Below, in pieces: positions 1 to 64,000 of a DNA stretch of 64,000 bases (within the stretch, counting starts at the first letter, position 1; every line of letters starts with the position of its first letter). Source of the stretch: Desulfuromonas sp. (lineage in GTDB: Bacteria > Desulfobacterota > Desulfuromonadia > Desulfuromonadales > BM501); assembly GCF_002868845.1 (NCBI RefSeq), contig NZ_PKUB01000002.1:1037-65036 (forward strand), in the 5' to 3' direction. The translations under genes and the position numbers were made by a program. The notes beneath the pieces were generated by a model. The model saw only the letters and a program-made list of their open reading frames with translations, was not told where the DNA came from and searched no databases.

Positions 1-478
1 ACCCGCAGTTGTTTTCCACCTGGTGGCAGCGGTTGCACCCGAGCTCCCCCATCTCGCTGCTCTGTTTGAGGAAGCGGGCGCACTGAACCTGCGAAACCGG
101 CTCTTCGCTCCCCTTCCGGTGGCAGAACCGGCATTCCGCGGGGTCCCTTTCGGGAAGGTTCCGGGTGCAGCCCCACCCGGCGTGCAGCCCCATGCCGTGG
201 CGGCTGGTCCGGTGCTCCAGCAGGGCCTTGCGGTGGCATTTTCCGCAGACATCGGCGTCTACGGGCGCCTCTCCCGCCTCTATCGCTTTGTGGTCGACGC
301 CGTGGCAGGCCGCGCACCCGACCCGGGCCCCGGCGTGGGCGCTTTCCTCCCACTGGCGCACCGCGGCCGGGGTCTTCTCGCGGTGGCAGGGAAGGCAGTC
401 CTCGGCGGCCAGGCTTTGCCCGAGGGGCAGAAGGGCCGCCGCAACGACCGCAAGCGTCAGGTGGAATAATGTTTTCAA
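1..478 (-). CDS. multihaem c-type cytochrome, N-terminal part (gene runs off the left edge)
   Basis: Absent from the ORF track because it is truncated. My minus-strand translation from TTG at 478 gives a signal peptide (KTLFHLTLAVVAAALLPLGQSLAAED). Five CXXCH motifs follow (CLPCH, CAACH, CGKCH, CRFCH, CNRCH). The TTG overlaps the TGA stop of the upstream gene (TTGA). Confidence 0.75.
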   Translation of the reverse strand, partial: MKTLFHLTLAVVAAALLPLGQSLAAEDCLPCHREKTPAAVRQWEESAHAGARVGCAACHGVDHKAIEAGEAPVDADVCGKCHRKALLEHRTSRHGMGLHAGWGCTRNLPERDPAECRFCHRKGSEEPVSQVQCARFLKQSSEMGELGCNRCHQVENNCG

Positions 479-1617
479 GGCGTCTGCATCCTTTCTTTGC
501 GTTCCAGGTATTCTTCGTGGGAAATCAGGCCCCTGCTTCTCCAGTCGCGCAGGGTCCGCAGGGACTCGGCGGGCCGGAAAGAGCCGGCGTCCCCCGCCCC
601 CTCCAGGCCCTCGGCCAGGAAAAGACGTCCGTTTCTGCGCAAAAGGAGGCGCTCCCCGGAGGGAGCGAAGAAGCCCTGAACCCCTTCGGCCAATGCGGCG
701 ATCTCGGTCCCGTCCCGATAGAGGGTCCCGTCCACGAGGGCGTACCGTTGCGAAGGCGACAGGGCGAGACGCCTTCCGGGCCGGTCGAAGAGCACCAGCT
801 CCCCCCCCTCCCAGGGGTTGTGCAGAAGAGTGCTCGCCACCCCGTCGCCGTAGAGGACGCTTTCGCCGTCCCGGGAGAAAAGCCCGCCCCCCGAGGAGGT
901 GGCCACCTGTGCCAGGATACGCTCTTCGGGGCTGTTCAGCCGGGCGAGAACCAGCTGGAGGGACGCCTGGAGATTCGGCGGGTCGTACAGCCGGGTGTAA
1001 AGGATCTCGTCCCCCCAGGGCGAGAGCCTCAGGTGAAGGTCGGGCAGGCCCTTCTCCCCGGAACGGGACAACGTCGCGGGCCTGACGACCGACTCCCTCA
1101 GGGTGCGGCCTTTCGGAGCGCCGGCGCCGTCCCACAGGTAAAGAATGACCTTCAGGCCGGTGCCGAAACTGAAGGGTGTCGTCGCCTGGCATGCGGCCAC
1201 GACGGTGCCGTCGGGGCTCCAGTGCAGGCCGCCGACACGGCCCTCCAGCGAGGTTTCCCCGACTATCCCTCCGGCCATGGCGTAGACCCGGAGCAGGCTG
1301 CGGCCCCCAGGGGCGTCGAACCCCGCCGCCAGCTTGTCCCCGGAGGGGGACCAGGTGAGGGCGCGGGGACGTCCGGAAGACAGGGGGGTGTCCCCTCCCT
1401 GAAGGTCCCGGACTCCCAGGCCGCCGGAGGCCAGGGCGAGCCTTTGCCCCGAAGGGTCCCAGGCCAGGGGGGAGCCGGGGGCCGACGGGCCGAAGCTCCT
1501 GACGGTCACCCCCGGGGGGAGGGGGTCTGTAAATATCTGCGGGGCGCACCCGGAGAGAAACAAGAGGAAAACCGGCAGCGCAAGGCACTTGAACGTCCGT
1601 AACAGGGTCGGGAACAC
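475..1617 (-). CDS. lipoprotein with TolB-like beta-propeller repeats and a C-terminal SHOCT-like tail
   Basis: Part of ORF 475..1797. GTG at 1617 is preceded by GGAGGTG with an 8-nt spacer and yields MFPTLLRTFKCLALPVFLLFLSGC (lipobox). The body has repeated WSPDG/WDPSG propeller-type motifs. The C-terminus is RSRGLISHEEYLERKERM. Confidence 0.6.
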   Translation of the reverse strand: MFPTLLRTFKCLALPVFLLFLSGCAPQIFTDPLPPGVTVRSFGPSAPGSPLAWDPSGQRLALASGGLGVRDLQGGDTPLSSGRPRALTWSPSGDKLAAGFDAPGGRSLLRVYAMAGGIVGETSLEGRVGGLHWSPDGTVVAACQATTPFSFGTGLKVILYLWDGAGAPKGRTLRESVVRPATLSRSGEKGLPDLHLRLSPWGDEILYTRLYDPPNLQASLQLVLARLNSPEERILAQVATSSGGGLFSRDGESVLYGDGVASTLLHNPWEGGELVLFDRPGRRLALSPSQRYALVDGTLYRDGTEIAALAEGVQGFFAPSGERLLLRRNGRLFLAEGLEGAGDAGSFRPAESLRTLRDWRSRGLISHEEYLERKERMQTP

Positions 1618-1921
1618 TCGAAAGGCACCTCCGGGCCATATGCAGGGAAGGATTCGGAAGGGGCGGCAGGGGATCAAAGCGGGCATGCGAAGTCCCAGGG
1701 GAAATAATACCAATTCCCCGAGGCATTTTCCCGCCCCCTTGACCCGCCCCCGCAACGATGCAACCCCATCTTGCTCACCCCCACGAACCCACACCACTTA
1801 TTCTCATTCTTTTGCCCTGCATGAGTCAATCCTGCGCACAGAGTCGCCCGTTGGAAGGTCGCCGGAGTCACACCCCGGAGCGCCACTTTCCAGAAACCCG
1901 GCCCGCTCCCGGCGATCGCGC

Positions 1922-1958
1922 CAAAAAGCAAGGGCGCAGCCATCCGGCTCCGCCCTTG
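1922..1958 (-). terminator. intrinsic terminator downstream of selU
   Basis: On the minus strand: CAAGGGCG, a 14-nt loop, CGCCCTTG, then CTTTTT. Confidence 0.55.
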
Positions 1959-2141
1959 TCTTCCGTCTACTTTTTCGTCTTCCTCTTCCCGCCGAAAAGA
2001 TCAAGCTGATCGAATCGGTGCCGCTCCACCTTGAAGGGGGGCGGCAGGAAGCGGGGGCACTACAGCAGCAGGGACCCGACCGGCTGCCTGCAACCCCGGA
2101 TACACTTCGCGCAGAGAGGGTTCCAGCCCCCCGTCTTATCG

Positions 2142-3203
2142 TCAGGCTTCATCGCCGCCACCTTCCGCCAGAACCCGGTCGATGGCGGCCCGCAGGCGCG
2201 CCACCCCCTCCTGTTCCGGCTCGATATCGACCTCGATGCGCCGCTGCGGCTTGGTGTGATCGTAGAGAGGATCGTAGTAGAGGACCATGAGATCCCGCAC
2301 CAGCTCCTCCCAGCGCCCCGCCTCCAGCAGGCCGACCAGTCGCTCCACCGTCTCTCCGCCGAGGCGGGCCTTGAGGGCCCGGATGGGGGCGACGAACTGC
2401 TCCTTGAGCCGGTCCTTGGCCGGGTAGTCCTCGAGGATGACCCGGGCCCGGTACTCGAGGGAGGCCTCCACCCAGACCGAGGTCTCCACCTGCAGCGCGG
2501 CGTAGAGCCGCGGCGGCAGCACCACCCGGCCGATATGCCGGCTCTCCCCCTCGGACAGGGCGTAGCCGCCGGGCGGGATCTTCCGCAACTCGTCCCAGAG
2601 GAGGGACTCGAACATCTTCTGGGACGGCTGGGAGGGCAGCCCGAGGGCCCCGAAAGCGCTCCCCCGGTGGTTGGCCAGCCCCTCCAGGTCAAGGACCGGA
2701 TAGCCCTCATCCCGCAGCTGCAGCAGCAGCCGGGTCTTGCCCACCCCGGTCAGCCCCCGCAGCACGACCAGGCGGCCCCACGCTTCCTCCTCGAGGTAGC
2801 GGCGGACATGGGCGCGGAAGGCCTTGTGCCCCCCCTCGAGCTGGCGCGCCGGGATGCCGGCCAGGTCGAGAAAATCGGTCAGGGCGCGGCTGCGCATGCC
2901 GCCGCGCCAGCAGAATACGATCACCGGGGCCCGGGCCCCGCCGAGGGCCGCCTCCACCTGGCGAATCAGCCCGGGGATCTTGGGCGCGACCAGCTCCACC
3001 CCGAGGCGGCGGGCGTCCTTCCGGCCCTGCTCCTTGTAGACGGTGCCGATATGGGCCCGCTCCGCATCGTCGAGCAGCGGCACGTTGACCGCCCCCGGGA
3101 CCGTCGCCGCGGCGAATTCGCCCGGGGAGCGGGCGTCGACGAGAAGGGCGCCCCGCTCGCGCAGGGCGAGAGCGTCATCGATGTTTATGGTGGTAAAAGC
3201 CAT
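2142..3203 (-). CDS. selU: tRNA 2-selenouridine synthase
   Basis: 353 aa. N-terminal rhodanese domain with the CWRGGMRS active-site loop, followed by the P-loop GLTGVGKT. Length and architecture are typical of SelU/MnmH. Confidence 0.88.
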   Translation of the reverse strand: MAFTTINIDDALALRERGALLVDARSPGEFAAATVPGAVNVPLLDDAERAHIGTVYKEQGRKDARRLGVELVAPKIPGLIRQVEAALGGARAPVIVFCWRGGMRSRALTDFLDLAGIPARQLEGGHKAFRAHVRRYLEEEAWGRLVVLRGLTGVGKTRLLLQLRDEGYPVLDLEGLANHRGSAFGALGLPSQPSQKMFESLLWDELRKIPPGGYALSEGESRHIGRVVLPPRLYAALQVETSVWVEASLEYRARVILEDYPAKDRLKEQFVAPIRALKARLGGETVERLVGLLEAGRWEELVRDLMVLYYDPLYDHTKPQRRIEVDIEPEQEGVARLRAAIDRVLAEGGGDEA

Positions 3204-3362
3204 GGCCCTGCCAAAAAACCCCGGAAAAACGACCCATTAAAGACAGCCCGTTTTCTATCAGAAAACACCCTCCGGCACAACAGGGATTTGGTGCTGGGAT
3301 TTGGGACCGGCCTTGCCGGACCGGTGCATCCTCCCCGTTTTGGAATTAAGGACCAGAAAGAG

Positions 3363-3391
3363 TTGACAAAGGTCCCCGGGTTCTGTATTGT
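3363..3391 (+). promoter_or_regulatory. sigma-70-type promoter for tRNA-fMet
   Basis: TTGACA (3363-3368), a 17-nt spacer, TATTGT (3386-3391). It lies 12 nt upstream of the tRNA 5' end. Confidence 0.55.
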
Positions 3392-3403
3392 GCCCGGACT
3401 TGT

Positions 3404-3480
<77 letters not shown>

Positions 3481-3490
3481 AAAAAGCAAA

Positions 3491-3522
3491 GGGACTCGCC
3501 AAACGGCGGGTCCCTTTTTTTT
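3491..3522 (+). terminator. intrinsic terminator after tRNA-fMet
   Basis: 10-bp stem GGGACTCGCC / GGCGGGTCCC with loop AAAC, then T8. Confidence 0.8.
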
Positions 3523-3642
3523 CCTCATGAGACATGTTTCCTTAACACCCTGATATACCTTTCTTTTTTTATTGAAAAAAATTCCCTACCCGAGCTATCA
3601 TGTTCATTGTTGTCTGATTGCCTACATGGGAGATTTAAAAAC

Positions 3643-4158
3643 GTGCCGACCTACCTTCTCTTGCTCGGGCTGCTACTTTTGCCGACGGCAGGGCTGTACG
3701 GGGCGGAGATCGCCCCTTCCGCAAAGAGCGACGCACTGACTCCCCGCCTCGGGGGGAGAGCGGACAACCTGACCCCGAACCTGGCCTCCGCGCAGATGGA
3801 AACGGCCCGGCCCAAGGGCATGACGCCCAAGGTCCGAATCGACTGGGAGCGCGACATCACCTCCGTCTGCTTCAAGACCGGATCGACCATCACCTCCTAC
3901 CTCGGGGCCGGGCTCGGCGCCACCGCCGAGAAGCCCGAACCGGACGTCGTCCTGATTTCGAACGAGGAAGTGGACGAGGAGGCCCTGGCCTACCAGCTGG
4001 GGGTCGGCTTCGACTGCGAGCTGGACAAGGCGACCTCCCTCGCCCTGGGCTACCGCTACAAGACCGATTCCCTGCTGGTGTTCGACATCCCCTCCGACGG
4101 CGGCGACTCCCCCGGAGACGGTCACAACATCTCCCTGGGCCTTAAAGTGGCCTTCTGA
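3643..4158 (+). CDS. secreted protein with an outer-membrane beta-barrel-type C-terminus
   Basis: In-frame GTG at 3643 within ORF 3607..4158 gives the signal peptide MPTYLLLLGLLLLPTAGLYGAEI. It ends ...LALGYRYK...HNISLGLKVAF (terminal aromatic residue). Paralogous C-terminus to 6738..7202. Confidence 0.5.
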   Translation: MPTYLLLLGLLLLPTAGLYGAEIAPSAKSDALTPRLGGRADNLTPNLASAQMETARPKGMTPKVRIDWERDITSVCFKTGSTITSYLGAGLGATAEKPEPDVVLISNEEVDEEALAYQLGVGFDCELDKATSLALGYRYKTDSLLVFDIPSDGGDSPGDGHNISLGLKVAF

Positions 4159-4180
4159 CCCGACGAAACAGCCTCAACCC

Positions 4181-4211
4181 AAAAAGGCTAGCCACTGCGG
4201 CTAGCCTTTTT
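4181..4211. terminator. bidirectional intrinsic terminator between convergent genes
   Basis: AAAAA-GGCTAGCC-ACTGC-GGCTAGCC-TTTTT, with an A-run and a T-run on either side. Confidence 0.75.
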
Positions 4212-4247
4212 ACGTTTTCGACCGGGAATCCGGCGCATGAGCCGCCG

Positions 4248-6353
4248 TCAGTCCGAAAGGCCGCTCGCCCCGGGGCCGAGCGGAACCCGGAAAACAACCC
4301 GAGTCCCTTCCTCCGGCTCGCTCTCGACCCGGATCTTACCGCCGTGGGCCTCGACGATGTGCTTGACGATGCTCATCCCCAGCCCCGTGCCGCCGATGGC
4401 GGTGTTGGAGGCGTCTCCGCGGTAGAATTTCTCGAAGACCCGCTCAACCTGCTCCGGGGTCATGCCGATCCCCTCGTCCTCCACCGTCACCCGGTAAAAT
4501 TCGTTCTCCAGATGCCCGTTCACCCGGACCACGCCTCCCTCCGGGGAGTACTTGGTGGCGTTGCTGAGCAGGTTCTCCAGGACCTGCCCCATGCGGCGCC
4601 GGTCGACCGGCAGCTCCACCGGGTCGGGGGGAAGGTCCAGCTCCAGGCGGTGCCGGGAAGAACGCAGGTCGTAGGGTCCTACGACATCCTTCAGCAGGCG
4701 GGTGAAGTCGCAGGGTTCCCGGTGCAGGTCGAGCCGGCGCCCGCTCTCGATGCGGCTGGTGTCAAGGAGGTCGTCGACGATCTTGGAGAGGGCCTCGGAC
4801 CTCTCGTAGATAAAGGTCAGGCTCTCCCGGCGCAATTCCGGCGCCAGGTCTTCCTGCTCGAGTAGCAGTTCGGCGAAACCGAAGATGGCGGTCAGGGGGG
4901 TCTGCAGCTCGTGGGCCGCGGTGGAGACGAATTCGCTTTTCATGCGCTCCACTTCCCGCTCCCGGGTCACGTCGTTAATGTAGACGACGGTTCCCGACCT
5001 GCCGCCGCCGGCGCCGCGCAATGGAAAGGTGCGGCCCTGGAAAACCGTCCCGTCCCTCTCCCCCTGTCCGGGAAGGGTGAAATCGAACCGTTCTCCCTCC
5101 TCCCCCCGGGCCAGGGTCTTTTCGAGCTGGCTCCGCAGGGCGGTGTCGCCGAGCACCGCGGCCAGGGGGCGGCCCAGGACGAGGGTGCGGGGAACCCCGA
5201 GCAGGTACCCCGCGGCCTCGTTCATGAGGACGATCCTGCCCGCCAGGTCGGCGACGAAGAGGGGGTCGGTCACCGAGCTGAGAATGCCGTCGATCTTGGT
5301 GCGCGCATCCTGGGCCTCGCTGAGGGCCAGGCGCAGGCCCTCCTCGGCGGTCTTGCGGGCGGTGATGTCGACGAAGCTCTCGATGAGGTACTCCTCGTCT
5401 CCGAGCATCATCGGGCGCACCGTCTTGAGCACCGGCAGGGAGCGGCCGTCCGCCGTCAGCAGGACCCGCTCCGAGTTGTCCACCCGGTGCCCCAGGTCGG
5501 TGATCGGGCACTTGCCCTCTTCGGCCGGGCAGACATAGGAATGGCAGGCGCTGCCCCGGATCCGCTCCTCGGACTCGCCGATCATCTCGGCGGCGCTGCG
5601 GTTGACGTCGACGATGACGTGGCGGCGGGCATCGATGACCAGCACCCCGGCGTGAATGCCGTTCAGGATAGCCCGCAGCCGGGCCTTGGCCTCCAGCAGC
5701 TGGCGCTCGGCCCGTTGCTTGTCGGTGATCTCGCTGAAGGCCAGTACAACCCTCTCGACCGCCCCCTCGCCGTCGCGGATCGGGCTGGCCGCGACCTGGA
5801 AGCAGCGGTCCTCGAAGACCCAGTCGTTGCGCTCCTCCGTCTGGCCGCTCTCAATGACCCGTTCGAAAACGCAGACGGGGGGCGGAGAGGAGCCGCCGCA
5901 GATCTTCTCCCGGCAGCTCCAGCCGGTCGTCTCGTCGCCCTCCTCGAGGAAGAGCTGCCGGAACTTGTGATTGTAGGTCAGGGCCCGCCGCCGCCGGTCG
6001 AGCACGAGGATACCGGTCGCGGCGGTGTCGAGAACGGCTCGGGCCTCGTCCCGGGCCGCGCTCATCTGCCGGTTGGCCTCCCGGAGGTGGTCGAGGACCT
6101 GGACGAAGGCGTCGTTGATGATCCCGATGGGGTCGAGGGTCAGGAGGGTCTCGTCGTCCAGCTCTTCCGCCTTCAGCGGAGCCGTCCCGATGGTGGCCAG
6201 AAGCTGGTCGACCTTCTCCCGGATATAGCGGATGTCCTTCCCTTCCCGCTCCCGCAGCTGGGCGTTCTCCCCCTTCAGGCGCTCGATTTCGGCGCGAAGG
6301 GCTGCAGGGTCCTCGTCGATGAGGGTGGGGCACGACATGGTACGGGGGAGCAT
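4248..6353 (-). CDS. multi-PAS sensor histidine kinase
   Basis: 701 aa. N-terminal coiled coil, several PAS-like segments, H-box HELQTPLTAIFGFAELL, and an HATPase_c C-terminus (GGTGLGMSIVKHIVEAHGG). Confidence 0.85.
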   Translation of the reverse strand: MLPRTMSCPTLIDEDPAALRAEIERLKGENAQLREREGKDIRYIREKVDQLLATIGTAPLKAEELDDETLLTLDPIGIINDAFVQVLDHLREANRQMSAARDEARAVLDTAATGILVLDRRRRALTYNHKFRQLFLEEGDETTGWSCREKICGGSSPPPVCVFERVIESGQTEERNDWVFEDRCFQVAASPIRDGEGAVERVVLAFSEITDKQRAERQLLEAKARLRAILNGIHAGVLVIDARRHVIVDVNRSAAEMIGESEERIRGSACHSYVCPAEEGKCPITDLGHRVDNSERVLLTADGRSLPVLKTVRPMMLGDEEYLIESFVDITARKTAEEGLRLALSEAQDARTKIDGILSSVTDPLFVADLAGRIVLMNEAAGYLLGVPRTLVLGRPLAAVLGDTALRSQLEKTLARGEEGERFDFTLPGQGERDGTVFQGRTFPLRGAGGGRSGTVVYINDVTREREVERMKSEFVSTAAHELQTPLTAIFGFAELLLEQEDLAPELRRESLTFIYERSEALSKIVDDLLDTSRIESGRRLDLHREPCDFTRLLKDVVGPYDLRSSRHRLELDLPPDPVELPVDRRRMGQVLENLLSNATKYSPEGGVVRVNGHLENEFYRVTVEDEGIGMTPEQVERVFEKFYRGDASNTAIGGTGLGMSIVKHIVEAHGGKIRVESEPEEGTRVVFRVPLGPGASGLSD

Positions 6354-6737
6354 GGATCACACCTGTATGGAAGAGTGCGTAAAGAAAAGCCGCGGCGGTG
6401 CCCTTTGGAGCATGACGCGCGGATACGTCACGGGACAGATTACACCATTTTCCCCGGCCAGGAAAGTGGATACTGACCGGCGTTTCACTGGTCGGTCCCC
6501 ATCCCGGGGGTGAACCCGTTTCGCCCCTGCCCAGAGCGCTCCGGGTGTCTGGCTATTTCACGGAGTTTCCGGCAGGACGCTCCCCCCCGAGGCGAAACAG
6601 GCGACTCTGCCCACCCCGCGCAGCGCCGGGTCCGGGCGGAAACCGGCGCCCTTGCTGATTCGGCCGGCCGACGACACCGCCGTGGCACGGCTATTGCTCT
6701 GTAAACAAGACAGTGTGACCCTCCCTGGAGACCCTCC

Positions 6738-7202
6738 ATGAAGATGTGTTTCGCCATCCTGCTCTGGTCTATCTTCCTGTCCTCGGGCAGTTCCGTCCTG
6801 GCGATGGAACAACCCGAGTCAGACCGCCACCTTTCCCTTCTCCGCCTGAGCGACGTACTGCTCGAAAACATCTCCCTCGAGTACGACAAGGAACTCCTGC
6901 CCGACACCGTGCCCGATCTCGCCGGCGACCTGCGCCGGCCGGCCGGCGTGATCAAGCTGCGCCGGGAGGCCGAAAGCGTCACCAAGGCCCGCCGCTGGCT
7001 GAACATGGTCAAGACGAGCGCCGTGGGCTGCCTGATCCGAAAACTCCTGCACTGGAGCGACGCCAGCGTCCCCTGCCTCGAAAGCAAATCGACGACCCTC
7101 GCCCTGGGGTACAATCTCCTGCCGGTCTCCGAAAGGCGAAGCGGCTTCCACGCCCCCATCGAAGGACCGAGCATCTCCATCGGCCTCAGGATGGTCTTCT
7201 AG
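6738..7202 (+). CDS. small secreted protein, paralogous C-terminus to 3643..4158
   Basis: 154 aa. Signal peptide MKMCFAILLWSIFLSSGSSVLA. Ends ...TLALGYNLLP...PSISIGLRMVF. Confidence 0.45.
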   Translation: MKMCFAILLWSIFLSSGSSVLAMEQPESDRHLSLLRLSDVLLENISLEYDKELLPDTVPDLAGDLRRPAGVIKLRREAESVTKARRWLNMVKTSAVGCLIRKLLHWSDASVPCLESKSTTLALGYNLLPVSERRSGFHAPIEGPSISIGLRMVF

Positions 7203-7409
7203 ACCTTCCCCCCCTTAGGAACAAATCCCGCACCACCCGTATCAGCCTCCCCTCCGGCGGGATGTTTCGTACACGCCCCCTGCGCCCGCACTCCCTCCCC
7301 CGACAAAAGAGCCGATCCCCCTGCGCCGGACAAAACGGCATCCCTTATGCAACGTCTCCCCCCGTGAACCAATTCGAAACCGGACCGGAACCTATCGAAG
7401 GAGCCATAA

Positions 7410-7973
7410 ATGAAAGTCGCCCTGGTTGTAGACGATGAACCCCTGCTTCGCCGCCAGGTGGCGGAAACCCTCGTCAATTACGGCTTTGACGAGATCCTCG
7501 AGGCGGAAAACGGCAGCCAGGCGGTCGATATCGCCCTGAGCCGCAAACCCCTGCTGATCGTCATGGATGTCTCCATGCCTGTTCTGGACGGCATCAAGGC
7601 TGCCGAAAAAATAGGCAAAAAGGCCCCGACCCCGATCGTCCTCCTGACCGGCACAACCGACCCGGAGACGATCGAGAGGGCCCGCCTGGCCGGGGTCATG
7701 AGCTACGTGGTCAAGCCCTTCCGGGACGAGCAGCTCTACCCGGCGGTCGACCTCGCCATCCACCACTTCGTAGAAGTCTCCACCCTGCGCGACGAGGTGG
7801 CCGCCCTCAAGGAGACGCTGGAGACCCGCAAGACGGTGGAGCGGGCCAAGGCGGCCCTGATCAGGAAAGGGCTCAGCGAGCCGGAGGCCTACCGCAAGAT
7901 TCAGAAGATCGCCATGGACAAACGCAAGAGTCTCAAAGAGGTGGCCGAAGCGATCCTCCTCATGGAGGGGTAG
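7410..7973 (+). CDS. response regulator with ANTAR RNA-binding output domain (GnfR/AmiR/EutV-type)
   Basis: 187 aa. REC domain (VVDDEP...MDVSMP...VVKPF) followed by an ANTAR-type helical domain (ETRKTVERAKAALIRKGLSEPEAYRKIQKIAMDKRKSLKEVAEAIL). RBS GAAGGAG lies upstream. Confidence 0.9.
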   Translation: MKVALVVDDEPLLRRQVAETLVNYGFDEILEAENGSQAVDIALSRKPLLIVMDVSMPVLDGIKAAEKIGKKAPTPIVLLTGTTDPETIERARLAGVMSYVVKPFRDEQLYPAVDLAIHHFVEVSTLRDEVAALKETLETRKTVERAKAALIRKGLSEPEAYRKIQKIAMDKRKSLKEVAEAILLMEG

Positions 7974-7981
7974 CGGCGGCC

Positions 7982-8776
7982 ATGGAAGCGACCCCCCTCA
8001 ACCTGTGCAACCTCCCGCCGTGGGCCATCGCTTCCCGCCATTTCAACCGTCACCCGAAGCCGTTGGAGATCCAGGGAGTGCGCCGCGCCAACCGCCTCCT
8101 CTTCGAGCGGCTGGACCTCCTGGAGTCGACTGCCGAACGGGGCGCCCTGTTCCACGACTACATGGACGTCACCTTCCAGCTGCACCAGTGGGAGAGCCAG
8201 GAGACCGCCCGGGGGCGCAAGAGCCTCAAGAACAGCTACCTGCGCTTTCTGCGCGGTTGGATGTTCGACAGCAACGCGCTGGAGGGGGCGGTCCTCAAGG
8301 GATGGGTCGAAAGCCGCCTGGGACTGCACCCCTCCTTTCACCGCGAGCCGATCGAGGACATCCACTCGGAGGCCTACTTCCTCTACACCGTCGACCGGAT
8401 GAAGGGGGCGGCCCGCACCAGCGCCCTCGACGCCCAGTTCGACGTGCTCTACGAATTCACCCAGTACGAACTGCAGCGACGCCATCCGGGGGAGACCCAC
8501 TTCACCCTATACCGGGGCATCAACGACTTCGACGAGCAGCGCATCCTCGAGACGTTCGGCAAGAACCGGCACCTGGTGCGCCTCAACAACCTCGCCTCCT
8601 TCACCACCGACTTCGAGCGGGCCTGGGAATTCGGCAGCCGGGTCCTGGAGACGGAGGTCCCCCTGCCCAAGATCTTCTTCCGGGGCGACCTCCTCCCCTC
8701 CTCCCTGCTCAAGGGGGAGGGGGAGGTCATGGTCTTCGGCGGGGAGTACGAGGTCAAGGTGCTGATCGGGGGGTAG
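7982..8776 (+). CDS. draT: NAD+--dinitrogen-reductase ADP-D-ribosyltransferase
   Basis: 264 aa. Matches my memory of DraT signatures: FNRHPKPLEIQGVR near the N-terminus and SYLRFLRGWMFDSNALEGAVLKGWVESRLGLHPSFH. Sits directly upstream of draG. Confidence 0.8.
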   Translation: MEATPLNLCNLPPWAIASRHFNRHPKPLEIQGVRRANRLLFERLDLLESTAERGALFHDYMDVTFQLHQWESQETARGRKSLKNSYLRFLRGWMFDSNALEGAVLKGWVESRLGLHPSFHREPIEDIHSEAYFLYTVDRMKGAARTSALDAQFDVLYEFTQYELQRRHPGETHFTLYRGINDFDEQRILETFGKNRHLVRLNNLASFTTDFERAWEFGSRVLETEVPLPKIFFRGDLLPSSLLKGEGEVMVFGGEYEVKVLIGG

Positions 8777-8856
8777 GGGCAGCTATCAGCCTCCTACTGA
8801 CTACTGACTCCGGCAAGTCAACTTCGGACCCTGGTTGAAGGGCCAGACAAGACACC

Positions 8857-9750
8857 ATGAGCCGAGACGACATCCTCTCCCGGGCCCGGGCCGCTTTTCT
8901 CGGCCTGGCCCTCGGCGACGCCCTGGGCGCCACCACCGAATTCATGACCCCGGCCGAAATCCGGGCCAAGTACAAGGTGCATCGCAAGATCGTCGGGGGG
9001 GGCTGGCTCTACCTCAAGCCCGGCAAGGTCACCGACGACACCGAGATGTCCCTGTGCATCGCCCGGGCCGTGGCGGAGTCAGGCGGCTGGGACCTGGGAG
9101 CCGTCGCCGATCATTTCGTCGCCTGGTTCAAGGGCCGCCCCGTCTACATCGGCGAGACCTGCCGCCGGGGCATCCGCCGCTACATGCGCAGGGGCGAGCT
9201 GGAGGTGCCCTACAACGAGTGGGACGCCGGCAACGGCGCGGCCATGCGCATGGCGCCGGTGGCCCTCTTCACCCTCGGGGACGACGACCTGCTGAGACGG
9301 TGCGCCCTCGAGCAGGCCCGCCTCACCCACCACCATCCCCTCTCCGACGCCGCCTGCCTCACTATCGGGCGCATGGTCCAGCAGGCCGTTCTCGGCTGCG
9401 ACCGCTTCGCCCTGCACGCCCAGACCCGCGAACTGGTTGCCGAATGCCCCTCTTTCCGGTTTAATAAATACTCGGGGAACGCCACGGCCTACGTCGTCGA
9501 CACCCTGCAGACGGTCTTCCACTATTTCTTCTCCACGGCGAGCTTCGAGGAGTGCCTCGTGGGGGTGGTCAACCAGGGCGGAGACGCCGACACCACCGGG
9601 GCCATCGCCGGGATGATCGCCGGGGCCTTCTACGGGTCCGGGGCGCTCCCGAAGAGATGGCTCCGGAAGCTGGACCCGGAGGTCCGCGCCGAGGCCGACG
9701 CGTTGGCTGGACGCCTGGTGGAACTTTCGCCCTGGAACCGGACCGGCTGA
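8857..9750 (+). CDS. draG: ADP-ribosyl-[dinitrogen reductase] glycohydrolase
   Basis: 297 aa. ADP-ribosylglycohydrolase fold with DraG-like blocks: GLALGDALGATTEFMT, GGGWLYLKPGKVTDDTEMSL, CRRGIRRYM, GNGAAMR, HHHPLSDAAC, VNQGGDADTTGAIAGMIAGAFYG. Confidence 0.88.
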   Translation: MSRDDILSRARAAFLGLALGDALGATTEFMTPAEIRAKYKVHRKIVGGGWLYLKPGKVTDDTEMSLCIARAVAESGGWDLGAVADHFVAWFKGRPVYIGETCRRGIRRYMRRGELEVPYNEWDAGNGAAMRMAPVALFTLGDDDLLRRCALEQARLTHHHPLSDAACLTIGRMVQQAVLGCDRFALHAQTRELVAECPSFRFNKYSGNATAYVVDTLQTVFHYFFSTASFEECLVGVVNQGGDADTTGAIAGMIAGAFYGSGALPKRWLRKLDPEVRAEADALAGRLVELSPWNRTG

Positions 9751-9783
9751 CCCCGCCACCCCGAAGACCGGAAAGAAGAGACC

Positions 9784-10911
9784 ATGACCCCGGAAAGCTG
9801 CCGCCGACTCTTCCCCGTCACCTAACAGTTCGTCTTTCTCAACCATGCCGCCATCGCCCCGCCCTCGACCCCTGCGGCGGAGGCGGCCGCGGCCTTCCAC
9901 TACGGGTGCGCAGCCCGGGGAAGCGCCGATTACTTCGACTGGCAGGAACGGCTGGCCGGGGTGCGCCGCTCTGTCGCGACTCTGCTCGGCGCAGGGGAGG
10001 AGGAGGTCGCCCTGACCGGCAACACCTCCGAGGGCCTCGCCATGGTGGCCGAAGCCTTCCCCTGGCGCCCCGGCGACGCGGTCCTGGTCCCGGTTCCCGA
10101 CTTCCCCGCCAACGTCTATCCCTGGATGCACCTGGAACGCAAAGGGGTAAAGATCCGCTTCGTGCGGCGCCGCCAGGGACGCCTGACGGCGGACGATTTC
10201 GCCCGGGCCCTGGTCCCAGAAGCACGAATGGCGGTGGCCAGCACGGTCGATTTCGCCAGCGGCTACGCAACCGACCTGGAAGCCCTCGGGAGCTTCTGCC
10301 GGGAAAAGGGTCTGATCTTCGGGGTGGACGCTATCCAGAGCCTGGGAGTCCTGGCGCTGGACGTCAAAAAGTGCGGCATCAACTTTCTCGCCGCCGGCGG
10401 CCACAAGTGGCTCCTCGGCCCGATGGGGACGGGGATGCTCTACGTGGACGCGGCCCTCACCCCAGACCTCGACCCGCCCCTGGTGGGATGGAAGAGCGTG
10501 GCCGACGAGGAGAACTTCGAACTCCACTTCGAACTCAAGGAGAACGCTCAGAAATTCGAGCCTGGGACCATGAACCTTGCGGGGATTTTCGGGCTCGGAG
10601 CCTCCCTGGAGCTGCTGCGGGAGGTGGGACCGGAAGCCGTCCGGGATCGGATTTTCGCCCTCTGTGACCGCTTTGCGGAGGGGCTGCTCGGCCGCGGACT
10701 GGAGCTGGCCTCCCCCCTCTCGGCGGGGGAGCGCTCGGGAATCCTCTCCTTCCGGCCGCAGGACGAAGCGGCCGCCACCTTCCGCCACCTGATGGCCAAC
10801 CGGGTCCAGGTCTCCCTGCGGGGCGGCCTGATCCGCCTCGCGCCCCACTTCTACAACAACGAAGACGATGTGGAGGGGTTTTTCCGGGTCCTGGATAAAA
10901 CGCCCCGCTGA
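9784..10911 (+). pseudogene. class-V aminotransferase (cysteine desulfurase-like) interrupted by in-frame TAA at 9823-9825
   Basis: ATG 9784 gives MTPESCRRLFPVT, then TAA. The same frame continues QFVFLNHAAIAPPS...VRRSVATLLGAGEEEVALTGNTSEGL and joins ORF 9961..10911, which carries the PLP-fold block AAGGHKWLLGPMGTGMLYV. There is no alternative start between the stop and 9961. Confidence 0.8.
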
Positions 10912-10969
10912 AGGTGCATCCCGGGATCCGTGCTTGTGCTTTGGTCTGCAGCTCCGCCCCCATCTCCTT

Positions 10970-11028
10970 GGGTCCAGGGGATTGGGCGGGCAATCCCCTG
11001 GTCGCCTGCGGGGGCGAGACCCCGCAAC
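10970..11028 (+). repeat. REP-like dual-hairpin element, copy A
   Basis: GGGTCCAGGGGATTGGGCGGGCAATCCCCTGGTCGCCTGCGGGGGCGAGACCCCGCAAC. It contains a 9-bp hairpin (AGGGGATTG/CAATCCCCT) and a 6-bp hairpin (GCGGGG/CCCCGC). A near-identical copy lies at 49456..49513. Sits between convergent genes. Confidence 0.8.
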
Positions 11029-11116
11029 CCGTTTCGAATTTCAACAGGGGAAAAACTCGCTGCGTTCAGACATTCATCGCTTCTTTTTCAGCAAAGGCCT
11101 TCCAGCTCCGTCACCA

Positions 11117-12109
11117 TCACCCGGGGATTTCGGTCCCCCCGGCCAGAAGGCCGGAATAGAACCGGTACCAGTTCCCCCCCATGATCCCGGCGACCGCCTC
11201 CCGCCCGTAGCCGGCGCCAAGCATCCTTTCGGCCAGCAACCCCAGCCTGCCGTGATCCTCCAGCCCCCGGCAAGCCCCGTCGAATCCCCCCAGGTCGGTC
11301 CCAAGGCCGACCCCGTCGGGTCCGACCTTCTGCACCAGCCAGTCGACCTGGCGGAACAGGTCCTCGATCCCCGCCCGACCGGTGATGGAGAGCATCTCCG
11401 GAGCGAGAGCGAGGCCGACCACCCCGCCCCGATCGAGCACCAGGCGGACCTGCGCCTCGTCCAGGTTCCTCGGCCGATCGCAGAAGGGGCGCAGGCCGGT
11501 GTGGGAGCAGACCAGGGGCCCGCCGAAGATCTCCGCCACCTCCCGAAAGCCGGGGGCGGCCAGGTGGGCGACGTCGATGACCCACCCCCGCCGCTCCAAC
11601 TCGCCCACCAGGCGTCTTCCGGCGGCGCTCAGCCCCCCCGGGGAGACGACCCCGTTGCCGTCGGCGATGCGGTTGCGCCCGGCGTGGGTCAGGCCGACCG
11701 CCGTCACCCCCCAGCTGCGCAGCGCATCGAGGTCGGCCTCGAGCAGGGCGTCGCCGTTCTCGACCAGAAAGAGCACCCCGGTCTGCGACTCTCCCCGGAA
11801 AGACGCCTCGAGCTCTGCCTCCCCATGGATGCGCTGCAGTCCGGACAGTCGTCGTTCGGCGAACCCCTGCAGGGAGCGCAGATGCTCCAGGGCGGTGCCG
11901 GGGCCGTTGTGGGCGTCGGCGCAGTACAGGGCGCAGACGAGCGTCCGGACGTTGCCCTCCGCCAGCGAGGAGGCGGTGACCGGTCCGGCGGCCAGTCCGG
12001 CGAAGGGGGTCTCGTCCCCCCGCTCCATCATGGCGTAGACCAGGTCGACGTGGCCGTCGAAAACCGGAAAGGCCTGCGGCGGCTCAGCGGGTCGCAAGGA
12101 AGTATTCAC
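11117..12109 (-). CDS. membrane dipeptidase (peptidase family M19)
   Basis: 330 aa. FDGHVDL near the N-terminus, GLTHAGRN, VIDVAHL, VCSHTG and LGTDLGG blocks typical of renal-dipeptidase-family enzymes. Confidence 0.8.
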   Translation of the reverse strand: MNTSLRPAEPPQAFPVFDGHVDLVYAMMERGDETPFAGLAAGPVTASSLAEGNVRTLVCALYCADAHNGPGTALEHLRSLQGFAERRLSGLQRIHGEAELEASFRGESQTGVLFLVENGDALLEADLDALRSWGVTAVGLTHAGRNRIADGNGVVSPGGLSAAGRRLVGELERRGWVIDVAHLAAPGFREVAEIFGGPLVCSHTGLRPFCDRPRNLDEAQVRLVLDRGGVVGLALAPEMLSITGRAGIEDLFRQVDWLVQKVGPDGVGLGTDLGGFDGACRGLEDHGRLGLLAERMLGAGYGREAVAGIMGGNWYRFYSGLLAGGTEIPG

Positions 12110-13028
12110 TGCGGATCAGCTCGTAATGGTTGCGGTGGTTGCGGATTTTCCACCAGAGGGCGCCGGCCTCGGAGACGCTCCAGGGCGGCCGGGTCTCCCG
12201 CTCGAGGATCCGGCGGACGTTGTCCGGGCCGCTGCCCGGGTAGGGTCCCTCGTCCCTTCCCCCCAGCCACTCCGACTCGTCGGCCGCCTCGGCCGACCAG
12301 GAAAAAGGGTCGGAGAAGACCAGCCTAGCCCCTTTCGCGGCGGCGACGCGGCCGACCTCCTGCAGGTGCCGCAGTGGACGGGGCACCCTGTCGAGAAGGT
12401 TGAGAGAGGCGACGAGGCCGAAGAGCCCAGCGGGAAAGGGGGGAGCCAGGGCGTCGCCGACGACGAACTCCACGTTTGCGTCCCGCCAGGCTGCCGGCAG
12501 GCGAACCGTGCGCCGCTCCGAAAGCGTCCCCTCGACGCTCAGGCCGAAATCGAGAGTCCCTTCTCGGGCGAGGCGGCGGGCCAGGCCGACGAAGGCCCGG
12601 GAGCGGTAGAGGCCCACCGCCAGCTCGGACCGGGCCGCCATCTCCCAGCTCATCCGCCCCACCGCGCAGCCGAAGTCGATGGCCAGGCCGGCCCGCTCCG
12701 GAAGGAGCCCCGCCCACCGCCGGTAGGCGCCGCCGGCCTCGGGGTCACCGGCCCCGGGGCTGTCGAAAACGTCGCCGTAGTGGCTCCACAGATAGGCCGA
12801 AGCGGCGGCTTCCTCTTCGTAGCGGCTCTGGCCGCCGGGGCCGCCACCGGGGCCAGGTAGCAGGTGCGCGGTCCCGTCTTCGATGGGATAGCGACTGCCG
12901 CAGGTGCTGCAGTCGAGGCGTCCGGAGACGATCTCCCCGTCCTCCTCCCGGGCAACGGAGGCGCCCAGGGGCCGCTCGCCGGGGAGGCAGGCGGGGCAGA
13001 TCAGGATGTCGAGAAGTCTTCTTTTCAT
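12084..13028 (-). CDS. Trm112-like zinc-ribbon fused to a class I SAM-dependent methyltransferase
   Basis: Internal ATG at 13028 of ORF 12084..13073 gives MKRRLLDILICPAC...CSTCGSRYPIEDG (Trm112-type ribbon). Motif I IDFGCAVGR and a Rossmann-like body follow. Confidence 0.7.
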   Translation of the reverse strand: MKRRLLDILICPACLPGERPLGASVAREEDGEIVSGRLDCSTCGSRYPIEDGTAHLLPGPGGGPGGQSRYEEEAAASAYLWSHYGDVFDSPGAGDPEAGGAYRRWAGLLPERAGLAIDFGCAVGRMSWEMAARSELAVGLYRSRAFVGLARRLAREGTLDFGLSVEGTLSERRTVRLPAAWRDANVEFVVGDALAPPFPAGLFGLVASLNLLDRVPRPLRHLQEVGRVAAAKGARLVFSDPFSWSAEAADESEWLGGRDEGPYPGSGPDNVRRILERETRPPWSVSEAGALWWKIRNHRNHYELIRSEYFLATR

Positions 13029-13169
13029 GGGACCATTAAAAAAGCGGGCAAACCGGCCGGTCGTCCCGCTCAATGAGAATTCATGTCAGTTGAGGTCCGA
13101 ACCGGACCTAGCTGGGCCCGTGTCATTGCGGGACCGGACGCTTCACCTTCACCTCGACACCTTTCGTCT

Positions 13170-15227
13170 TCAGCATGGAACCACCTCCCTTCCATCTGTC
13201 GGGTCCGGGGGTTGATCACCTGTCAGAAACTTCAACTCCGACAGGTCGCCCGCCGCCTCCCGGCAGGCGGCGAAAAATTCTGCGCGCTCCATTTCCCGGC
13301 CGTAGCGGGGGTAAAGCCGTGCGGCGATTTCATCGACCGTCGCCTCCCCGGTGCACTGATCCAGGAGATCGCGGCCGAAATCGTTGACCTCGGTGACTTC
13401 CAGTTCGTCTTCCCCCTGCCGGAAGACCAGCCAGACCGGCTCTTGCGGGTAATCCCGCGGATAACGCCCCTCCCGCAGATCGGCGACGATCGCCGGCAGG
13501 TTGTAGCGAAAACCCGCCAGCAGAACGTTCTTCGGCTTCTGCGGGCGCCACCGGTCGAGACGACATAAGTCTATGTTACACGCAATCCGGCTGCTGGCAA
13601 ATCGGGCCACGTCAAGGACCCGGCTCTCGTAGGCCACCACCTCGGCGAGGTGGGCCCACCCCTCCTCCCCGGCCTCCTTCAGCAGGCGCGCGGCGAACCC
13701 CCCGAAATGGCGATCGCAGTCCGCCGGATTCAGGGATGGCTCAGTGCGCTCCCCGGCCCGCCGCACCGTCTCCAGGAAGCGCCCGAAGAGGACGCTCGGG
13801 GAGATCTCCAGGGCCAGGCAGAGGAGAAGAAAACTCCTCGGGTAGAGATTCACGACGAGGGGAAAATGACGGGCCAGAAGGTCGAGTTCCTCCAGTTCCA
13901 TCCCCGGGCAGGGGAGGTTGAAAAAGCTGCCGAACAGCGCCGGGTGCGCGTCGATCAACCTCTCGTCCGCAGCCAGCCTGCGGCCATCGTCAAATTCGAT
14001 CCCCAGTGAAAAGTAGGTGTCCACACTCCTTACCAGCCTCTGGCCGTAGCGCCTCTGCAGCTCTGTCCCGGGCAGGACGGTCGGCAGTTGGAGGAGGGGA
14101 TTGGTGTCCCCCCGGCTGCCGGTCTCCAGGGCCAAGGTCAAGGTGGCGTCGATGTCCCGCCGCTCCTCCTCGGGAAAACCGATCACGAAGCTGAGGGTCG
14201 GCACCATCCCCTGCTCGGTCGTCTGGCGCACCCGCTCCGGGAGGATGCCCGGGTCGATGCGCTTGCGGATAAAGGCCAGGGTCTTCTTCGAGCCAGAGTC
14301 GATGCCGTAGCACATCGACTCGCAGCCGGCCTCGCGCATCAGGGAGAGGAGCTCCGCATCGACCGAGTCGAGCCGGGAGATGCAGTACCAGGGGGTGACC
14401 AGGTTCTCCTCGAGGACCCGGCGGCAGAAGGCCTCCACGAAAGAACGCTCGGCGGTGAACTGGTCGTAGGCGAGCAGGAAGCACCCGGCGCCCTGCTCCT
14501 CGCGCAGCTGGCGCATCTCCCCGACCAGCCGTTCAACGGAATAGGTCCGGGTCCGGCGCCGCCACATCACCGACTCGGAGCAGTAGACGCAGGCGTGGGG
14601 GCAACCGCGACCCACCTCGAGAATGGCGATGCTGCGGGGCAGGCCGCAGGCCCTGCGGTACTCCTCCAGGGGGGCCGCCAGCCGGTAATCGGGCAGGGGC
14701 AGGGTGTCGAGGTCGTCGATCAGGTCCCGCTCGGGGTTGGCCTCGACGGCCTTCCCCCGCCGCCAGCTGACCCCGGCGATCCCCTCCGGTCCCCTCCCCG
14801 CGGCATAGGCGCCGGCCAACTCGGCGAAGGTGACCTCCCCCTCGCCGCGCACCACCGCGTCGATGCAGGGGAAGGCCTCAAGGGTCTGCCCGGCGACGAA
14901 GGAGGCGTTGTGCCCGCCGAGGACGATCCGGGCCTGCGGCCGCTCCCTGCGGACCCGTTCGGCGATCTGCAGGGTCGGCGGATAGGTGGTGCACTGGGTG
15001 GAGAAGGCGACCAGGTCGGGCTCTTCGTCCAGGATCATCCGGGCGCACCGGCCGTAGAGGTCCGGCCCCATGGGGAGCCTTCCCTGGCGCAAGGCCAGCA
15101 CCATGTCGAAGAGCGCCACCCGGTGCCCCCGCCGCCGCAGGACCGTCCCGAGGCTCATCAGGCCGAGGGGGGGCAGGTTGTACATGTCGGGATGGTAGAA
15201 AGGCGGAAAGACCAGGGCGACGTTCAT
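13170..15227 (-). CDS. B12-binding-domain radical SAM enzyme with a C-terminal PqqD-like (RRE-type) domain
   Basis: 685 aa. N-terminal cobalamin-binding-type domain (LGLMSLGTVLRRRGHRVALFDM). Radical SAM core with the cysteine motif CPHACVYC. The C-terminal ~80 aa (LEVTEVNDFGRDLLDQCTGEATVDEIAARLYPRYG...FFAACREAAGDLSELKFL) resembles PqqD peptide-binding domains. RBS GAAAGGA lies 5 nt upstream. Confidence 0.78.
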   Translation of the reverse strand: MNVALVFPPFYHPDMYNLPPLGLMSLGTVLRRRGHRVALFDMVLALRQGRLPMGPDLYGRCARMILDEEPDLVAFSTQCTTYPPTLQIAERVRRERPQARIVLGGHNASFVAGQTLEAFPCIDAVVRGEGEVTFAELAGAYAAGRGPEGIAGVSWRRGKAVEANPERDLIDDLDTLPLPDYRLAAPLEEYRRACGLPRSIAILEVGRGCPHACVYCSESVMWRRRTRTYSVERLVGEMRQLREEQGAGCFLLAYDQFTAERSFVEAFCRRVLEENLVTPWYCISRLDSVDAELLSLMREAGCESMCYGIDSGSKKTLAFIRKRIDPGILPERVRQTTEQGMVPTLSFVIGFPEEERRDIDATLTLALETGSRGDTNPLLQLPTVLPGTELQRRYGQRLVRSVDTYFSLGIEFDDGRRLAADERLIDAHPALFGSFFNLPCPGMELEELDLLARHFPLVVNLYPRSFLLLCLALEISPSVLFGRFLETVRRAGERTEPSLNPADCDRHFGGFAARLLKEAGEEGWAHLAEVVAYESRVLDVARFASSRIACNIDLCRLDRWRPQKPKNVLLAGFRYNLPAIVADLREGRYPRDYPQEPVWLVFRQGEDELEVTEVNDFGRDLLDQCTGEATVDEIAARLYPRYGREMERAEFFAACREAAGDLSELKFLTGDQPPDPTDGREVVPC

Positions 15228-15453
15228 GACCGTCCTTTCAAGGGGGGAGATGCCGATGAATTTCGATCTAAAAGGATAGCAGAGTTTCGCCCCGGCGCTC
15301 CGGGAGGTTTGATCGAGGCGGGCTGGACAGGACCCGGTTTGTTTGTCATCCTTTCGAAAACAGCCCCATGATCAAGAAGGACAATAAAGAGCAGAGCCGC
15401 CGGTCATGGAAACGTCCGGAGAAGAAAGGAAAACGGGAAACAGGAGGAAAAGA

Positions 15454-15984
15454 ATGGGCGGGGATCGGATGGAAATCGTGCGGGGCGACATCACCCGGTT
15501 GGAGGTGGACGCCATCGTCAACGCCGCCAACAGCTCGCTGCTCGGCGGCGGGGGGGTGGACGGGGCCATCCACCGGGCCGCGGGGCCGGGCCTGCTGGAG
15601 GAGTGCCGCACCCTCGGGGGCTGCCCCACCGGGGAGGCGAAGATCACCGGGGGCTACGCACTGCCCGCCCGCTACGTCATCCATACCGTCGGCCCGGTGT
15701 GGCACGGCGGCGACCGGGGCGAAGACGACCTGCTCGCCGGCTGCTACCGCAGCAGCCTCCGCCTCGCCTCCGAGAGGGGGCTGGAAAGCGTCGCCTTCCC
15801 CGCCATCAGCACCGGCGTCTACCGCTTCCCCCTGGAGCGGGCCTGCCGCATCGCTCTCGGGGAGACCCGGCGATTTCTGGCCGGGCCGACGAGCCTGCGC
15901 AGGGTTCTGTTCGCCTGCTTTTCCGAAGAAGACGCCCGGGTCTACCGCCGGGTTCTCGGGGAGCCGAGCGACAACCCGGGCTAG
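15454..15984 (+). CDS. macro-domain protein (O-acetyl-ADP-ribose deacetylase, YmdB-like)
   Basis: In-frame ATG at 15454 after AGGAGG. Macro signatures: [57 protein letters not shown]. Confidence 0.85.
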
Positions 15985-16001
15985 GCGGGCGCGGCCTCTC
16001 T

Positions 16002-16667
16002 CTACTGGGCCTCCATGGCGGAGATAAACGCGTCGGCCTCGCGAATCGAGGCTTCCATCTCCCGGATAAGAGCCGCGACGTCCGTCTCGATGGTGCCGAG
16101 TTCGGCCTGCAGCGAGGCGATGGCCCGGGCGTTGAGGTTGTGCTTGAGATACAGCACCTGGTCGCGCAGGGGAGTGAGGACCGGGTCGATCTTGGCCTCG
16201 GCGCGGCGCATAGCCTTCTTCAGCTTGGCGTAGTGACGCCGGGTCTGGTCCAGTTTCTGCTGGCTGGAACGACGCAGGCTTGCGCTGGAATACTGGTCGA
16301 GTTCGTCTTTCCACTCGTCGAACAGGGCCTCGGCCACGTGCTCGACCCTGTCGACCCGGTCCCGCACCTCGGCGGCCCTCTCCTCGCTGCGATCGAGTTC
16401 GGCCTTGAGCTTGTCGTACTTCTCCTCCAGTTCTCCACCCTGGAACCCGAGCACGGCGCTGAACTGCTCCAGGGCCGAGGAGAACTGCTCCTTGGCCTCG
16501 CGCTGGCTGTCCCGGGCCTCCTCGACCCGATCGACGAGGATGTCCCTCTTGTGAACCCCGAACTTCTCCATGGTCGAGTAGTAGGCGCTCTGGCAGCCGG
16601 CCAGAAAAAGGGATGCGAAGAGCAGCACCCCGACGATGCGGACAAAACGGACAACGGCTCCGGTCAT
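16002..16667 (-). CDS. DUF2959-family lipoprotein
   Basis: 221 aa. Lipobox LFLAGC, then QSAYYSTMEKFGVHKRDILVDRVEEARDSQ...LYLKHNLNARAI, which matches the DUF2959 pattern as I recall it. Confidence 0.72.
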   Translation of the reverse strand: MTGAVVRFVRIVGVLLFASLFLAGCQSAYYSTMEKFGVHKRDILVDRVEEARDSQREAKEQFSSALEQFSAVLGFQGGELEEKYDKLKAELDRSEERAAEVRDRVDRVEHVAEALFDEWKDELDQYSSASLRRSSQQKLDQTRRHYAKLKKAMRRAEAKIDPVLTPLRDQVLYLKHNLNARAIASLQAELGTIETDVAALIREMEASIREADAFISAMEAQ

Positions 16668-16880
16668 GGAATCCTCCTGGTGGAAAAATGGTTCCGGTCC
16701 CCCCCGTGGGGCCTTTGACCGGGAACCGTGAAGATGAGTTCAAGGACCCGCTCTATTGGTCGGCCAAGCTCAGGGGTTTCGGTTTATTAAAGTGTAGCAG
16801 ATCGCAGCCGGGGTGCGACCGCACTGGGCCCGGCTGAAATGAACCGGCGGAAGACGCCGATGGGAAAAAGGTGAGAAGCG

Positions 16881-17141
16881 GTGAAAACTCTCGGTGGGTT
16901 TGTCGGAATTCTCCTGCTGGCCGGATGCTCTCTGCCCCCGCCCAGCTACACCTGGACACGAACCGACGGCGCCCTCCCGGTCGGCCTCTACCTCGACAGG
17001 GAGGACTGCGAGTTCGAGGTCATGGACAACCGACCCGATTGGGGTTTCTTCACCCGGTCGGCCGTTTACGACTGGGATGACGATTTCCAGGCCTGCATGA
17101 CGGGCAAGGGCTGGGTCCTGAAGAGCCGCGAGAGCCCCTGA
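16881..17141 (+). CDS. small lipoprotein
   Basis: 86 aa, GTG start, lipobox ILLLAGC. No family recognised. Confidence 0.5.
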   Translation: MKTLGGFVGILLLAGCSLPPPSYTWTRTDGALPVGLYLDREDCEFEVMDNRPDWGFFTRSAVYDWDDDFQACMTGKGWVLKSRESP

Positions 17142-17202
17142 CCATGGTCCTCCCCGGGCGGCGCAGGCGCCGCCCGGGGGAAACCGTGCCGGTCGTTGAT
17201 AT

Positions 17203-17607
17203 CTATGGCTGACCGGAGAGCCTCTTCTGGGCCAGCAGGACGTCCCCTCGCAACACGCTCTGCGGGTATGCGTCGAGAAACTCGCCGAAGAAGAACAGCG
17301 CCTCCTCCTTCTGCCCGTCGGCGGCCAGAGAGAGGGCGGCGCGGAACTTCTCGAGTTCCCCGGCGCTCACATCTACGGGCACCTCCTCCCCCTTCCAGTA
17401 GAGGGTGTCCGCGGCCGATGACGAGTTGCTTCCCCGCACCCCCCCGACTGCGGTGGTCGGCGGCCCGGACTTGTTCGGCTTGATGTCCTCAATCTTCTTG
17501 ATCAGTTTCTGCCAGAAATCACCGCTCGCCTCCGGCTTTTTCTCCTCGGCCAGAGCGACGGAGGATGCCAGCAGAACGATGAGCAACAGACTCAAAAGCT
17601 TTTTCAT
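17203..17607 (-). CDS. secreted protein of unknown function
   Basis: 134 aa. Signal peptide MKKLLSLLLIVLLASSVALA. C-terminal half looks like a TPR-like helical pair. Lies downstream of the NHL protein on the same strand. Confidence 0.5.
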   Translation of the reverse strand: MKKLLSLLLIVLLASSVALAEEKKPEASGDFWQKLIKKIEDIKPNKSGPPTTAVGGVRGSNSSSAADTLYWKGEEVPVDVSAGELEKFRAALSLAADGQKEEALFFFGEFLDAYPQSVLRGDVLLAQKRLSGQP

Positions 17608-17658
17608 AGTCCCCCTCCCGTAGTGGGTTGACCGACAGTCCTTGCGACCGCCGGAAGA

Positions 17659-20600
17659 TTAATAGTTCTCGGCCAGTTCCAGGGCGATGGTCCGGTACTC
17701 GACCTTGAGGCCGGGATCGAGGCGCTCAGCCCGGCCGAAAGCGTCCTCGGCCTGTTTTCTACTCCCCAGCTTGAGGTGGGCCCGGGCCAGGTTCACCCAG
17801 ATGCGGGCATCGCCGGCGTCGAGCCCGGCTGCCTCCTGGTAGGCCTTCTGGGCCTTGCGGTAGTCTCCGGCCAGGAAATGGGCGTTGCCCAGGTTGTTCT
17901 TGACCGCGGCGTTGCCGGGGTCGAGCCGGGCGGCTTCGCCGAACCTTTTGATCGCCTCGCCGAGTTCACCCTGCCGGGCATACTTGACCCCCAGCTGCAG
18001 AAGGGCCTCGAAATCACGGGGATTCTCCTTCACCCGGGCCAGGTAGCGCGAGACGGCGCTCTGCACGACGATTTTCTGCAGCGACTTGAACTCCCCCGGA
18101 AATTCCCTCTCCAGGTCCTCCCAGGCGACCGGATCGGCGCGCCACTCGGACGGGGGGAGACTTGCAGGCTTGAACCGCTCCCAGGCCTGACGGATATCCA
18201 TGCGGGTCAGGCCCCGCCCCTCCCACATCCGGTACGCCTTGCTCCCCGACTCCCAAGCGGTCATGAAGGAAGCACCCACCTCGGTGACCTCGAGGGGAGC
18301 CCAGAGGGTCCCGGCCTGTTCCACCAGCAGCCCCCGGGCCGGCCCCAGGTCAGCGTCCGGGTCGAGCCCCGTGTCGAACATCATAAACATGTGCCCGGGG
18401 TAGGCCAGCACCTGGGTACGGATGCCCAGACTCTCGAGCAGGGCGCAGTACAGGCCGACCAGGTCATCGCAGTCTCCCGAGCGGCGCTCCAGAGTTTCCC
18501 TGGGATACTGGACGTAGTCGACCATCCGGGTGTTGCCGGAGGCCACCTGGTAGGGGTTGCTCGGATCCTGGACATAGGTGAGGCCAAGCAGCCCCAGAGT
18601 CTCGAAGAGAGCCCCTCCCAGGGGCAGAATCTGCTCGGCGGCGGGGACCTGGACGGCCACGCCCCGGGAGAGATCGAGCAGGAGCGGGTCCTTGGGGTTG
18701 ATAAAGGTGGCGAAGCGCTCCTCCACGTCCCAGATCATGCGGTGCTTTTCGTAGAGGTTCAGGGTGTGGTGCCGGGAAAAGGTCCTGTCCTCCCCGTTGC
18801 GAAAATAGCTGGCCCGGATTTCGGTCTGGACGGGGGTGTCTTCGGAGACGCCGAGGATGTTGTTGTTGAAGACAGCACGCAGAGCGAGATCCGCGCCCTG
18901 CGCGGGCGGCAGGTCTTCGATCTCCACCTCCGAGGGGAAGTCCATGAAATCCTTGATGGTGAAAAAGACCTTCAGCCTGGAGATGTGGTCGCTGGTGTTG
19001 TTGGTGACCCGGACCAGGCCGATGCCCTCGTTCTCGTAGATCTTGTAGTTGCTCGAGAAGATGTCCTGCATCTCCAGGATGTAGATCTCCACGGGGGGCC
19101 GGGTGGCGACCGGGGTTGTCACCGTGACCGCCGTCCGTGTGCTCTCCTCGGAGTCGGTGCTGACCGCCGCGACAAGGAAGGTGTAGGCGGTTTCCGGGTC
19201 GAGGGCGACATCGACGAAAGAAGGCTCCCGGGTTTCGCCCACGAGGCGCGGTTCTCCGCCGCCCTTACGGTAGACCGCGTAGTGATCGACAAACTCCTCC
19301 CGGTTGGGCCTCCAGGACAGGGCCACCTCCCAGGGCAGGGCGCTGGCCCTGACATCCCTCGGAGCCGAGGGTCGGAACTTGGTCGCCTTGGCCCTGGCCT
19401 CGTCGCCGGGCGGCCCCTCCTGCCCTTTTTTTGCCACGGCCGTGACCCGATAGGTGTAGGTCAGGCCGGGCTTGACCTGAGCATCCTGGTAGGCGGGGCG
19501 ATACACCTCGGCGATTTTCTCGAACCCCTTCTGCCCGAAGTCGCTGCGATAGACCCGATAGGCCTTCACATAGGTTTGGGGGCTGTTGTCCCACCTCAGC
19601 CGGACCTCCCGCATCCCGGCCCGGGCCGAGATGTTTTCAGGAGACGCCGGGGTATAGAGGCTCGTAAAGCCTTGGATCCGCTCCTCTTCAGGGTCGGCCA
19701 CCCAGAGTTCCAGATCGCTTTGAAGGGCCAGGGAGGTTGGCCGGCGGAACTCGCCCTCCTGCTCCCCTTTGGAGCCGAACTCCCTGAGAAAGGCCCCGTT
19801 GGTGTCGAAAGCCTTGACCGAGCAGCTGCCGGCATCGAGGACGAAAATCTCGTTGCCGTTGGCGGCGACGTCCACCGGGTCGAGCAGCCGGCCCGGCCCG
19901 GAACCCGCCCCTCCGAACTCCAGCAGGGGCACCCCCTCCGCGGAGAAGACCGAAACCACCTTGCGCCCCTCGTCGAGGACGTAGAGGGAGTCCCGGCCGT
20001 CGAGGCTGAGGGCCGTCGGCCGCTCGAAGATGGAGCCCGAATCTTTGCCCAGGGTCTCCAGGAATAGACCGTCGGAGTTGAATATCTGGACCCGGCCGTT
20101 GCCCGTGTCGGCCACGATGACGGCACCGCGCTTGGAGACGACCAGGTCCTTGGGCCAGGAGAAGGAACCCTCCCGGCTGCCCGACGACCCGAAAGCGAAC
20201 AGGGAATTGCCCCCGTCGTCAAGCTTTACCACCTGTTTCTTGGCATGGTCCAGAACCCAGAGGTTGCCGGCGGCGTCCTGGGTGAAGGCGACCGGCTTGA
20301 AGCCGGCAAGTGGGATTTCTCTCTCCACCCGGCCGTCGGCGAGGGCCAGGATCTTCTTCCCTTTCCTGTCGAGGGCGAGAAGGCGCCCCTGGCGGTCCCA
20401 GGCGAGTTGATCGGCGGCCACGGGAAGCACCTTTGTCAGAAGCTCCGAGGTGGGCGGGGGAGCCCTGAAATCGTCGCCGGATTCGGAATCGGTCTTGACC
20501 TGGAATGTCTGGAGGGTCCCCCTCTTGCTGTCGGCCGCGTAGATCTGGCCGTCGCCCCCGACGGCAATGCCACCAAGGGCAAGGAACTGGCCCCGCCCCT

Positions 20601-21357
20601 TGCCCTTGGACCCGAAGGAGAAGAGACGCTCCCCCTCGAAACTGTACTTGACGACCTGGGCTTTCTTGGCATCGGCGACGAGAAGGCCGTCGGAAACCAG
20701 GTCAATGGCCCGGGGATCGCCCAGTTCGCCAATGGCCTGTTGAAACGCGCCGTCGGGACGGTAGACCATGACCCGGCGGTGGCCGCCGTCGGCCACAAAC
20801 AGAAAGCCCCTCCCGTCGATCGCCACGTCGACGGGCTTCTTAAGCAGAGTCTCCTCGGGGCCCTCCGAGCCGATGGAGTGCAGGTAAACGCCGTTGGGGC
20901 CGAAGACCTGAACCCGGCCGTTGTCCCGGTCGGCCACGTAGATCACGCCCCCGTGAACGGCGATTCCCATGGGATCGTCGAACTCCCGCGGGCCGCTGCC
21001 GCGTCGCCCGAAGCGGGAGAGAAGAGACCCTTCCCCGGAGAAGATCACCACCTGCCCGGCGGAGCGGTCGACGACGTAGGTCTGACCCTGGGCCCAGGCC
21101 ACCCCGGTCGGCTTCTTGAGCAGGAGCTTGCCGGCGGCGTCCTTGCCCCCGAGGGTGCGCAGAGTGCGCCCCTCGGCGGTCGCGATCACCACCGTCCCCC
21201 CCTTCTGGACGGTGATGACGTTGCCCGTCTCGTCTAGGGCGACGTCGAGGGGGGTCCCGCAGGAGACCTCCCCGAGCAGATCGACCTGCTGCAGGGCCAG
21301 GGCGGGCGCGGAAACGAAACTCAGCAAAAGGGCCATCGCCAGGTACAGCCTTGGCAT
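17659..21357 (-). CDS. large secreted NHL-repeat / fibronectin-III / transglutaminase-like / TPR protein
   Basis: Internal ATG 21357 is preceded by GGAGGAG and gives a signal peptide MPRLYLAMALLLSFVSAPALA. About 600 aa of NHL-type blades follow (repeated P.GIA/VD..G.IYVAD..N.RVQ.F). Then come two FN3-like segments and a transglutaminase-like core (SGDCDDLVGLYCALLESLG...YPGHMFMMFD). C-terminal TPR repeats close the protein. Confidence 0.8.
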   Translation of the reverse strand: MPRLYLAMALLLSFVSAPALALQQVDLLGEVSCGTPLDVALDETGNVITVQKGGTVVIATAEGRTLRTLGGKDAAGKLLLKKPTGVAWAQGQTYVVDRSAGQVVIFSGEGSLLSRFGRRGSGPREFDDPMGIAVHGGVIYVADRDNGRVQVFGPNGVYLHSIGSEGPEETLLKKPVDVAIDGRGFLFVADGGHRRVMVYRPDGAFQQAIGELGDPRAIDLVSDGLLVADAKKAQVVKYSFEGERLFSFGSKGKGRGQFLALGGIAVGGDGQIYAADSKRGTLQTFQVKTDSESGDDFRAPPPTSELLTKVLPVAADQLAWDRQGRLLALDRKGKKILALADGRVEREIPLAGFKPVAFTQDAAGNLWVLDHAKKQVVKLDDGGNSLFAFGSSGSREGSFSWPKDLVVSKRGAVIVADTGNGRVQIFNSDGLFLETLGKDSGSIFERPTALSLDGRDSLYVLDEGRKVVSVFSAEGVPLLEFGGAGSGPGRLLDPVDVAANGNEIFVLDAGSCSVKAFDTNGAFLREFGSKGEQEGEFRRPTSLALQSDLELWVADPEEERIQGFTSLYTPASPENISARAGMREVRLRWDNSPQTYVKAYRVYRSDFGQKGFEKIAEVYRPAYQDAQVKPGLTYTYRVTAVAKKGQEGPPGDEARAKATKFRPSAPRDVRASALPWEVALSWRPNREEFVDHYAVYRKGGGEPRLVGETREPSFVDVALDPETAYTFLVAAVSTDSEESTRTAVTVTTPVATRPPVEIYILEMQDIFSSNYKIYENEGIGLVRVTNNTSDHISRLKVFFTIKDFMDFPSEVEIEDLPPAQGADLALRAVFNNNILGVSEDTPVQTEIRASYFRNGEDRTFSRHHTLNLYEKHRMIWDVEERFATFINPKDPLLLDLSRGVAVQVPAAEQILPLGGALFETLGLLGLTYVQDPSNPYQVASGNTRMVDYVQYPRETLERRSGDCDDLVGLYCALLESLGIRTQVLAYPGHMFMMFDTGLDPDADLGPARGLLVEQAGTLWAPLEVTEVGASFMTAWESGSKAYRMWEGRGLTRMDIRQAWERFKPASLPPSEWRADPVAWEDLEREFPGEFKSLQKIVVQSAVSRYLARVKENPRDFEALLQLGVKYARQGELGEAIKRFGEAARLDPGNAAVKNNLGNAHFLAGDYRKAQKAYQEAAGLDAGDARIWVNLARAHLKLGSRKQAEDAFGRAERLDPGLKVEYRTIALELAENY

Positions 21358-21471
21358 CAAACTCCTCCATTCATCGTTCTTGCTCTGCCGGGCATCGGGA
21401 AGGTCCCGAGGCGCCCGGCGGATGGGACAGTTGTCTGTTACAGAAGACCAAGTCGCAAATTTTCTCATTCT

Positions 21472-23304
21472 TCACGCCGTTCGCACCGCCGCACCGCGCG
21501 CGGGAAGCGCCTCGGACTGAAGGCCGAGCAGGGCATAGAGGGGCACCGGGTCCTGCTTGCCCTTGACCCGGACCGCCGGCATCGGTTCGCAATGCGCCAT
21601 GTGGCGGATATTTTCGAAGGTGGACGCCGTGATCACGGGACGGTTCCGCTCCCGGCCCTCGCTCTGGATGCGAAAGGCGAGATTGACGGTGTAGCCGATG
21701 ACGGTGTACTCCACCTTCTTGCCCTGGGCGCCGATGTTGCCGGCGATCACCTCGCCGGAGTTGAGGCCGATGCCGCACTCGAGAGGCTCCTGCCCGGACT
21801 GGCCCCAGCGCTTCTGCAGGGACTTGAGGCGCTCGAGCATCTTCAGGGCGCAGCGGGCCGCCAGCTCGGCGTGGTTCTCCTGCTCCAGGGGGGCGCCCCA
21901 GTAGGCGAGGATGCCGTCCCCCATGAACTTGTCCACGGTCCCGTCGTGCTCCAGGACCACCTCGGTCATCGCCGCCAGGTATTCGTTGAGGATCCTGACC
22001 ACCTGGCGGGGAGTGCGCTTTTCGCTGTAGGAAGTGTAGTTGCGGATATCGGCGAACAGGATCGTGACAACCTTGCTGTCGCCTCCGACCCGTGCGAGTT
22101 CGGGGTTTTTCACCAACTGGTCGACCACCTTCTTGGAAACATAGCTGGAGAACATGGCGCGGACCGCCGCCGCCCGGCGGTCCTGAAGCATGAACCGCAG
22201 ATAGGAAATGAGGGCGTAGACCAGGGTGACGGCAAGAAGGGGGTAGACAAGGCTCAACCAGCGCCCGGCTACGAACGCCTCGCCGACGAGCAGGACGCAG
22301 GCGACGGCGATCAGAACGGTGACGGGGAAGGCCACCGCCACCCGGAAGCGGAAGGAGACCACCGAGACCGCAAAACCGAGACCGACAATGAGCAGCAGGT
22401 CGAGAAGGGCCTCCATCCCCCCCCTGCGCAGATAGTCGCCCCGCAGGATGGTGTCGGCCACGTTGGCGTTGAGCTCCACCCCGGGGCTGTTATTGGAGAA
22501 TGGGGTGACCCGCATGTCGAGCAGCCCAAGTGCCGTCGCGCCCACCAGCAGGACCCTGCCACGCAGCTCCTCCTGCCCGACCCGGCCCTCCAGGACGTCC
22601 ACCAGGGAGTAGCGCGGATAGGCCCCGGGCGGCCCGGTGTAGTCGATGAGCATGCGATGCTGACCGTCGGTGGGAATGATCCGGTCGCCGACCCGCACCT
22701 CGTACTCCCCGACCTCGAACAGGCGCACGCCCAGGGCGTCCATGGCCGTCGCCAGCCCCAGGGAGGGAAGGTAGCCGTCCCCCGTCGGAAGGAGCAGGGG
22801 GGTCCAGCGGGTCACGCCGTCCTCGTCCGGAAGGATGTTGATGTGAGCCGAACGCCGGGCGGCCCGGCCGAGGATCGGAAAGGTCCGCCGGACAGCCGAA
22901 ACGCCGCCGTCGGGTGCGAATTCGACGGCAGCCGCCAGGGTCGTCATGTCCGAGCGTCGGATGGCGTCGGCCAGTTCCCGGTCCACCTCGGGACTCTGCC
23001 CCTCGAGAAAGAGCACATCGAAAAGGACCGCCTGGGCCCCGGCCGTCGCGGCGGCGTCAAGAAACCGGCTGAAATGACTGCGGGACCACGGGAAACGTCC
23101 CAGCGCCTCGATGCTCTTCTCGTCGATGGCGACAATGGCCAGCTTGTCCGAGGGGGGCCGCCCGTCCCGCAGGGTCTGCAGGCGCAGATCGAAGGTCTTG
23201 GCCTCGATGCTCTCCAAAAGACCCGTCTGCAGGTAATAGAGGAGGATGACCAGGAAGACGGTCCCGGCGGTGAGCAAAAGACAGATGCGGCACAGCTTGT
23301 CCAC
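21472..23304 (-). CDS. CHASE2-sensor class III adenylate/guanylate cyclase
   Basis: 610 aa. N-terminal TM helix plus a CHASE2-like periplasmic region, then 3 TM helices. Cyclase domain: VTILFADIRNYTSYSE...KFMGDGILAYWGAP...TVIGYTVNLAFRIQ. Confidence 0.85.
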   Translation of the reverse strand: MDKLCRICLLLTAGTVFLVILLYYLQTGLLESIEAKTFDLRLQTLRDGRPPSDKLAIVAIDEKSIEALGRFPWSRSHFSRFLDAAATAGAQAVLFDVLFLEGQSPEVDRELADAIRRSDMTTLAAAVEFAPDGGVSAVRRTFPILGRAARRSAHINILPDEDGVTRWTPLLLPTGDGYLPSLGLATAMDALGVRLFEVGEYEVRVGDRIIPTDGQHRMLIDYTGPPGAYPRYSLVDVLEGRVGQEELRGRVLLVGATALGLLDMRVTPFSNNSPGVELNANVADTILRGDYLRRGGMEALLDLLLIVGLGFAVSVVSFRFRVAVAFPVTVLIAVACVLLVGEAFVAGRWLSLVYPLLAVTLVYALISYLRFMLQDRRAAAVRAMFSSYVSKKVVDQLVKNPELARVGGDSKVVTILFADIRNYTSYSEKRTPRQVVRILNEYLAAMTEVVLEHDGTVDKFMGDGILAYWGAPLEQENHAELAARCALKMLERLKSLQKRWGQSGQEPLECGIGLNSGEVIAGNIGAQGKKVEYTVIGYTVNLAFRIQSEGRERNRPVITASTFENIRHMAHCEPMPAVRVKGKQDPVPLYALLGLQSEALPARGAAVRTA

Positions 23305-23584
23305 AATTGCACCAGAGTTCTATGGGGCGCGCCCCCTGACCCCTTCCTGCAGGGAGTCCGAAGGGCCTTCCGAGAGGGTCAGCCCTCGGCCTTCAACCCG
23401 GTTTTGAACAATTCCTTGGCGAAACGAGCCACAGGGTTTAGAATACCCCTGCCCCGCAACCGAGAACCGGGGGGTGTCGTTATCTTGACCTTTTTAACGG
23501 CCCGGCACCCTTCCGCCTCATTATCTGCTTATGTTTTGCAGGATCAGTGCCGAGGAATAAGAAGAAGGCCTAACCGAGCAACGG

Positions 23585-24646
23585 ATGAAACTCATGAAAG
23601 GTATCGACGACAACCGTTCCCGCCTCGCGGTCCTGCAGCGGCGGAACGACGAACTGAAGACCCTCCTGGAGGTGGGCAAGGTCCTCACATCGACCCTCCA
23701 ACTCGATGAGATCCTCCGCACCGTCATGGAAAAGGTGGGAGGCCTCCTTCGGTGCCGGATCTGGTCCCTGCTCCTGGTTGACGAAGCGAGCGGCGAACTC
23801 ACCTTCGAGATCGCGGTTTCCCCGGCCGCATAACAACTCCGGGCGATTCGGCTCCACCCGGGCGAGGGCATCGCCGGGTGGGTTGCGAAGCACGGGGAGC
23901 CGGTGCTGGTCAACGACGTGCAGAAGGATCCCCGCTTCGCCCGCGAGGTGGACCGGGCGGTCTCCTTTTCCACTCACTCAGTCGTCTGCGTCCCGATCAA
24001 GAGCAAGGAAAGAAGTCTCGGGGTCATCCAGCTCATCAACCCCCTCGGAGAGGGGGAATTCGGAAAGGCCGACCTCTCCATCCTTTCCTCGATCGCCGAT
24101 TTCGTAGCCATCGCCATCGAAAACGCCCGCAACTTCGAAAAGATCAGCGACCTGGCAGTCACAGACGACCTGACGGGGCTGTTCAACGCCCGCCACTTCC
24201 ACTCTCTTCTCGAATACGAGATCGAGCGAAGCGCCCGCGTGGGTAGCGACCTGTCGCTGGTCTTTTTCGACCTTGACCATTTCAAGACCGTCAACGACAC
24301 CTACGGTCACCGGTCCGGCAGCAAGCTGCTCGCCGAGATCGGAGACCTGCTCAAAGGATCCATCCGCAGGGTCGACCGGGCTGCCCGCTACGGCGGCGAC
24401 GAATTCGTCCTCATCCTCCCTGCCACCCCCAAGCAGGGGGCCTTCGAAGTGGCCACCAAGCTGCGTCGCAAGATCCGGACCCTCGAGTTCCTCACCGAAG
24501 ACGGCAGCCCCGTCGAAGTGACGGCCAGCTTCGGAATCGCCTCCTTCCCCGAAGACGCCGGAGGCAAGGAAGACCTCATCCGGCTCGCCGACCAGGCCAT
24601 GTACGAGGCCAAGCAATCCAGCCGGGACACGGTCAGAGGCCTCTGA
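23585..24646 (+). pseudogene. GAF-GGDEF diguanylate cyclase interrupted by in-frame TAA at 23831-23833
   Basis: ORF 23585..23833 (start of the GAF domain) and ORF 23903..24646 are in the same frame. Reading through the TAA gives ...EIAVSPAA*QLRAIRLHPGEGIAGWVAKHGEPVLVNDV..., a continuous GAF domain. The GGDEF domain follows (RYGGDEFVLIL). Confidence 0.85.
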
Positions 24647-24653
24647 GTCCCCC

Positions 24654-25412
24654 CTACAGTTCGTAAACCGCTCCATCCTCCGCCAGTTCCATCTGAGGAA
24701 TGCCCAGGGCGCGGACTTCCGCGGCGATGGCCTCGCGAAAGAGCGGCTTGAGGTGGGTTGCGAGGATGCGGGGCGGCAGGGTTTCCATCTTGTTCAGTTA
24801 CTCGACCAGCAGGCGCGGGGTCAGGTGGCCGGTCAGGCGCGCCACGTCCTCCATGTCGTTGGGAAAGGACACCTCGGCCAAGAGCAGGGACAGGTCCGCC
24901 GCGCCCTTCCATATTTCTTCGGAGGGACCGGTGTCGCCGGTATAGAGGATGGACTTGCCCCCCTTGCGTACCAGGTAGCCCTGCGCCGGAACGACGTGGT
25001 TCACGGGGTAGGCCGTCACCTCGAAGGAATCGAGGTGCACCGTCTGGCCCTCGCACAACTCCCGGTAGGCGATGGCCGGATTGCCGATCAGGCCGAGCGT
25101 GGAAAAATCGGGCCAGATCACGTTGTTCATCAGGTGGGTCTGGACCGCCTGCAGGCAGTCGGCACTGCCGTGGACCTCAAGGGTCTTGGGCCAGCGACAC
25201 AGGTTCAGGTTGTCCGCGAGAAAAGGCAGGGCCCGGGTATGATCGAGATGGGCGTGGGTGAGCAGGACGTGGTTGATGTCGCATTGCTCATGCTCATCGA
25301 GGACCGCCCCGACCGTGCCCGCATCGAGCAGCAACGAACCATCGAGAAGGAATGCCGGCGGCCGGCTGTATGGAAGCTCTGCCCCGCCGCACCCCAAAAC
25401 ACGCAATTGCAT
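24654..25412 (-). pseudogene. MBL-fold class-II-like cyclic-nucleotide phosphodiesterase interrupted by in-frame TAA at 24798-24800
   Basis: ATG 25412 follows GGGAGGGA. The metallo-beta-lactamase motif is THAHLDH. The ORF stops at ...HLTPRLLVE*. The same frame then continues LNKMETLPPRILATHLKPLFREAIAAEVRALGIPQMELAEDGAVYEL to TAG at 24654, which is the expected C-terminus of this family. Confidence 0.75.
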
Positions 25413-25548
25413 CGGTCCCTCCCGCACATCGATGGCCAGATCGGGCCGGGGCGCCCCCCTCCCCTCGGCCAGTCAGCCTCATGAAAAAGTCCCCCCAACA
25501 TAACATACTCCCCGGTCTTCAATAAGGATTTTTTCCGCAGGGAAGGGA

Positions 25549-25959
25549 TCAAGCCGACACCGCCCAGTAGGCCCTCCAACGCTCCCGGACCGCCCCGTAG
25601 GTATAAGGGCCCGGCAGATGACAGCGGACCTCCCCGTCGAGAAGGGTCTCGATGGAAGGAATCAGAGCCAGGCACTGACAGGGACGCTGTTCGGGGGAGA
25701 GGCTGCAGCCCTGCTCCGAGAGGAGGGAGCATCCCCCGGGGCCGGGCTGGGGCGCCGGGACGGGCACCCCGCTGTAATCCCGAAGGGTCAGCCCCAGCTC
25801 GGGCAGTTCCCGGCGCAGGCGTTCGAGAACGACCCGCTCGCCCCCGAAGAAGATCGAGGCGAAGCGGTGAGGATCGGCCCAAACGCCGGGGTGGCTTTGA
25901 CAGCACAGCCCCCGGCACTGACTGCACATCTGCGGATCGAAGGCTTCCATAGAGAACAT
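25549..25959 (-). CDS. YkgJ-family cysteine-cluster protein
   Basis: CSQCRGLCC motif plus later Cys pairs (GGCSLL...GCSL...CQC). Start chosen at the internal Met (MFSMEAF). Confidence 0.65.
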   Translation of the reverse strand: MFSMEAFDPQMCSQCRGLCCQSHPGVWADPHRFASIFFGGERVVLERLRRELPELGLTLRDYSGVPVPAPQPGPGGCSLLSEQGCSLSPEQRPCQCLALIPSIETLLDGEVRCHLPGPYTYGAVRERWRAYWAVSA

Positions 25960-26092
25960 CGGGAATGACGGGAATCTGGTCACGCTCAATCGGAAGATGC
26001 AGGATAACACGGACGCGGCCGCCTGGCCAGGGTATCGCGTCCCGGGGCCGGGCCGGAAGAGTCGAACCGTCTGCGTCCACGGCCTGCCCGGC

Positions 26093-27025
26093 TCATCCCC
26101 CCCTCCCCTTTCCCATCCAGGGCTCCGCCCCCAGTTCCTTCATCAGCCGCGCCACCGCCAGTTCCTTGGCCTTGGCCTCCACGTCCACCGTCGCATCCAG
26201 CCCCAGCCACTCCGTCGGGAAATCAGAGGGGTCGAGATAGTCGGCGTGGGGTTTGGGGGCGTTCCCCCCCCAGCCGTTCCTGGGGGAGGAGACGTGAAAC
26301 CACGGCTCGCGGCCGGCCTCCCGCCAGGTGGCGGCGGCCAGGGCCGTGGCCTCGGCGACGGAAAGCCCGTCTGGATTGCAGCGGTGGTGGTGGACGTCGT
26401 AGACAAGCGGGACTCCGAGAGCCTCGCAGGCCGGCAGCAGGTCGCGCACCGTGTAGGTAACGTCGTCGTTTTCCAGGGCCAGGCGGCCGCGCACCCCGGG
26501 CGAGAGTTCGGCGAAGTGCTTCCGCCACCTGGCCAGGGCCTGGCCCTTGTCGCCGTAGCCGCCGCCACCGTGGAGGGTGATGGTTTCGGCGCCGACGAGT
26601 TCGGCCATCAGTCCCTGGTACTCCAGTTCCGCCAGGGAGCGTTCAACAACCTCGGGGCGCGGGGAGCTGAGGACCACGAACTGGTCCGGGTGGAAGCTCA
26701 GACGCAGGTCGTGGAGCGCCCGGAAGGCGGCGGCCTCTCTCAGCTTGGCGGTGATCGCATCCCCACCGGGCAGGTCCTCCAAGCGGTAGCCGACCTCGGG
26801 ATGGGTATAGCGGGGCAGCAGGGGGGAGAGGACCCGGAAGGCGCCGAAACCGAGGCGTCGCACCGCCTCCAGCGCCGCCAGGAGGCTGGAGGCGTTCTCC
26901 ATTGCCAGCCGCGACAGCTTCGCCAGCCGGGCGCGTCGGTCGAGGCTCAGCAAAGCCTTGGCGGTGGTCGCCCGAAAGCGGATCGGTTCCTCTCGGAATA
27001 TGCAGCACAGGCCGAAGCGCAACAT
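26093..27025 (-). CDS. uvsE: UV damage endonuclease
   Basis: 310 aa. MLRFGLCCIF..., RVLSPLLPRYTHPE, SFHPDQFVVLSSP, TLHGGGGYGDK, LENDD.TYT and YDVHHH blocks characteristic of UvsE/UVDE. Confidence 0.85.
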   Translation of the reverse strand: MLRFGLCCIFREEPIRFRATTAKALLSLDRRARLAKLSRLAMENASSLLAALEAVRRLGFGAFRVLSPLLPRYTHPEVGYRLEDLPGGDAITAKLREAAAFRALHDLRLSFHPDQFVVLSSPRPEVVERSLAELEYQGLMAELVGAETITLHGGGGYGDKGQALARWRKHFAELSPGVRGRLALENDDVTYTVRDLLPACEALGVPLVYDVHHHRCNPDGLSVAEATALAAATWREAGREPWFHVSSPRNGWGGNAPKPHADYLDPSDFPTEWLGLDATVDVEAKAKELAVARLMKELGAEPWMGKGRGG

Positions 27026-27105
27026 CTCCTGCCAACTGTAGCAGAAAAGCGGGGCCGACTTTGCATCTTTCCCCCGAGGGTCTAGGCTTAAAGGGAGGAG
27101 AAGCC

Positions 27106-27492
27106 ATGGCCGGCATCGAGATCACCCGCGACATCTCCGCACCCGCCACGGCGGTCTGGGCGCTGCTCACCGACACCCGCCAGTGGCCCCGCTGGGGACC
27201 GTCGGTGGCGGAGGTGCGCTGCTCCGAGCGAAACATCCGCGGCGGAAGCCGGGGAGCGGTGCGCACCCCCCTGGGGGTGTGGCTCACCTTCACCGTCACC
27301 GCCTTCGAACCCGGACGATCCTGGGCCTGGAAGGTGGCGGGGGTGCCGGCCACAGGCCACCGGGTAGAACCACAGGGCCGGGGCCGCTGCCGCCTAGTCT
27401 TCATCGTCCCCCTCTGGGCCGCTCCTTATGCCGCGGTCTGCCGCCTTGCCGCGGGCCGCATCGCCCGCCTGGCCGAAAGGGCGAAAAGATGA
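27106..27492 (+). CDS. SRPBCC (START/polyketide-cyclase-like) family protein
   Basis: ATG 27106 follows GGGAGGAG. IEITRDISAPATAVWALLTDTRQWPRWGP is the typical SRPBCC N-terminus. Confidence 0.7.
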   Translation: MAGIEITRDISAPATAVWALLTDTRQWPRWGPSVAEVRCSERNIRGGSRGAVRTPLGVWLTFTVTAFEPGRSWAWKVAGVPATGHRVEPQGRGRCRLVFIVPLWAAPYAAVCRLAAGRIARLAERAKR

Positions 27493-27953
27493 GCCTCCAC
27501 CCGAAGGAGGAAAAGGTCATGGAGGAAGCCGTTCGGGAACTGCTCGAGGGGCAGAGACTGGGAGTGCTGGCCACCAGCCTGGAGGGCCACCCCTACACCA
27601 CCCTGGTAGCCTTCGCCGCCAGCGACGACCTGCGCCACCTGGTCTTCGCCACCACCAGCGCAACCCGCAAGTTCGCCAACCTCGAGGCCGACCCCCGGGT
27701 TTCCCTCCTGGTCGACAGCCGCACCGGGAGCGCCGCCGACTTCCGCGAGGCGGCCGCGGTCACCGCCCTCGGCACGGCCGTCGAGGCCTCCGCCCCCGAA
27801 CGGGAGGCCCTCCTCCCGCTCTACCTGGCCAGACACCCCTACCTGCGCGAATTCGTCGCCTCACCCAGCTGTACCCTGTTGCGGGTCGCGGTCCGGCGCT
27901 ACTGCCTGGTCCGCCGCTTCCAGGAGGTGGAGGAACTGTGCCTGGAACCGTGA
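27489..27953 (+). CDS. pyridoxamine 5'-phosphate oxidase-family FMN-binding protein
   Basis: ATGA overlap with the upstream stop. LLEGQRLGVLATSLEGHPYTTLVAFAASDDLRHLVFATTSATRKFANLEADPRVSLLVD is a split-barrel pattern. Confidence 0.72.
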   Translation: MSLHPKEEKVMEEAVRELLEGQRLGVLATSLEGHPYTTLVAFAASDDLRHLVFATTSATRKFANLEADPRVSLLVDSRTGSAADFREAAAVTALGTAVEASAPEREALLPLYLARHPYLREFVASPSCTLLRVAVRRYCLVRRFQEVEELCLEP

Positions 27954-30085
27954 ACTGGGCCCTGTCCCTCGATCAGATCGCACCGCGCCAACGCCCCCTC
28001 GTCGGAGGCAAGGCATGGGCCCTCTCCCTCCTCCTCAAGTCAGGCCATTCGGTCCCCCCCGCCCTCTGCCTGACGATCGGACTCTACCGCCGCTACCTGC
28101 GGCAGACCGGCCTGGGGGACCGCATCGGCATGGAACTGGGGCGCAAGGAGATGTCCGAAATGCGCTGGGAGGAGTTGTGGGACGCCTCCCTGCGCATCCG
28201 CGCCCTGTTCCTCACCACCCCCCTGCCGAAGGAGTTGGGGAAACAGGCCGCTGCGGCCCTGGCCCCCTTCGCCGGGAAGGCGGTGGTGGTGCGCTCCTCG
28301 GCCCCGGGGGAGGACGCTCCGGGGGCCTCCTTCGCCGGCCTGCACGACTCCTTCGTCAACCTCCGGGGGACAGAGGAGATCCTCGGGGGGGTGCGCAAGG
28401 TGTGGGCCTCCCTGTGGTCGGACCGGGCCCTGCTCTACCGCCAGGAGCTGGGTTTGGCCGTGGAACGCAGCTCCATGGCCGTGCTGGTCCAGGAACTGGC
28501 GGAGGGGGAGCGCTCCGGGGTGGCCTTCAGCCGCGCCCCCGATGGCGGGGAGCGCGCCGTGGTCGAGGCGGTCTGGGGCCTCAACCAGGGCCTGGTGGAC
28601 GGCAGCGTGGAACCCGACCACTGGGAGGTGGAGCACGGCGAAACCATCGTCGCCCGCCGCGCCCCTTCCCGGGAGGCGGCCCTGCGGCCCGGCCCCGGCG
28701 GGGTGAGGAGCGAACCCCTGCCCCCGGCGCAGTCATCCATGGCGCCCCTGGCCGATGGGGAGGTGCTGCGGGTCGCCGCCGCGGCGCGGGACCTGGAAGC
28801 CCTCTCCGGCCGCCCCCAGGACGTGGAGTGGACCCTCCGCGGCGAGGAGCTGATCCTGCTCCAGGCCCGACCGATCACCACCGCCGCCGGGGACGATTCC
28901 CGCCGCTGGTACCTGAGCCTGCACCGCAGCGTGGAAAACCTGCGCCGGCTCCGCCGCAGCATCGAGGAGGAGCTGCTGCCGCGGATGGAAACCGAGGCCG
29001 CGGCCCTGGCCGTGATCGACCCGGCCGGGCTTCCCGACCGGGAGCTCGCTGCGGAAATCGGCCGCCGCCGGCAGATCGTGGCGGGGTGGGAGGAGACCTA
29101 CCGCGACAAGTGCATCCCCATGGCCCACGGCGTCCGCCTCTTCGGAACCTTCTTCAACGACGCCCTGCACCCCGAGGATCCCTTCGACTTCCTGGCCCTG
29201 CTGGGGGGGACGGGGATGCGGGCCGTCGATCGCAACCGCGGCCTCGAGCAGATGGCCGCCGCCCTGCGCCACCGCCCCGAATGGGCCGAGCACCTGCGCA
29301 GGACTCCGGAGCAGCCCTGGCCGGGCCCCCTGGAAGAGCAGCTGGAGCGGCTGCTGGCTGAATTCTTCGGTCTCCTTCCCGGCGCAACCGAAGCCGTCGC
29401 CCTGCGCCTCCGCCTCGCCCCCCTGATCCTGGAGCTTGCCCCGGCCGCCGGAGGAGACAGCGCCGCGGAAAAGACCTCTCCCGAACGACTGCGGAGAGCG
29501 TTTCTGGAGAAGTTCGAAGGGGAGCAGCGGACCATGGCCGAGGAGGTGCTCGACCTGGCCAGGGCCAGCTACAGGTTGCGCGACGACGACAACATCAGCC
29601 TCGGGAAGATCCACACCCAGCTCGCCGCAGCCGAGGACGAGGCCCGCCGGCGCCTGGCAGCCAAGCCGGTTCCGGCCCTGGAAGGACTGTTTCCGGCCGA
29701 AGAGGGGGGGCCGGGCCCGGCGCCGAGAGAGGCCCCGCGGCTGGGCCAGGTACAGGCCCGCCAGCTGCAGGGCCAGCCCGCAGGTCCCGGGGTCGCCACC
29801 GGCAGCGCCCGGGTGATCGACGAAGCGGCCGGGATGGGGACCTTCCGCTCGGGAGAAATCCTGATCTGCGACGCCATCGATCCCACCATGACCTTCCTCG
29901 CCCCCCTGGCCGCAGGGATCGTCGAGCGGCGCGGCGGCATGCTCATCCACGGTGCCATCATCGCCCGGGAGTACGGCCTTCCCTGCGTCACCGGAGTCCC
30001 CGAGGCCACCCTCCGGATCCGCACGGGAGACCGGGTCACGGTCGACGGCTACCTGGGAATCGTAACGATCTCCCGCCTGCCTTGA
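27950..30085 (+). CDS. PEP-utilising-enzyme family phosphotransferase (PpsA N-terminal ATP-grasp plus swivel His domain)
   Basis: GTGA overlap with the upstream stop. VGGKAWAL..., VVVRSSAPGEDAPGASFAGLHDSF and WASLWSDRALLYR resemble PPDK_N. The C-terminal mobile domain is GGMLIHGAIIAREYGLPCVTGV. No C-terminal TIM-barrel domain is present. Confidence 0.8.
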   Translation: MNWALSLDQIAPRQRPLVGGKAWALSLLLKSGHSVPPALCLTIGLYRRYLRQTGLGDRIGMELGRKEMSEMRWEELWDASLRIRALFLTTPLPKELGKQAAAALAPFAGKAVVVRSSAPGEDAPGASFAGLHDSFVNLRGTEEILGGVRKVWASLWSDRALLYRQELGLAVERSSMAVLVQELAEGERSGVAFSRAPDGGERAVVEAVWGLNQGLVDGSVEPDHWEVEHGETIVARRAPSREAALRPGPGGVRSEPLPPAQSSMAPLADGEVLRVAAAARDLEALSGRPQDVEWTLRGEELILLQARPITTAAGDDSRRWYLSLHRSVENLRRLRRSIEEELLPRMETEAAALAVIDPAGLPDRELAAEIGRRRQIVAGWEETYRDKCIPMAHGVRLFGTFFNDALHPEDPFDFLALLGGTGMRAVDRNRGLEQMAAALRHRPEWAEHLRRTPEQPWPGPLEEQLERLLAEFFGLLPGATEAVALRLRLAPLILELAPAAGGDSAAEKTSPERLRRAFLEKFEGEQRTMAEEVLDLARASYRLRDDDNISLGKIHTQLAAAEDEARRRLAAKPVPALEGLFPAEEGGPGPAPREAPRLGQVQARQLQGQPAGPGVATGSARVIDEAAGMGTFRSGEILICDAIDPTMTFLAPLAAGIVERRGGMLIHGAIIAREYGLPCVTGVPEATLRIRTGDRVTVDGYLGIVTISRLP

Positions 30086-30551
30086 GGGGTTACAACGTCC
30101 AGGGCCCTATGGCTTGCGGACCGATAGAGTCCGGCCAATAGGCTTGCAGGGCCCCCGACATAAACGCCGTGTCCTTTCCCCTGGGGAACCTCCTGTTAAA
30201 ATTGCAGGACAGACTGAAACGGGGCAATCACGGACGTTGCGAAACGGGCAGGGAGGCAGGGATGCTTGAGCTCTGGTCACGCAAACTCTTCGCAAGGGCG
30301 TGGGCCAGCGCCGAGCACTTCTCCAGCAGCCCTTGCGCGATTGGAGTGAATTTCACTCCCCGGCCCGCGCCCCCCTGCCCGTCCGGCATCAAATACAAAC
30401 GCCCGGCAGCTTACGCTGTCGGGCGTTGTCATTTGAACACTTCCGATACGGGGGAGGGTTTCCCGGCGCGAATCACGGCGCCATCGCCCCGGAGCCAGCG
30501 AACCGTTATCGTCGCCCTCCCCTCCGGAGTTGCACCGGGTTCTCCTGCTGC

Positions 30552-30677
30552 CTAGCGGCCCGGGGGCAGCAGGCCCTGCTGGTCCCAACCCTGAGCCAGG
30601 CGGCGCATGGTGCGGTAGGCATTTTGTTTCAGGCCTATTTGCAGATCGTGAAAAATGGTGTTCAGCTTTCTTGCCAT
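30552..30677 (-). CDS. 41-aa hypothetical small protein
   Basis: Below the ORF-track length cut-off. ATG 30677 is preceded by AAAGGAGA (5-nt spacer). Sequence: MARKLNTIFHDLQIGLKQNAYRTMRRLAQGWDQQGLLPPGR. Third-position GC is moderately high. Confidence 0.35.
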   Translation of the reverse strand: MARKLNTIFHDLQIGLKQNAYRTMRRLAQGWDQQGLLPPGR

Positions 30678-31165
30678 GACGGTCTCCTTTTGCTATGCCC
30701 TGCGGACAGGCCGCCCCGCGCCACGGGACGGCTCCAAACCTGGCTCAATGGTATGACCACACAAACGGCCTGTCAATACCCGAAAATTCGTAAAATACTG
30801 TTTTTAAAAGATTTTCCTGCATAAAGGTTCAAAATCACAACGCCTTCCCCTCGGCGGGTGAACAAAAAAAATCGAAAAAAATTACACCCATGGAAATTTG
30901 GAACATCGTCTTGTAACCCGAAACACCTTTGACGCCGAACATGTAAAGAAAGCGCGGTTTTTCCACCGGTTACAGGAGCTTCCCGTTGACAACCCTCTTT
31001 AATTAATATAAAAAAAAGGAGACGCTCGCCATTTTTAAAGGGGCCGTGGGGAGAAGGCATGGAAATGAATGCCTGGACAGAAACCGCCGGAGCCTGCTGA
31101 GAGCTGAATAGGTTGCTTTTTGTCAACCGCCAAACCGGAAAGCCGGCAGCAAGGAGGGGACCCGC

Positions 31166-31828
31166 ATGAATGCGTACGCACGAGACCCGCTGGAGGATCT
31201 GCAACACCTGGAGGACGGGCAGAAGATGGCCATCGAGTTTGCCGCACGGGCGGGAGGAACCATGCGGGTCGCCTGCAGGGCGCGGCCGACCGGTCTCCCC
31301 TGTTTTGAGGCCGAGGCATTCCCCGGCCCCCTCCCCCTCGAATCCATCGCCCTGGACAAACCCTGCCTGGTCACCCTGGCCGGACAGGGCAGCGACCCGC
31401 CGGTGAGCGCCCGCATCGAAGAGGTCCTTGACGGGGGGCGCCTCCGACTGGCCGTGCTCTACGGGGGGGACTTCCCCAGCCGACGGATCTTCTTTCGGGT
31501 GGAGACCCGGCTCTTCCTGAGCTTCCGGCTCATCACCCCGGAGGGGGAGAGCGAACCGATCGAGGTCCTTGGGGGATGGGGAGACATCAGCGGCGGCGGC
31601 GTCTATTTCCCATCCGAACGGGAGCTGGCCATGGACCAGAGGCTGCGGTTGCACATCCGCCTGCCACAAGCCACGGTCGAATGCATCGGGACCGTGGTGC
31701 GCACCGGTCGGCAACACCCTCTTTTCTCCGCCGCGGTGCGCATTGACGAGATCACCGCCTCCAACCTGGCACGGATCAATGCCTTCTGCCACGCCGAACG
31801 CCGCCGGGAATTCTCCGCGGCCGGTTAG
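31166..31828 (+). CDS. PilZ-domain c-di-GMP-binding protein
   Basis: 220 aa. RRIFFRVE (RxxxR) and DISGGGV (D/NxSxxG) motifs at canonical spacing in the C-terminal half. RBS AAGGAGGGG. Confidence 0.75.
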   Translation: MNAYARDPLEDLQHLEDGQKMAIEFAARAGGTMRVACRARPTGLPCFEAEAFPGPLPLESIALDKPCLVTLAGQGSDPPVSARIEEVLDGGRLRLAVLYGGDFPSRRIFFRVETRLFLSFRLITPEGESEPIEVLGGWGDISGGGVYFPSERELAMDQRLRLHIRLPQATVECIGTVVRTGRQHPLFSAAVRIDEITASNLARINAFCHAERRREFSAAG

Positions 31829-32036
31829 GGCGCTCCCCGGCCGGTCGGCTCAAAGGGACCGCCTTGCGAGGCCCGCGGCATCTTGAGGCCTCCCCTCACT
31901 TCTTGGCCTGATTCCTGCTTTCTCATTGAGACATCTCCGGAGCACAGTGCCGTGCTCCCTGCCCGCAACGAAGCCCCCGGGGAATATTCTCCGCGGGCTT
32001 TTCTGTTCCCAGCTCTGCGACAAGGGAGAGAATTCG

Positions 32037-32270
32037 ATGAAAGCGAAGACATTCGAGGCCAGTTGGCTGCCCGCCGAGCAGGCGGCCAAGGTGCTGCACA
32101 CAACCCATCTCAAGGTGCTCATGCTGATCAAACGGGGGCTGCTCTGCGGTCGCGACATCGACGGCACCTGGCAGGTCAGCATGGCGAGCCTGGAGGCCTT
32201 CTGCCGCCAGGAGCCGAACGACAGAGCGGTGATCAAGGGCACCTGCGGCGGCTGCTCCGCTTGCGGCTAA
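32037..32270 (+). CDS. small helix-turn-helix (excisionase/MerR-superfamily-like) protein with a Cys-rich tail
   Basis: Internal ATG of ORF 31926..32270 after GGGAGAG. LPAEQAAKVLHTTHLKVLMLIKRGLL is HTH-like. The C-terminus is GTCGGCSACG. Confidence 0.45.
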   Translation: MKAKTFEASWLPAEQAAKVLHTTHLKVLMLIKRGLLCGRDIDGTWQVSMASLEAFCRQEPNDRAVIKGTCGGCSACG

Positions 32271-32303
32271 GGCCTGCTTAAAAGAAAGGCACAAAGGGGA
32301 GTC

Positions 32304-32615
32304 ATGGGCATAATAATCAAACCCTCGGACCTGCAGTTCAGATACCCCCGGAAAAAAGAAACCCGCGAACGGCCCAAATTAAAAGGCAAGCCCGACCCGA
32401 ACCCCTTCGACCGGGACGACCTCTACGAAGTCATCCCCATGTTCGAAGCGGTGATGAACGCTCTCGAGACCATCGACGGCCAGGTGCTGCACCGCATGGA
32501 GGAGGTCCTCAACGAGGATGTCCCCCTGTTCGTCACCTCCCGGGAAGAGGTCTTCGACTGTCTGCTCGGCACTATGGAGGGAATCCTCGGCGCCTGCCGG
32601 CGGCAGGCCGGATGA
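32304..32615 (+). CDS. hypothetical protein
   Basis: 103 aa. RBS GGGGAG. ATGA overlap with the next gene. No family recognised. Confidence 0.5.
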   Translation: MGIIIKPSDLQFRYPRKKETRERPKLKGKPDPNPFDRDDLYEVIPMFEAVMNALETIDGQVLHRMEEVLNEDVPLFVTSREEVFDCLLGTMEGILGACRRQAG

Positions 32616-33055
32616 GCAGCGGCGGGACGATAGAGATCCGCGGCGAACTGTGGGATCACCTCGGCAGGGCGATCCTCGCGATCACCACCTGCGGCCGGGT
32701 GAGCAAGCGGGGCGAGGCGGTCATGCTGCGCGGCTGCGCCCGCCAGGCCAGGGACCGATTCCCCGGGTTGGCGCAGCGGTTCGGAGCGCTGATCCTCTCC
32801 GGCGGCAACCACGTCTACGACATGGGAGACGGCATGGTCAGCTTCCCTGTGGAGGACGACCCCTTCGGCATCGCCGAGCCGCGCCTCATCGAACAGTCCT
32901 GCCGGGAGCTGGTGAGCCTGGCGAACCAGAAGGGATGGAAGCGGATCGTCGTGCCGCGCCCCGGCTGCGGCGGGGGCGGACTGGAATGGGCGCAGGTGCG
33001 GCCGATCCTGGAGAGGCATTTCGACGAACGGTTCCTGGTCATTTCGGCGAGGTGA
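32612..33055 (+). CDS. macro-domain-like (ADP-ribose-binding) protein, tentative
   Basis: 147 aa. The pattern ITTCG.V...GEAVMLRGCARQARDRFPGL...FPV...IVVPRPGCGGGGLEWAQVRPIL resembles small phage/bacterial macro-like proteins as I recall them. Not verified. Confidence 0.5.
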   Translation: MSSGGTIEIRGELWDHLGRAILAITTCGRVSKRGEAVMLRGCARQARDRFPGLAQRFGALILSGGNHVYDMGDGMVSFPVEDDPFGIAEPRLIEQSCRELVSLANQKGWKRIVVPRPGCGGGGLEWAQVRPILERHFDERFLVISAR

Positions 33056-33183
33056 GCGAAGCTGCTGCAAAGACCTCGGAGCCTCCTCCGTGTCTCCGCG
33101 CTCCAGAGGCAAACGCCGGTGCCCATTCTCCCCGATGGACCAAAACAGACAGGCCTGGTCCGGGCCGACGAAAGGAAGAAGCG

Positions 33184-33612
33184 ATGCAAACGGCGAAACG
33201 CGGCGACCGGGTAACCGTGCAGTACATCGGCACCCTCGACAACGGCCGGATATTCGACAGCACCACCGACGAGACCCCCCTGGTCTTCACCATTGGCGCC
33301 GAGGAGGTCTTCCCGGCCCTTGAACGGGAAGTGGTCGGCATGAAGGCAGGCGAGACGAGGAATATCCTCCTCCCCGCCGACAAGGCCTACGGGCCCCGCC
33401 GGGAGGAGAACGTCCTGACCCTGAGGCGCGAGGCGTTCCCGGCGGACAGGGAGATCAAGGTCGGCCAGAAGCTGAGCCTCGAGTTCAAGGACGGCAAGGA
33501 GAGGGTGATGCTGGTGACGCGGGTCGGTGAGGGAGAGGTGACCCTCGACGGCAACCACCCCCTGGCGGGAATGGACCTGACCTTCGCACTGCGCCTGGAC
33601 GGGATCGATTGA
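33184..33612 (+). CDS. FKBP-type peptidyl-prolyl cis-trans isomerase (SlyD-like)
   Basis: 142 aa. GDRVTVQYIGTLDNGRIFDST, an insert-in-flap region, and TLDGNHPLAGMDLTF. Confidence 0.85.
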   Translation: MQTAKRGDRVTVQYIGTLDNGRIFDSTTDETPLVFTIGAEEVFPALEREVVGMKAGETRNILLPADKAYGPRREENVLTLRREAFPADREIKVGQKLSLEFKDGKERVMLVTRVGEGEVTLDGNHPLAGMDLTFALRLDGID

Positions 33613-33637
33613 GCGGAGCGGTCGAAAGGATGACGAT

Positions 33638-33931
33638 TTGAACCAAGAGAATAAAAAGACGGACCGCTACGTCTCCTTCGCGGGGATCGATTGCACGGGA
33701 AACTCCAGAAAACTGATGGCGATGCTGCTGGGGCACATCGGCGATGCGCCCAATTCCGACCCCTTCTGGGAAAAGTTCAGGACCAAGCTCGAGAGGGCCG
33801 GAACGCCCGGGAACCCGGACGAACTGTTCCTGATCCACGCCTACATCAACAACATCCGGGAGTTTTTCGAAGCATGCGACGACCGGGACGCGCTGGCCCT
33901 TCTCGACCAGATCGAGAAGGAGTGCTGCTAG
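33638..33931 (+). CDS. cowN: N2-fixation sustaining protein CowN
   Basis: 97 aa. DRYVSFAGIDC hallmark, FWEKFRTKL, DELFLIHAYINNIREFFEA, and a C-terminal ...IEKECC. TTG start as given in the ORF track. Confidence 0.78.
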   Translation: MNQENKKTDRYVSFAGIDCTGNSRKLMAMLLGHIGDAPNSDPFWEKFRTKLERAGTPGNPDELFLIHAYINNIREFFEACDDRDALALLDQIEKECC

Positions 33932-33955
33932 GCTTCAGGTGGAGAGCCCGAGTGC

Positions 33956-34606
33956 CTAGATCTCATGCAGATCGATCATCTCCTCCCCCATGACATACCC
34001 GGTCTTCGCCATTCGCGAAGCGTTGGCGAGCTTGGCGACGATTTCGCGGATCTTTCCCAGCTCCTCCCGGATCTCCGCCAGGTGCCCCCTGACCGCTCCT
34101 CCATGGCCGGAAAGTCCCCTTTCCGCCAGGTGCAGGCGGCCGAAGATGGCGGTCAGCGGGTTGTTGAGTTCGTGGCTGATGGCCACCGCCATCTCCTGGA
34201 GCAGCTTCAAGCGTTCGAGATCCAGCGCAAGCCGCTTCTCCCGCCGGGAGGCGAGGTGCAGATTCACCCGCGCCAACAGCTCGCCTGGATAAAAGGGCTT
34301 GACGATATAGTCGTCCGCCCCCGCCTCGAACCCCTTGACCTTCTCCCCTTCCGCGTCGAGGGACGTGATAAAGACGACCGGCACCTCGCGGGTCGTTTCG
34401 TCCTGTTTCAGCAAGCGGCAGACCTCGTAGCCGTCCATTTTCGGCAGGTAGATATCGAGCAGGATCAGGTCGGGCGGCTCCCGGCGGGCGGCGTCAATGC
34501 CCGACGGCCCGTCGTCCCTGAGGTCAAGCCGGTAGCGCTCCTGAAGGATCTCTTCAAGCTGGGCCTGAACGACCTTGCTGTCCTCGATGGCGAGTATTCT
34601 TTCCAA
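33956..34606 (-). CDS. response-regulator receiver fused to a HisKA/DHp domain (no ATPase domain)
   Basis: 216 aa. REC (LILLDIYLPKMDG...DYIVKPF), then the H-box SHELNNPLTAIFG. It ends without an HATPase_c domain. Confidence 0.8.
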   Translation of the reverse strand: MERILAIEDSKVVQAQLEEILQERYRLDLRDDGPSGIDAARREPPDLILLDIYLPKMDGYEVCRLLKQDETTREVPVVFITSLDAEGEKVKGFEAGADDYIVKPFYPGELLARVNLHLASRREKRLALDLERLKLLQEMAVAISHELNNPLTAIFGRLHLAERGLSGHGGAVRGHLAEIREELGKIREIVAKLANASRMAKTGYVMGEEMIDLHEI

Positions 34607-34713
34607 CGGCGTCTCCCCCGAATAAATATCTGGTTATGCACTTCGCTCACATTGAGCTCCGACAGGCTGCAGGAACTTGCCATCGGGCAGAGCGACAGGG
34701 ACGATTGTAATCA

Positions 34714-34771
34714 AAATCGGCTTCTCGCCCGTTCGCATTCGCTCACTCGAGCCGCAAAGCCGCAAAGAAAA
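34714..34771 (+). repeat. intergenic repeat family 2, copy A
   Basis: AAATCGGCTTCTCGCCCGTTCGCATTCGCTCACTCGAGCCGCAAAG... A second copy with a few substitutions lies at 56974..57024. Confidence 0.75.
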
Positions 34772-34898
34772 ACCCTGAAATTCGTCTTGTTCCCCTTTTG
34801 CGACAGCCAATGGCCCTTGTTCTGCGACCAATCATCATTATCGTTATTTGTTGCTGGCGCACAACCAAACAAGATTCAATAACCAACGGCACGGGATT

Positions 34899-36146
34899 CT
34901 AACTCCGAACCCGGTTGCGGCCACCGCTTTTTGCCCGGTACAGGGCCCGGTCGGCGTCCTTGATCACCTGGGAAGCGGGCACCTTTTCCCCCTGGCTCTC
35001 GGCAACCCCGATACTCACCGTGACGGAAAGCCTTTTCCGCCCCGCCTTGCTCGGCTTGACCGGGGGCTTGTCTTTCGGACGGCTGCGATGGCGAACAACG
35101 AACCCCGATCCGGCGACCGCCTCCCGGAGCCCCTCCAGGCGGGGCAGGACCTCCTCGGCCGACCTGCCGGCAAAGAGGAGTGTGAATTCCTCCCCGCCAT
35201 AGCGAAAGGCCCTGCCGCCCCCGCCGACGGCCGCCAGCCTGACGGCGACCATCTTCAGCACCTGGTCGCCCACATCGTGGCCGTAACGGTCGTTGACCTT
35301 CTTGAAATGGTCGATATCGACCATCGCCAGGGTATAGCGTCTCCCGAGCCGGAGCAGGGCCTCGCTAAGGGCCCTCCGCCCCGGGAGCCCGGTGAGTTCG
35401 TCGCGAAAAGCCATGCGGTGGGATGTTTCGACGACCCCCACAACCAGGATCAGGCCGGCCGTGGCAAACCACCAGCTGAGGGTGTACCCGGTCACCCCCC
35501 CGGCAAGGGGGAGCCACGCCGCCGGCAGCGCCCAGAGAAATCCCCCCTCGAAGGCCGCCGGGCGGCGCAGAAAACGCACGAGCAGATAGGCCATCCCGAG
35601 CGCGAAAGCGAGCAGGGATAATTGGGGCAGGGGAATCCCCTCGAGAAGGGGAAGATCGACGAGAGGACGACGTATCCACTCCGGAACCTCGGCGTAATCC
35701 GAACGGTACAGCCCGGCAAGGAGAACGGGCTGGGCCGCGAGCGCCCCGAGGCGCAACAGCCCCGAGGGGGTGAATATCCCCCGCTCGACCAGGGCCGAAA
35801 GGACGGCCAGGTTGAGAGGCAGCAGCAGAGCAACGGCGTCCCGGACGATCCGCCCGCTCTCGCCTGAGAGCCCGAGAGCGAGCGCCCGGTCTGCCAGGGC
35901 CAGGAACAGCAGAACGAAGACCAGGCGGCTGCGGTTGAAACGCCACCCGAGAAGAAGGCCGATGCCGAGGACCAGGAAGGGATAAAAGGGCAGAAAGGCC
36001 TGCACCCGGCCCGGCAGCTGCATTCCGTGAAAAAGCACCACCGCCGCGGCGGCCAACACCCCGCCGGGGACGAAGAGTTGCCAAGCGATTTTCCAGACCG
36101 AACCCCGCATGCCGCCTAAGGTAAGCCAAGAGGCAGGGACCGGCAA
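34899..36146 (-). CDS. membrane-anchored GGDEF diguanylate cyclase
   Basis: 415 aa. About 6 predicted TM helices, then a GGDEF domain (DELTGLPGRRAL...DIDHFKKVNDRYGHDVGD...RYGGEEFTLLF). The start is uncertain (TTG 36146 or ATG 36110). Confidence 0.85.
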   Translation of the reverse strand: MPVPASWLTLGGMRGSVWKIAWQLFVPGGVLAAAAVVLFHGMQLPGRVQAFLPFYPFLVLGIGLLLGWRFNRSRLVFVLLFLALADRALALGLSGESGRIVRDAVALLLPLNLAVLSALVERGIFTPSGLLRLGALAAQPVLLAGLYRSDYAEVPEWIRRPLVDLPLLEGIPLPQLSLLAFALGMAYLLVRFLRRPAAFEGGFLWALPAAWLPLAGGVTGYTLSWWFATAGLILVVGVVETSHRMAFRDELTGLPGRRALSEALLRLGRRYTLAMVDIDHFKKVNDRYGHDVGDQVLKMVAVRLAAVGGGGRAFRYGGEEFTLLFAGRSAEEVLPRLEGLREAVAGSGFVVRHRSRPKDKPPVKPSKAGRKRLSVTVSIGVAESQGEKVPASQVIKDADRALYRAKSGGRNRVRS

Positions 36147-36236
36147 GAAAATTCACACCCATCCCCGCAACCGCTTCGTTCTAAAGAGTGGTACGGAAGG
36201 TGACCTTTTTCCACAGGAGGAGAGAGGAAAGGCACC

Positions 36237-36447
36237 ATGCAAACCTTCGACGATGAAAAACCCCGTAAGGACATCGAGACCGAAAAAAACACACCGTCCT
36301 GAACACAAAAACCAACGAAACCGGCAAAGTGCTGATGTGCAACCACGGCTACTTCAATCTAAAGGTCGGTAAGGGTTCGGGAGTCTGGTCGATCGAGAGC
36401 TGCGAGGAGATCACCCCCAAAGGGGCCAAGAAACGTTCGCTGAAATA
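36237..36447 (+). CDS. small protein gene that needs a -1 shift at A_AAA_AAC (36284-36290) to be read through
   Basis: The strong RBS GGAGGAGAGAGGAAAGG sits 5 nt before ATG 36237. Frame 0 stops after 21 codons. The -1 frame is coding-like (GC3-rich) from 36290 to TAA 36447 and has no RBS or early start of its own. A terminator follows at about 36575-36600. Confidence 0.35.
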
Positions 36448-36756
36448 AAGGTGAGGGTGGAGTGTGATCCCCACGTTCCCCATCGAGGATTTCCGTTTCC
36501 CGGCAGGAACAAAGGATGGTGAAACGGGAGCGGCCGGCCGGGGTCTTCACCTCGACCGGCCAGAAACAAAGAGGGCGGTCATGCCGTCGCCTTTTTTACT
36601 TGTTCCCGGCCCCTGAACCGGCCCAACCCGCCCCCTGAGTCGCACCCGGAACCGCTCGGTCCACGGCAGGCCCTCCCCCTCTTGCATTGGCGTCCGCGTA
36701 TGGTAGGAGTTAAGGAGCAAGCCGAACGTCACCATTAACCAAAGAGGGAGGACACC

Positions 36757-36957
36757 ATGTCTGTTGCCAAGGTCATCGAAATCCATTCCGAAGGAAAATC
36801 CATCGAGGCGGCCGCCGAGGCGGCCCTGATCGAAACGGCCCGGTCCGTCGACGGCATCATGAACCTCTACCTTCAGGACATCCAGGCCATCGTGGAGGAC
36901 AACAGGATCATCAAGTACCGGCTCAATGCCAAGGTGACCTTCCTCGTCCAGTCCTGA
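36757..36957 (+). CDS. dodecin-family flavin-binding protein
   Basis: 66 aa. VAKVIEIHSEGKSIEAAAEAAL...IVEDNRIIKYRLNAKVTF is the typical dodecin pattern. RBS GAGGGAGGA. Confidence 0.8.
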   Translation: MSVAKVIEIHSEGKSIEAAAEAALIETARSVDGIMNLYLQDIQAIVEDNRIIKYRLNAKVTFLVQS

Positions 36958-37081
36958 CGGGCGGCGCCACGACCGAGAGCACGAAAGGGAGACCTCCCAA
37001 GCCCCTCCCTTGCCCTTTCAGAAACAGCTGGGAATTCAGGAGGCCCTCGCCAAGAAAGGGCCTCCGCCCCTCCGTGAATAC

Positions 37082-37116
37082 AGAAAGGCGGACCGTGCGG
37101 GTCCGCCTTTCTTTTT
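37082..37116. terminator. bidirectional intrinsic terminator
   Basis: AGAAAGGCGGAC-loop-GTCCGCCTTTCTTTTT between the convergent dodecin and hemerythrin genes. Confidence 0.75.
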
Positions 37117-37149
37117 CAGCAGGTCTTCCTATCGAGGGGAAGTCTCCGG

Positions 37150-37587
37150 TCAGCCGGACTCCGAGAGGTTTGCCCTGACGGATCCGGCCTTCCTCCTGAG
37201 ATGCTCGCCGAAGCGCCTGTCCTCCGCCTTGATGTGCTCGGTCAACCAGAAAAGCAGAACCTTGTTGGTATGCACCAGCACATGTACCGTTGGGCCGGCA
37301 GCATCCAGTTCGTCTCTCAGGTCCGCCAGGCGCCGACGGAAGTGGACGTGCTGTTGCCGGTGGGCCTCCAGGTCGGCGTAGCCCTGGTCCTCCATGAGAG
37401 CCTCCTCGGCTTGAAAATGCTCGGCCACGTACCGATCGAGGAAAGCGAAGAGCTCGCGCAGATGCTCAAGGCCATGGCGCTTGCTGCAGGCCTCCATAAA
37501 AGCATCGAACCTCTGAAACATCTCCCGGTGCTGGCTGTCGATCTGGGGCTGTCCGACGGCCAGATCCTCGGTCCACTGCAGGGACAT
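37150..37587 (-). CDS. bacteriohemerythrin
   Basis: ATG 37587 follows AGGAGGAG. WTEDLAVGQPQIDSQHREMF, H..EE, H...H and WLTEHIKAEDRRF are the hemerythrin metal ligand pattern. Confidence 0.85.
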   Translation of the reverse strand: MSLQWTEDLAVGQPQIDSQHREMFQRFDAFMEACSKRHGLEHLRELFAFLDRYVAEHFQAEEALMEDQGYADLEAHRQQHVHFRRRLADLRDELDAAGPTVHVLVHTNKVLLFWLTEHIKAEDRRFGEHLRRKAGSVRANLSESG

Positions 37588-37714
37588 GGCGGCTCCTCCT
37601 TTACTTGAGAATTCGATCTTCATTATAAGCACGTTCCGAGCCCGGGGGCAAATCGGCCGATGTCGGGTATACTTATTAAAACCCCTCTGCCCCCTCCGCC
37701 ACCGGGATCACGCC

Positions 37715-38509
37715 ATGACACCTCTGCCCTTCAACGACCAGAAAAGCGTCAAGGCCCGCGCCCTCTTCGTGGGCGAGCGCCTCGACCTGCGCGCCTTCGA
37801 AAAAACCCACCGGCTGGCCTCAGGCCCCCTGACGGTGACCGCCGGAGAAGCGGGCTGCGCGGTGTTGTTCCGCTACGGCTGCGTGGTGCTGTTCTGCATG
37901 AGCGCGATGGAGGAGGTGACCTTCCTCAAGGACCTGGCGCCCTTTCTCAAGGGGCCCTTCACCGAACCGGAGAGCGAGGAGGCCCAAGTGGCGCAAGACC
38001 CCGGGCGTCCCGAGGGGACCGGGGAGCAGGACATCGTCCTGCACGCCTTCACCCCCGAACGCCTGCAGTTGGTGGCGGAGGTGCTGGCCAAGAGCGTGGT
38101 GCTGGCCCACTACGAGAAAAGCGTGGCGACAAGCTTCCAGAACATCGAGCCGCTTGCGGAGAGCCTGCAGCGCAAGGGCCGGGGAGGTTCCAGAGGACGG
38201 GATCTGCTGCGCCACATCGGCGACACCCTCTCCATCCAGGGGCGCATGGTCGGGCGGGTAGAGATCGTGGAAAAACCGGGACTTCTCTGGGACAACCCGG
38301 AGCACGAACACCTCTACGCCCGCCTCGAGGACGAATACGAACTGAGCGAGAGGCACATGGCCCTGGAGCGCAAGCTCGAGCTCATCTCCCGCACCGCCGA
38401 GACCCTGCTCAGCCTCCTCCAGAACAAACGTTCCCTGAGGGTGGAGTGGTACATCACCCTGCTCATCGTCCTGGAGATCCTGATCACCCTCTACGAGATG
38501 CTGTCCTGA
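37715..38509 (+). CDS. DUF155 (RMD1/YagE-family) membrane protein
   Basis: Internal ATG of ORF 37586..38509. The C-terminal RVEWYITLLIVLEILITLYEML TM helix and the preceding LERKLELISRTAETLL are typical of DUF155. Confidence 0.72.
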   Translation: MTPLPFNDQKSVKARALFVGERLDLRAFEKTHRLASGPLTVTAGEAGCAVLFRYGCVVLFCMSAMEEVTFLKDLAPFLKGPFTEPESEEAQVAQDPGRPEGTGEQDIVLHAFTPERLQLVAEVLAKSVVLAHYEKSVATSFQNIEPLAESLQRKGRGGSRGRDLLRHIGDTLSIQGRMVGRVEIVEKPGLLWDNPEHEHLYARLEDEYELSERHMALERKLELISRTAETLLSLLQNKRSLRVEWYITLLIVLEILITLYEMLS

Positions 38510-38643
38510 GCGGCGGCTGCCCACCCTCTGTGCAGCAGATGCCACCCGGATGTGCAGATTTTGGGCAGACCGGACCATCGGCCCCAGCGCCCCACTCTCC
38601 GAAAAAGGCGCAAGCCCGGGCAAATATGCATGCCTCAATATAT

Positions 38644-38659
38644 TGGCACGCTCTCTGCT
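38644..38659 (+). promoter_or_regulatory. sigma-54 (-24/-12) type promoter upstream of nifH
   Basis: TGGCAC-GCTCT-CTGCT, with GG and GC at canonical spacing. About 300 nt upstream of the nifH ATG. An AT-rich tract (AAATATGCATGCCTCAATATAT) lies immediately upstream. Confidence 0.6.
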
Positions 38660-38720
38660 AGATAGAGAGTGACAGACGTCAATGGGCCACGAGGATGTGT
38701 GCCCGCGACAGAGGCGATGA

Positions 38721-38754
38721 AGCCCGACGGGGAGCGATCCCCCTCGGGCTTTTT
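38721..38754 (+). terminator. intrinsic terminator 1 in the nifH leader
   Basis: AGCCCGA(C)GGGG-AGCGAT-CCCC(C)TCGGGCT followed by TTTTT. 11 bp plus one mismatch. Confidence 0.7.
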
Positions 38755-38803
38755 GTATCTACAGCAGATGGGCGGCGCCACGGCGGAGCCGCCCGGGCAA
38801 TGG

Positions 38804-39837
<1,034 letters not shown>

Positions 39838-40012
39838 GGCACCGGGCGATTTGCCCCCAGCTCGGCGTTGCCCTGCGGGATCGCAGGTTCGACGTAGCTT
39901 CCGCTACGCCTCGCCAGCTCTCCCTTGTGCGCCTTGATCTGAGGGCAACTTGCCCGTCGCTGTGGCGGCGCTATCGAAGAGATCTAAGAATCAGGCATTA
40001 AAGGAGTTCAAT

Positions 40013-41455
40013 ATGGCCGAAAGAAAGCCCATCGCGGGCGTGACCAAAGAAAAAACCGAGAAGCTGATCGAGGAGACCCTCGCGGCGATGCCGGAGAAGG
40101 CCCATAAGAAACGCGCCCCCCACCTGGGCGCCAACGAGCCGAGCGCCTCGCCCTGCGCGGTCAAGTCGAACAAAAAGGTCGTCCCCGGGGTCATGAGCCA
40201 GCGCGGCTGCGCATACGCCGGCGCCAAGGGGGTGGTCTGGGGCCCGATCCGCGACATGATCCACGTCTCCCACGGCCCCATCGGCTGCGGCGTCTACAGC
40301 TGGGGGACCCGGCGCAACCTGATGCAGGGGACCCCTGGCGTCACCTCCTTCCCCATGGACTTCACCTCAGATTTCCAGGAGCGCGACATCGTCTACGGCG
40401 GCGACCAGAAGCTGGAGAAACTGCTGGGCGAGGCGGACGAGCTCTTCCCCCTGAACAAGGGGATGTCGATCCTTTCCGAGTGCCCGGTCGGACTCATCGG
40501 CGACGACATCAACGCTGTCGCCAAGAAGATGGAAGGCGAACTCGACAAGCTGGTCGTGCCCTGCAACTGCGAGGGTTTCCGCGGCGTCTCCCAGTCGCTG
40601 GGGCACCACATCTCCAACGACTCGATCCGCGACCACATCATCGGCAAGTACGAGTTCCCGGACGAAGCCGGCCCCTACGACGTCGCGCTGATCGGCGACT
40701 ACAACATCGGCGGCGACGTTTGGGCCGCCAAGCCGATCCTCGAAGAGATCGGCCTCAACGTCAAGAGCGTCTGGACCGGCGACGGCGAGGTGGAGAAGAT
40801 CGCCGCCACCCACACCGTCAAACTCAACCTGATCCACTGCTACCGCTCCATGAACTACATGTGCAAGGTCATGGAAGAGAAGTACGACATTCCCTGGCTC
40901 GAGTACAACTTCTTCGGCCCGACCAAGATCGAGGAGAGCCTGCGCGCCATCGGCGAACTGTTCGACGACACCATCAAGGCGAACGTCGAGAAGGTGATCG
41001 CCAAGTACAAGCCGATCATGGAGGCGGTGATCGACCAGTACAAACCGCGCCTCGACGGCAAGACCGCCATGCTCTTCGTCGGCGGCCTGCGCCCCCGGCA
41101 CACCATCGGCGCCTACGAGGACCTCGGCATCCAGATCACTGGCGCCGGCTACGAGTTCGCCCACCAGGACGACTACGACCGGACCGCGCCGGAAATGGCC
41201 AAAGGGACCTTGATCTACGACGACGTCTCCGAATTTGAGCTCGAGAAGTTCGTCGAAGAACTCAAGCCCGACCTGGTCGGGTCCGGCATCAAGGAGAAGT
41301 ACGTCTTCCAGAAGGCCGGCATCCCCTTCCGCCAGATGCACAGCTGGGACTACTCGGGTCCCTATCACGGTTACGAAGGGTTCAAGATCTTCGCCCGCGA
41401 CATCGACATGGCGATCAACAGCCCCACCTGGAAACTGGTGAAGGCGCCGTATTAA
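40013..41455 (+). CDS. nifD: nitrogenase molybdenum-iron protein alpha chain
   Basis: 480 aa after [48 protein letters not shown], and CYRSMNYM (FeMo-co Cys ligand region). Confidence 0.95.
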
Positions 41456-41460
41456 AAGCA

Positions 41461-41532
41461 GTAACAAGTGACGGGTAACGAGTGACGGAAAGCACCTAAA
41501 GCTTGCTCTGCTTTGCTTGTCACCCATCACCG
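41461..41532 (+). repeat. heptamer array in the nifD-nifK spacer
   Basis: GTAACAA GTGACGG GTAACGA GTGACGG (41461-41488). Inverted partial units TTGTCAC CCATCAC follow at 41517-41530. Confidence 0.7.
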
Positions 41533-41552
41533 ACCTTAAAGGAGTTATCGCC

Positions 41553-43013
41553 ATGAGCGAATGCGCATTGAAAAAAGTGACCGAGCACTCCCCCGAAGAG
41601 GTGGAGAAGGTCAAGGAATGGATAAACACTGAAGAATACAAGGAAAAGAACTTCGCCAGGACCGCCCTGGTGATCAACCCGGCCCACGCCTGCCAGCCTC
41701 TCGGGGCGCAGATGGTGGCCACCGCCTTCGAGGGGAGCCTCCCCTTCGTCCACGGCTCCCAGGGGTGCGCGTCCTACTTCCGCAGCACCTTCAGCCGCCA
41801 CTACCGCGAGCCCGCTGCGGCCACCTGCGACGCCATGACCGAGGACGGCGCCGTCTTCGGCGGCCAGAACAACCTCTTCGAGGGCCTGGAGAACGCCTAC
41901 GCCCTCTACAAGCCGAAGATGATGCCGGTCTACACCACCTGCATGCCCGAGGTCATCGGCGACGACCTGACCGCCTTCATCACCAACGCCAAGCAGAAGG
42001 GTCATATTCCGGAGGACCTGCCGACCCCCTACGCCAACACCCCGAGCTTCAACGGCACCCACATCCACGGTTACGACGCGATGATGCGCTCCGTCCTGCA
42101 GTACCTCACCAAGGATCAGAAGGTCGAAGGCAAGTGCACCGGCAAGCTCAACCTGATCCCCGGTTTTGACGGCAACACCGGCAACATCCGCGAGTACAAG
42201 CGCATCCTCGAGGCCATGGAGATCCCCTACACGGTGATGGCTGACACCTCCGAGGTCTTCGACACCCCCTGTGACGGGACCTACCAGCTTTACCCCGGCG
42301 GGACCAAGCTCGAAGACGCCGCCGAGTCGATCAACGGCAAGGCGACCATCTCTCTGCAGAAGTACTCAACTGCCACCACCATGAAGTGGATCGACGCCGA
42401 GTACAGCGGCGAGAAGGCCGTGATGCCCATGCCCTTCGGCATCGCGAAGACCGACGAGTTTCTGATGAAGCTCTCCGAGCTCTTCGGCAAGGAGATCCCC
42501 GCGGAGCTCAAGGCTGAGCGCGGCCGGGCCGTCGACGCCATGACCGACGCCCACCAGTACCTGCACGGCAAGAAGTTCGCCGTGGCCGGTGACCCCGACT
42601 ACCTGATCGGCATCGTCAGCTTCCTGCTCGAAATGGGAGCGATCCCCCACCACGTCCTCTGCTCGCGGGCAACCAAGAAGTTCAAGAAGGAGATGGATGC
42701 GCTGCTGGAAACGTCCCCTTTCGGCGCGGGATGCACCGTCTACATCAACAAGGATCTCTGGCACATGCGCTCCCTGCTGGTGACCGACCCGGTCGACGGA
42801 ATCATCGGCGACACCCACGCCAAGTGGGCCGCCCGCGACGCGGACACCCCCCTGTTCCGCATCGGCTTCCCGATCATCGACCGCGTCAACCTGCACCGTT
42901 CCCCGGTGATCGGCTACCAGGGCGCCATCAACATCCTGACCATGATCGCCAACAAGTTCCTCGACATCAAAGACGAGACTTGCGAAGACCAGTGGTTCGA
43001 GATGATGCGCTAA
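41553..43013 (+). CDS. nifK: nitrogenase molybdenum-iron protein beta chain
   Basis: 486 aa after AAGGAG. NPAHACQPLGA, VHGSQGCASYFRS, TTCMPEVIGDDL. Confidence 0.95.
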   Translation: MSECALKKVTEHSPEEVEKVKEWINTEEYKEKNFARTALVINPAHACQPLGAQMVATAFEGSLPFVHGSQGCASYFRSTFSRHYREPAAATCDAMTEDGAVFGGQNNLFEGLENAYALYKPKMMPVYTTCMPEVIGDDLTAFITNAKQKGHIPEDLPTPYANTPSFNGTHIHGYDAMMRSVLQYLTKDQKVEGKCTGKLNLIPGFDGNTGNIREYKRILEAMEIPYTVMADTSEVFDTPCDGTYQLYPGGTKLEDAAESINGKATISLQKYSTATTMKWIDAEYSGEKAVMPMPFGIAKTDEFLMKLSELFGKEIPAELKAERGRAVDAMTDAHQYLHGKKFAVAGDPDYLIGIVSFLLEMGAIPHHVLCSRATKKFKKEMDALLETSPFGAGCTVYINKDLWHMRSLLVTDPVDGIIGDTHAKWAARDADTPLFRIGFPIIDRVNLHRSPVIGYQGAINILTMIANKFLDIKDETCEDQWFEMMR

Positions 43014-43019
43014 AGGCAG

Positions 43020-43093
43020 TAGCGAGTGACAGGTGACGAGTGACAAGTAAAGAATGCTTTTAACTCGTCACTCGTCACTCGTCACTCGTCACT
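43020..43093 (+). repeat. inverted heptamer arrays after nifK
   Basis: TAGCGAG TGACAGG TGACGAG TGACAAG (43020-43047), a 16-nt spacer, then CTCGTCA x4 (43064-43091). CTCGTCA is the reverse complement of TGACGAG, so the two arms can form a long imperfect hairpin. Confidence 0.8.
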
Positions 43094-43166
43094 TCTCCCC
43101 GAAGGGGAAGACATGATCAGAACAAGACGTTTCGAGATCGTCGGCCCGGAGCTGAAAGGATTGACC

Positions 43167-43553
43167 ATGAAGGTGGCATTTGCCAGCACAGACAAAGTTC
43201 ATGTTGACGAGCACTTCGGCAGGGCCGAGGCGTTCTACATCTATGAAGTCGGGCCGGAAGAGGCCGAATTCACGGGCGTGCTCCAGGTCAAGACCGAAGG
43301 GGACGACGAAGCCGACCGCATCGAAGCACGCTGCGCCGGCCTCGATACCTGCGCACTGGTCTACGTCGCCCAGATCGGCGGGCCTGCTGCCGCGCGCCTG
43401 GTCCAGAAAAAGATCCACCCCATAAAGAGCAAGGAGCAGGAACCGATCACCGACGTGGTGGCCAAGCTGCAGGAGGTCCTTCGGGGCAGCCCGCCGCCCT
43501 GGCTGCGCAAGGCGATGCTCAAGAACGAGCGACCGGGGTTCCTGGACAGATGA
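43167..43553 (+). CDS. nifX: nitrogen fixation protein NifX
   Basis: MKVAFASTDKVHVDEHFGRAEAFYIYEV..., IGGPAAARLVQKKIHPIK, and a C-terminal LRGSPPPWLRKAM. The alternative upstream ATG 43113 cannot be excluded. Confidence 0.8.
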   Translation: MKVAFASTDKVHVDEHFGRAEAFYIYEVGPEEAEFTGVLQVKTEGDDEADRIEARCAGLDTCALVYVAQIGGPAAARLVQKKIHPIKSKEQEPITDVVAKLQEVLRGSPPPWLRKAMLKNERPGFLDR

Positions 43554-43643
43554 CAATGTAGGGGCGATCCTTGTGATCGCCCGGAACGCGGAGGGCGAAT
43601 AGGAGATTCGCCCCTACACGCCACAATCATAAGGAGAAGTACC

Positions 43644-43913
43644 ATGGCTTACCTGACCGGCAAGACCAAGGGCGGCGCCGACTGGACCCCCACCTTCGTC
43701 GAGGCGATCGACCACGAAAAGTGCATCGGCTGCGGCCGCTGCTACAAAGCCTGCTCCCGCAAAGTGCTGGGGCCCTTCGATCTGGAGGACGAGGAGTCCG
43801 AATCGATCCGCATGGTCATGGAGATCGTCAAGAACGATGCCTGCATCGGCTGCGCCGGCTGCGGGGTGACCTGCAGCAAGAAGGCCTTCTCCTTCAAGCC
43901 GATGGAAGTCTAA
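43644..43913 (+). CDS. nif-specific ferredoxin III (2x[4Fe-4S])
   Basis: 89 aa. WTPTFVEAIDHEKCIGCGRCYKAC...RMVMEIVKNDACIGCAGCGVTC. RBS AAGGAGAAG. Confidence 0.85.
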   Translation: MAYLTGKTKGGADWTPTFVEAIDHEKCIGCGRCYKACSRKVLGPFDLEDEESESIRMVMEIVKNDACIGCAGCGVTCSKKAFSFKPMEV

Positions 43914-43965
43914 GAAAGCTGCAAGCTGTCAGTTTGCTGCTATCAGCTTTTAGTCTCAAAACCTT

Positions 43966-44073
43966 GACAACTGACAACTGACAACTGACAACTGACAACT
44001 GACAACTGACAACTGACAACTGACAACTGACAACTGACAACTGACAACTGACAACTGATAGCTGATAGCTGAC
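43966..44073 (+). repeat. perfect tandem heptamer array: GACAACT x13 then GATAGCT x2
   Basis: I counted unit starts at 43966, 43973, ... 44050 (13 identical copies), then 44057 and 44064 (GATAGCT). The array ends 15 nt before ATG 44089. Inverted single units (TGTCAGTT, GCTATCAGC) lie at 43927-43949. Confidence 0.95.
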
Positions 44074-44088
44074 CGAAGGGAGTTCACC

Positions 44089-44472
44089 ATGCTCATCGCC
44101 GTCGCATCGAAAAACGGCACCGAGGTCGACCAGCACTTCGGCCATGCCTAGCGGTTCCTGATCTACGACTTCAAAAAGGGCAACCCCAGGCAGGTCAAGG
44201 AAGTGCAGGTGGAGAAATACTGTTCCTTCGACCCCGACCACCCCTTCCGCCACGAACAGTTCAACGCCATCGTTGCGGCCCTGGACGGCTGCAGAGCGGT
44301 GGTCACCGCCCAGATCGGCGAGTTGCCGAAGCAGGAACTTCAGAAAGCCGGCATGGTCGCGGTCAATGCCTCCGGGCCGATCATCCCGGCTCTGCAGGCG
44401 GCCCATGACGCGGCATGCGGATGCGGCTGCAAAAAGCCGTCCCCCGACGGCCCCTGCCCTCACTCGGCCTGA
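44089..44472 (+). pseudogene. NifX/NifB-C-terminal-like FeMo-cofactor-binding domain protein interrupted by in-frame TAG at 44149-44151
   Basis: RBS GAAGGGAG, then ATG 44089. MLIAVASKNGTEVDQHFGHA, then TAG. The same frame continues RFLIYDFKKGNP... and joins ORF 44203..44472. HFGHAxxFxIY is the family hallmark. Confidence 0.75.
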
Positions 44473-44703
44473 TTCAATAAGAATCCGCCCTCGAACGACT
44501 TTGGAGACTTTCCCCTTTCAGCTCCTGCCGAAAAAAGGGACTTTCCAGAGATGCAATTGCCTTTGGCATGGGCAGGGAGGATCAGAGGGGTCCTTCCTGC
44601 CTCCTTTTTTTCGGGCGACTGTATTCGCCCACTGCCGCCTCGGCGCCCGAAAAGGCCCGTCTTGACGGGGATTGACGGAATGGGCCGGCCCCATCGGCCC
44701 ACT

Positions 44704-44719
44704 TGGCACGACTGATGCT
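44704..44719 (+). promoter_or_regulatory. sigma-54 (-24/-12) type promoter upstream of nifB
   Basis: TGGCAC-GACTG-ATGCT with canonical GG/GC spacing. About 195 nt upstream of the nifB ATG. Confidence 0.55.
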
Positions 44720-44746
44720 ATAAGAAGGACAGAGACAATCGATATT

Positions 44747-44789
44747 GCGATACAAGGCCGTATCGCCCCCTGAAGACGGCAAAGAAGCC
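44747..44789 (+). promoter_or_regulatory. candidate ANTAR-type dual hexaloop hairpin
   Basis: P1 is GCGATAC[AAGGCC]GTATCGC, a 7-bp stem. P2 is GGC[AAAGAA]GCC, a 3-bp stem. Both loops have A at position 1 and G at position 4. The 3' arm of P2 is the first 3 nt of the terminator stem. Confidence 0.45.
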
Positions 44790-44817
44790 CCCCGGAGATC
44801 TCTCCGCGGGGCTTTTT
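44787..44817 (+). terminator. intrinsic terminator in the nifB leader
   Basis: GCCCCCCGGAGA-TC-TCTCCGCGGGGC (11 of 12 bp paired) followed by TTTTT. Confidence 0.7.
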
Positions 44818-44912
44818 CTATCCAGTCACACGAGCATCGGCGCTCACCCCACAGCGGGTCAGCGCCGGTTTGCGTTTCGACCGCTTTATGCGGCCGCGAA
44901 AGGAGAAAAGCC

Positions 44913-45782
44913 ATGGCCACCGGATGCCCGATGATGAAAGCCAAGAGACAGACCGACCACCCCTGCTTCGGCGGGGACCACGCCAATACCGGCCGCATCC
45001 ACCTGCCGGTGGCGCCGGGCTGCAATATCAAGTGCGGCTTCTGCGAGCGCAAGTTCGACTGCGCCAACGAGAGCCGCCCCGGGGTGACCAGCCAGATCCT
45101 TTCCCCCGAGCAGGCCCTGGAGCGGGTGCGACTGGTCAGCCGCCACCCCAAGGTCGGCGGCAAGTTGAAAGTCGTCGGCATCGCAGGTCCCGGCGACCCC
45201 CTGGCCAACCCGAAGACCTTCGAGACGTTCGAACTGGTCAGGGAGGCCTTTCCGCAGATGCACCTCTGCCTCTCCACCAACGGCCTGCTCCTCACCGAGC
45301 ACCTCGACCGCCTGCTGAGCCTCGGCGTCCACAGCGTCACCGTGACCGTCAACGCCCTGACCCCCGAGACCGGGGCGAAGGTCTACGAGTGGGTCCGCCA
45401 CGGCGATGTGCGGCTCGAGGGCGAAGCGGGCGCGGCCCTGCTGCTCAAGCGGCAGTTCGAGGGAATCCGCTATGCGGCGGCCGCCGGCATGATGGTCAAG
45501 GTCAACTCGGTCTACATCCCCGGCGTCAACGACCACGAGACCCTCGACCTGGCCGTCAAGGTCCGCGACCTCGGCGCCGACGTCATGAACATCATCCCGA
45601 TGATCCCGCTCGGAATCTTCAAGGGACTCGAACCCCCGAGCGATGTCGTCATGGAGATGGTGCGCAACAAGGCCGAGCTGATCCTCGCCCAGGCGCGCCA
45701 CTGCAAGCAGTGCCGGGCCGATGCCGCCGGGCTGGTCGGCCAGGACCTCGACCTGGAAGAACTGCACGCCCAGGCCAGCTGA
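44913..45782 (+). CDS. nifB: FeMo-cofactor biosynthesis radical SAM protein NifB (short form, no C-terminal NifX-like domain)
   Basis: 289 aa after AAAGGAGAA. HPCFGGDHANTGRIHLPVAPGCNIKCGFC (CxxxCxxC), GIAGPGDPLAN, LSTNGLLL, TVTVNA, CKQCRADA. Confidence 0.9.
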   Translation: MATGCPMMKAKRQTDHPCFGGDHANTGRIHLPVAPGCNIKCGFCERKFDCANESRPGVTSQILSPEQALERVRLVSRHPKVGGKLKVVGIAGPGDPLANPKTFETFELVREAFPQMHLCLSTNGLLLTEHLDRLLSLGVHSVTVTVNALTPETGAKVYEWVRHGDVRLEGEAGAALLLKRQFEGIRYAAAAGMMVKVNSVYIPGVNDHETLDLAVKVRDLGADVMNIIPMIPLGIFKGLEPPSDVVMEMVRNKAELILAQARHCKQCRADAAGLVGQDLDLEELHAQAS

Positions 45783-45787
45783 TACGT

Positions 45788-45824
45788 GCATCCCGGTGGC
45801 CTAACGGTCGCCGGGATGCTTTTT
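45788..45824 (+). terminator. intrinsic terminator after nifB
   Basis: GCATCCCGG, a 14-nt loop, CCGGGATGC, then TTTTT. Confidence 0.7.
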
Positions 45825-45830
45825 GCGCAG

Positions 45831-45853
45831 CGTTATTCGCAACGGACATAACG
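45831..45853 (+). promoter_or_regulatory. candidate ModE operator
   Basis: Inverted repeat CGTTAT-N11-ATAACG, 16 nt upstream of the modE ATG. It resembles the CGnTAT...ATAnCG half-sites of ModE boxes as I recall them. Confidence 0.4.
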
Positions 45854-45868
45854 ACGGAAGGGCGACAG

Positions 45869-46672
45869 ATGAATCCGACCGAAAACGGAGAAGTCCCGAT
45901 CGGCCCGGAATGGGACGGTCTGCAGTTGCAGGGCAATGCGGACATGGAGCTGCTCGATGCCATCTGCTCCTGCGGATCGATCAACCGGGCGGCGAAAATG
46001 CTGGGGCTGAGCTACAGGGCGGCCTGGGAGAGGATCGACCGGTTGAACAACCTGTCCCGGAAGCCGCTGCTCGAGCGCAGCACCGGCGGCCGGGGCGGTG
46101 GCGGCACACAGCTGACCCGGGCCGGGAAGGAGTTTCTCGAGCGCTACCGGCTGCTGCATCGCGAGTATCAACGCATGCTGTCGCACCTCGAAGGCGGTGC
46201 CGCCCGGGGCCAGAAGAACCTGGCGCTGATGAAGAGGCTGAACATGCAGTTCAGTGCGAGAAATGCCTGGTGTGGAGAGATCCTGGAGATTTCCCAGGGG
46301 CAGGTCAACGCGCAGGTGGCGATATCCCTGCAGGGCCCGGCCGTGCTGAGCGCAATGGTCACCCGGCAGAGCCTGAACAGCCTCGCACTTGCGCCCGGCC
46401 GCGAGGTTCTGGCCCTGGCCAAGGCCTCGTCGGTCATCATTGGCCTCGATTTGCGTCCCGAGCAGGTGGGAGCCCAAAACCTGCTGACCGGGCAGGTGCG
46501 GCGGATCGTTGCGGGACCGGCGCAGGCCGACGTGACCCTTGAGCTGCCGGGGGGGAGCACGGCCAGCGGCGTGGTCAGCCTGGAAGGGTTGGAGTGCCTG
46601 GGACTCGCCGAGGGGGACGAGGCCTGTGCGCTGATCAAGGCCACGGATATTCTGCTGGCGACGGTGCAATGA
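45869..46672 (+). CDS. modE: molybdate-responsive transcriptional regulator ModE
   Basis: 267 aa. wHTH N-terminus (GSINRAAKMLGLSYRAAWERIDRLN...GGRGGGGTQLT.AG) plus two TOBE/Mop-like repeats (SARN...G.V). Confidence 0.85.
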   Translation: MNPTENGEVPIGPEWDGLQLQGNADMELLDAICSCGSINRAAKMLGLSYRAAWERIDRLNNLSRKPLLERSTGGRGGGGTQLTRAGKEFLERYRLLHREYQRMLSHLEGGAARGQKNLALMKRLNMQFSARNAWCGEILEISQGQVNAQVAISLQGPAVLSAMVTRQSLNSLALAPGREVLALAKASSVIIGLDLRPEQVGAQNLLTGQVRRIVAGPAQADVTLELPGGSTASGVVSLEGLECLGLAEGDEACALIKATDILLATVQ

Positions 46673-47727
46673 TGAGACTCGACATCGACCTGGAAAAGAG
46701 ATTGGGGCACTTCGCCTTTAGCGCCCGCTTTGCCGTGGAGGGCCGGCGGATCGGGATCTTCGGCCCCTCGGGCAGCGGCAAATCGACCCTCGGCAACCTT
46801 CTGGCCGGGTTGCTCAGCCCCGACGCCGGAACCATTCTGCTCGATGGCCGCGACCTCTTCAGCAGTGAGCGGCGGGTCAACCTGGCTCCGGAGCGTCGCC
46901 GGGTGGCGGTGGTGTTCCAGCATGCCCACCTCTTTCCCCATCTGAACGTGCGCCGGAATCTGCTCTACGGTTTCCGGCGCACCCCGGCCGACCGGCGCAA
47001 GCTGACGCTCGAGGATGTCGCCACGGCCCTCGACATCAGCCACCTGCTCGGGCGCGGGGTGGGTGAACTGTCGGGCGGAGAAAAGCAGCGGGTGGCCCTG
47101 GGGCGGGCGCTGCTGGCCAGCCCCGACCTGCTGATTCTCGATGAGCCCTTGAGCGCCCTCGACAGGGGCCTGAAGGAACAGATCATCCCCTTTTTGCGCA
47201 AATCCCTGCGGCGCTTCGCCATCCCCTACCTCTACATCTCCCACTCCCTGAGCGAAATGCGCCTGCTGACCGACCAGGTCCTGCTCTTTGCCGACGGCGA
47301 ACTGCAGGAGATTTCCGATGCCGACACCCTGGCCCGCCAGCGGATGACCAGCAGCAGAGGCGGCTACCTGAACCATCTGACGTTAAGCGACCCGCGGGAG
47401 GTCGGCAGCCTGCTCGGCTACCGCTGGGGAGAAAACGAACTGCTGGTGAGCCACCATGACAATCCGCAGGGGGGGCTGTTCGAGCTTTCCAGCAAAGACG
47501 TGGTGCTGTTCAAAAAGCATCCCCACGCCCTATCGGCCAGGAACCTGCTCACAGGAACGATCACCGAACTGATTCCTATGGGCGGGTCGGTGGGGGCGGT
47601 CCTCTCTTGCGGAGGTGAGCGATTGATCGCCCAGGTGGTGCGCGAAGCCGCCCTCGAACTGGGAATGTCCGTCGGCGGGCAGGTCTATGGAGCGATCAAG
47701 GCGTCGGCCTTTCGCCGCCTGGTGTAA
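46669..47727 (+). CDS. modC: molybdate ABC transporter ATP-binding protein
   Basis: 352 aa. Start overlaps the modE stop. Walker A GPSGSGKST, signature LSGGEKQRV, Walker B LLILDEP, and a C-terminal TOBE domain. Confidence 0.85.
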   Translation: MMRLDIDLEKRLGHFAFSARFAVEGRRIGIFGPSGSGKSTLGNLLAGLLSPDAGTILLDGRDLFSSERRVNLAPERRRVAVVFQHAHLFPHLNVRRNLLYGFRRTPADRRKLTLEDVATALDISHLLGRGVGELSGGEKQRVALGRALLASPDLLILDEPLSALDRGLKEQIIPFLRKSLRRFAIPYLYISHSLSEMRLLTDQVLLFADGELQEISDADTLARQRMTSSRGGYLNHLTLSDPREVGSLLGYRWGENELLVSHHDNPQGGLFELSSKDVVLFKKHPHALSARNLLTGTITELIPMGGSVGAVLSCGGERLIAQVVREAALELGMSVGGQVYGAIKASAFRRLV

Positions 47728-47737
47728 ACAATGAAGG

Positions 47738-48502
47738 ATGAGAACGATGAAAAGACTTGGAATTATCGGCTTCGCCCTGGCCCTGACGTTGCTGCTGCCG
47801 TTTGGCCCGGCGCTGGCTGCCGAGGTCCGAATTTCAGCTGCAGGCAGCCTGACCGATGCGATCAAGGAACTGGTCGAGGGTTATCGGCAGTCCCATCCGG
47901 AGGTCGAACTGCTGCCGAATATTGCCGCCTCCGGAGCCCTGGCCAAGCAGATCATTGTCGGTGCGCCCGCCGATATCTTCATCTCGGCCAACCCGAAATG
48001 GATGGAATACCTCCAGCAAAAGGGTTTGATTGCCGCCGGTTCGGAACAGGTGCTGCTGTTTAACAGCCTTGTCTTGGTCGGCCCGCCGGAGAGCAGCGTC
48101 AGGTCCCTGCAGGACCTGCCCGCACTGCAACGCATCGCGCTGGGGAGTCCCCAATCGGTGCCGGCCGGAAAATATACCGAACAGGCCTTGACGGCAGCAG
48201 GGATTTATCCCCAGTTGCTCGCCGAGAGGAAACTGGTTCTGACCAAGGATGTCCGTCAGGCTCTGCTATACGCAGACCGGGGCGAGGTTGGCGGCGCCTT
48301 CGTCTACCGGACCGATGCGCTGCTGGCGAAACAGGCGAGAATTCTCCTTGCCGTTCCGCAGGAACTCTACCCGCGGATAAACTATCCGGCGGCATTGACC
48401 GAAGCCGGCGCAGACAACCCTGCGGCGCAAGCCTTTTTCCGCTTTCTGTTCAGCGCCGAAGCGCAGCGGATTTTCCGCAACCACGGCTTTCTCACACCTT
48501 AA
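47738..48502 (+). CDS. modA: molybdate ABC transporter periplasmic binding protein
   Basis: 254 aa. Signal peptide, then ISAAGSLTDAI, ASGALAKQI..GAPADIFISAN, VPAGKY, and GFVY-like GAFVYRTDA. ATG 47747 is an alternative start. Confidence 0.85.
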   Translation: MRTMKRLGIIGFALALTLLLPFGPALAAEVRISAAGSLTDAIKELVEGYRQSHPEVELLPNIAASGALAKQIIVGAPADIFISANPKWMEYLQQKGLIAAGSEQVLLFNSLVLVGPPESSVRSLQDLPALQRIALGSPQSVPAGKYTEQALTAAGIYPQLLAERKLVLTKDVRQALLYADRGEVGGAFVYRTDALLAKQARILLAVPQELYPRINYPAALTEAGADNPAAQAFFRFLFSAEAQRIFRNHGFLTP

Positions 48503-48513
48503 GGACGGCGGCG

Positions 48514-49200
48514 ATGTTCACCCTTTCTCCAACCGACATCCAGGCCCTGTGGCTGTCGGCGCAGGTCGCGACGGCGGCGACGCTGGTGGCCCTGCCGGCC
48601 GGGTTCGCCATCGCCTGGCTGCTGGTCTTCAGCCGTTTGCCCTGCAAGGCCCTGGTCGATGGGCTGGTGAATCTGCCGCTGGTGCTGCCGCCGGTGGTCG
48701 TCGGTTACCTGCTGCTGCTCCTCCTGGGGCGGCAGGGCCCGCTGGGGGCACTGCTGAATTCCCTCGGCATCCAGATGATTTTCACCTGGAAGGCCGCTGT
48801 GGTCGCCTGCGCGGTCATCGGCCTGCCGCTGATGGTGCGCTCGATCCGCCTTGGGATGGAGCAGATCGATCCCCACCTGCTCCATGCCTCGCGCACCCTC
48901 GGCGCCGGCTGGTTCGACACCATGCGCTCGGTGGTGCTCCCCCTGACCGTCCCCTCCCTGGTGGCCGGCGCCACCCTCTGCTTCGCCCGCAGCCTCGGGG
49001 AGTTCGGCGCCACGATCATCCTCGCCGGCAACATCCCCGGCGTCACCCAGACCATCCCCCTGGCCATCTACGACTACACCAACACGCCCGGAGGCGAGGC
49101 CGGGGCCCTCTCCCTGTGCCTGGTATCGATCGTCCTGTCCTACGTCGTCCTGCTTTTCAACGAGGCGGCGCTGCGGCGCTTTCGCAAAACGAACGGTTAA
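48514..49200 (+). CDS. modB: molybdate ABC transporter permease
   Basis: 228 aa. Five TM segments and the EAA-type loop (LHASRTLGAGWFDTMRSVVLPL...ARSLGEFGAT). Confidence 0.9.
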   Translation: MFTLSPTDIQALWLSAQVATAATLVALPAGFAIAWLLVFSRLPCKALVDGLVNLPLVLPPVVVGYLLLLLLGRQGPLGALLNSLGIQMIFTWKAAVVACAVIGLPLMVRSIRLGMEQIDPHLLHASRTLGAGWFDTMRSVVLPLTVPSLVAGATLCFARSLGEFGATIILAGNIPGVTQTIPLAIYDYTNTPGGEAGALSLCLVSIVLSYVVLLFNEAALRRFRKTNG

Positions 49201-49455
49201 ATCTGACCCTTGATTGCTGACAGTGCTTGCGACCGGGCAGCCAAGATTTGCTCTTCCAGGACTTGAAATGGTTTCGGCGAAAGGTGACTTTGAATTCCCC
49301 CTCTCTCCGCCGCCGGAGCGGAGCGGGCGTTTCGGGAAAGAGGCGGGCAAATGTTTCAGCGAAGCGAGTTTTTGCCCGCCCCCGAGACGCCTGCGGAGCG
49401 GAGGGAACCCGCCATCGCCATTGGCGATAGCGGGCTAGGTGATGGTGGCGCCCTG

Positions 49456-49513
49456 GGGTCCAGGGGATTGGGCGAGCAATCCCCGGTCGCCTGCGGGGGC
49501 GAGTCCCCGCAAC
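49456..49513 (+). repeat. REP-like dual-hairpin element, copy B
   Basis: GGGTCCAGGGGATTGGGCGAGCAATCCCC-GGTCGCCTGCGGGGGCGAGTCCCCGCAAC. It differs from copy A (10970..11028) by 2 substitutions and a 1-nt deletion. Confidence 0.8.
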
Positions 49514-49598
49514 ACGCCAGAAGAGATGCAAGAACATAACGTCTCCCGGAGAGGCCCTGATGAGCCCTATTTTTTCCGCCCTCCAACAGTCCTCCCAA

Positions 49599-49638
49599 AG
49601 AGAAGAGGGCGGAACCTTCCGGCCCCGCCCTCTTCTCT
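49599..49638 (-). terminator. hairpin/terminator downstream of the enoyl-CoA hydratase gene
   Basis: 14-bp stem AGAGAAGAGGGCGG / CCGCCCTCTTCTCT. Only a short U-tract on the minus strand. Confidence 0.5.
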
Positions 49639-49654
49639 CCAAACAACCCCATTT

Positions 49655-50437
49655 TCAGCGATGGCGGAACTTCGGCGGCCGCTTCTCCTGAAAAGCCTGC
49701 ATCCCCTCCTTCTGGTCCTCGGTGGCGAAGCACAGGGCAAAGAGGTCGGCCTCGTGGAGGTTGGCCCGCTCCAGGTCCATCTCCAGCCCCTCGCGCACCG
49801 CCTCCCGGGCCAGCCGCACCGAGACCTGCCCCTTCTCGGCGATGGTCCGGGCCAGCCGCCGCGCCTCCTCCAGCAGCTCGCCGGGCGGAACCACCCGTTT
49901 GACCAGACCGATGCGATAAGCCTCGGCGGCGTCGATCATCTCGCCGGTGAGGATCATTTCCAGGGCCCGCCCCCGGCCGACCAGGCGGGGCAGGCGCTGG
50001 GTCCCCCCCCAGCCGGGGATGATGCCGATCTTGACCTCCGGCTGTCCGAAACGGGCCGTCTCGCTGGCGATGCGCAGGTCGCAGGCCATGGCCAGCTCGC
50101 ATCCGCCGCCGAGGGCGTAGCCGTTGACCGCGGCGATGACCGGCTTGCTGCCCCCCTCGATGCGATTCAGCACCCCCTGGGCGAGCAGGGCGCTGCGCCG
50201 CGCCTCGAGAGCTCCGAGCGGCTGCATGGCGAAGATGTCCCCCCCGGCGACGAAGGCCTTCTCGCCGGCGCCGGTGAGGACCACGGCGTGGATCGCCTCG
50301 TCGGCCTCCAGCCCGCCCATGGCGTGTCCGAGTTCCTCGAGGGTCGCCTCGTCGAGGGCGTTGAGAGTGGCGGGGCGGTTGATGGTGAGGGTGGCGACCC
50401 TCTCCTCGATCTCCACGAGCAGGTTCTTAAAGGGCAT
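49655..50437 (-). CDS. enoyl-CoA hydratase/isomerase (crotonase family)
   Basis: ATG 50437 follows AAGGAGAAA. ATLTINRPATLNAL, VVLTGAGEKAFVAGGDI, AAVNGYALGGGCELAMACD, GQPEVKIGIIPGWGGTQRL. Confidence 0.9.
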   Translation of the reverse strand: MPFKNLLVEIEERVATLTINRPATLNALDEATLEELGHAMGGLEADEAIHAVVLTGAGEKAFVAGGDIFAMQPLGALEARRSALLAQGVLNRIEGGSKPVIAAVNGYALGGGCELAMACDLRIASETARFGQPEVKIGIIPGWGGTQRLPRLVGRGRALEMILTGEMIDAAEAYRIGLVKRVVPPGELLEEARRLARTIAEKGQVSVRLAREAVREGLEMDLERANLHEADLFALCFATEDQKEGMQAFQEKRPPKFRHR

Positions 50438-50454
50438 GGTTTTCTCCTTTGCCG

Positions 50455-51453
50455 TCAGGCCTTCAGGTTGACCACCGTCCGGCCGCGCAGCTGGCCTTTC
50501 AGGATGGCCTGGATCTTCTCCTCGAGTCCCTCCAGGGAGCACTCGGAGGCGACCTCCTCCAGGCCCCCGGGATTCCACGGCCCGGCGAGCCGTTTCCACA
50601 ACTCGAGGCGCGGCTCCATCGGGCACTGCACCGAATCGACCCCGTGCAGGCTGACCCCGCGAAGGATAAAGGGGTAGACGTTGAGGGGCAGGTCGGGGGA
50701 GCCGACCAGGCCGCAGCAGGTCACCGCCCCGCCGTAGCGGGTCGCCTTGATCGCCGCGGCGAGGGTGTCGCCCCCGACGCAGTCGACCACCCCGGCCCAG
50801 CGCTCTCTCATCATCGGCTTCTCGGCACCCTCCAGGACCGCCTCGCGCCCGACCACATCGGTGGCCCCGAGTCCTTTGAGGAAATCGGCCTCGGAAGCCT
50901 TGCCCGTTGCGGCGGTCACCCGGTAACCGCACTTGGCGAGGATCGCCACCGCCAGGGAGCCGACACCCCCCGTGGCGCCGGTGACGAGGATCTCGCCGTC
51001 CCCCGGCATCACCCCGGCCTGCTCCAGTTTGAACACGGCAAGGGCGGCGGTGAAGCCGGCGGTGCCAAGGATCATGCTCTCGCGCAGGGAAAGACCATCG
51101 GGGAGACGCACCGCCCAGGCCGAGGGGATGCGGATCAGCCCGCCGAAGCCGCCGTCGGTCTCCATGCCGAGGTCGAAGCCGGTGACGATCACCTCGTCGC
51201 CGGGAGCGAACGCGCCGCTGTCGCAGCTGACCACGGTGCCGGCAGCGTCGATGCCGGGGGTGTGGGGGAACTTGCGGGTCACCCCGGGGTGGCCGGTGGC
51301 CGAGAGGGCATCCTTGAAATTGAGGGAGGAGTAGGCGACCCGGACGACAAGGTCCCCCTCGGGCAGGTCGTCCAGGCTGCGGGTTGTCAGCCGGCGGGTG
51401 AATGTCTTCGGTTCGCTCTTCTCGACCAGCAGGGCGGTGAAGGTCTCGGCCAT
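50455..51453 (-). CDS. YhdH/AcuI-family NADPH-dependent oxidoreductase (acrylyl-CoA reductase-like)
   Basis: 332 aa. VAYSSLNFKDALS, PGIDAAGTV, ILVTGATGGVGSLAV. A zinc-free MDR pattern. Confidence 0.82.
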   Translation of the reverse strand: MAETFTALLVEKSEPKTFTRRLTTRSLDDLPEGDLVVRVAYSSLNFKDALSATGHPGVTRKFPHTPGIDAAGTVVSCDSGAFAPGDEVIVTGFDLGMETDGGFGGLIRIPSAWAVRLPDGLSLRESMILGTAGFTAALAVFKLEQAGVMPGDGEILVTGATGGVGSLAVAILAKCGYRVTAATGKASEADFLKGLGATDVVGREAVLEGAEKPMMRERWAGVVDCVGGDTLAAAIKATRYGGAVTCCGLVGSPDLPLNVYPFILRGVSLHGVDSVQCPMEPRLELWKRLAGPWNPGGLEEVASECSLEGLEEKIQAILKGQLRGRTVVNLKA

Positions 51454-51610
51454 GTTTCGCTCCTCTTCTCGTCTGTGGGATTTCGGGCCCCGGGACGCTG
51501 CCCGGCGGATTTCTCCTTGCCAATTATAACGCAGGGCCTATAATATCAAGCACTATCCGAAAGACAAGTACTTACCTTTTTGTGCTGTAGTACCCAAAAG
51601 GAAACTATGC

Positions 51611-51955
51611 ATGAAACCTGAGCCTGCCGAGCAAATCGAGAGCCCCGCCCCCGCCTACCGCTGCGGAGTGGAACTGACCCTGGAGGCGATCGGCGGCAAG
51701 TGGAAAGGGGTGATCCTCTGGCACCTGCTCCACAAGACCCTGCGTTTCAGCCAGCTTCAGCTGCGCCTGCCGGGGGTGACCCAGAAGATGCTGACCCAGC
51801 AGCTGCGGGAACTGGAACGGGACGGACTGGTCCACCGGGAGGTCTATGCCGAGGTGCCGCCCCGGGTCGAATACTCCCTTACATCGGAGGGGGAGACCCT
51901 GCGCCCCCTGCTGTCCCTGATGTGCGAGTGGGGCCGCGGCCGCGCCGAGGAATAG
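51611..51955 (+). CDS. HxlR-family transcriptional regulator
   Basis: 114 aa. [29 protein letters not shown]...[36 protein letters not shown]. Divergent from the oxidoreductase operon. Confidence 0.88.
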
Positions 51956-51972
51956 GCCTGCCGGGAAAAGGT

Positions 51973-53019
51973 TCAGGAGCCGCCTGCAACGAGGGGCAGG
52001 AGGTTGCCGGGATCGACGTGGGAAAGAGACGCGACCCGGCGCAGGACCGCGAGGAACTCGCCGTGCTCGGGGTGGCCGAGCCGGTGCACCGCCCGCCTGC
52101 CGAACTCCTCCCGGGAGAAGGTTCCCCAGTTGACGAGCCGGCTGAAGTAGACCGCGGCGCCGAAGCGGCGCGCCAACTCGGCGAAAGCCGGCATCTCCCG
52201 GAAGTTGTCGGCCTGCACCACGAAGCTGAGCTTCAGGTCAAGCGGCAGGGAGGCGACATAGGAGAGGTTGCGCAGGAGGCGGGGGAAATCCCCGCCTTTT
52301 CTGATGGCGGCGTAGGTTTCTGAGGTGGCGGCGTCGACCGAGATCTCGGCGGCGCGCACATAGGGGTGGACCGCCTCCATGCTCCGCCACATGGCCGCGT
52401 CCCACAGCAACCCGTTGGTGTGCAGCTCGATGCGCTCCAGGGCGGGAAAATCCTCCGCCCGAACCGAGCGCAGCAGGTCCCGGTAGAGGGGGCTGGCGAA
52501 GGGGTCGCCGGTGCCGCTGAGAACGATCGCCGCCGCCCCCGGGAAGACCTCCGCCCGGAGGGTCTCCAGAATCCGCGCCGCCCGCGCTCCCTCCTCGCCT
52601 CCTGCGAGGTAGGGCGCAACCCGGCAGGTGGGGCAGGCCAGGTTGCAGGAGCGATCGAAGCAGAGGTTGAGGACCCGGGGACCGTAGTCGAGGACCGATT
52701 CCCCCTGCCGCAGGGCGGTGCCGACGGGGCCGCGGGGCACCCCGGCGAGGGACTGCACCGGGCCGGTGCCGGTGGCGAGGCGCGGGCAGCGCCTGCGGCT
52801 GCAGTTGTGGAAGGTTCCGTTGAGAACCGCCTTGCGCAGCTCCCGGGCGCGGGGCCCGTTCCAGATCTCAGGGGCGGGCTCCTCCAGCAGGTTGCCGACG
52901 GGCCGGGGCAGCCAGGCCGGGCAGCAGAGGAAGACCTCCCCCCCCGGGTGGACCTCGAACCACTCGAAGGGACGGGTGCAGACAGTGCGCTCGCCGGGCT
53001 GATACGCCTTGCTCATCAT
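51973..53019 (-). CDS. radical SAM protein with an N-terminal Cys-rich (SPASM-like) segment
   Basis: 348 aa. The CNLACPTC radical SAM motif is at about residue 125. It is preceded by CTRPF...VFLCCPAW...FHNCSRRRCP. Confidence 0.72.
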   Translation of the reverse strand: MMSKAYQPGERTVCTRPFEWFEVHPGGEVFLCCPAWLPRPVGNLLEEPAPEIWNGPRARELRKAVLNGTFHNCSRRRCPRLATGTGPVQSLAGVPRGPVGTALRQGESVLDYGPRVLNLCFDRSCNLACPTCRVAPYLAGGEEGARAARILETLRAEVFPGAAAIVLSGTGDPFASPLYRDLLRSVRAEDFPALERIELHTNGLLWDAAMWRSMEAVHPYVRAAEISVDAATSETYAAIRKGGDFPRLLRNLSYVASLPLDLKLSFVVQADNFREMPAFAELARRFGAAVYFSRLVNWGTFSREEFGRRAVHRLGHPEHGEFLAVLRRVASLSHVDPGNLLPLVAGGS

Positions 53020-53126
53020 GGTCTCCGACCTTCCGGGGCAGGACCTCCCGACCCCGGTCTGGCCGACAGCTTACCCCAAAACGGGCCTGGGCGGAAGGCT
53101 CACGCCGAACCGGGAGGAAGAACCCC

Positions 53127-53155
53127 TTGACACCCCCCGACGACTCGGCTATCGT
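53127..53155 (+). promoter_or_regulatory. sigma-70-type promoter of the ilvB leader
   Basis: TTGACA (53127-53132), a 17-nt spacer, TATCGT (53150-53155). Confidence 0.55.
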
Positions 53156-53176
53156 TGCCCGAAAGGAGAAAAGACC

Positions 53177-53233
53177 TTGATCCGTTCCCTTTCCCACAAT
53201 CCGACCCTGGTCGTCGTAGTCGTCGTAACCTGA
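53177..53233 (+). CDS. Val-rich ilv leader peptide (18 aa)
   Basis: RBS GAAAGGAGAA, then TTG 53177. (M)IRSLSHNPTLVVVVVVT*, with six consecutive Val codons (GTC GTC GTA GTC GTC GTA). Confidence 0.7.
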   Translation: MIRSLSHNPTLVVVVVVT

Positions 53234-53276
53234 CGGCTCGCGGCCTCCTCGGTCTGTTCCAAGACATAGAACGACA

Positions 53277-53312
53277 GGGAGCGCGGGCACCAACCCCGCG
53301 CTCCCTTTTTTT
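53277..53312 (+). terminator. attenuator terminator in the ilvB leader
   Basis: GGGAGCGCGGG-CACCAA-CCCCGCGCTCCC followed by T7. Confidence 0.8.
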
Positions 53313-53316
53313 ATCC

Positions 53317-53354
53317 AAAAAAAAGGCCGCGGGGGCATCCCCCGCGGCCTTTTT
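53317..53354. terminator. second, bidirectional-looking hairpin in the ilvB leader
   Basis: A8-GGCCGCGGGGG-CAT-CCCCCGCGGCC-TTTTT. Confidence 0.65.
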
Positions 53355-53453
53355 CTCTCTGGGCGTTTGGGAAACGACGGTGCGACTGCTTTTTACGTTT
53401 GGACAGCCTTGATGAACGCAGGAATAACCCAACAACACAGAAGGAGGGAAACA

Positions 53454-55136
53454 ATGAAGACCGGAGCCCAGATCCTGCTCGAGTGCCTGACGAAGGAGGG
53501 GGTGGACACCATCTTCGGCTACCCCGGCGCCCGCACCCTGCTGGTGCACGACGCCCTGCACGGCAACGAAGACTTCCGCCACGTCCTGGTGCGCCACGAA
53601 CAGGGGGCGGCCCACGCCGCCGACGGCTACGCCCGCACCACGGGCCGGGTCGGGGTGTGCCTGACCACCTCGGGACCGGGGGCGACCAATCTGGTGACCG
53701 GCATCGCCACCGCCTACATGGACTCGGTTCCGATGGTCGCCCTGACCTGCCAGGTGACCACCGCCGACATCGGCAACGACGCCTTCCAGGAGGCGGACAT
53801 GACCGGCATCACCCGGCCGATCACCAAGCACAACTACATCGTCACCGACGTCGACGACCTGGCGCGCATCGTCCGCGAGGCCTTTCACGTCGCCCGCACC
53901 CGCAGGCCCGGGCCGGTGCTTGTCGATCTGCCGAGCGACGTGCTGGCGGCCGCAACCGACAAACCGATTCCCGAGTCGGTCGCGCGGCGCGGCTACCAAG
54001 AGGTGCCGGCCCTCAACAAAAAACAGCTGAAGCGGGCGGCCGGGATCATCAACGGGGCGAAGCGGCCGCTGATCTACGCCGGCGGCGGGGTGGTCATGGC
54101 CGAGGCCGTAGAGGCGCTGCGCTCCGTCGCCGGAAAGGGGAACATCCCGGTGACCCACACCCTGATGGCGATCGGCGCGATGGACCACGCCTCGCCCCTG
54201 TCGATCGGCATGCTCGGCATGTACGGGGCCTTCTACGCCAACATGGCGGTGAGCGAGTGCGACTGCCTGATCGCGGTCGGCGCCCGCTTCGACGACCGGG
54301 TGGCGGGACGGGTGGACGCCTTCGCCCCCAAGGCGCGCATCGTCCACATCGACATCGACCCCTCGAGCATCCGCAAGAACGTGCAGGTCGAGGTGCCGAT
54401 CGTCGGCGACGCCCGCCAGGCCCTGGAGGGACTGCTCGGGCTGGTCGAGGAGCGCGACCGCGGCCCCTGGCTGGAGGAGATCCAGGAGTGGCGAAAGGAG
54501 TTCCCGCTGCCGGCCCCTCAAAGCCCCGACCTGATGCCCCACGAGGTGATCGAAGCGATCAGGAACGTGGCGGGGGAGGCCCCCCTCATCGCCTCGGACG
54601 TGGGCCTGTCGCAGATGTGGACGGCCAACTACTTCGGCTTCTCCGGGGCCCGCCAGTACATCACCAGCGGCGGCCTCGGCACCATGGGTTACGCCCTGCC
54701 GGCGGCCGTCGGGGCCGCCCTCGGCAACCCCGGGCGGCCTGTCATTGCCATCAACGGCGACGGCGCCTTCCAGATGAACGTGCAGGAACTGGCCACCTGC
54801 GCCCATTACGGCCTGCCGGTCAAGACGATCATCCTCAACAACGGCAAGCTCGGCATGGTGCGCCAGTTCCAGAAGGTCTTCCTCAAGGAGCGCTTCGCCG
54901 CCACCTGCCTCGGGCCAGGCGTCGACTTCTGCACCGTGGCCCGGGGCTTCGGCGTCCAGGCCTTCAAGGTGGAACGCAAGGCGGACCTGCAGGGCACCCT
55001 CGCCCGGGCGATGGCCGCGCCGGGGCCGGCGGTCATCGACGTGGACATCGACCCCTACTGCTACTGCTTCCCGATGGTCCCGCCGGGAAAAAAGGCGACC
55101 GAGGCGATCTTCTGCGCCGAGGACTGGGAGGGATAG
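53454..55136 (+). CDS. ilvB: acetolactate synthase large (catalytic) subunit
   Basis: 560 aa after GAAGGAGGGAA. GAQILLECLTKEGVDTIFGYPG, HEQGAAHAADGYAR, TSGPGATNLVTGIATAY, and the ThDP motif GLGTMGYALPAAVGA...NGDGAFQMN. Confidence 0.9.
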   Translation: MKTGAQILLECLTKEGVDTIFGYPGARTLLVHDALHGNEDFRHVLVRHEQGAAHAADGYARTTGRVGVCLTTSGPGATNLVTGIATAYMDSVPMVALTCQVTTADIGNDAFQEADMTGITRPITKHNYIVTDVDDLARIVREAFHVARTRRPGPVLVDLPSDVLAAATDKPIPESVARRGYQEVPALNKKQLKRAAGIINGAKRPLIYAGGGVVMAEAVEALRSVAGKGNIPVTHTLMAIGAMDHASPLSIGMLGMYGAFYANMAVSECDCLIAVGARFDDRVAGRVDAFAPKARIVHIDIDPSSIRKNVQVEVPIVGDARQALEGLLGLVEERDRGPWLEEIQEWRKEFPLPAPQSPDLMPHEVIEAIRNVAGEAPLIASDVGLSQMWTANYFGFSGARQYITSGGLGTMGYALPAAVGAALGNPGRPVIAINGDGAFQMNVQELATCAHYGLPVKTIILNNGKLGMVRQFQKVFLKERFAATCLGPGVDFCTVARGFGVQAFKVERKADLQGTLARAMAAPGPAVIDVDIDPYCYCFPMVPPGKKATEAIFCAEDWEG

Positions 55137-55142
55137 AAAGGG

Positions 55143-55174
55143 AAAAGGGGACAGGCTTCGTCCTGTCCCCTTTT
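55143..55174 (+). terminator. intrinsic terminator after ilvB
   Basis: AAAAGGGGACAGG-CTTCGT-CCTGTCCCCTTTT. Confidence 0.8.
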
Positions 55175-55258
55175 CCAGGGTTCTCGGTAATCTCCGGGAG
55201 GGGATCGGGAAAGAAAGAATGGAATCAGCCCTCTCTATTTTCCAGCTCGGCCGGCTCC

Positions 55259-55618
55259 TCACTCCGCTCCGGGATCGTCCTCCCACAGGCCGAAGTGGTT
55301 CCCCTCGGTATCGAGGCAGACGGCGAAGTAGCCCATCCCCTTGACCGCCATTTTCGGTACCACGACCCGGCCGCCCAAAGATTCCACCCTGGCGGAGTCC
55401 TGGTCCACCGAGGCCACGTCGATGTAGTTGGTAATCGTCTGCCGCGGATGGCGGCGCGCCATCATGCCGCCTTCGACCGGCTTTTCCCCGCTGGTGGTGA
55501 TCATCCAGTAGCCGCCGCCGGCAAACTCCTCGACCTTCCAGCCAAACAGCTCCGTGTAGAATGTCCTGGCCCGCCCGACGTCATCGGCCGGGATCTCGAA
55601 GTGAACAACCGTCGCCAT
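55259..55618 (-). CDS. VOC (glyoxalase/bleomycin-resistance) family protein
   Basis: 119 aa. VVHFEIPADDVGRARTFYTELFGW and GYFAVCLDTEGNHFGLWE. Confidence 0.8.
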   Translation of the reverse strand: MATVVHFEIPADDVGRARTFYTELFGWKVEEFAGGGYWMITTSGEKPVEGGMMARRHPRQTITNYIDVASVDQDSARVESLGGRVVVPKMAVKGMGYFAVCLDTEGNHFGLWEDDPGAE

Positions 55619-55727
55619 AGCCCTGCCCCCTTTCCCCTCGTCCTGGAATATCGCGTCCCTTTACCTATAGACGCTGGCGGACAAAGGTCAAGGGACACCG
55701 GAAGAGTCGGGGAGGGCCAGGCGCCCC

Positions 55728-56636
55728 TCAGGCCGGTTTCCCCAGCCGGTAGTGCTGAATCGCCAGCCCCTGTCCGGGACGGGCCTCGGGGAAGCCGGGG
55801 CCGGCGTCATGGCTGCCGAGCAGCCTCGCCCGGGGGACCAGCTCGGCAAAGAGCCCGTCGAGAAAGGCGGGGAGCAGGTGGGGCGTGCTGAGGCAGGCCA
55901 GCACCTCCCCTTCCCCGCTCAGCAGTTCGGGGAGGCGGCGGACCAGCTTGGGCCAGTGGCTCTCGGCGGTAAAGCTTTTTCCCTGGGTCGCCGGGGGGTC
56001 GCAGACCACCAGGTCGAAGGGACCCAGCCGGCGCAGCCGACCGAAGCTGCGGAACAGCTCCAGGGACAGGAAGCTCGCCCGGCGCGGATCGAGGCCGTTG
56101 ATGCGGTGGTTGAGGCGGCCCAGCTCCAGCGCCCCCCGGTTCATGTCCAGGTTGACCACCTGCTGCGCCCCGCCGGCCAGGGCCGCCACCGAGAAGCTGC
56201 AGCTGTAGGCGAATAGGTTGAGCACCCGTTTTCCCTCCGCCCTCTCCCGCACCAGTCGGCGCCCCGCCGCCATGTCCGGGAAGAAGCCTATGTTCTGCGC
56301 CTCCCCGAGGCGCAGCCGGTAGCGCAGGCCCTCCTCCAGGGCCTCCACCGTCTCCGGCAGCGTCCCCCACAACAGCCGGCTCGGCGCCCCCGCCCGGCAG
56401 CGCTCCTGAAGCAGGACCGCCTCCGTCTCCGGAAGCTCCGCCAGCAGCAGCTCGGTCAGCTCGTCCAGCCATTTTTGGGAACGTTCGCGATACAGGACCA
56501 CCAGGACCACCGGCGCGAAGGAGTCGATGGTCAGGTCGGCGTAACCCTCGAAGGTCTGCCCCCGGCCGTGAAAGAGGCGGCGGGCCTCGCCGGAGCGGGG
56601 CAGGTGTCTGCGGATTTCGTTTTGGATGGTCTGCAT
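55728..56636 (-). CDS. class I SAM-dependent RNA methyltransferase (RlmI/YccW-like)
   Basis: 302 aa. VLNLFAYSCSFSVAALAGGA, VVNLDMN, FDLVVCDPP. Confidence 0.72.
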   Translation of the reverse strand: MQTIQNEIRRHLPRSGEARRLFHGRGQTFEGYADLTIDSFAPVVLVVLYRERSQKWLDELTELLLAELPETEAVLLQERCRAGAPSRLLWGTLPETVEALEEGLRYRLRLGEAQNIGFFPDMAAGRRLVRERAEGKRVLNLFAYSCSFSVAALAGGAQQVVNLDMNRGALELGRLNHRINGLDPRRASFLSLELFRSFGRLRRLGPFDLVVCDPPATQGKSFTAESHWPKLVRRLPELLSGEGEVLACLSTPHLLPAFLDGLFAELVPRARLLGSHDAGPGFPEARPGQGLAIQHYRLGKPA

Positions 56637-56673
56637 GGGGGAATGATTGGAAAAAGAAAGGGATTAAGTCCCC

Positions 56674-56919
56674 TTATCGGTTTTCGGTGCCCGGCTCGCC
56701 TGCGGGTTCTGCGGTTTCGGGACCGGCTTCGGCGGAGGCCTGAACCCTGCCGACCTGGCCGTCTTCGAGGCGGACCTTGATTCCCCGGGAGTGGTAGGGG
56801 GCCTTGGTGAGGAGGTCTCTGACGATCCCCTCGGTCCGCCGGCCGGTGCGCTGGTCCTTTTTCAGCACGATCGCCACCGCCATGCCCGGCTGGATCTCTT
56901 TTCTATGCCGTCCGTCCAT
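56674..56919 (-). CDS. YwbE-family protein (DUF2196)
   Basis: 81 aa. IQPGMAVAIVLKKDQRTGRRTEGIVRDLLTKAPYHSRGIKVRLEDGQVGRVQ. Confidence 0.78.
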   Translation of the reverse strand: MDGRHRKEIQPGMAVAIVLKKDQRTGRRTEGIVRDLLTKAPYHSRGIKVRLEDGQVGRVQASAEAGPETAEPAGEPGTENR

Positions 56920-56973
56920 CGGCGTGAAACCTTTCGGTTCTAGATCTCTCGAAGGTTGAATCGAGACAATGCT

Positions 56974-57024
56974 AAATCGGCCTCTCGCCCGTTCGCATTC
57001 GCTCTCTCAAGTCGCAAAGAAAAG
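56974..57024 (+). repeat. intergenic repeat family 2, copy B
   Basis: AAATCGGCCTCTCGCCCGTTCGCATTCGCTCTCTCAAGTCGCAAAGAAAAG. Matches 34714..34771. Confidence 0.75.
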
Positions 57025-57164
57025 CATTGAGATCCGATTTATTGCCCTTCTTGACGCCTTTGCGGCTTTACGCGAGACGAGATGTTTGGTTTTTCCGGAT
57101 TCCTCTGTGCCCTCTGCGCCTCTGTGTCAACAACCTCTGCTTCGGCCGCAGGTCCGAAACCTTC

Positions 57165-57419
57165 CTACCCGCCCTGCCCGCCGACGAGGGCCAGCTTGCC
57201 CTGCCGGGGCAGGCGCTTGATCGCCATCTCCCGGCGGGTCGCCTCGCCCCGCGACGTCGCCTGCTCCCGGTAGAGGAGTTCGACCGGAAGGCGGCCCCGG
57301 GTGTACTTGGCGCCGCGCCCTTCGGCGTGGGTCCGCAGCCGCATCTCCAGGTCGTTGGTGATGCCCGTGTAAAGCGTATCGTCGGCGCAGCGCAGAATGT
57401 AGACGTACCAAGGTTTCAT
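57165..57419 (-). CDS. GIY-YIG nuclease-family protein (UPF0213)
   Basis: 84 aa. WYVYILRCADDTLYTGITNDLEMRLRTHAEGRGAKYTRGR. Confidence 0.85.
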   Translation of the reverse strand: MKPWYVYILRCADDTLYTGITNDLEMRLRTHAEGRGAKYTRGRLPVELLYREQATSRGEATRREMAIKRLPRQGKLALVGGQGG

Positions 57420-57433
57420 GATCGAAAGAAACC

Positions 57434-58159
57434 TCAGGAGCGGCCCCTGGCCCTCGCCGGTTTCGCCCTTCCCGTACGGGGCGACGGCATCTTCGCCAGG
57501 TAGACCACGTGGCGCAGCCCCCCCCGTCCGGGCCGCTCGCTCGTCACCGAAAATCCGGCGGCCTTCAGGCGCTTGTCGAAACCGGCGTCGAAATTCTCGC
57601 CCCACACGGCGAAGACCCCGCCGGGGCGGAGGGCGGCCCGGGTTGCCTCGATGGCCCTGCTGCCGTAGAGGGGATCGTCGCGCTTGTGGGAGCCGGCGTG
57701 GGGACCGGTGTAGAGATCGAGGACGACGGCGTCGAAGCCCTCCGCCCCGGCGCCGACGGCGGAACGGCGGATAAGGTCGGCGACGTCGGTGATCTCCACC
57801 GTCACCCGGGGATCGGTCGCGGCGCCCCCGGTGAGCCCCGCCAGGGGGCCCCGGCACCATTCCAGGACGACGGGGTTGAGCTCCGCGACGACGACCTTGG
57901 CGGCAGCGGGCAAGGTATCGAGGACCGCTTTCAGTGTAAAGCCCATGCCGAGGCCGCCGACCAGCACCCGCGGGGCGGGGTGCCCCTTCAGGTGTCTGCA
58001 GGCGAGTTCTCCGAGGACGACCTAGGAGCGGTGGGCCAGGCTGTTCATGAGGACCCGCCCGCCGACGGTGATGAGGAAGTCCCGCTCGCCGCGCTGGCGC
58101 AGCTCGAGGGCGCCTTCGGCCGTGGGGACGTTGTCGATGGTTTTCCAGGGCTGGGCCAT
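57434..58159 (-). pseudogene. spermidine-synthase-like methyltransferase interrupted by in-frame TAG at 58022-58024
   Basis: ORF 58022..58270 reads (from ATG 58159) MAQPWKTIDNVPTAEGALELRQRGERDFLITVGGRVLMNSLAHRS. ORF 57434..57967 is in the same frame. Through the TAG the frame reads VVLGELACRHLKGHPAPRVLVGGLGMGFTL, the SAM-binding motif. Confidence 0.7.
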
Positions 58160-58285
58160 GGGGGAGGACCTCGTGGAAAATGGTTGGCTTAAAAGAGGGG
58201 GGATTCTAGCACAGGGGGCGCAGGGGGAAAAGGGACGGTTCTTTAATCCGCGAAGGCAAGCCCGGATCATTGCGTCAGGGCGACC

Positions 58286-58768
58286 TCAACGAACCTCGAC
58301 GATCTCCCACTCCCGCTTCGAAGCGCCGCTCCGCATCTCCACGACGTCCCCCGCCTCCTTGCCGAGCAGCTCCCGTCCGACGGGGGAGTCGGGGGTGATG
58401 ACGACGATCTCGCCGCCGCCCTTTTCGACCTTCAGGCCGCCGGACTGGGGACCGATGAAGAGCGTCTTCCGGTTGCCGTCCCCGTCCTCCAGGGTGACCA
58501 GGGCGGAAAGACGGATGGGGGCGTCATCGGGGAAATCGAGCAGCGGGAGCTTGCGGTAGGCCTCCAGGGCGCAGCGGATCTCCTGGGCCCGGTTCGCCTG
58601 GGCCTGGGCGATGTAGGAGGCCTCCAGGGCGAGGGTGGCGTACTTGTTGTCGGGGACGTTCTCCTCATGGGTGGAGGCCTGGTGGGCCGTCTTCGCCGCC
58701 TGCAGCAGAAGATCCAGATCCCCGGAGAGTTTCTTGACGATATGTTGGAGAATGCGTTCCTTGTTCAC
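58286..58768 (-). CDS. GreA/GreB-family transcription elongation factor-like protein
   Basis: GTG 58768 follows GGAGAGACGGA. N-terminal coiled coil. C-terminal domain: VTLEDGDGNRKTLFIGPQSGG...ITPDSPVGRELLGKEAGDVVE. Confidence 0.68.
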   Translation of the reverse strand: MNKERILQHIVKKLSGDLDLLLQAAKTAHQASTHEENVPDNKYATLALEASYIAQAQANRAQEIRCALEAYRKLPLLDFPDDAPIRLSALVTLEDGDGNRKTLFIGPQSGGLKVEKGGGEIVVITPDSPVGRELLGKEAGDVVEMRSGASKREWEIVEVR

Positions 58769-58788
58769 GGCGTCCGTCTCTCCGCGCC

Positions 58789-59457
58789 CTACGGAGCGCC
58801 CTGCTCTTCGGCCCGCTCTTTCAGGAAGGCCGGAACCCTGACCTTCTTGACCGCCGCCAGGGAGCGCATCAGGTCGAAGGGAACGTGGCGGAAGCCGTAG
58901 GCGCGCCTCAGGTCCTCTTCCATCCTCAACCACAGGTGGCCGGTCATCTCCGCATCGGCCAGGGCGCGGTGAAAACTGCCGTCGGTCGGCAGCCCCTTGT
59001 GGCGGACCAGGGTCGCCAGCTTGTGGTTGGGGGCCTCGGGGTAGACCCGGCGGGCGGCCAGCATGGAGCAGGCGAAATCCTGCCGCCGGCGCCTGCGGAT
59101 CCGGTCCAGCTCGGCGTCGAGAAACCGGCTGTCGAAAGAGGCGTTGTGGGCCACCAGGGGACGGTCGCCGATGAAGTGGTGGAACGCCTCCATGACCTGG
59201 GCCGCCGGCGGGGCTCCCTGCACCATGGCGTTGGTGATGCCGGTGTAGTTCTCGATGAAAGAGCTGATCCGGATGCCCGGGTTCATCAGGCTCTGGTAGC
59301 GCTCGACGATCTCCCCCCCGCGCAGCACCACGGCGCCGATCTCGATGGCGCGGTCCCCCGAAAGGGGCGAAACCCCGCTCGTCTCGAAATCGAGGACCAC
59401 GACCTCCGCCCCGTCGCACCCGCCCGATGTCCCTCCCTGCCCCATTTCCGCCATCAT
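58789..59457 (-). CDS. DEDD 3'-5' exonuclease (DNA polymerase III epsilon-like)
   Basis: 222 aa. VVVLDFETSG (Exo I), LVAHNASFDSRFL (Exo II), HRALADAEMT (Exo III). Confidence 0.85.
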   Translation of the reverse strand: MMAEMGQGGTSGGCDGAEVVVLDFETSGVSPLSGDRAIEIGAVVLRGGEIVERYQSLMNPGIRISSFIENYTGITNAMVQGAPPAAQVMEAFHHFIGDRPLVAHNASFDSRFLDAELDRIRRRRRQDFACSMLAARRVYPEAPNHKLATLVRHKGLPTDGSFHRALADAEMTGHLWLRMEEDLRRAYGFRHVPFDLMRSLAAVKKVRVPAFLKERAEEQGAP

Positions 59458-59469
59458 CGCCGTCTCCCC

Positions 59470-60456
59470 CTAGAGCGCCTGCAGGGGCGGCTCGTTGAGG
59501 GCCGCGAGCTGCTCGCGCAGGTGCAGGATGTGCTCGCCCCAGTAGCGGACCGTGTTGAACCAGGGGAAGTGCCGGGGAAAGGCCGGGTCGTCCCAGCGCC
59601 GGGCCAGCCAGGCGGCGTAGTGGAGCATGCGCAGGGTGCGCAGGGCCTCAATCAGGCGCAGCTCCCGGGGATCGAAGTCGAAGAACTCGCCGTAACCCTC
59701 GAGGATTTCCGAGAGCTGGGCGGTCTGGCGGGGCCGATCCCCCGAAAGCATCATCCAGATGTCCTGCACCGCCGGGGCCATCCGCGCGTCGTCCAGGTCG
59801 ACGAGGTGGGGGGCGCCGTCGCACCAAAGGATATTGCCCGCGTGGCAGTCGCCGTGGGTGCGGAGATAGCGCATCCCGTCGGCCCCGTCCATGGCCTCGT
59901 CGACGGCCCGCAGCAGGTCGGCGCTGAGGGCGTCGTAGCTCGCCTTGTACTCGGGCGGGATGAACCGCTCGCCGATCAGGGCCACGCTATCGTGGCCGAA
60001 AGTGACGCTGTCCAGGCGCGGGCGGTGCTCGAAGGGGCGGACGGCGCCGACCGCGTGGAGCCGGCCGAGGGTCCGTCCCAGGATGAGCAGGTTGTCGAGG
60101 TTGTCGAACTCGGGGGCGTGCCCGCCCTGGCGGGGGTAGAGGGCGAAGCGGAAGCCGCGGTAGTGGAACACGGTCTCCCCCGCGTCGTTGGCCAGGGGAG
60201 CGACGACCGGCAGCTCGCAGCCGACCAGCTCATGGCAGAAGCGGTGCTCCTCGGCGATCTGCGCGTCGCTCCAGCGCGCCGGTCGGTAAAACTTGGCGAT
60301 GAGCGGCGGGCCGTCCTCGATGCCGACCTGGTAGACCCGGTTCTCGTAGCTGTTCAGGGCGAGGGTGCGGCAGTCGCAGACGTACCCCTGGCTTTCAACG
60401 GCATCCATGATGAAGCCGGGGGTCAGAATTTCGAAAGGATGGGAGGTCTCGGTCAT
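59470..60456 (-). CDS. srkA: stress-response serine/threonine kinase SrkA (YihE)
   Basis: Internal ATG of ORF 59470..60543 gives 328 aa. LNSYENRVYQ, KFYRPARWS, LHGDCHAGNILW-type (THGDCHAGNILW), DLDDARMAPAVQDIWMML, and FPWFNTVRYW. Colinear with E. coli YihE as I recall it. Confidence 0.82.
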   Translation of the reverse strand: MTETSHPFEILTPGFIMDAVESQGYVCDCRTLALNSYENRVYQVGIEDGPPLIAKFYRPARWSDAQIAEEHRFCHELVGCELPVVAPLANDAGETVFHYRGFRFALYPRQGGHAPEFDNLDNLLILGRTLGRLHAVGAVRPFEHRPRLDSVTFGHDSVALIGERFIPPEYKASYDALSADLLRAVDEAMDGADGMRYLRTHGDCHAGNILWCDGAPHLVDLDDARMAPAVQDIWMMLSGDRPRQTAQLSEILEGYGEFFDFDPRELRLIEALRTLRMLHYAAWLARRWDDPAFPRHFPWFNTVRYWGEHILHLREQLAALNEPPLQAL

Positions 60457-60691
60457 CGTCTCAACTATATGCGGGTCAGAGGCCAAAAAGCGGCGGGCCG
60501 GTTCCCTCTCTCTTTCGGCCGCCCCCGTCAGTCTGACCCGCATTCCCCCCGCGGGGCAAGGAAAAACTTCTTCCGGACGGCCTGTCGGGGAGAAGGGGAA
60601 GAGCCAGTCGCTTGATCCCCTACATTATTTTTTGTATATTAGTAAAACCACACCACGTGTTGGGGACCCTTTCCGTTCATAGGAGACTGGG

Positions 60692-61042
60692 ATGACCGCC
60701 TTGACTGACTGTGTGAAAAAGCTGTTCAAGAGGGAGGAGGCACACTGCCTCGGCTGCGGCGACTGCTGCAGGGAATTCAGCTGGCACCTGCACGCCTCGG
60801 ACGCTGACATCGAGCGCTGGCAGCGCCTCGGGCGAGACGACCTGCTGGCCCGGGTCAACCGGCTCGGCTGGATCTGGGTCGACCCGGAGACGAAGGAGCG
60901 CCTCCCCCTCTGCCCCTTCCTGGTGGAGACGGCGTCGGGCCAGGCCCACTGCGGCATCCACGAGATCAAGCCCGACATCTGCCGCGCCTACCCCACCCTG
61001 GCGCACAACCGCTGCTGCATGAAAGGGATCTTTATTCACTAG
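60692..61042 (+). CDS. YkgJ-family cysteine-cluster protein
   Basis: 116 aa. CLGCGDCC motif, LCPFL, CGIHEIKPDICRAYP. Confidence 0.75.
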   Translation: MTALTDCVKKLFKREEAHCLGCGDCCREFSWHLHASDADIERWQRLGRDDLLARVNRLGWIWVDPETKERLPLCPFLVETASGQAHCGIHEIKPDICRAYPTLAHNRCCMKGIFIH

Positions 61043-61153
61043 CCCCCCGATACCCCTCTGACGCCCGGAAGAAATGCGATACAATGAGCGGCAAGGTCCG
61101 TTACCGGACCCTGCCGCCTTTTCGTTGTGCCCACCCTGTTCAGGAGTCTGAGA

Positions 61154-62146
61154 ATGAAGTCTGTCGGCCTGCTGGTACTGATGATCACAGGCGTTTGCTG
61201 GCTGTTCGCGGCGGCCGCCCCGGCGAAGGACCGGGAAGAGACGTTCGCCGCCTGGCTGGAGGACCTCCGCGCCGAGGCGCTCGCCGCCGATATCTCGCCC
61301 AAGACCATCGATGCGGCCCTGGCCACCGTCGAGGCGCCCCTGCCGCGGGTGATCGAGAAGGACAAAAAGCAGCCGGAGAAGACCCAGTCGCTGCAGGACT
61401 ACGTTTCGGCCCGGGTCAACGAAGAGCGCATTGCCGAGGGACGCAAGATGCTCAGTCGCTATCCGACCTGGCTGGGCCGGGTCGAGCGGAAGTACGGCGT
61501 GCAGAGGCGCTTCCTCGTGGCCCTTTGGGGCATCGAAACCACCTACGGCAAGTACTCCGGGCGCCACCCGGTCATCCAGGCGCTGGCGACCCTGGCCTAC
61601 GAAGGGCGCCGCGGCCCCTACTTCCGCCGGGAACTGCTAGACGCCCTGCGCATCCTCGATGAAGGGCACATCCCCCTGGAGGAGATGAAAGGCTCCTGGG
61701 CCGGGGCCATGGGGCAGTGCCAGTTCATGCCCTCCTCCTTTCGGAACTACGCGGTCGACGGCGACGGCGACGGCCACATCGACATCTGGAACTCGGTCCC
61801 CGACGTGCTGGCCTCGGCCGCCAACTACCTGAAACGCGCCCGCTGGAAGGACGACCAGACCTGGGGGCGGCCGGTGAGGCTGCCGAAGAATCAAGACCTT
61901 AGCAACCTGGCCGGGCTGGCAACCCGCCTCCCCCTGTCGCGCTGGCAGAAACTCGGGGTGAGACGCAGCAACGGAGGAGCCCTGCCCCGGCGCGACCTCG
62001 AGGCCTCGCTGATCCTGCCCGACGGCGCGGACGGGACGGCCTACCTGGTTTATGACAATTTCCGGTCGCTGCGCAGATGGAACAAGTCCAACGCCTTTGC
62101 CGTCACGGTCGGGACCCTGGCCGACCGGATTGCCACGCCGAGGTAA
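61154..62146 (+). CDS. lytic murein transglycosylase (MltB family)
   Basis: ATG 61154 follows CAGGAG, with a signal peptide. ALWGIETTYG, GSWAGAMGQCQFMPSSF, DGDGDGHIDIW, SAANYL. Confidence 0.85.
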   Translation: MKSVGLLVLMITGVCWLFAAAAPAKDREETFAAWLEDLRAEALAADISPKTIDAALATVEAPLPRVIEKDKKQPEKTQSLQDYVSARVNEERIAEGRKMLSRYPTWLGRVERKYGVQRRFLVALWGIETTYGKYSGRHPVIQALATLAYEGRRGPYFRRELLDALRILDEGHIPLEEMKGSWAGAMGQCQFMPSSFRNYAVDGDGDGHIDIWNSVPDVLASAANYLKRARWKDDQTWGRPVRLPKNQDLSNLAGLATRLPLSRWQKLGVRRSNGGALPRRDLEASLILPDGADGTAYLVYDNFRSLRRWNKSNAFAVTVGTLADRIATPR

Positions 62147-62175
62147 CGGGAAAACCTTCGGGAAGAGCAGGCATG

Positions 62176-62216
62176 AAAAAAGAGCGCCATGGCCGATCGG
62201 GCCATGGCGCTCTTTG
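62176..62216. terminator. bidirectional intrinsic terminator
   Basis: 14-bp stem AGAGCGCCATGGCC / GGCCATGGCGCTCT flanked by A6 and TTT. Lies between convergent mltB-like and DUF1456 genes. Confidence 0.7.
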
Positions 62217-62394
62217 CTGGGCAGGCATTTCCGACGACGTCTTAAACAGGCATCAGGTCCCGATATTTTGAAGCAGTCCTCTTCCCTCACATGGGTCTTG
62301 TCTTCTTCGGTTTTGTTGAAAAGTGGCCGAACAAGACCCGCCCCACCTGCATGCAATACTTGTCCGCTCCGACGATCCCCAATCTACCTGTCTT

Positions 62395-62874
62395 TCAAAC
62401 CTGATCGGCCTGTACTTGATCGCGATATTTAACCTGCATTCCTTTTAAAAAATTTCGCAGGATCTGGTCCTTACAGGTTCGGTAATTCTTGTTGTTCGGA
62501 TTCCGAAAAAATGCGCTGAGTTCGTGCTTGCCCAGGCGAAATTGCGCCAGGCCCATAATCTCCAGGATGTCTTCATCCTTCAGGTTCAAGGCGACCTTCA
62601 ATTTCCTGAAAATGATGTTGTTGTTCAGGCTTTTTTCCGGGACCGGCTGCGGCCCTTCTTTTTTGCCTCGCCTGTCGGTAATGAAACCATTCAGAAAGGT
62701 TGCGAATATCCGATCGTTGCATTTCTGATACGCGGGATCATCGTCTTTTTTCAACCAATCGCTGATCTGTTCCCGCGTCACCTGAAGGTCGGCCAGGCCG
62801 AACAGGGCGATCATTTTCGAATCGTCCAAATCGAACACATAGCGGATGCGGCGCAAAATATCGTTATTGGTCAC
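62395..62874 (-). CDS. DUF1456 (YehS-family) protein
   Basis: 159 aa. Duplicated NDILRRIRY / NNIIFRKLKVAL modules as in E. coli YehS. The gene is visibly more AT-rich than its surroundings. Confidence 0.78.
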   Translation of the reverse strand: MTNNDILRRIRYVFDLDDSKMIALFGLADLQVTREQISDWLKKDDDPAYQKCNDRIFATFLNGFITDRRGKKEGPQPVPEKSLNNNIIFRKLKVALNLKDEDILEIMGLAQFRLGKHELSAFFRNPNNKNYRTCKDQILRNFLKGMQVKYRDQVQADQV

Positions 62875-63033
62875 AGGCGTACTCCGATCTGGATTGCCAT
62901 TAGAAGCCCTAGGCGCCGTTGTCCCTTCGGCCCGAACCGGTTTCCTCTTCCACGTTCCGAATGCCCGGGAATCCCCGCAGGAAAAAACCGTCTGCCCGGT
63001 GGTGATGCTCGGGGCCCGAAGCCCCTATCCTTC

Positions 63034-63450
63034 TTATACGCTCTCGTCGCGCGGCCCGACCCAGAAGAAAGGGTTATGGGCGACCTCCCACAGGTGGCCG
63101 TCCGGGTCTTTGAAGTAGCCGCTGTAGCCGCCCCAAAACACCTTCTGCGGTTTTTTCACCAGGGTTGCGCCAGCCTCGATGGCCTGGCGCATGACCTCGT
63201 CCACCCCCGCCTCCGACGAGACGTTGTGGGCAAGGGTAAACGACTCGAACCCATGACCGTCCGCCGAGACCGTCGCATCCTCAGCCAGCGCCTCGCGGCC
63301 ATACAACCCCAGCCAGGTTCCGTTCAGGGTGAAGAAGGCCACTGTCGGGGGAGATTCCATTCGAGGAAAGCCTAGGCCCTCTTCGTAGAATTTCACGGAG
63401 GTCGCAAGGTCCCGAACACCGAGGGTAATCATGCTGATGCGAGGTTTCAT
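63034..63450 (-). CDS. VOC (glyoxalase) family protein
   Basis: 138 aa. ISMITLGVRDLATSVKFYEEGLGF, GGYSGYFKDPDGHLWEVAHNP. Confidence 0.82.
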   Translation of the reverse strand: MKPRISMITLGVRDLATSVKFYEEGLGFPRMESPPTVAFFTLNGTWLGLYGREALAEDATVSADGHGFESFTLAHNVSSEAGVDEVMRQAIEAGATLVKKPQKVFWGGYSGYFKDPDGHLWEVAHNPFFWVGPRDESV

Positions 63451-63714
63451 TCGCAGCTGGCCCTCTTTGGCTTAGAGCGTGTATGAAGGAGAACCACTGA
63501 TGATTTTTTTCATTGTACAAGCTCATTCCGGAGGCGGCGACTCTTGCGCTTCTGGCCACAAGGCATTCTATGCGCTATGGCCATGCCATTCAAGCGCCTT
63601 ATCGTGGAGGCCCAACTGACGCCAACGCGTTGAAGAGCGACCGATTTTTGATCCTCGCATTTTTCTTATATTCCGGGCCGGTGCTCGACTTTGGCACTGA
63701 GCAGGGGGACCCGA

Positions 63715-63744
63715 TTGACACCTGGAAATATTTTGTGCTAGAAT
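63715..63744 (+). promoter_or_regulatory. sigma-70-type promoter with extended -10
   Basis: TTGACA (63715-63720), an 18-nt spacer ending in TGC, then TAGAAT (63739-63744). 45 nt upstream of ATG 63790. Confidence 0.5.
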
Positions 63745-63789
63745 CATTCGCGTACGAAACATTTTAACTGAAAACAAGAAAAGACCCCG

Positions 63790-64000
63790 ATGAGCGACCC
63801 CTCAGAGCAAAAAAGCGAACAATCCGAATCGGGGCCCGAGAAGGGCCTTTCCAGTGATCGCTCACAAAAAATCAAAGTCCTGCCGGGGCCCGGGAACACC
63901 CCGCAGGTCCCCAAGGGCAGCTATGAACTGCGGGTTCTTCAATCTCTTCGCAGAATCATTCGGGCGGTAGAGATCCATTCCAAAAAACTGGCCCAGAACC
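63790..64000 (+). CDS. MarR-family-like transcriptional regulator, N-terminal part (runs off the right edge)
   Basis: My translation: MSDPSEQKSEQSESGPEKGL...YELRVLQSLRRIIRAVEIHSKKLAQN. The last block resembles the start of MarR-type wHTH regulators. Confidence 0.55.
   Translation, partial: MSDPSEQKSEQSESGPEKGLSSDRSQKIKVLPGPGNTPQVPKGSYELRVLQSLRRIIRAVEIHSKKLAQN

Follow-up and report, generated by a model that had tools for sequence, protein, structure and literature searches.

The mutators of the E. coli long-term evolution experiment, a defined laboratory setting, are reportedly mainly of the mutT or mismatch-repair type. Natural mutY hypermutators, deficient in 8-oxoguanine (8-oxoG or GO) repair, have been described in Pseudomonas aeruginosa, where C>A changes fall in the contexts CpCpN and TpCpN (Ruis et al. 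2023, PMC10625568). E. coli MutY lines likewise show mostly C>A changes (PMC10995721). The same base change is known from 8-oxoG damage during library preparation (Costello et al. 2013, PMC3616734). Here we examine a stretch of 64,000 nucleotides (the window) from a 68,250-bp contig of an uncultured Desulfuromonas. The original prediction had noticed five conserved genes in it, each cut by a single in-frame TAA or TAG, and had offered error, recent pseudogenization with an oxidative G-to-T signature, or leaky termination or suppression as explanations. For comparison we used same-species Desulfuromonas assemblies, namely ENA ERZ794998 NODE_9, Logan SRR5894287 and JGI 3300007102, each of which is 99.8% identical to the window. 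Two of these three sources represent the same strain, Logan and ENA being identical across their overlap. The gene set comprised the 66 complete genes of the window, placed from the gene calls of the relatives.

All five stops are present where they had been reported (Table 1). The same frame is open on both sides of each, and the family-typical motifs LNHAA, GEGIAGWVA, THLKP, FLIYD and GGLGMG are all found downstream. The prediction that about 8% of genes carry a single internal stop and no indel is borne out by the full set: internal stops occur in 5 of the 66 genes (7.6%) and in no others, and frameshifts in none. One correction concerns the aminotransferase, whose start ATG is at 9784. Pfam domains run across three of the five stops: the GAF domain of the diguanylate cyclase (residues 37–175), the Lactamase_B_2 domain of the phosphodiesterase (residues 44–220) and the Nitro_FeMo-Co domain of the second NifX-like protein (residues 10–104).

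Table 1. Positions in the window of the five interrupted genes, the DraG substitution and the G:C>T:A changes.
Feature	Extent	Codons	Change (strand)	Codon affected	Relatives and remarks
Class-V aminotransferase gene	9784-10911	375	stop TAA 9823-9825 (+)	14	GAA (Glu) in relatives
GAF-GGDEF diguanylate cyclase gene	23594-24646	350	stop TAA 23831-23833 (+)	80, within GAF domain	GAA (Glu) in relative
MBL-fold class-II cyclic-nucleotide phosphodiesterase gene	24654-25412	252	stop TAA 24798-24800 (-)	205	GAA (Glu) in relative
Second NifX-like (Nitro_FeMo-Co) gene	44089-44472	127	stop TAG 44149-44151 (+)	21	GAG (Glu) in relative
Spermidine-synthase-like methyltransferase gene	57434-58159	241	stop TAG 58022-58024 (-)	46	GAG (Glu) in relatives
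DraG			G>T at 9145 (+), Asp to Tyr	97	common to window and JGI contig L004; catalytic Asp affected
48 private G:C>T:A transversions, plus two common to JGI contigs	2062-61639		G:C>T:A (both strands)		common sites 4977 and 9145

In the relatives all five genes are intact, with GAA or GAG at each stop site, so that each of the stops arose by a nonsense G>T substitution. At 9823 the base is G in ENA, JGI and Logan alike, the full-length 350-aa form of the diguanylate cyclase is also found in JGI/IMG, and the methyltransferase gene is unbroken in the ENA, Logan and JGI contigs. Glutamate had been expected at 24798 and 58022. This is correct for both sites but too narrow: alignment to the near-identical relatives, as had been proposed, gives Glu as the original residue at all five. 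Distant orthologues of the aminotransferase also form one continuous gene, with E, D, Q or R at the position of codon 14. The possibility that the upstream and downstream pieces are normally separate genes was checked against the same sequences and falls, given single intact genes in near-identical relatives and in the distant orthologues. Among genome contigs the nearest species representative reaches only 60% identity in the aminotransferase, and so provides no closer outgroup genome; an exact-pattern scan around 9823 in which the variable base was set to N gave no match in the genome or metagenome contig collections. The five stops are almost certainly Glu codons (GAA/GAG) turned into TAA or TAG by one G>T each. 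This record has a burst of about 50 private G:C>T:A changes, of which the stops are the nonsense part; they are not recoded, conserved or programmed.

Substitutions private to the window number 104, of which 48 are G:C>T:A; with the two further sites common to the JGI contigs, the density is about 0.78 per kb, or about 1.2 per 1000 G:C pairs. These 48 are scattered with near-Poisson spacing and divide on the + strand into 25 G>T and 23 C>A, the two orientations interleaving at random (27 runs vs 25 expected). By our own grouping of the substitution list, G:C>T:A accounts for about 80% of the isolated, non-tract changes; the other classes amount, by the same grouping, to 12 isolated changes, and A:T>C:G to only 6. 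When the two sites common to the JGI contigs are included, 48 of 50 changes lie in YCN, against a background of 56% (P = 3e-10), so that the YpC (= GpR) context applies to 96%. TCG is hit at 13 of the 50 sites (3.4-fold enriched), CCG at 10 (1.8-fold) and TCC at 7. The dominance of G:C>T:A among the private point changes matches the signature of MutY/GO-repair deficiency, and the 5' pyrimidine at 48 of 50 sites matches the CpCpN/TpCpN context of mutY mutators (PMC10625568). We are highly confident that the burst bears a guanine-oxidation (8-oxoG) signature, the changing G being nearly always followed by a purine (YpC>YpA on the C strand). The suggested oxidative G-to-T origin of the stops holds at all five sites, within this window-wide G:C>T:A excess.

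By effect, the 48 changes are 10 intergenic, 17 synonymous, 16 missense and 5 nonsense, where a neutral context-weighted model expects 7.3, 14.8, 21.1 and 4.6, respectively (chi-square P = 0.46). The deficit of missense changes (16 vs 21 expected) is not significant. The burst shows no detectable purifying selection, a statement that we make, together with that on its signature, with near certainty. As many as 3.8 of the 4.6 expected nonsense hits fall at GAR codons, which explains why no TGA is found among the stops. Clustering and strong purification mark the remaining 56 differences (17 replacements vs 33 expected, P = 1.5e-5), which therefore look like true strain divergence. Single-base indels number three, all of them intergenic.

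Two of the G>T alleles, out of 27 testable sites, are also present in contigs of the JGI metagenome assembly, and one of the two is DraG D97Y; otherwise the JGI contigs carry the alleles of the reference strain. This sharing, which rests on 2 of 27 sites, is meaningless if both assemblies used the same reads. The DraG structure of R. rubrum retains both D97 and G181, which marks the alleles of the window as derived. Polarity for DraG was taken from PDB sequences; the flanks of L010 and later loci hold no DraG outgroup. The window's own DraG variant has no record in the gene-position index. We also considered a mutT-type T>G burst on the reference branch, under which the five stops and Tyr97 of DraG would be the ancestral states; it is contradicted by the orthologues and by the DraG structure.

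It is very improbable that the stops are tolerated or read through, with a suppressor tRNA or leaky termination at TAR-C keeping the five proteins full-length and functional. A following C is a weak termination context in E. coli, and four of the five stops are indeed followed by C, as had been pointed out, compared with 26% of the GAR codons in these genes; this is the only hint of readthrough, and its P value of 0.018 comes from a post hoc test with n = 5. Against readthrough, no stop is conserved in any relative, distant orthologues of the aminotransferase have sense codons at the site, and the sole tRNA in the window is tRNA-Met rather than a suppressor. Moreover, the stop count equals the unselected expectation, so nothing needs rescue. 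Together TAA and TAG are the terminators of 31 of the 66 genes, TAG ending 19 and TAA 12; TAA ends nifH, nifD and nifK, and TAG ends draT. Both the normal use of these codons and the exclusion of global reassignment had been anticipated, and both stand. Only the preserved reading frame would speak for a reassigned stop codon, for programmed recoding (such as pyrrolysine at TAG) or for naturally separate genes, and we give these readings practically no credence. They are opposed by Glu at every site within the single genes of the relatives, by Pfam domains crossing three stops, and by the involvement of both TAA and TAG, each an ordinary terminator. Recoding, reassignment and split genes are already refuted: the five stops are recent gene breaks or sequence errors, not a new reading of stop codons.

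As to which of these they are, we lean toward gene breaks formed in vivo. In a lineage with a MutY-type defect in 8-oxoG (GO) repair, 8-oxoG:A mispairs left unrepaired would yield G:C>T:A; in a genome of 65% G+C such changes would strike the abundant GAR and GAC codons, and genes dispensable under the growth conditions of the lineage (signalling, nif accessory genes, draG) would decay to pseudogenes. We prefer this origin because the changes sit in the consensus of the 68,250-bp contig, because their context is like that of natural mutY mutators, because the order of G>T and C>A is random, and because two G>T alleles are also found in JGI. The whole account, including the in-vivo origin in a MutY-type hypermutator lineage, is in our judgement slightly favoured. 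Less probable, while still a serious competitor, is that guanines were oxidized at extraction, storage, sorting or shearing, or that few templates were amplified, so that G>T miscalls reached the consensus and the genes are really intact. The neutral proportions of silent, missense and nonsense changes, with nonsense exactly as expected, fit such an artefact. None of the changes appears in the ENA assembly, which is of high coverage (cov 254), and low-coverage JGI contigs have private G>T changes of their own, including GAG>TAG in a DUF155 gene. Documented 8-oxoG errors are C>A/G>T changes that prefer CCG>CAG (PMC3616734), and CCG is enriched here too. However, TCN contexts exceed CCG, so that CCG>CAG does not dominate (CCG 10/50 vs TCG 13/50). 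The documented shearing errors occur at low allele fraction (PMC3616734), from which we infer that none should reach the consensus of a 68-kb contig. Strand-coordinated runs, which we would expect of single-template amplification, are absent, and a JGI assembly that otherwise follows a different strain shares two of the G>T alleles. The random order of G>T and C>A along the window (27 runs vs 25 expected) also makes damage to a single template (MDA or single-cell), or a single acute burst, less likely. Consensus error of Nanopore or PacBio type was set aside as well: the error class does not fit, and the only single-base indels are the three intergenic ones. Chemical oxidation of DNA in vitro favours the same 5'-G of GG and GA, and context alone therefore cannot part a real burst from an artefact. 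Nonsense changes are undepleted; if the window is representative, an in-vivo origin implies that about 8% of genes are broken, a heavy load for a free-living bacterium.

These genes can be accounted for without invoking stop recoding or suppression in a nitrogen-fixing deltaproteobacterium: from about 50 G>T hits one expects 4.6 stops, nearly all of them at Glu codons. Whether the burst is biological in the fuller sense seems to us evenly balanced: that would mean an uncultured Desulfuromonas lacking MutY-type 8-oxoG repair and in the midst of genome decay, with about 1 in 13 genes carrying a Glu-to-stop change, DraG deprived of the catalytic Asp, and a possible bias of the nonsense alleles that survive to the weak termination context. 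A real burst would provide one of the rare GO-repair hypermutators from the environment, along with a natural view of which genes decay first, namely those of c-di-GMP signalling, draG and the accessory genes of nif. An artefact would flag a public genome record whose proteins appear in pieces (79 + 266 aa and others) and whose substitution errors, near 1 per kb, would distort pseudogene counts, dN/dS and strain analyses.

With the library-preparation artefact of Costello et al. (PMC3616734) the burst shares the base change and an oxidation-type neighbour preference that includes CCG>CAG. In that artefact, however, the allele fraction is low and the signal varies with read orientation, whereas the present changes belong to the consensus sequence of a 68-kb contig, and TCG and TCC are here as strong as, or stronger than, CCG. 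In the long-term evolution mutators of E. coli, too, most of the mutations that accumulate are reportedly unselected passengers of biased spectrum, some of them in dispensable genes; those lines, however, evolved in a defined laboratory setting. The P. aeruginosa mutY isolate sets (PMC10625568) differ in that the present material is a draft genome or MAG of an uncultured anaerobe, and the likeness is drawn from mutations in the window, with mutY and mutM located outside it. Like the P. aeruginosa mutY lineages, the burst is dominated by C>A (G>T) in the CpCpN/TpCpN context, and its changes lie on a single long branch beside a near-identical normal relative.

The original prediction had placed a single in-frame stop in each of five conserved genes, and every stop was found at its predicted position, with an unbroken reading frame and family-typical sequence on both sides. 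For the gene inventory we took over the genes called in near-identical relatives and placed 68 of them, 66 complete, on the window. An internal stop is present in exactly five of the 66, in line with the predicted figure of about 8% of genes carrying a single internal stop and no indel; no frameshifts were found in the mapped set. The complete genes end in TGA (35), TAG (19) or TAA (12), and the latter two are therefore ordinary terminators here, as had been supposed. The window has a single tRNA gene, tRNA-Met.

The relatives, retrieved by exact-protein look-ups, share 99.7-99.9% DNA identity with the window. Three sources together cover all of its 64,000 bases: ENA ERZ794998 NODE_9 (404,779 bp, coverage 254, RefSeq name 'uncultured Desulfuromonas sp.'), Logan SRR5894287 and JGI metagenome 3300007102. 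Since ENA and Logan show no difference over a 26.6 kb overlap, we treated them as a single strain. The relatives carry uninterrupted copies of all five genes, and their coding-strand base is G at 5/5 stop sites; the Glu anticipated at 24798 and 58022 is indeed encoded there, by GAA and GAG. Three of the five stops lie within a Pfam domain. In distant orthologues of the aminotransferase, 29-47% identical across the aligned N-terminal residues, the matching position is E, D, Q or R and the gene is single and continuous. The upstream and downstream pieces are thus not normally separate genes, and the intact Glu-coding relatives, the domain spans and the continuous orthologues refute both naturally separate genes and conserved recoding.

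Features of the window and their counterparts in near-identical relatives
Feature	Window position	Relatives	Remarks
Aminotran_5 gene	stop 9823 (+)	intact, 375 aa; GAA	
GAF-GGDEF gene	stop 23831 (+)	intact, 350 aa; GAA	stop within GAF 37-175
Lactamase_B_2/PDEase_II gene	stop 24800 (-)	intact, 252 aa; GAA	stop within Lactamase_B_2 44-220
Nitro_FeMo-Co gene	stop 44149 (+)	intact, 127 aa; GAG	stop within Nitro_FeMo-Co 10-104
Spermine_synth-like gene	stop 58024 (-)	intact, 241 aa; GAG	
draT	7982-8776		upstream of draG; unchanged
draG	8857-9750	D97Y also in JGI contig L004	D97Y (9145), at catalytic Asp; G181C (9397)
DUF155 gene	38114	JGI contig L002: G>T, GAG>TAG at 743-745, called as two pieces (133 + 128 aa); intact in ENA	intact in window
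TGACAAC tandem array	43965-44073	15010-15083 in ENA locus L001	just 5' of interrupted NifX-like gene
Nitrogen-fixation neighbourhood	7410-10911, 33638-49200		
Dense short tracts	33016-33369, 10548-10698, 53999-54023, 28240-28284, 16860-16902		mostly synonymous transitions
Single-base indels	60466, 6371, 33122		all three intergenic

The window differs from the relatives by 104 private substitutions: 48 G:C>T:A, 26 C>T, 20 T>C, six T>G, three C>G and one T>A. Spacing of the G:C>T:A changes is near Poisson (CV 0.87), and the other classes are clumped in short tracts (CV 1.66). On the plus strand the former read as 25 G>T and 23 C>A, in random order along the window (27 runs vs 25 expected), and the mutated G is followed by A 25 times, by G 21 times, and by C and T once each. 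With two sites common to the window and the JGI contigs counted in, the burst comprises 50 changes, 48 of which stand in a Y[C>A]N context (background 56%, P = 3e-10); the leading trinucleotides are TCG (13, 3.4-fold), CCG (10, 1.8-fold) and TCC (7). The dense tracts of transitions, of which one holds 11 differences in 354 bp around an FKBP gene, resemble short segments brought in by recombination and differ in this from the dispersed G>T changes.

To model neutrality, private changes were reverted to give the ancestral sequence and each possible G>T was weighted by the observed 3'-base preference. Observation and model agree well (chi-square P = 0.46), with 17 synonymous (14.8 expected), 16 missense (21.1), five nonsense (4.6) and ten intergenic changes (7.3). 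GAA and GAG supply 3.8 of the 4.6 expected nonsense changes, which accounts both for the absence of TGA and for the finding that each of the five stops is a TAA or TAG in place of a Glu codon. Among the remaining 56 differences there are 17 replacements vs 33 expected (P = 1.5e-5); they have the appearance of real divergence between strains that has been under selection and was probably acquired through recombination. Given neutral G>T classes and purified other differences, the record represents a real sister strain on which a G>T burst, essentially free of selection, has been superimposed. The indel at 60466 shifts the predicted start of an APH-family kinase, whose length is 357 aa in both the window and JGI but 328 aa in ENA and Logan.

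The stops themselves place the burst on the window's branch. The stops, together with DraG, whose two replaced residues are conserved in the R. rubrum protein, exclude a mutT-like burst of T>G on the reference branch. Asn replaces the Asp97 equivalent in PDB 2WOE as compared with wild-type entry 2WOC, and we take 2WOE to be an engineered D97N active-site mutant of DraG. With the catalytic Asp changed and DraT unaltered, the window lineage may have lost the ability to reverse the ADP-ribosylation that switches nitrogenase off. The nitrogen-fixation neighbourhood encodes an ANTAR response regulator, draT, draG, CowN, nifHDK, modEABC, two NifX-like proteins and a short NifB (289 aa); nifI1/nifI2 are absent between nifH and nifD in the window. 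Among Desulfuromonadales, draTG pairs appear to be uncommon. Copy number in this nif intergenic region is variable: the TGACAAC array has 15.6 copies in the window and 10.6 in its ENA counterpart.

Both candidate origins of the burst begin with oxidised guanine, and 8-oxoG arises preferentially at G with a 3' guanine (PMC6974700). We tend to think that the burst arose in vivo, where loss of MutY-type repair would produce it; MutY lines of E. coli show mostly C>A (PMC10995721). We count for this origin that the changes belong to the consensus sequence of an NCBI-record contig 68,250 bp long, that they form no strand-coordinated runs along the window, and that some are shared: the JGI contigs match the reference strain at 22/22 non-G>T window-private sites (28.6 kb compared) and have in common with the window two derived G>T alleles, 4977 and 9145 (DraG D97Y), as well as the indel allele at 60466, while by our own estimate chance would yield <0.02 shared G>T sites. 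That guanine was instead oxidised in vitro during preparation, or that few templates were used, is a possibility we hold tentatively. It accords with the zero depletion of nonsense changes, the implied load of about 8% of genes, the clean high-coverage ENA assembly and the private G>T changes of the JGI contigs themselves, including the one in DUF155, though the documented shearing artefact, dominated by CCG>CAG at low allele fraction, matches the window less well (PMC3616734).

Functional readthrough of the five stops is very improbable. As predicted, C directly follows four of the five, vs 26% of all GAR codons (P = 0.018, post hoc on five sites), and if the mutations are real this bias could reflect selection for weak terminators. 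Such selection is not required, because the stop count already equals the neutral expectation, and the five stops lack the hallmarks by which programmed readthrough, suppression or reassignment would be recognised, being conserved in no relative and written with codons that also serve as ordinary terminators. Whatever probability lies beyond in vivo origin, in vitro origin and readthrough falls to any other explanation. The burst is either another case of an already known phenomenon or a flaw in the quality of a publicly deposited record; judged from its substitution pattern, it behaves like a mutator signature of the GO-repair (MutY) type.

Follow-up and report, generated by a model that had tools for sequence, protein, structure and literature searches.

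The repeat array described here lies in a window of 64 000 nucleotides, the whole stretch of Desulfuromonas sp. DNA that was analyzed, and fills most of the spacer between two genes of a nif operon. The upstream cistron is fdxN (43644..43913, plus strand, stop codon TAA at 43911–43913), which encodes the nif-specific ferredoxin III (NCBIfam TIGR02936, 96.4 bits versus a cut-off of 80.55). The downstream and last cistron, nifX2 (44089..44472, plus strand), codes for a stand-alone NifX/NifB-C-terminal-like FeMo-cofactor-binding domain (Pfam PF02579, Nitro_FeMo-Co; NCBIfam TIGR01290 positions 331–426). An earlier sequence-only reading had named the two neighbors ferredoxin III and NifX-like, and the profile matches bear out both names. 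In the window only, nifX2 contains a TAG codon in frame (T at 44149); GAG is present at this codon in an ENA contig (L121), a JGI contig (L122) and the sequencing run X1. A Shine-Dalgarno sequence of nifX2, GAAGGGAG (44075..44082, plus strand), is located 6 nt 5′ of the ATG and outside the array. The array sits inside the nifHDK-nifX-fdxN-nifX2 transcription unit, the end of which is likely marked by a terminator-like hairpin with a T-run ∼100 nt past nifX2 (44570..44612, plus strand), a candidate from a consensus scan only. Further downstream, a sigma-54-type promoter-like element, TGGCACGACTGATGCT (44704..44719, plus strand; 2 matches in the window versus 0.09 expected), precedes the radical-SAM nifB gene. 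No promoter-like or terminator-like sites were found within the spacer of the array itself. Transcription would run through the array, with putative effects on processing and translation; the organism was absent from the public RNA runs that were scanned (word shares ≤8%, from conserved nifH/D of other taxa), and an Rfam scan of the whole window at gathering thresholds returned a tRNA only. The closest relatives by nifK are Trichloromonas/Desulfuromonas MAGs with up to 92% identity.

The array consists of a perfect core, (GACAACT)x13 at 43966..44056 on the plus strand, and a degenerate 3′ edge (44057..44073, plus strand) of (GATAGCT)x2 at 44057–44070 and a closing GAC that ends at 44073. It can also be read as GA(CAACTGA)13(TAGCTGA)2C, which makes the core (CAACTGA)13 and the edge (TAGCTGA)2C. 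TRF reports it at 43965–44073 with period 7, 15.6 copies and a score of 190, by far the top tandem repeat of the window, and GACAACT occurs on the plus strand of the window only inside this one array. The distance from its end to the nifX2 ATG (44089–44091) is 15 nt, and the last TGA ends 16 nt upstream of the ATG; unit numbers and spacing are exactly those of the sequence-only reading. That reading had also described closed plus-strand frames, an open opposite strand and an artefactual SCQLSVV ORF, and stop counts per frame confirm this: each of the three forward frames contains 5–6 stops, the first at most 7 codons in, and all three reverse frames are stop-free. Because the reverse frames are all open, a spurious 189-aa ORF of SCQLSVV repeats spans 43894..44463 on the minus strand, which we flag for annotation; the corresponding reverse peptide, SVVSCQL, is given for CAACTGA in Table 3 of PMC4679880.

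The core is G-poor, with one G per 7 nt in the CAACTGA unit, and predicted to be unstructured. The complete array forms an untranslated tract of 108 nt with 29 C and 18 G, and in length (more than about 80 nt), C excess and lack of stable structure it resembles a site at which Rho could load and attenuate transcription before nifX2. Rho primary binding sites prefer YC, and the unit is without any YC dinucleotide (GA, AC, CA, AA, AC, CU, UG). In other bacteria these repeats precede essential, highly expressed genes, and most of the arrays found elsewhere have only 4–6 units, too short for Rho; we regard a Rho loading site as very improbable.

Short-read assemblers break or collapse at this repeat: one Logan contig stops after 4 units, and the ENA contig L121, which differs from the window by 6 SNPs per 8.3 kb, contains 8 copies. 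An array that is mis-assembled or inflated is nevertheless hardly credible, as the JGI contig L122, with 9 SNPs per 3.5 kb versus the window, shows the same 13 copies as the window, and as k-mer depth yields a similar number independent of any assembly. In X1, the sole public run with the locus, the pure-repeat 31-mer unitig has a depth of ∼3175–3200 compared to 321–368 in the flanks, and the ratio of ∼8.7–9.9 corresponds to about 13–14 copies. This depth fits one locus of 13–14 copies; one loose-end contig in the X1 metagenome indicates a second locus carrying the repeat. The comparison of copy numbers that the sequence-only reading had called for results in 13, 13 and 8 units, where the 8 units may reflect collapse in a short-read assembly and not a true polymorphism. 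Metagenome contigs gave 0 exact matches to the 3′ junction of the array, and in a metagenome scan with the ferredoxin the top identity was 81%, so that no contig of this species was among them. The recent slipped-strand expansion suggested earlier is plausible given the perfect core, the degenerate edges and the assemblies with 8 versus 13 copies.

Upstream of the array we found a degenerate inverted arm (43917..43951, plus strand) of five consecutive, in-phase heptamers, AGCTGCA, AGCTGTC, AGTTTGC, TGCTATC and AGCTTTT, which are complementary to units of the array (AGTTGTC/AGCTATC). Each contains 1–3 mismatches, and the observed match was reached by 0 of 20 000 shuffles. The sequence-only reading had seen only two of these inverted units: TGTCAGTT lies at 43927–43934 as it was placed, with its complement AACTGACA occurring 12 times in the array, and GCTATCAGC is shifted by one base to 43939–47, with its complement GCTGATAGC occurring once. 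A linker of two units, AGTCTCA and AAACCTT (43952..43965, plus strand), keeps the 7-nt register and contributes to the loop of the predicted fold; inverted arm, linker and array together constitute one unbroken 7-nt register. The fdxN-nifX2 spacer is a lopsided inverted-heptamer module in which the array is the over-expanded 3′ arm. The register-variable stem-loops that had been proposed correspond to real pairings but are thermodynamically weak: the spacer has a minimum free energy of −32.9 kcal/mol (z = −1.39), a stability that 17 of 200 shuffles attain, and its centroid structure stays almost entirely open. The predicted duplex is short and broken into blocks of 8–10 bp within a diffuse ensemble, leaving 13 of the 15 array units without partner. 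For six forward CAACTGA repeats, ‘one pair, +3.1 kcal’ has been predicted (PMC4679880, Table 3).

Two further spacers of the same operon carry sister modules. The nifK-nifX spacer (43025..43093, plus strand; TRF) contains (AGTGACA/GGTGACG)x3.4, a loop and (ACTCGTC)x4.4, a near-perfect hairpin with −53 kcal/mol and z = −7.4, the unit of which, GTGACAA, is 1 nt away from CTGACAA. In the nifD-nifK spacer (41461..41530, plus strand), TRF and a family scan identified GTAACAA, GTGACGG, GTAACGA and GTGACGG, followed further on by TTGTCAC and CCATCAC. Within the window the GTGAC/CTGAC unit family is confined to the three nif spacers. At 80 related nifK loci, nif spacers make up 4.8% of bases and hold 37 of 67 period-7, 23 of 48 period-8 and 19 of 30 period-14 arrays; this enrichment is relative to all bases, which are mostly coding, and not to other intergenic DNA, so that a specificity of heptamers for nif is not established by it. 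Strong structure is predicted for the nif spacers of the relatives, at median z values of −3 to −4; many of these relatives are uncultured MAGs, but cultured Desulfuromonadales and Geobacter also exist among them. Units differ among genomes in the fdxN-nifX2 spacer (GTGATTG, AAAGGTT, GGGGCAA and others; one relative has (AGTGACR)x20), and each genome reuses one unit family in several spacers. Inverted-heptamer modules are a regular, fast-changing feature that fills nif intercistronic spacers across Desulfuromonadales. They are also dispensable, as about one third of the related fdxN-nifX2 spacers compared (GTDB) are 11–40 nt long and free of any module; the relatives from metagenomes whose ferredoxin is closest (80–81% identity) have equally short repeat-free spacers (11–40 nt).

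To our knowledge, the hmw genes of Haemophilus are the only case of a heptamer repeat with a tested mechanism. In H. influenzae hmw1A/hmw2A, a transcribed (ATCTTTC)n forms one arm of a 5′-UTR hairpin that is cut by RNase III, and expression is inversely related to repeat length (PMC12721329). By analogy, the array could pair with its inverted arm and be cut by RNase III or another nuclease, with copy number setting the yield of the downstream cistron and a feedback onto repeat instability. Like hmw, the array is a heptamer repeat ahead of a coding sequence and could form a hairpin with one repeat-made arm, opposite a complementary in-phase arm; copy number may vary as well, provided that the 8 units of L121 are no assembly collapse. 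The sister spacers form long duplexes suited to RNase III, as in nifK-nifX, and in 18 of 20 genomes the fdxN-nifX2 spacer folds better in sense than in antisense. Over all nif spacers, however, the same comparison, taken as a test for selection on RNA, shows no bias (135 versus 125), and the bases of 5′ and 3′ arms in spacer hairpins display only a modest 5′ purine excess (3739 versus 2972 pairs) that does not discriminate. Whereas hmw encodes a phase-variable adhesin of a host-adapted bacterium, with its own promoter and a stable long hairpin, the array here is intercistronic and its short, interrupted duplex folds no better than shuffles and leaves most units unpaired. We consider a hairpin-dependent rheostat of the hmw type decidedly unlikely at this locus. 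Initiation-region accessibility modelled for 0 to 30 forward copies is flat (0.43–0.45).

GACAACT/CAACTGA arrays were present in at least 120 genomes from about 12 phyla, and the cyanobacteria Calothrix, Dolichospermum, Anabaena and Microcoleus have the exact GACAACT array. Of 95 arrays, 57 are followed within 80 nt by a gene start on the sense strand and 16 by one on the other strand; at a distance of up to 16 nt the numbers were 36 and 5, respectively, and 48 arrays were sense-only versus 7 antisense-only relative to the downstream start. The ORFs that follow are real genes (ClpB, AtpA, RpsE, Adk, MinD), and orthologous arrays recur ahead of rpsE and atpA from one cyanobacterial genus to another. 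These data show no special link to nif, as elsewhere the exact unit precedes clpB, atpA, rpsE, adk, minD and others. The closing of frames by TGA is also not supported as a general reason for start-adjacent heptamers (stop-bearing unit in sense 27 versus antisense 34). The trait that start-adjacent heptamer arrays share is G-poverty of the sense strand: in other such arrays G amounts to 14.6%, with G<C in 41 and G>C in 12. Homology between the spacer in the window and the sequences around GACAACT arrays from other phyla was limited to chance-level matches of 10–14 nt (E ≥ 0.1), which gives no evidence for a larger horizontally transferred module. Among 98 forward arrays, 30 have an inverted arm on the upstream side and 1 on the downstream side; this apparent polarity rule was discounted as independent evidence, since the asymmetry largely arises because arrays abut start codons and the DNA downstream is coding.

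The strand and position bias of the exact unit bears on two further explanations. As a DNA-level element without any RNA role, the array could provide sites for nucleoid proteins (IHF/HU) or represent a hotspot of recombination or replication slippage, and the absent overall sense/antisense folding bias of nif spacers fits strand-symmetric DNA palindromes. Aklujkar et al. proposed that the paired tandem hepta- and octanucleotide sites in G. metallireducens may be binding sites for global regulators of the IHF/HU type (PMC2700814). A preference of 48 versus 7 is hard to explain in this way within rpsE or atpA operons, and we hold a DNA-level element to be highly improbable.

Alternatively, the array could be an active translational or post-transcriptional operator, in which an RNA-binding protein (ribosomal protein S1, one with a cold-shock domain, or another) recognizes xAACTGA and would recruit or exclude ribosomes at the adjacent start and place nifX2 in a repeat-marked regulon. 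Reading by an RNA-binding protein was proposed by MacGregor for TAACTGA direct repeats, which were described in Beggiatoaceae, Thiocystis, Cyanobacteria and Bacteroidetes and of which 147 of 170 sets in Maribeggiatoa are directed at a start codon (MacGregor 2015, Front Microbiol 6:1397, PMC4679880). The preference of the exact CAACTGA unit for the sense strand close to starts in many phyla, the recurrence before rpsE and atpA across genera and the mixing of TAACTGA and CAACTGA within single arrays (at five loci) are consistent with such an operator; in Nostoc, deletion of heptamers adjacent to the recO start alters the reporter response (bioRxiv 10.1101/2022.06.06.494920). On the other hand, a binding protein has been reported in no organism, and the canonical Shine-Dalgarno sequence between array and ATG renders the repeat unneeded for ribosome binding. 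The fdxN-nifX2 spacer of close relatives has no repeats, the unrelated units GTGATTG, AAAGGTT and GGGGCAA at the same place in others argue against one conserved reader, and k-mer depth suggests that this genome has no second long array of GACAACT. We think an operator of this kind unlikely, yet worth weighing.

Of the systems known, the TAACTGA repeats are similar in several respects: head-to-tail intergenic heptamers with a CTGA core that point forward toward a start codon (here 15 units on the nifX2 sense strand), whose RNA is unstructured and whose forward frames are all closed by stops while the reverse strand is open. PMC4679880 itself names CAACTGA among the variants with one changed base. 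The array differs by its units, CAACTGA x13 and TAGCTGA x2, each one base off TAACTGA, a family boundary that the mixed arrays render soft. In BOGUAY, the orange Guaymas Maribeggiatoa genome, sets have 2–6 units (13–15 here), and most end 1 nt before the start and have no ribosome-binding site, where here GAAGGGAG intervenes (PMC4679880). Further differences are the degenerate inverted arm upstream and the lineage and nif-operon context, both unreported for TAACTGA repeats. The single array in 64 kb and an X1 depth that fits a single locus give no evidence so far of the many sets per genome of a TAACTGA network.

For the cyanobacterial STRR repeats, the units reportedly given by Mazel et al. 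in 1990 for STRR1–3 are CCCCAGT, TTGGTCA and CAACAGT; in a check by hand, GACAACT equaled none of these, whether rotated or read from the opposite strand. The STRR hosts are (heterocystous) cyanobacteria with about 100 copies per genome, whereas the host here belongs to Desulfuromonadales, as its nifK relatives indicate. The comparison made in the sequence-only reading is right in kind, as the array is a tandemly amplified heptanucleotide in non-coding DNA. STRR are often hairpin-capable and occupy intergenic and intercistronic spacers, for example hupS-hupL, with suggested roles in transcript stability or translational coupling (PMC2670836). The same reading knew of no description for this lineage, which is too strong: catalogues exist of tandem hepta- and octanucleotides in G. 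metallireducens, where the families frequently occur as opposite-strand pairs (PMC2700814), and of intergenic direct repeats of 6–42 nt in G. bemidjiensis (PMC2996986), besides the variant of the unit in PMC4679880. We found nothing direct in the literature on STRR or heptamer repeats in nif spacers of this lineage. The tandem Geobacter sites of 7–9 nt include an intra-operon case in proBA and a class of MTYCTGA x5 (PMC2700814, PMC2996986). They share with the array the order-level lineage and intergenic tandem units; CAACTGA differs from the class-3 unit MTYCTGA at 2 positions (CTGA core and first base in common), opposite-strand pairing is present but degenerate here, and the G. metallireducens sites have 3–5 units per arm instead of 13–15 and are unreported for nif spacers. 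Finally, GGGAATC in Xanthomonas and GGGGAYT in Nostoc are over-represented in intergenic DNA with 2–26 units, some in inverted pairs, vary widely in length and sequence among close species and include (GGGGATT)26 between pecE and pecF within an operon (PMC4692102). These units are G-rich and quadruplex-prone, in contrast to the G-poor and unstructured array.

The account that we lean to, without great confidence, is that the array is a genuine length-variable microsatellite of a one-base TAACTGA variant, driven by slippage and constrained in orientation, and a passive G-poor leader with at most modest tuning. Copy number would move up and down by slipped-strand mispairing, and the array would persist only where its orientation does no harm to, or mildly helps, initiation of nifX2 translation. 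In the model, RNA of the forward array is unable to pair with the Shine-Dalgarno sequence, which keeps an accessibility of 0.43 at any copy number, whereas the reverse complement would sequester it, with accessibility down to 0.15. The array may then serve as a spacer or standby leader, passive and unstructured, that uncouples nifX2 translation from fdxN, with an effect on expression that would be modest at most and dependent on copy number, and it would be no essential signal. An opening of the ribosome site by the array was rejected as a thermodynamic effect, as accessibility with the array (0.449) shows no gain over random inserts (0.42 ± 0.035) or shuffled ones (0.437 ± 0.022) and is flat with copy number; any helpfulness to initiation therefore rests solely on the orientation bias. 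A purely passive leader poorly explains the reuse of one unit family per genome and the recurrence at rpsE and atpA, both of them hints of a reader acting in trans or of a copy-and-paste mechanism. In a more far-reaching version, which we deem quite unlikely, xAACTGA arrays in Cyanobacteria, Acidobacteriota, Planctomycetota, Bacteroidota, Chloroflexota, Gammaproteobacteria and now Desulfuromonadales would be a cross-phylum cis-acting mRNA signal with a conserved reader of ∼7-nt footprint (S1/cold-shock-domain type), and slippage between 8 and 13 units would be a heritable rheostat for the NifB-C-terminal-like carrier. If true, a change in copy number would tune FeMo-cofactor assembly.

The over-representation of heptamer repeats in bacterial intergenic DNA has been recognized since 1990–2007, and the array adds a new example to the start-proximal heptamer repeats already described and no new kind of element. 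What it adds is a member of the CTGA-core class from Desulfuromonadales, located in a nif operon, together with an exact unit that is common to about a dozen phyla and strongly favors the sense strand close to a start codon. A cultured module-bearing relative, in which nif expression is inducible, would offer a practical system for studying repeat function. For the Desulfuromonadales, the finding means that nif spacers regularly carry inverted-heptamer modules that are dispensable and change fast.

The array between the ferredoxin III gene fdxN and nifX2 comprises 13 GACAACT units at 43966-44056 on the forward strand, two GATAGCT units at 44057-44070 and a GAC ending at 44073, the composition and coordinates given by the sequence-only reading being confirmed directly in the sequence. 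With a TRF score of 190 (period 7, 15.6 copies) it far exceeds any other tandem repeat in the 64-kb window, and its G+C content is 43.5% versus 65% for the window. A Shine-Dalgarno sequence (GAAGGGAG, 44075-44082, forward strand) lies between the array and the next ATG at 44089. Each forward frame of the array holds 5-6 stop codons and the reverse strand none; the forward frames are thus closed and the opposite strand open, as described before, and the lack of reverse stops explains the spurious 189-aa ORF 43894..44463 on the minus strand. While this earlier observation of the array is confirmed, the interpretation attached to it is only partly supported.

The organism is a Desulfuromonadales bacterium whose nifK is at most 92% identical to that of Trichloromonas MAGs. 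Its gene order runs from nifH (38956-39837) through nifD and nifK to the NifX gene (43113-43553, TIGR02663), the nif-specific ferredoxin III gene (43644-43913, TIGR02936) and, after the array, a gene for a 127-aa Nitro_FeMo-Co protein (44089-44472) that best matches the NifB C-terminal domain. A radical-SAM gene matching the N-terminal 280 residues of NifB follows downstream, and then modE and genes resembling molybdate-transporter (mod) genes. A sigma-54-like element was read straight from the sequence upstream of nifH, and a second one lies at 44704-44719 ahead of nifB. Scans of the window found no promoter-like or terminator-like sites in the spacer of the array, and a terminator-like hairpin with a T-run is located 3′ of nifX2 (44570-44612). 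The array is therefore intercistronic and, judged by these sequence elements, appears to sit before the last gene of a nifHDK-nifX-fdxN-nifX2 unit. The region upstream of nifH (38644-38850) carries the sigma-54-type element as TGGCAC-N5-CTGCT, followed in the leader by two terminator-like hairpins with T-runs, a layout resembling that of Geobacter nif genes, for which control by antitermination has been described. Furthermore, nifB is seemingly split and permuted: the NifX-like C-terminal part (44089-44472, TIGR01290 positions 331-426) is upstream of the radical-SAM part (44913-45782, positions 7-281), with ∼440 nt containing the terminator-like hairpin and the sigma-54-like promoter between them.

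An identical ferredoxin was found in three further assemblies. The JGI locus L122 has 13 units (9 SNPs in 3.5 kb versus the window), L121, a contig of 404 kb from ENA, carries only 8 (6 SNPs over 8.3 kb), and a Logan contig stops after 4 units, as is expected with k = 31. In run X1, the public sequencing run holding the locus, word depth is 3175-3200 for pure-repeat unitigs versus 321-368 for the unique flanks; since the expected depth ratio for k = 31 equals n − 30/7, where n is the copy number, this gives n of ∼13-14. The array is genuine and its 13 copies are backed independently of assembly, so that an assembly artefact is hardly conceivable. The 8-copy allele of L121 may be a real variant or a collapsed assembly. 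The sole public run with the organism is a bioreactor metagenome, in which a contig at a loose end (window position 43996) leaves the repeat and runs on into sequence unrelated to the window's (GCCTGCATTCAAAGG...); the GACAACT repeat thus occurs at a second locus in this community. The same sources bear on codon 44149-44151 of the NifX-like gene, which reads TAG in frame at the conserved HFGHAERF motif: position 44149 is T in the window versus G (GAG, Glu) in L121, L122 and run X1 (depth 368), and the stop codon reflects a nonsense mutation private to the strain or else an error of sequencing. Further window-private differences at 45669, 45687, 45802 and 46717 are transversions.

Stepping back from 43966 by 7 nt at a time gives the heptamers AGCTGCA, AGCTGTC, AGTTTGC, TGCTATC, AGCTTTT, AGTCTCA and AAACCTT. 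Five of these (AGCTGCA to AGCTTTT) differ by 1-3 mismatches from the reverse complements of array units, AGTTGTC and AGCTATC, a match equalled by none of 20 000 shuffles. Together with the array, these in-phase inverted units place the entire spacer 43917-44072 in a single 7-nt register, in which a linker of two units joins the inverted arm, short and decayed, to a forward arm of 15 units. The inverted units noticed before are thus present, GCTATCAGC being located one base away at 43939-43947. Register-variable stem-loops had been proposed as well, and as a description of pairing this is accurate, but a stable structure is not predicted: the minimum free energy (MFE) of the spacer RNA is −32.9 kcal/mol versus −28.2 ± 3.4 for shuffles (z = −1.39), the frequency of the MFE structure in the ensemble is 0.0012, and almost no pairs are left in the centroid. 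The sole heptamer case solved mechanistically is H. influenzae hmw, where the transcribed (ATCTTTC)n forms one arm of a 5′-UTR hairpin cut by RNase III and longer repeats lower expression (PMC12721329). With so weak a fold, a rheostat of the hmw kind, based on a hairpin and RNase III, seems improbable for the array.

A scan of the window for tandem [CG]T[GA]A[CT][AG][AGC] units matched only three nif spacers, save one 2-unit chance match within nifK: both arms in the nifD-nifK spacer, both arms in the nifK-nifX spacer (hairpin of −53 kcal/mol, z = −7.4) and the array between fdxN and nifX2. The nifK-nifX spacer (43014-43112) holds a near-perfect heptamer-built hairpin of (GAGTGAC-type)x3 against (ACTCGTC)x4, and 3′ of it a small second hairpin (CUUCUCCCCGAAGGGGAAG) overlaps the ribosome-binding region. 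Palindromes of another kind, REP-like and without heptamer basis, occupy the nifX-fdxN spacer (43559-43620; GGGGCGATCCTTGTGATCGCCC and GGGCGAATAGGAGATTCGCCC). In a spacer elsewhere, a small (CTACTGA)x2.3 array at 8783-8809, possibly another, lesser representative of the CTGA-core family, lies immediately 3′ of a AGCTATCAGC motif; the almost identical TGCTATCAGC is found upstream of the nif array.

Similar spacers occur in relatives. Across 80 Desulfuromonadales/Geobacterales nifK loci (914 kb), nif intercistronic spacers, which make up 4.8% of bases relative to all DNA rather than to intergenic DNA alone, contained 37 of 67 period-7, 23 of 48 period-8 and 19 of 30 period-14 arrays. Arrays of periods 6, 9 and 12 were essentially absent from the nif spacers of these loci, hence mostly in coding DNA. 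Units vary by genome (GTGAGGA, GTGATTG/CCAATCA, CCGTGAT/GATCACC, AGGGGCA/CCTTGAC and others), and one family is reused in several spacers per genome, mostly as two complementary arms. These spacers are strongly structured (median z −3 to −4), without overall bias between sense and antisense folding (135 versus 125). In the orthologous fdxN-nifX2 spacer of a Geopsychrobacteraceae MAG (L150, 4977-5154) we found (AGTGACR)x20 with a 3-unit inverted arm; AGTGACR is also the unit of the window's nifK-nifX hairpin. In about one third of the GTDB relatives the fdxN-nifX2 spacer is only 11-40 nt long and contains a Shine-Dalgarno sequence but is free of repeats, and the same holds for those metagenome relatives whose ferredoxin is closest (80-81% identity). 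The heptamer spacer module is common, turns over rapidly and is dispensable. Long perfect arrays near nif clusters were also seen in a Geobacteraceae MAG (L200, 11666-11985, a 14-mer x22.9 reaching the contig end) and in Pelovirga terrestris (10080-10130, (ACGGTTC)x7.3). Genome papers on Geobacter list paired tandem hepta-/octanucleotide sites as well as direct repeats of 6-42 nt in intergenic DNA (PMC2700814, PMC2996986). In bacteria generally heptamers are over-represented among simple sequence repeats, possibly through polymerase slippage, and GGGAATC and GGGGATT arrays of up to 26 units, partly inverted pairs, differ among close species (PMC4692102).

An exact search for (GACAACT)x4 in species-representative genomes gave at least 120 matches, assigned by record title to Cyanobacteria (about 43 or more), Acidobacteriota (at least 26), Planctomycetota (at least 15), Bacteroidota (at least 12), Gammaproteobacteria (at least 8, including Thiocystis and Thiorhodococcus), Chloroflexota (at least 6), Desulfobacterota (at least 2) and a few more groups. 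Among the matches listed, arrays have 4 to 19 copies, GATAACT (= TAACTGA) and GACAACT units are intermixed within single arrays, and 95 arrays were sufficiently distant from contig ends for an orientation test. With GACAACT as the sense strand a gene starts within 80 nt downstream in 57 of these 95 (within 16 nt in 36), against 16 (5 within 16 nt) in the opposite orientation; 48 arrays are sense-only and 7 antisense-only. The ORFs downstream are real genes, starting where their Pfam domains start, and include ClpB, AtpA, ribosomal protein S5, MinD, UreG/HypB, adenylate kinase and RelA/SpoT. Two genera of Nostocales have arrays (5 and 7 copies) 0-11 nt ahead of the rpsE start (ribosomal protein S5), as two further cyanobacteria have ahead of atpA (ATP synthase alpha; 5 and 9 copies), so orthologous positions seem to be kept across genera. 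In a deltaproteobacterial MAG (L025, 650-874), nifI2 is followed by inverted (TCAGTTR)x5, ∼130 nt, (GACAACT)5 GATAACT (GACAACT)2, 35 nt and nifD, the window's unit and architecture in a second nif operon.

Read as CAACTGA, the main unit is a one-base variant in Table 3 of the TAACTGA study, with the reverse peptide SVVSCQL (PMC4679880). TAACTGA repeats, which occur in Maribeggiatoa and also in Thiocystis, Cyanobacteria and Bacteroidetes, face a start codon in 147 of the 170 Maribeggiatoa sets of Table 1, mostly end 1 nt upstream of it without a ribosome-binding site, and have RNA predicted to be unstructured, closed forward frames and open reverse ones; S1, Csp and CsrA were proposed as candidate readers (PMC4679880). 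MacGregor's proposal, applied to the array as an active translational operator read by a protein, is a possibility we hold to be rather unlikely, and a protein-binding site at the DNA level a very unlikely one. Hairpin-forming cyanobacterial STRR heptamers, with which the array had been compared, lie between hupS and hupL, where roles in stability or coupling were only suggested (PMC2670836). According to a Nostoc preprint, heptamers adjoining start codons influence reporter behaviour (bioRxiv 10.1101/2022.06.06.494920).

Frame closing by stop codons did not hold up as a general feature: in 57 heptamer arrays of other units adjoining starts, the stop-bearing unit was sense in 27 and antisense in 34. 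Their sense strands are G-poor (14.6% G; G<C in 41 arrays, G>C in 12). For the window's array, a Rho loading site is a far-fetched reading. In the accessibility model, the −20..+12 region is unpaired with a probability of 0.43-0.45 at any number of forward units from 0 to 30, compared with 0.42 ± 0.035 for random 65% G+C inserts and 0.437 ± 0.022 for shuffled arrays, and Shine-Dalgarno accessibility drops to 0.15 with the reverse-complement array. The forward orientation is thus predicted to be harmless, not helpful, and the reverse one harmful.

Our statements on function are drawn from sequence, and we lean, by a modest measure, towards a slippage-driven, transcribed heptamer microsatellite. 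Slippage would drive its length, and the array would represent the 3′ arm, now expanded, of a spacer module built from inverted heptamers. It would be tolerated in one orientation alone, in which the leader beside the ribosome-binding site is poor in G, unstructured and rich in stops, and its influence on expression would be modest at most. The array is a new member of an already known heptamer class, to which it adds a lineage and the setting of a nif operon, both of them new.
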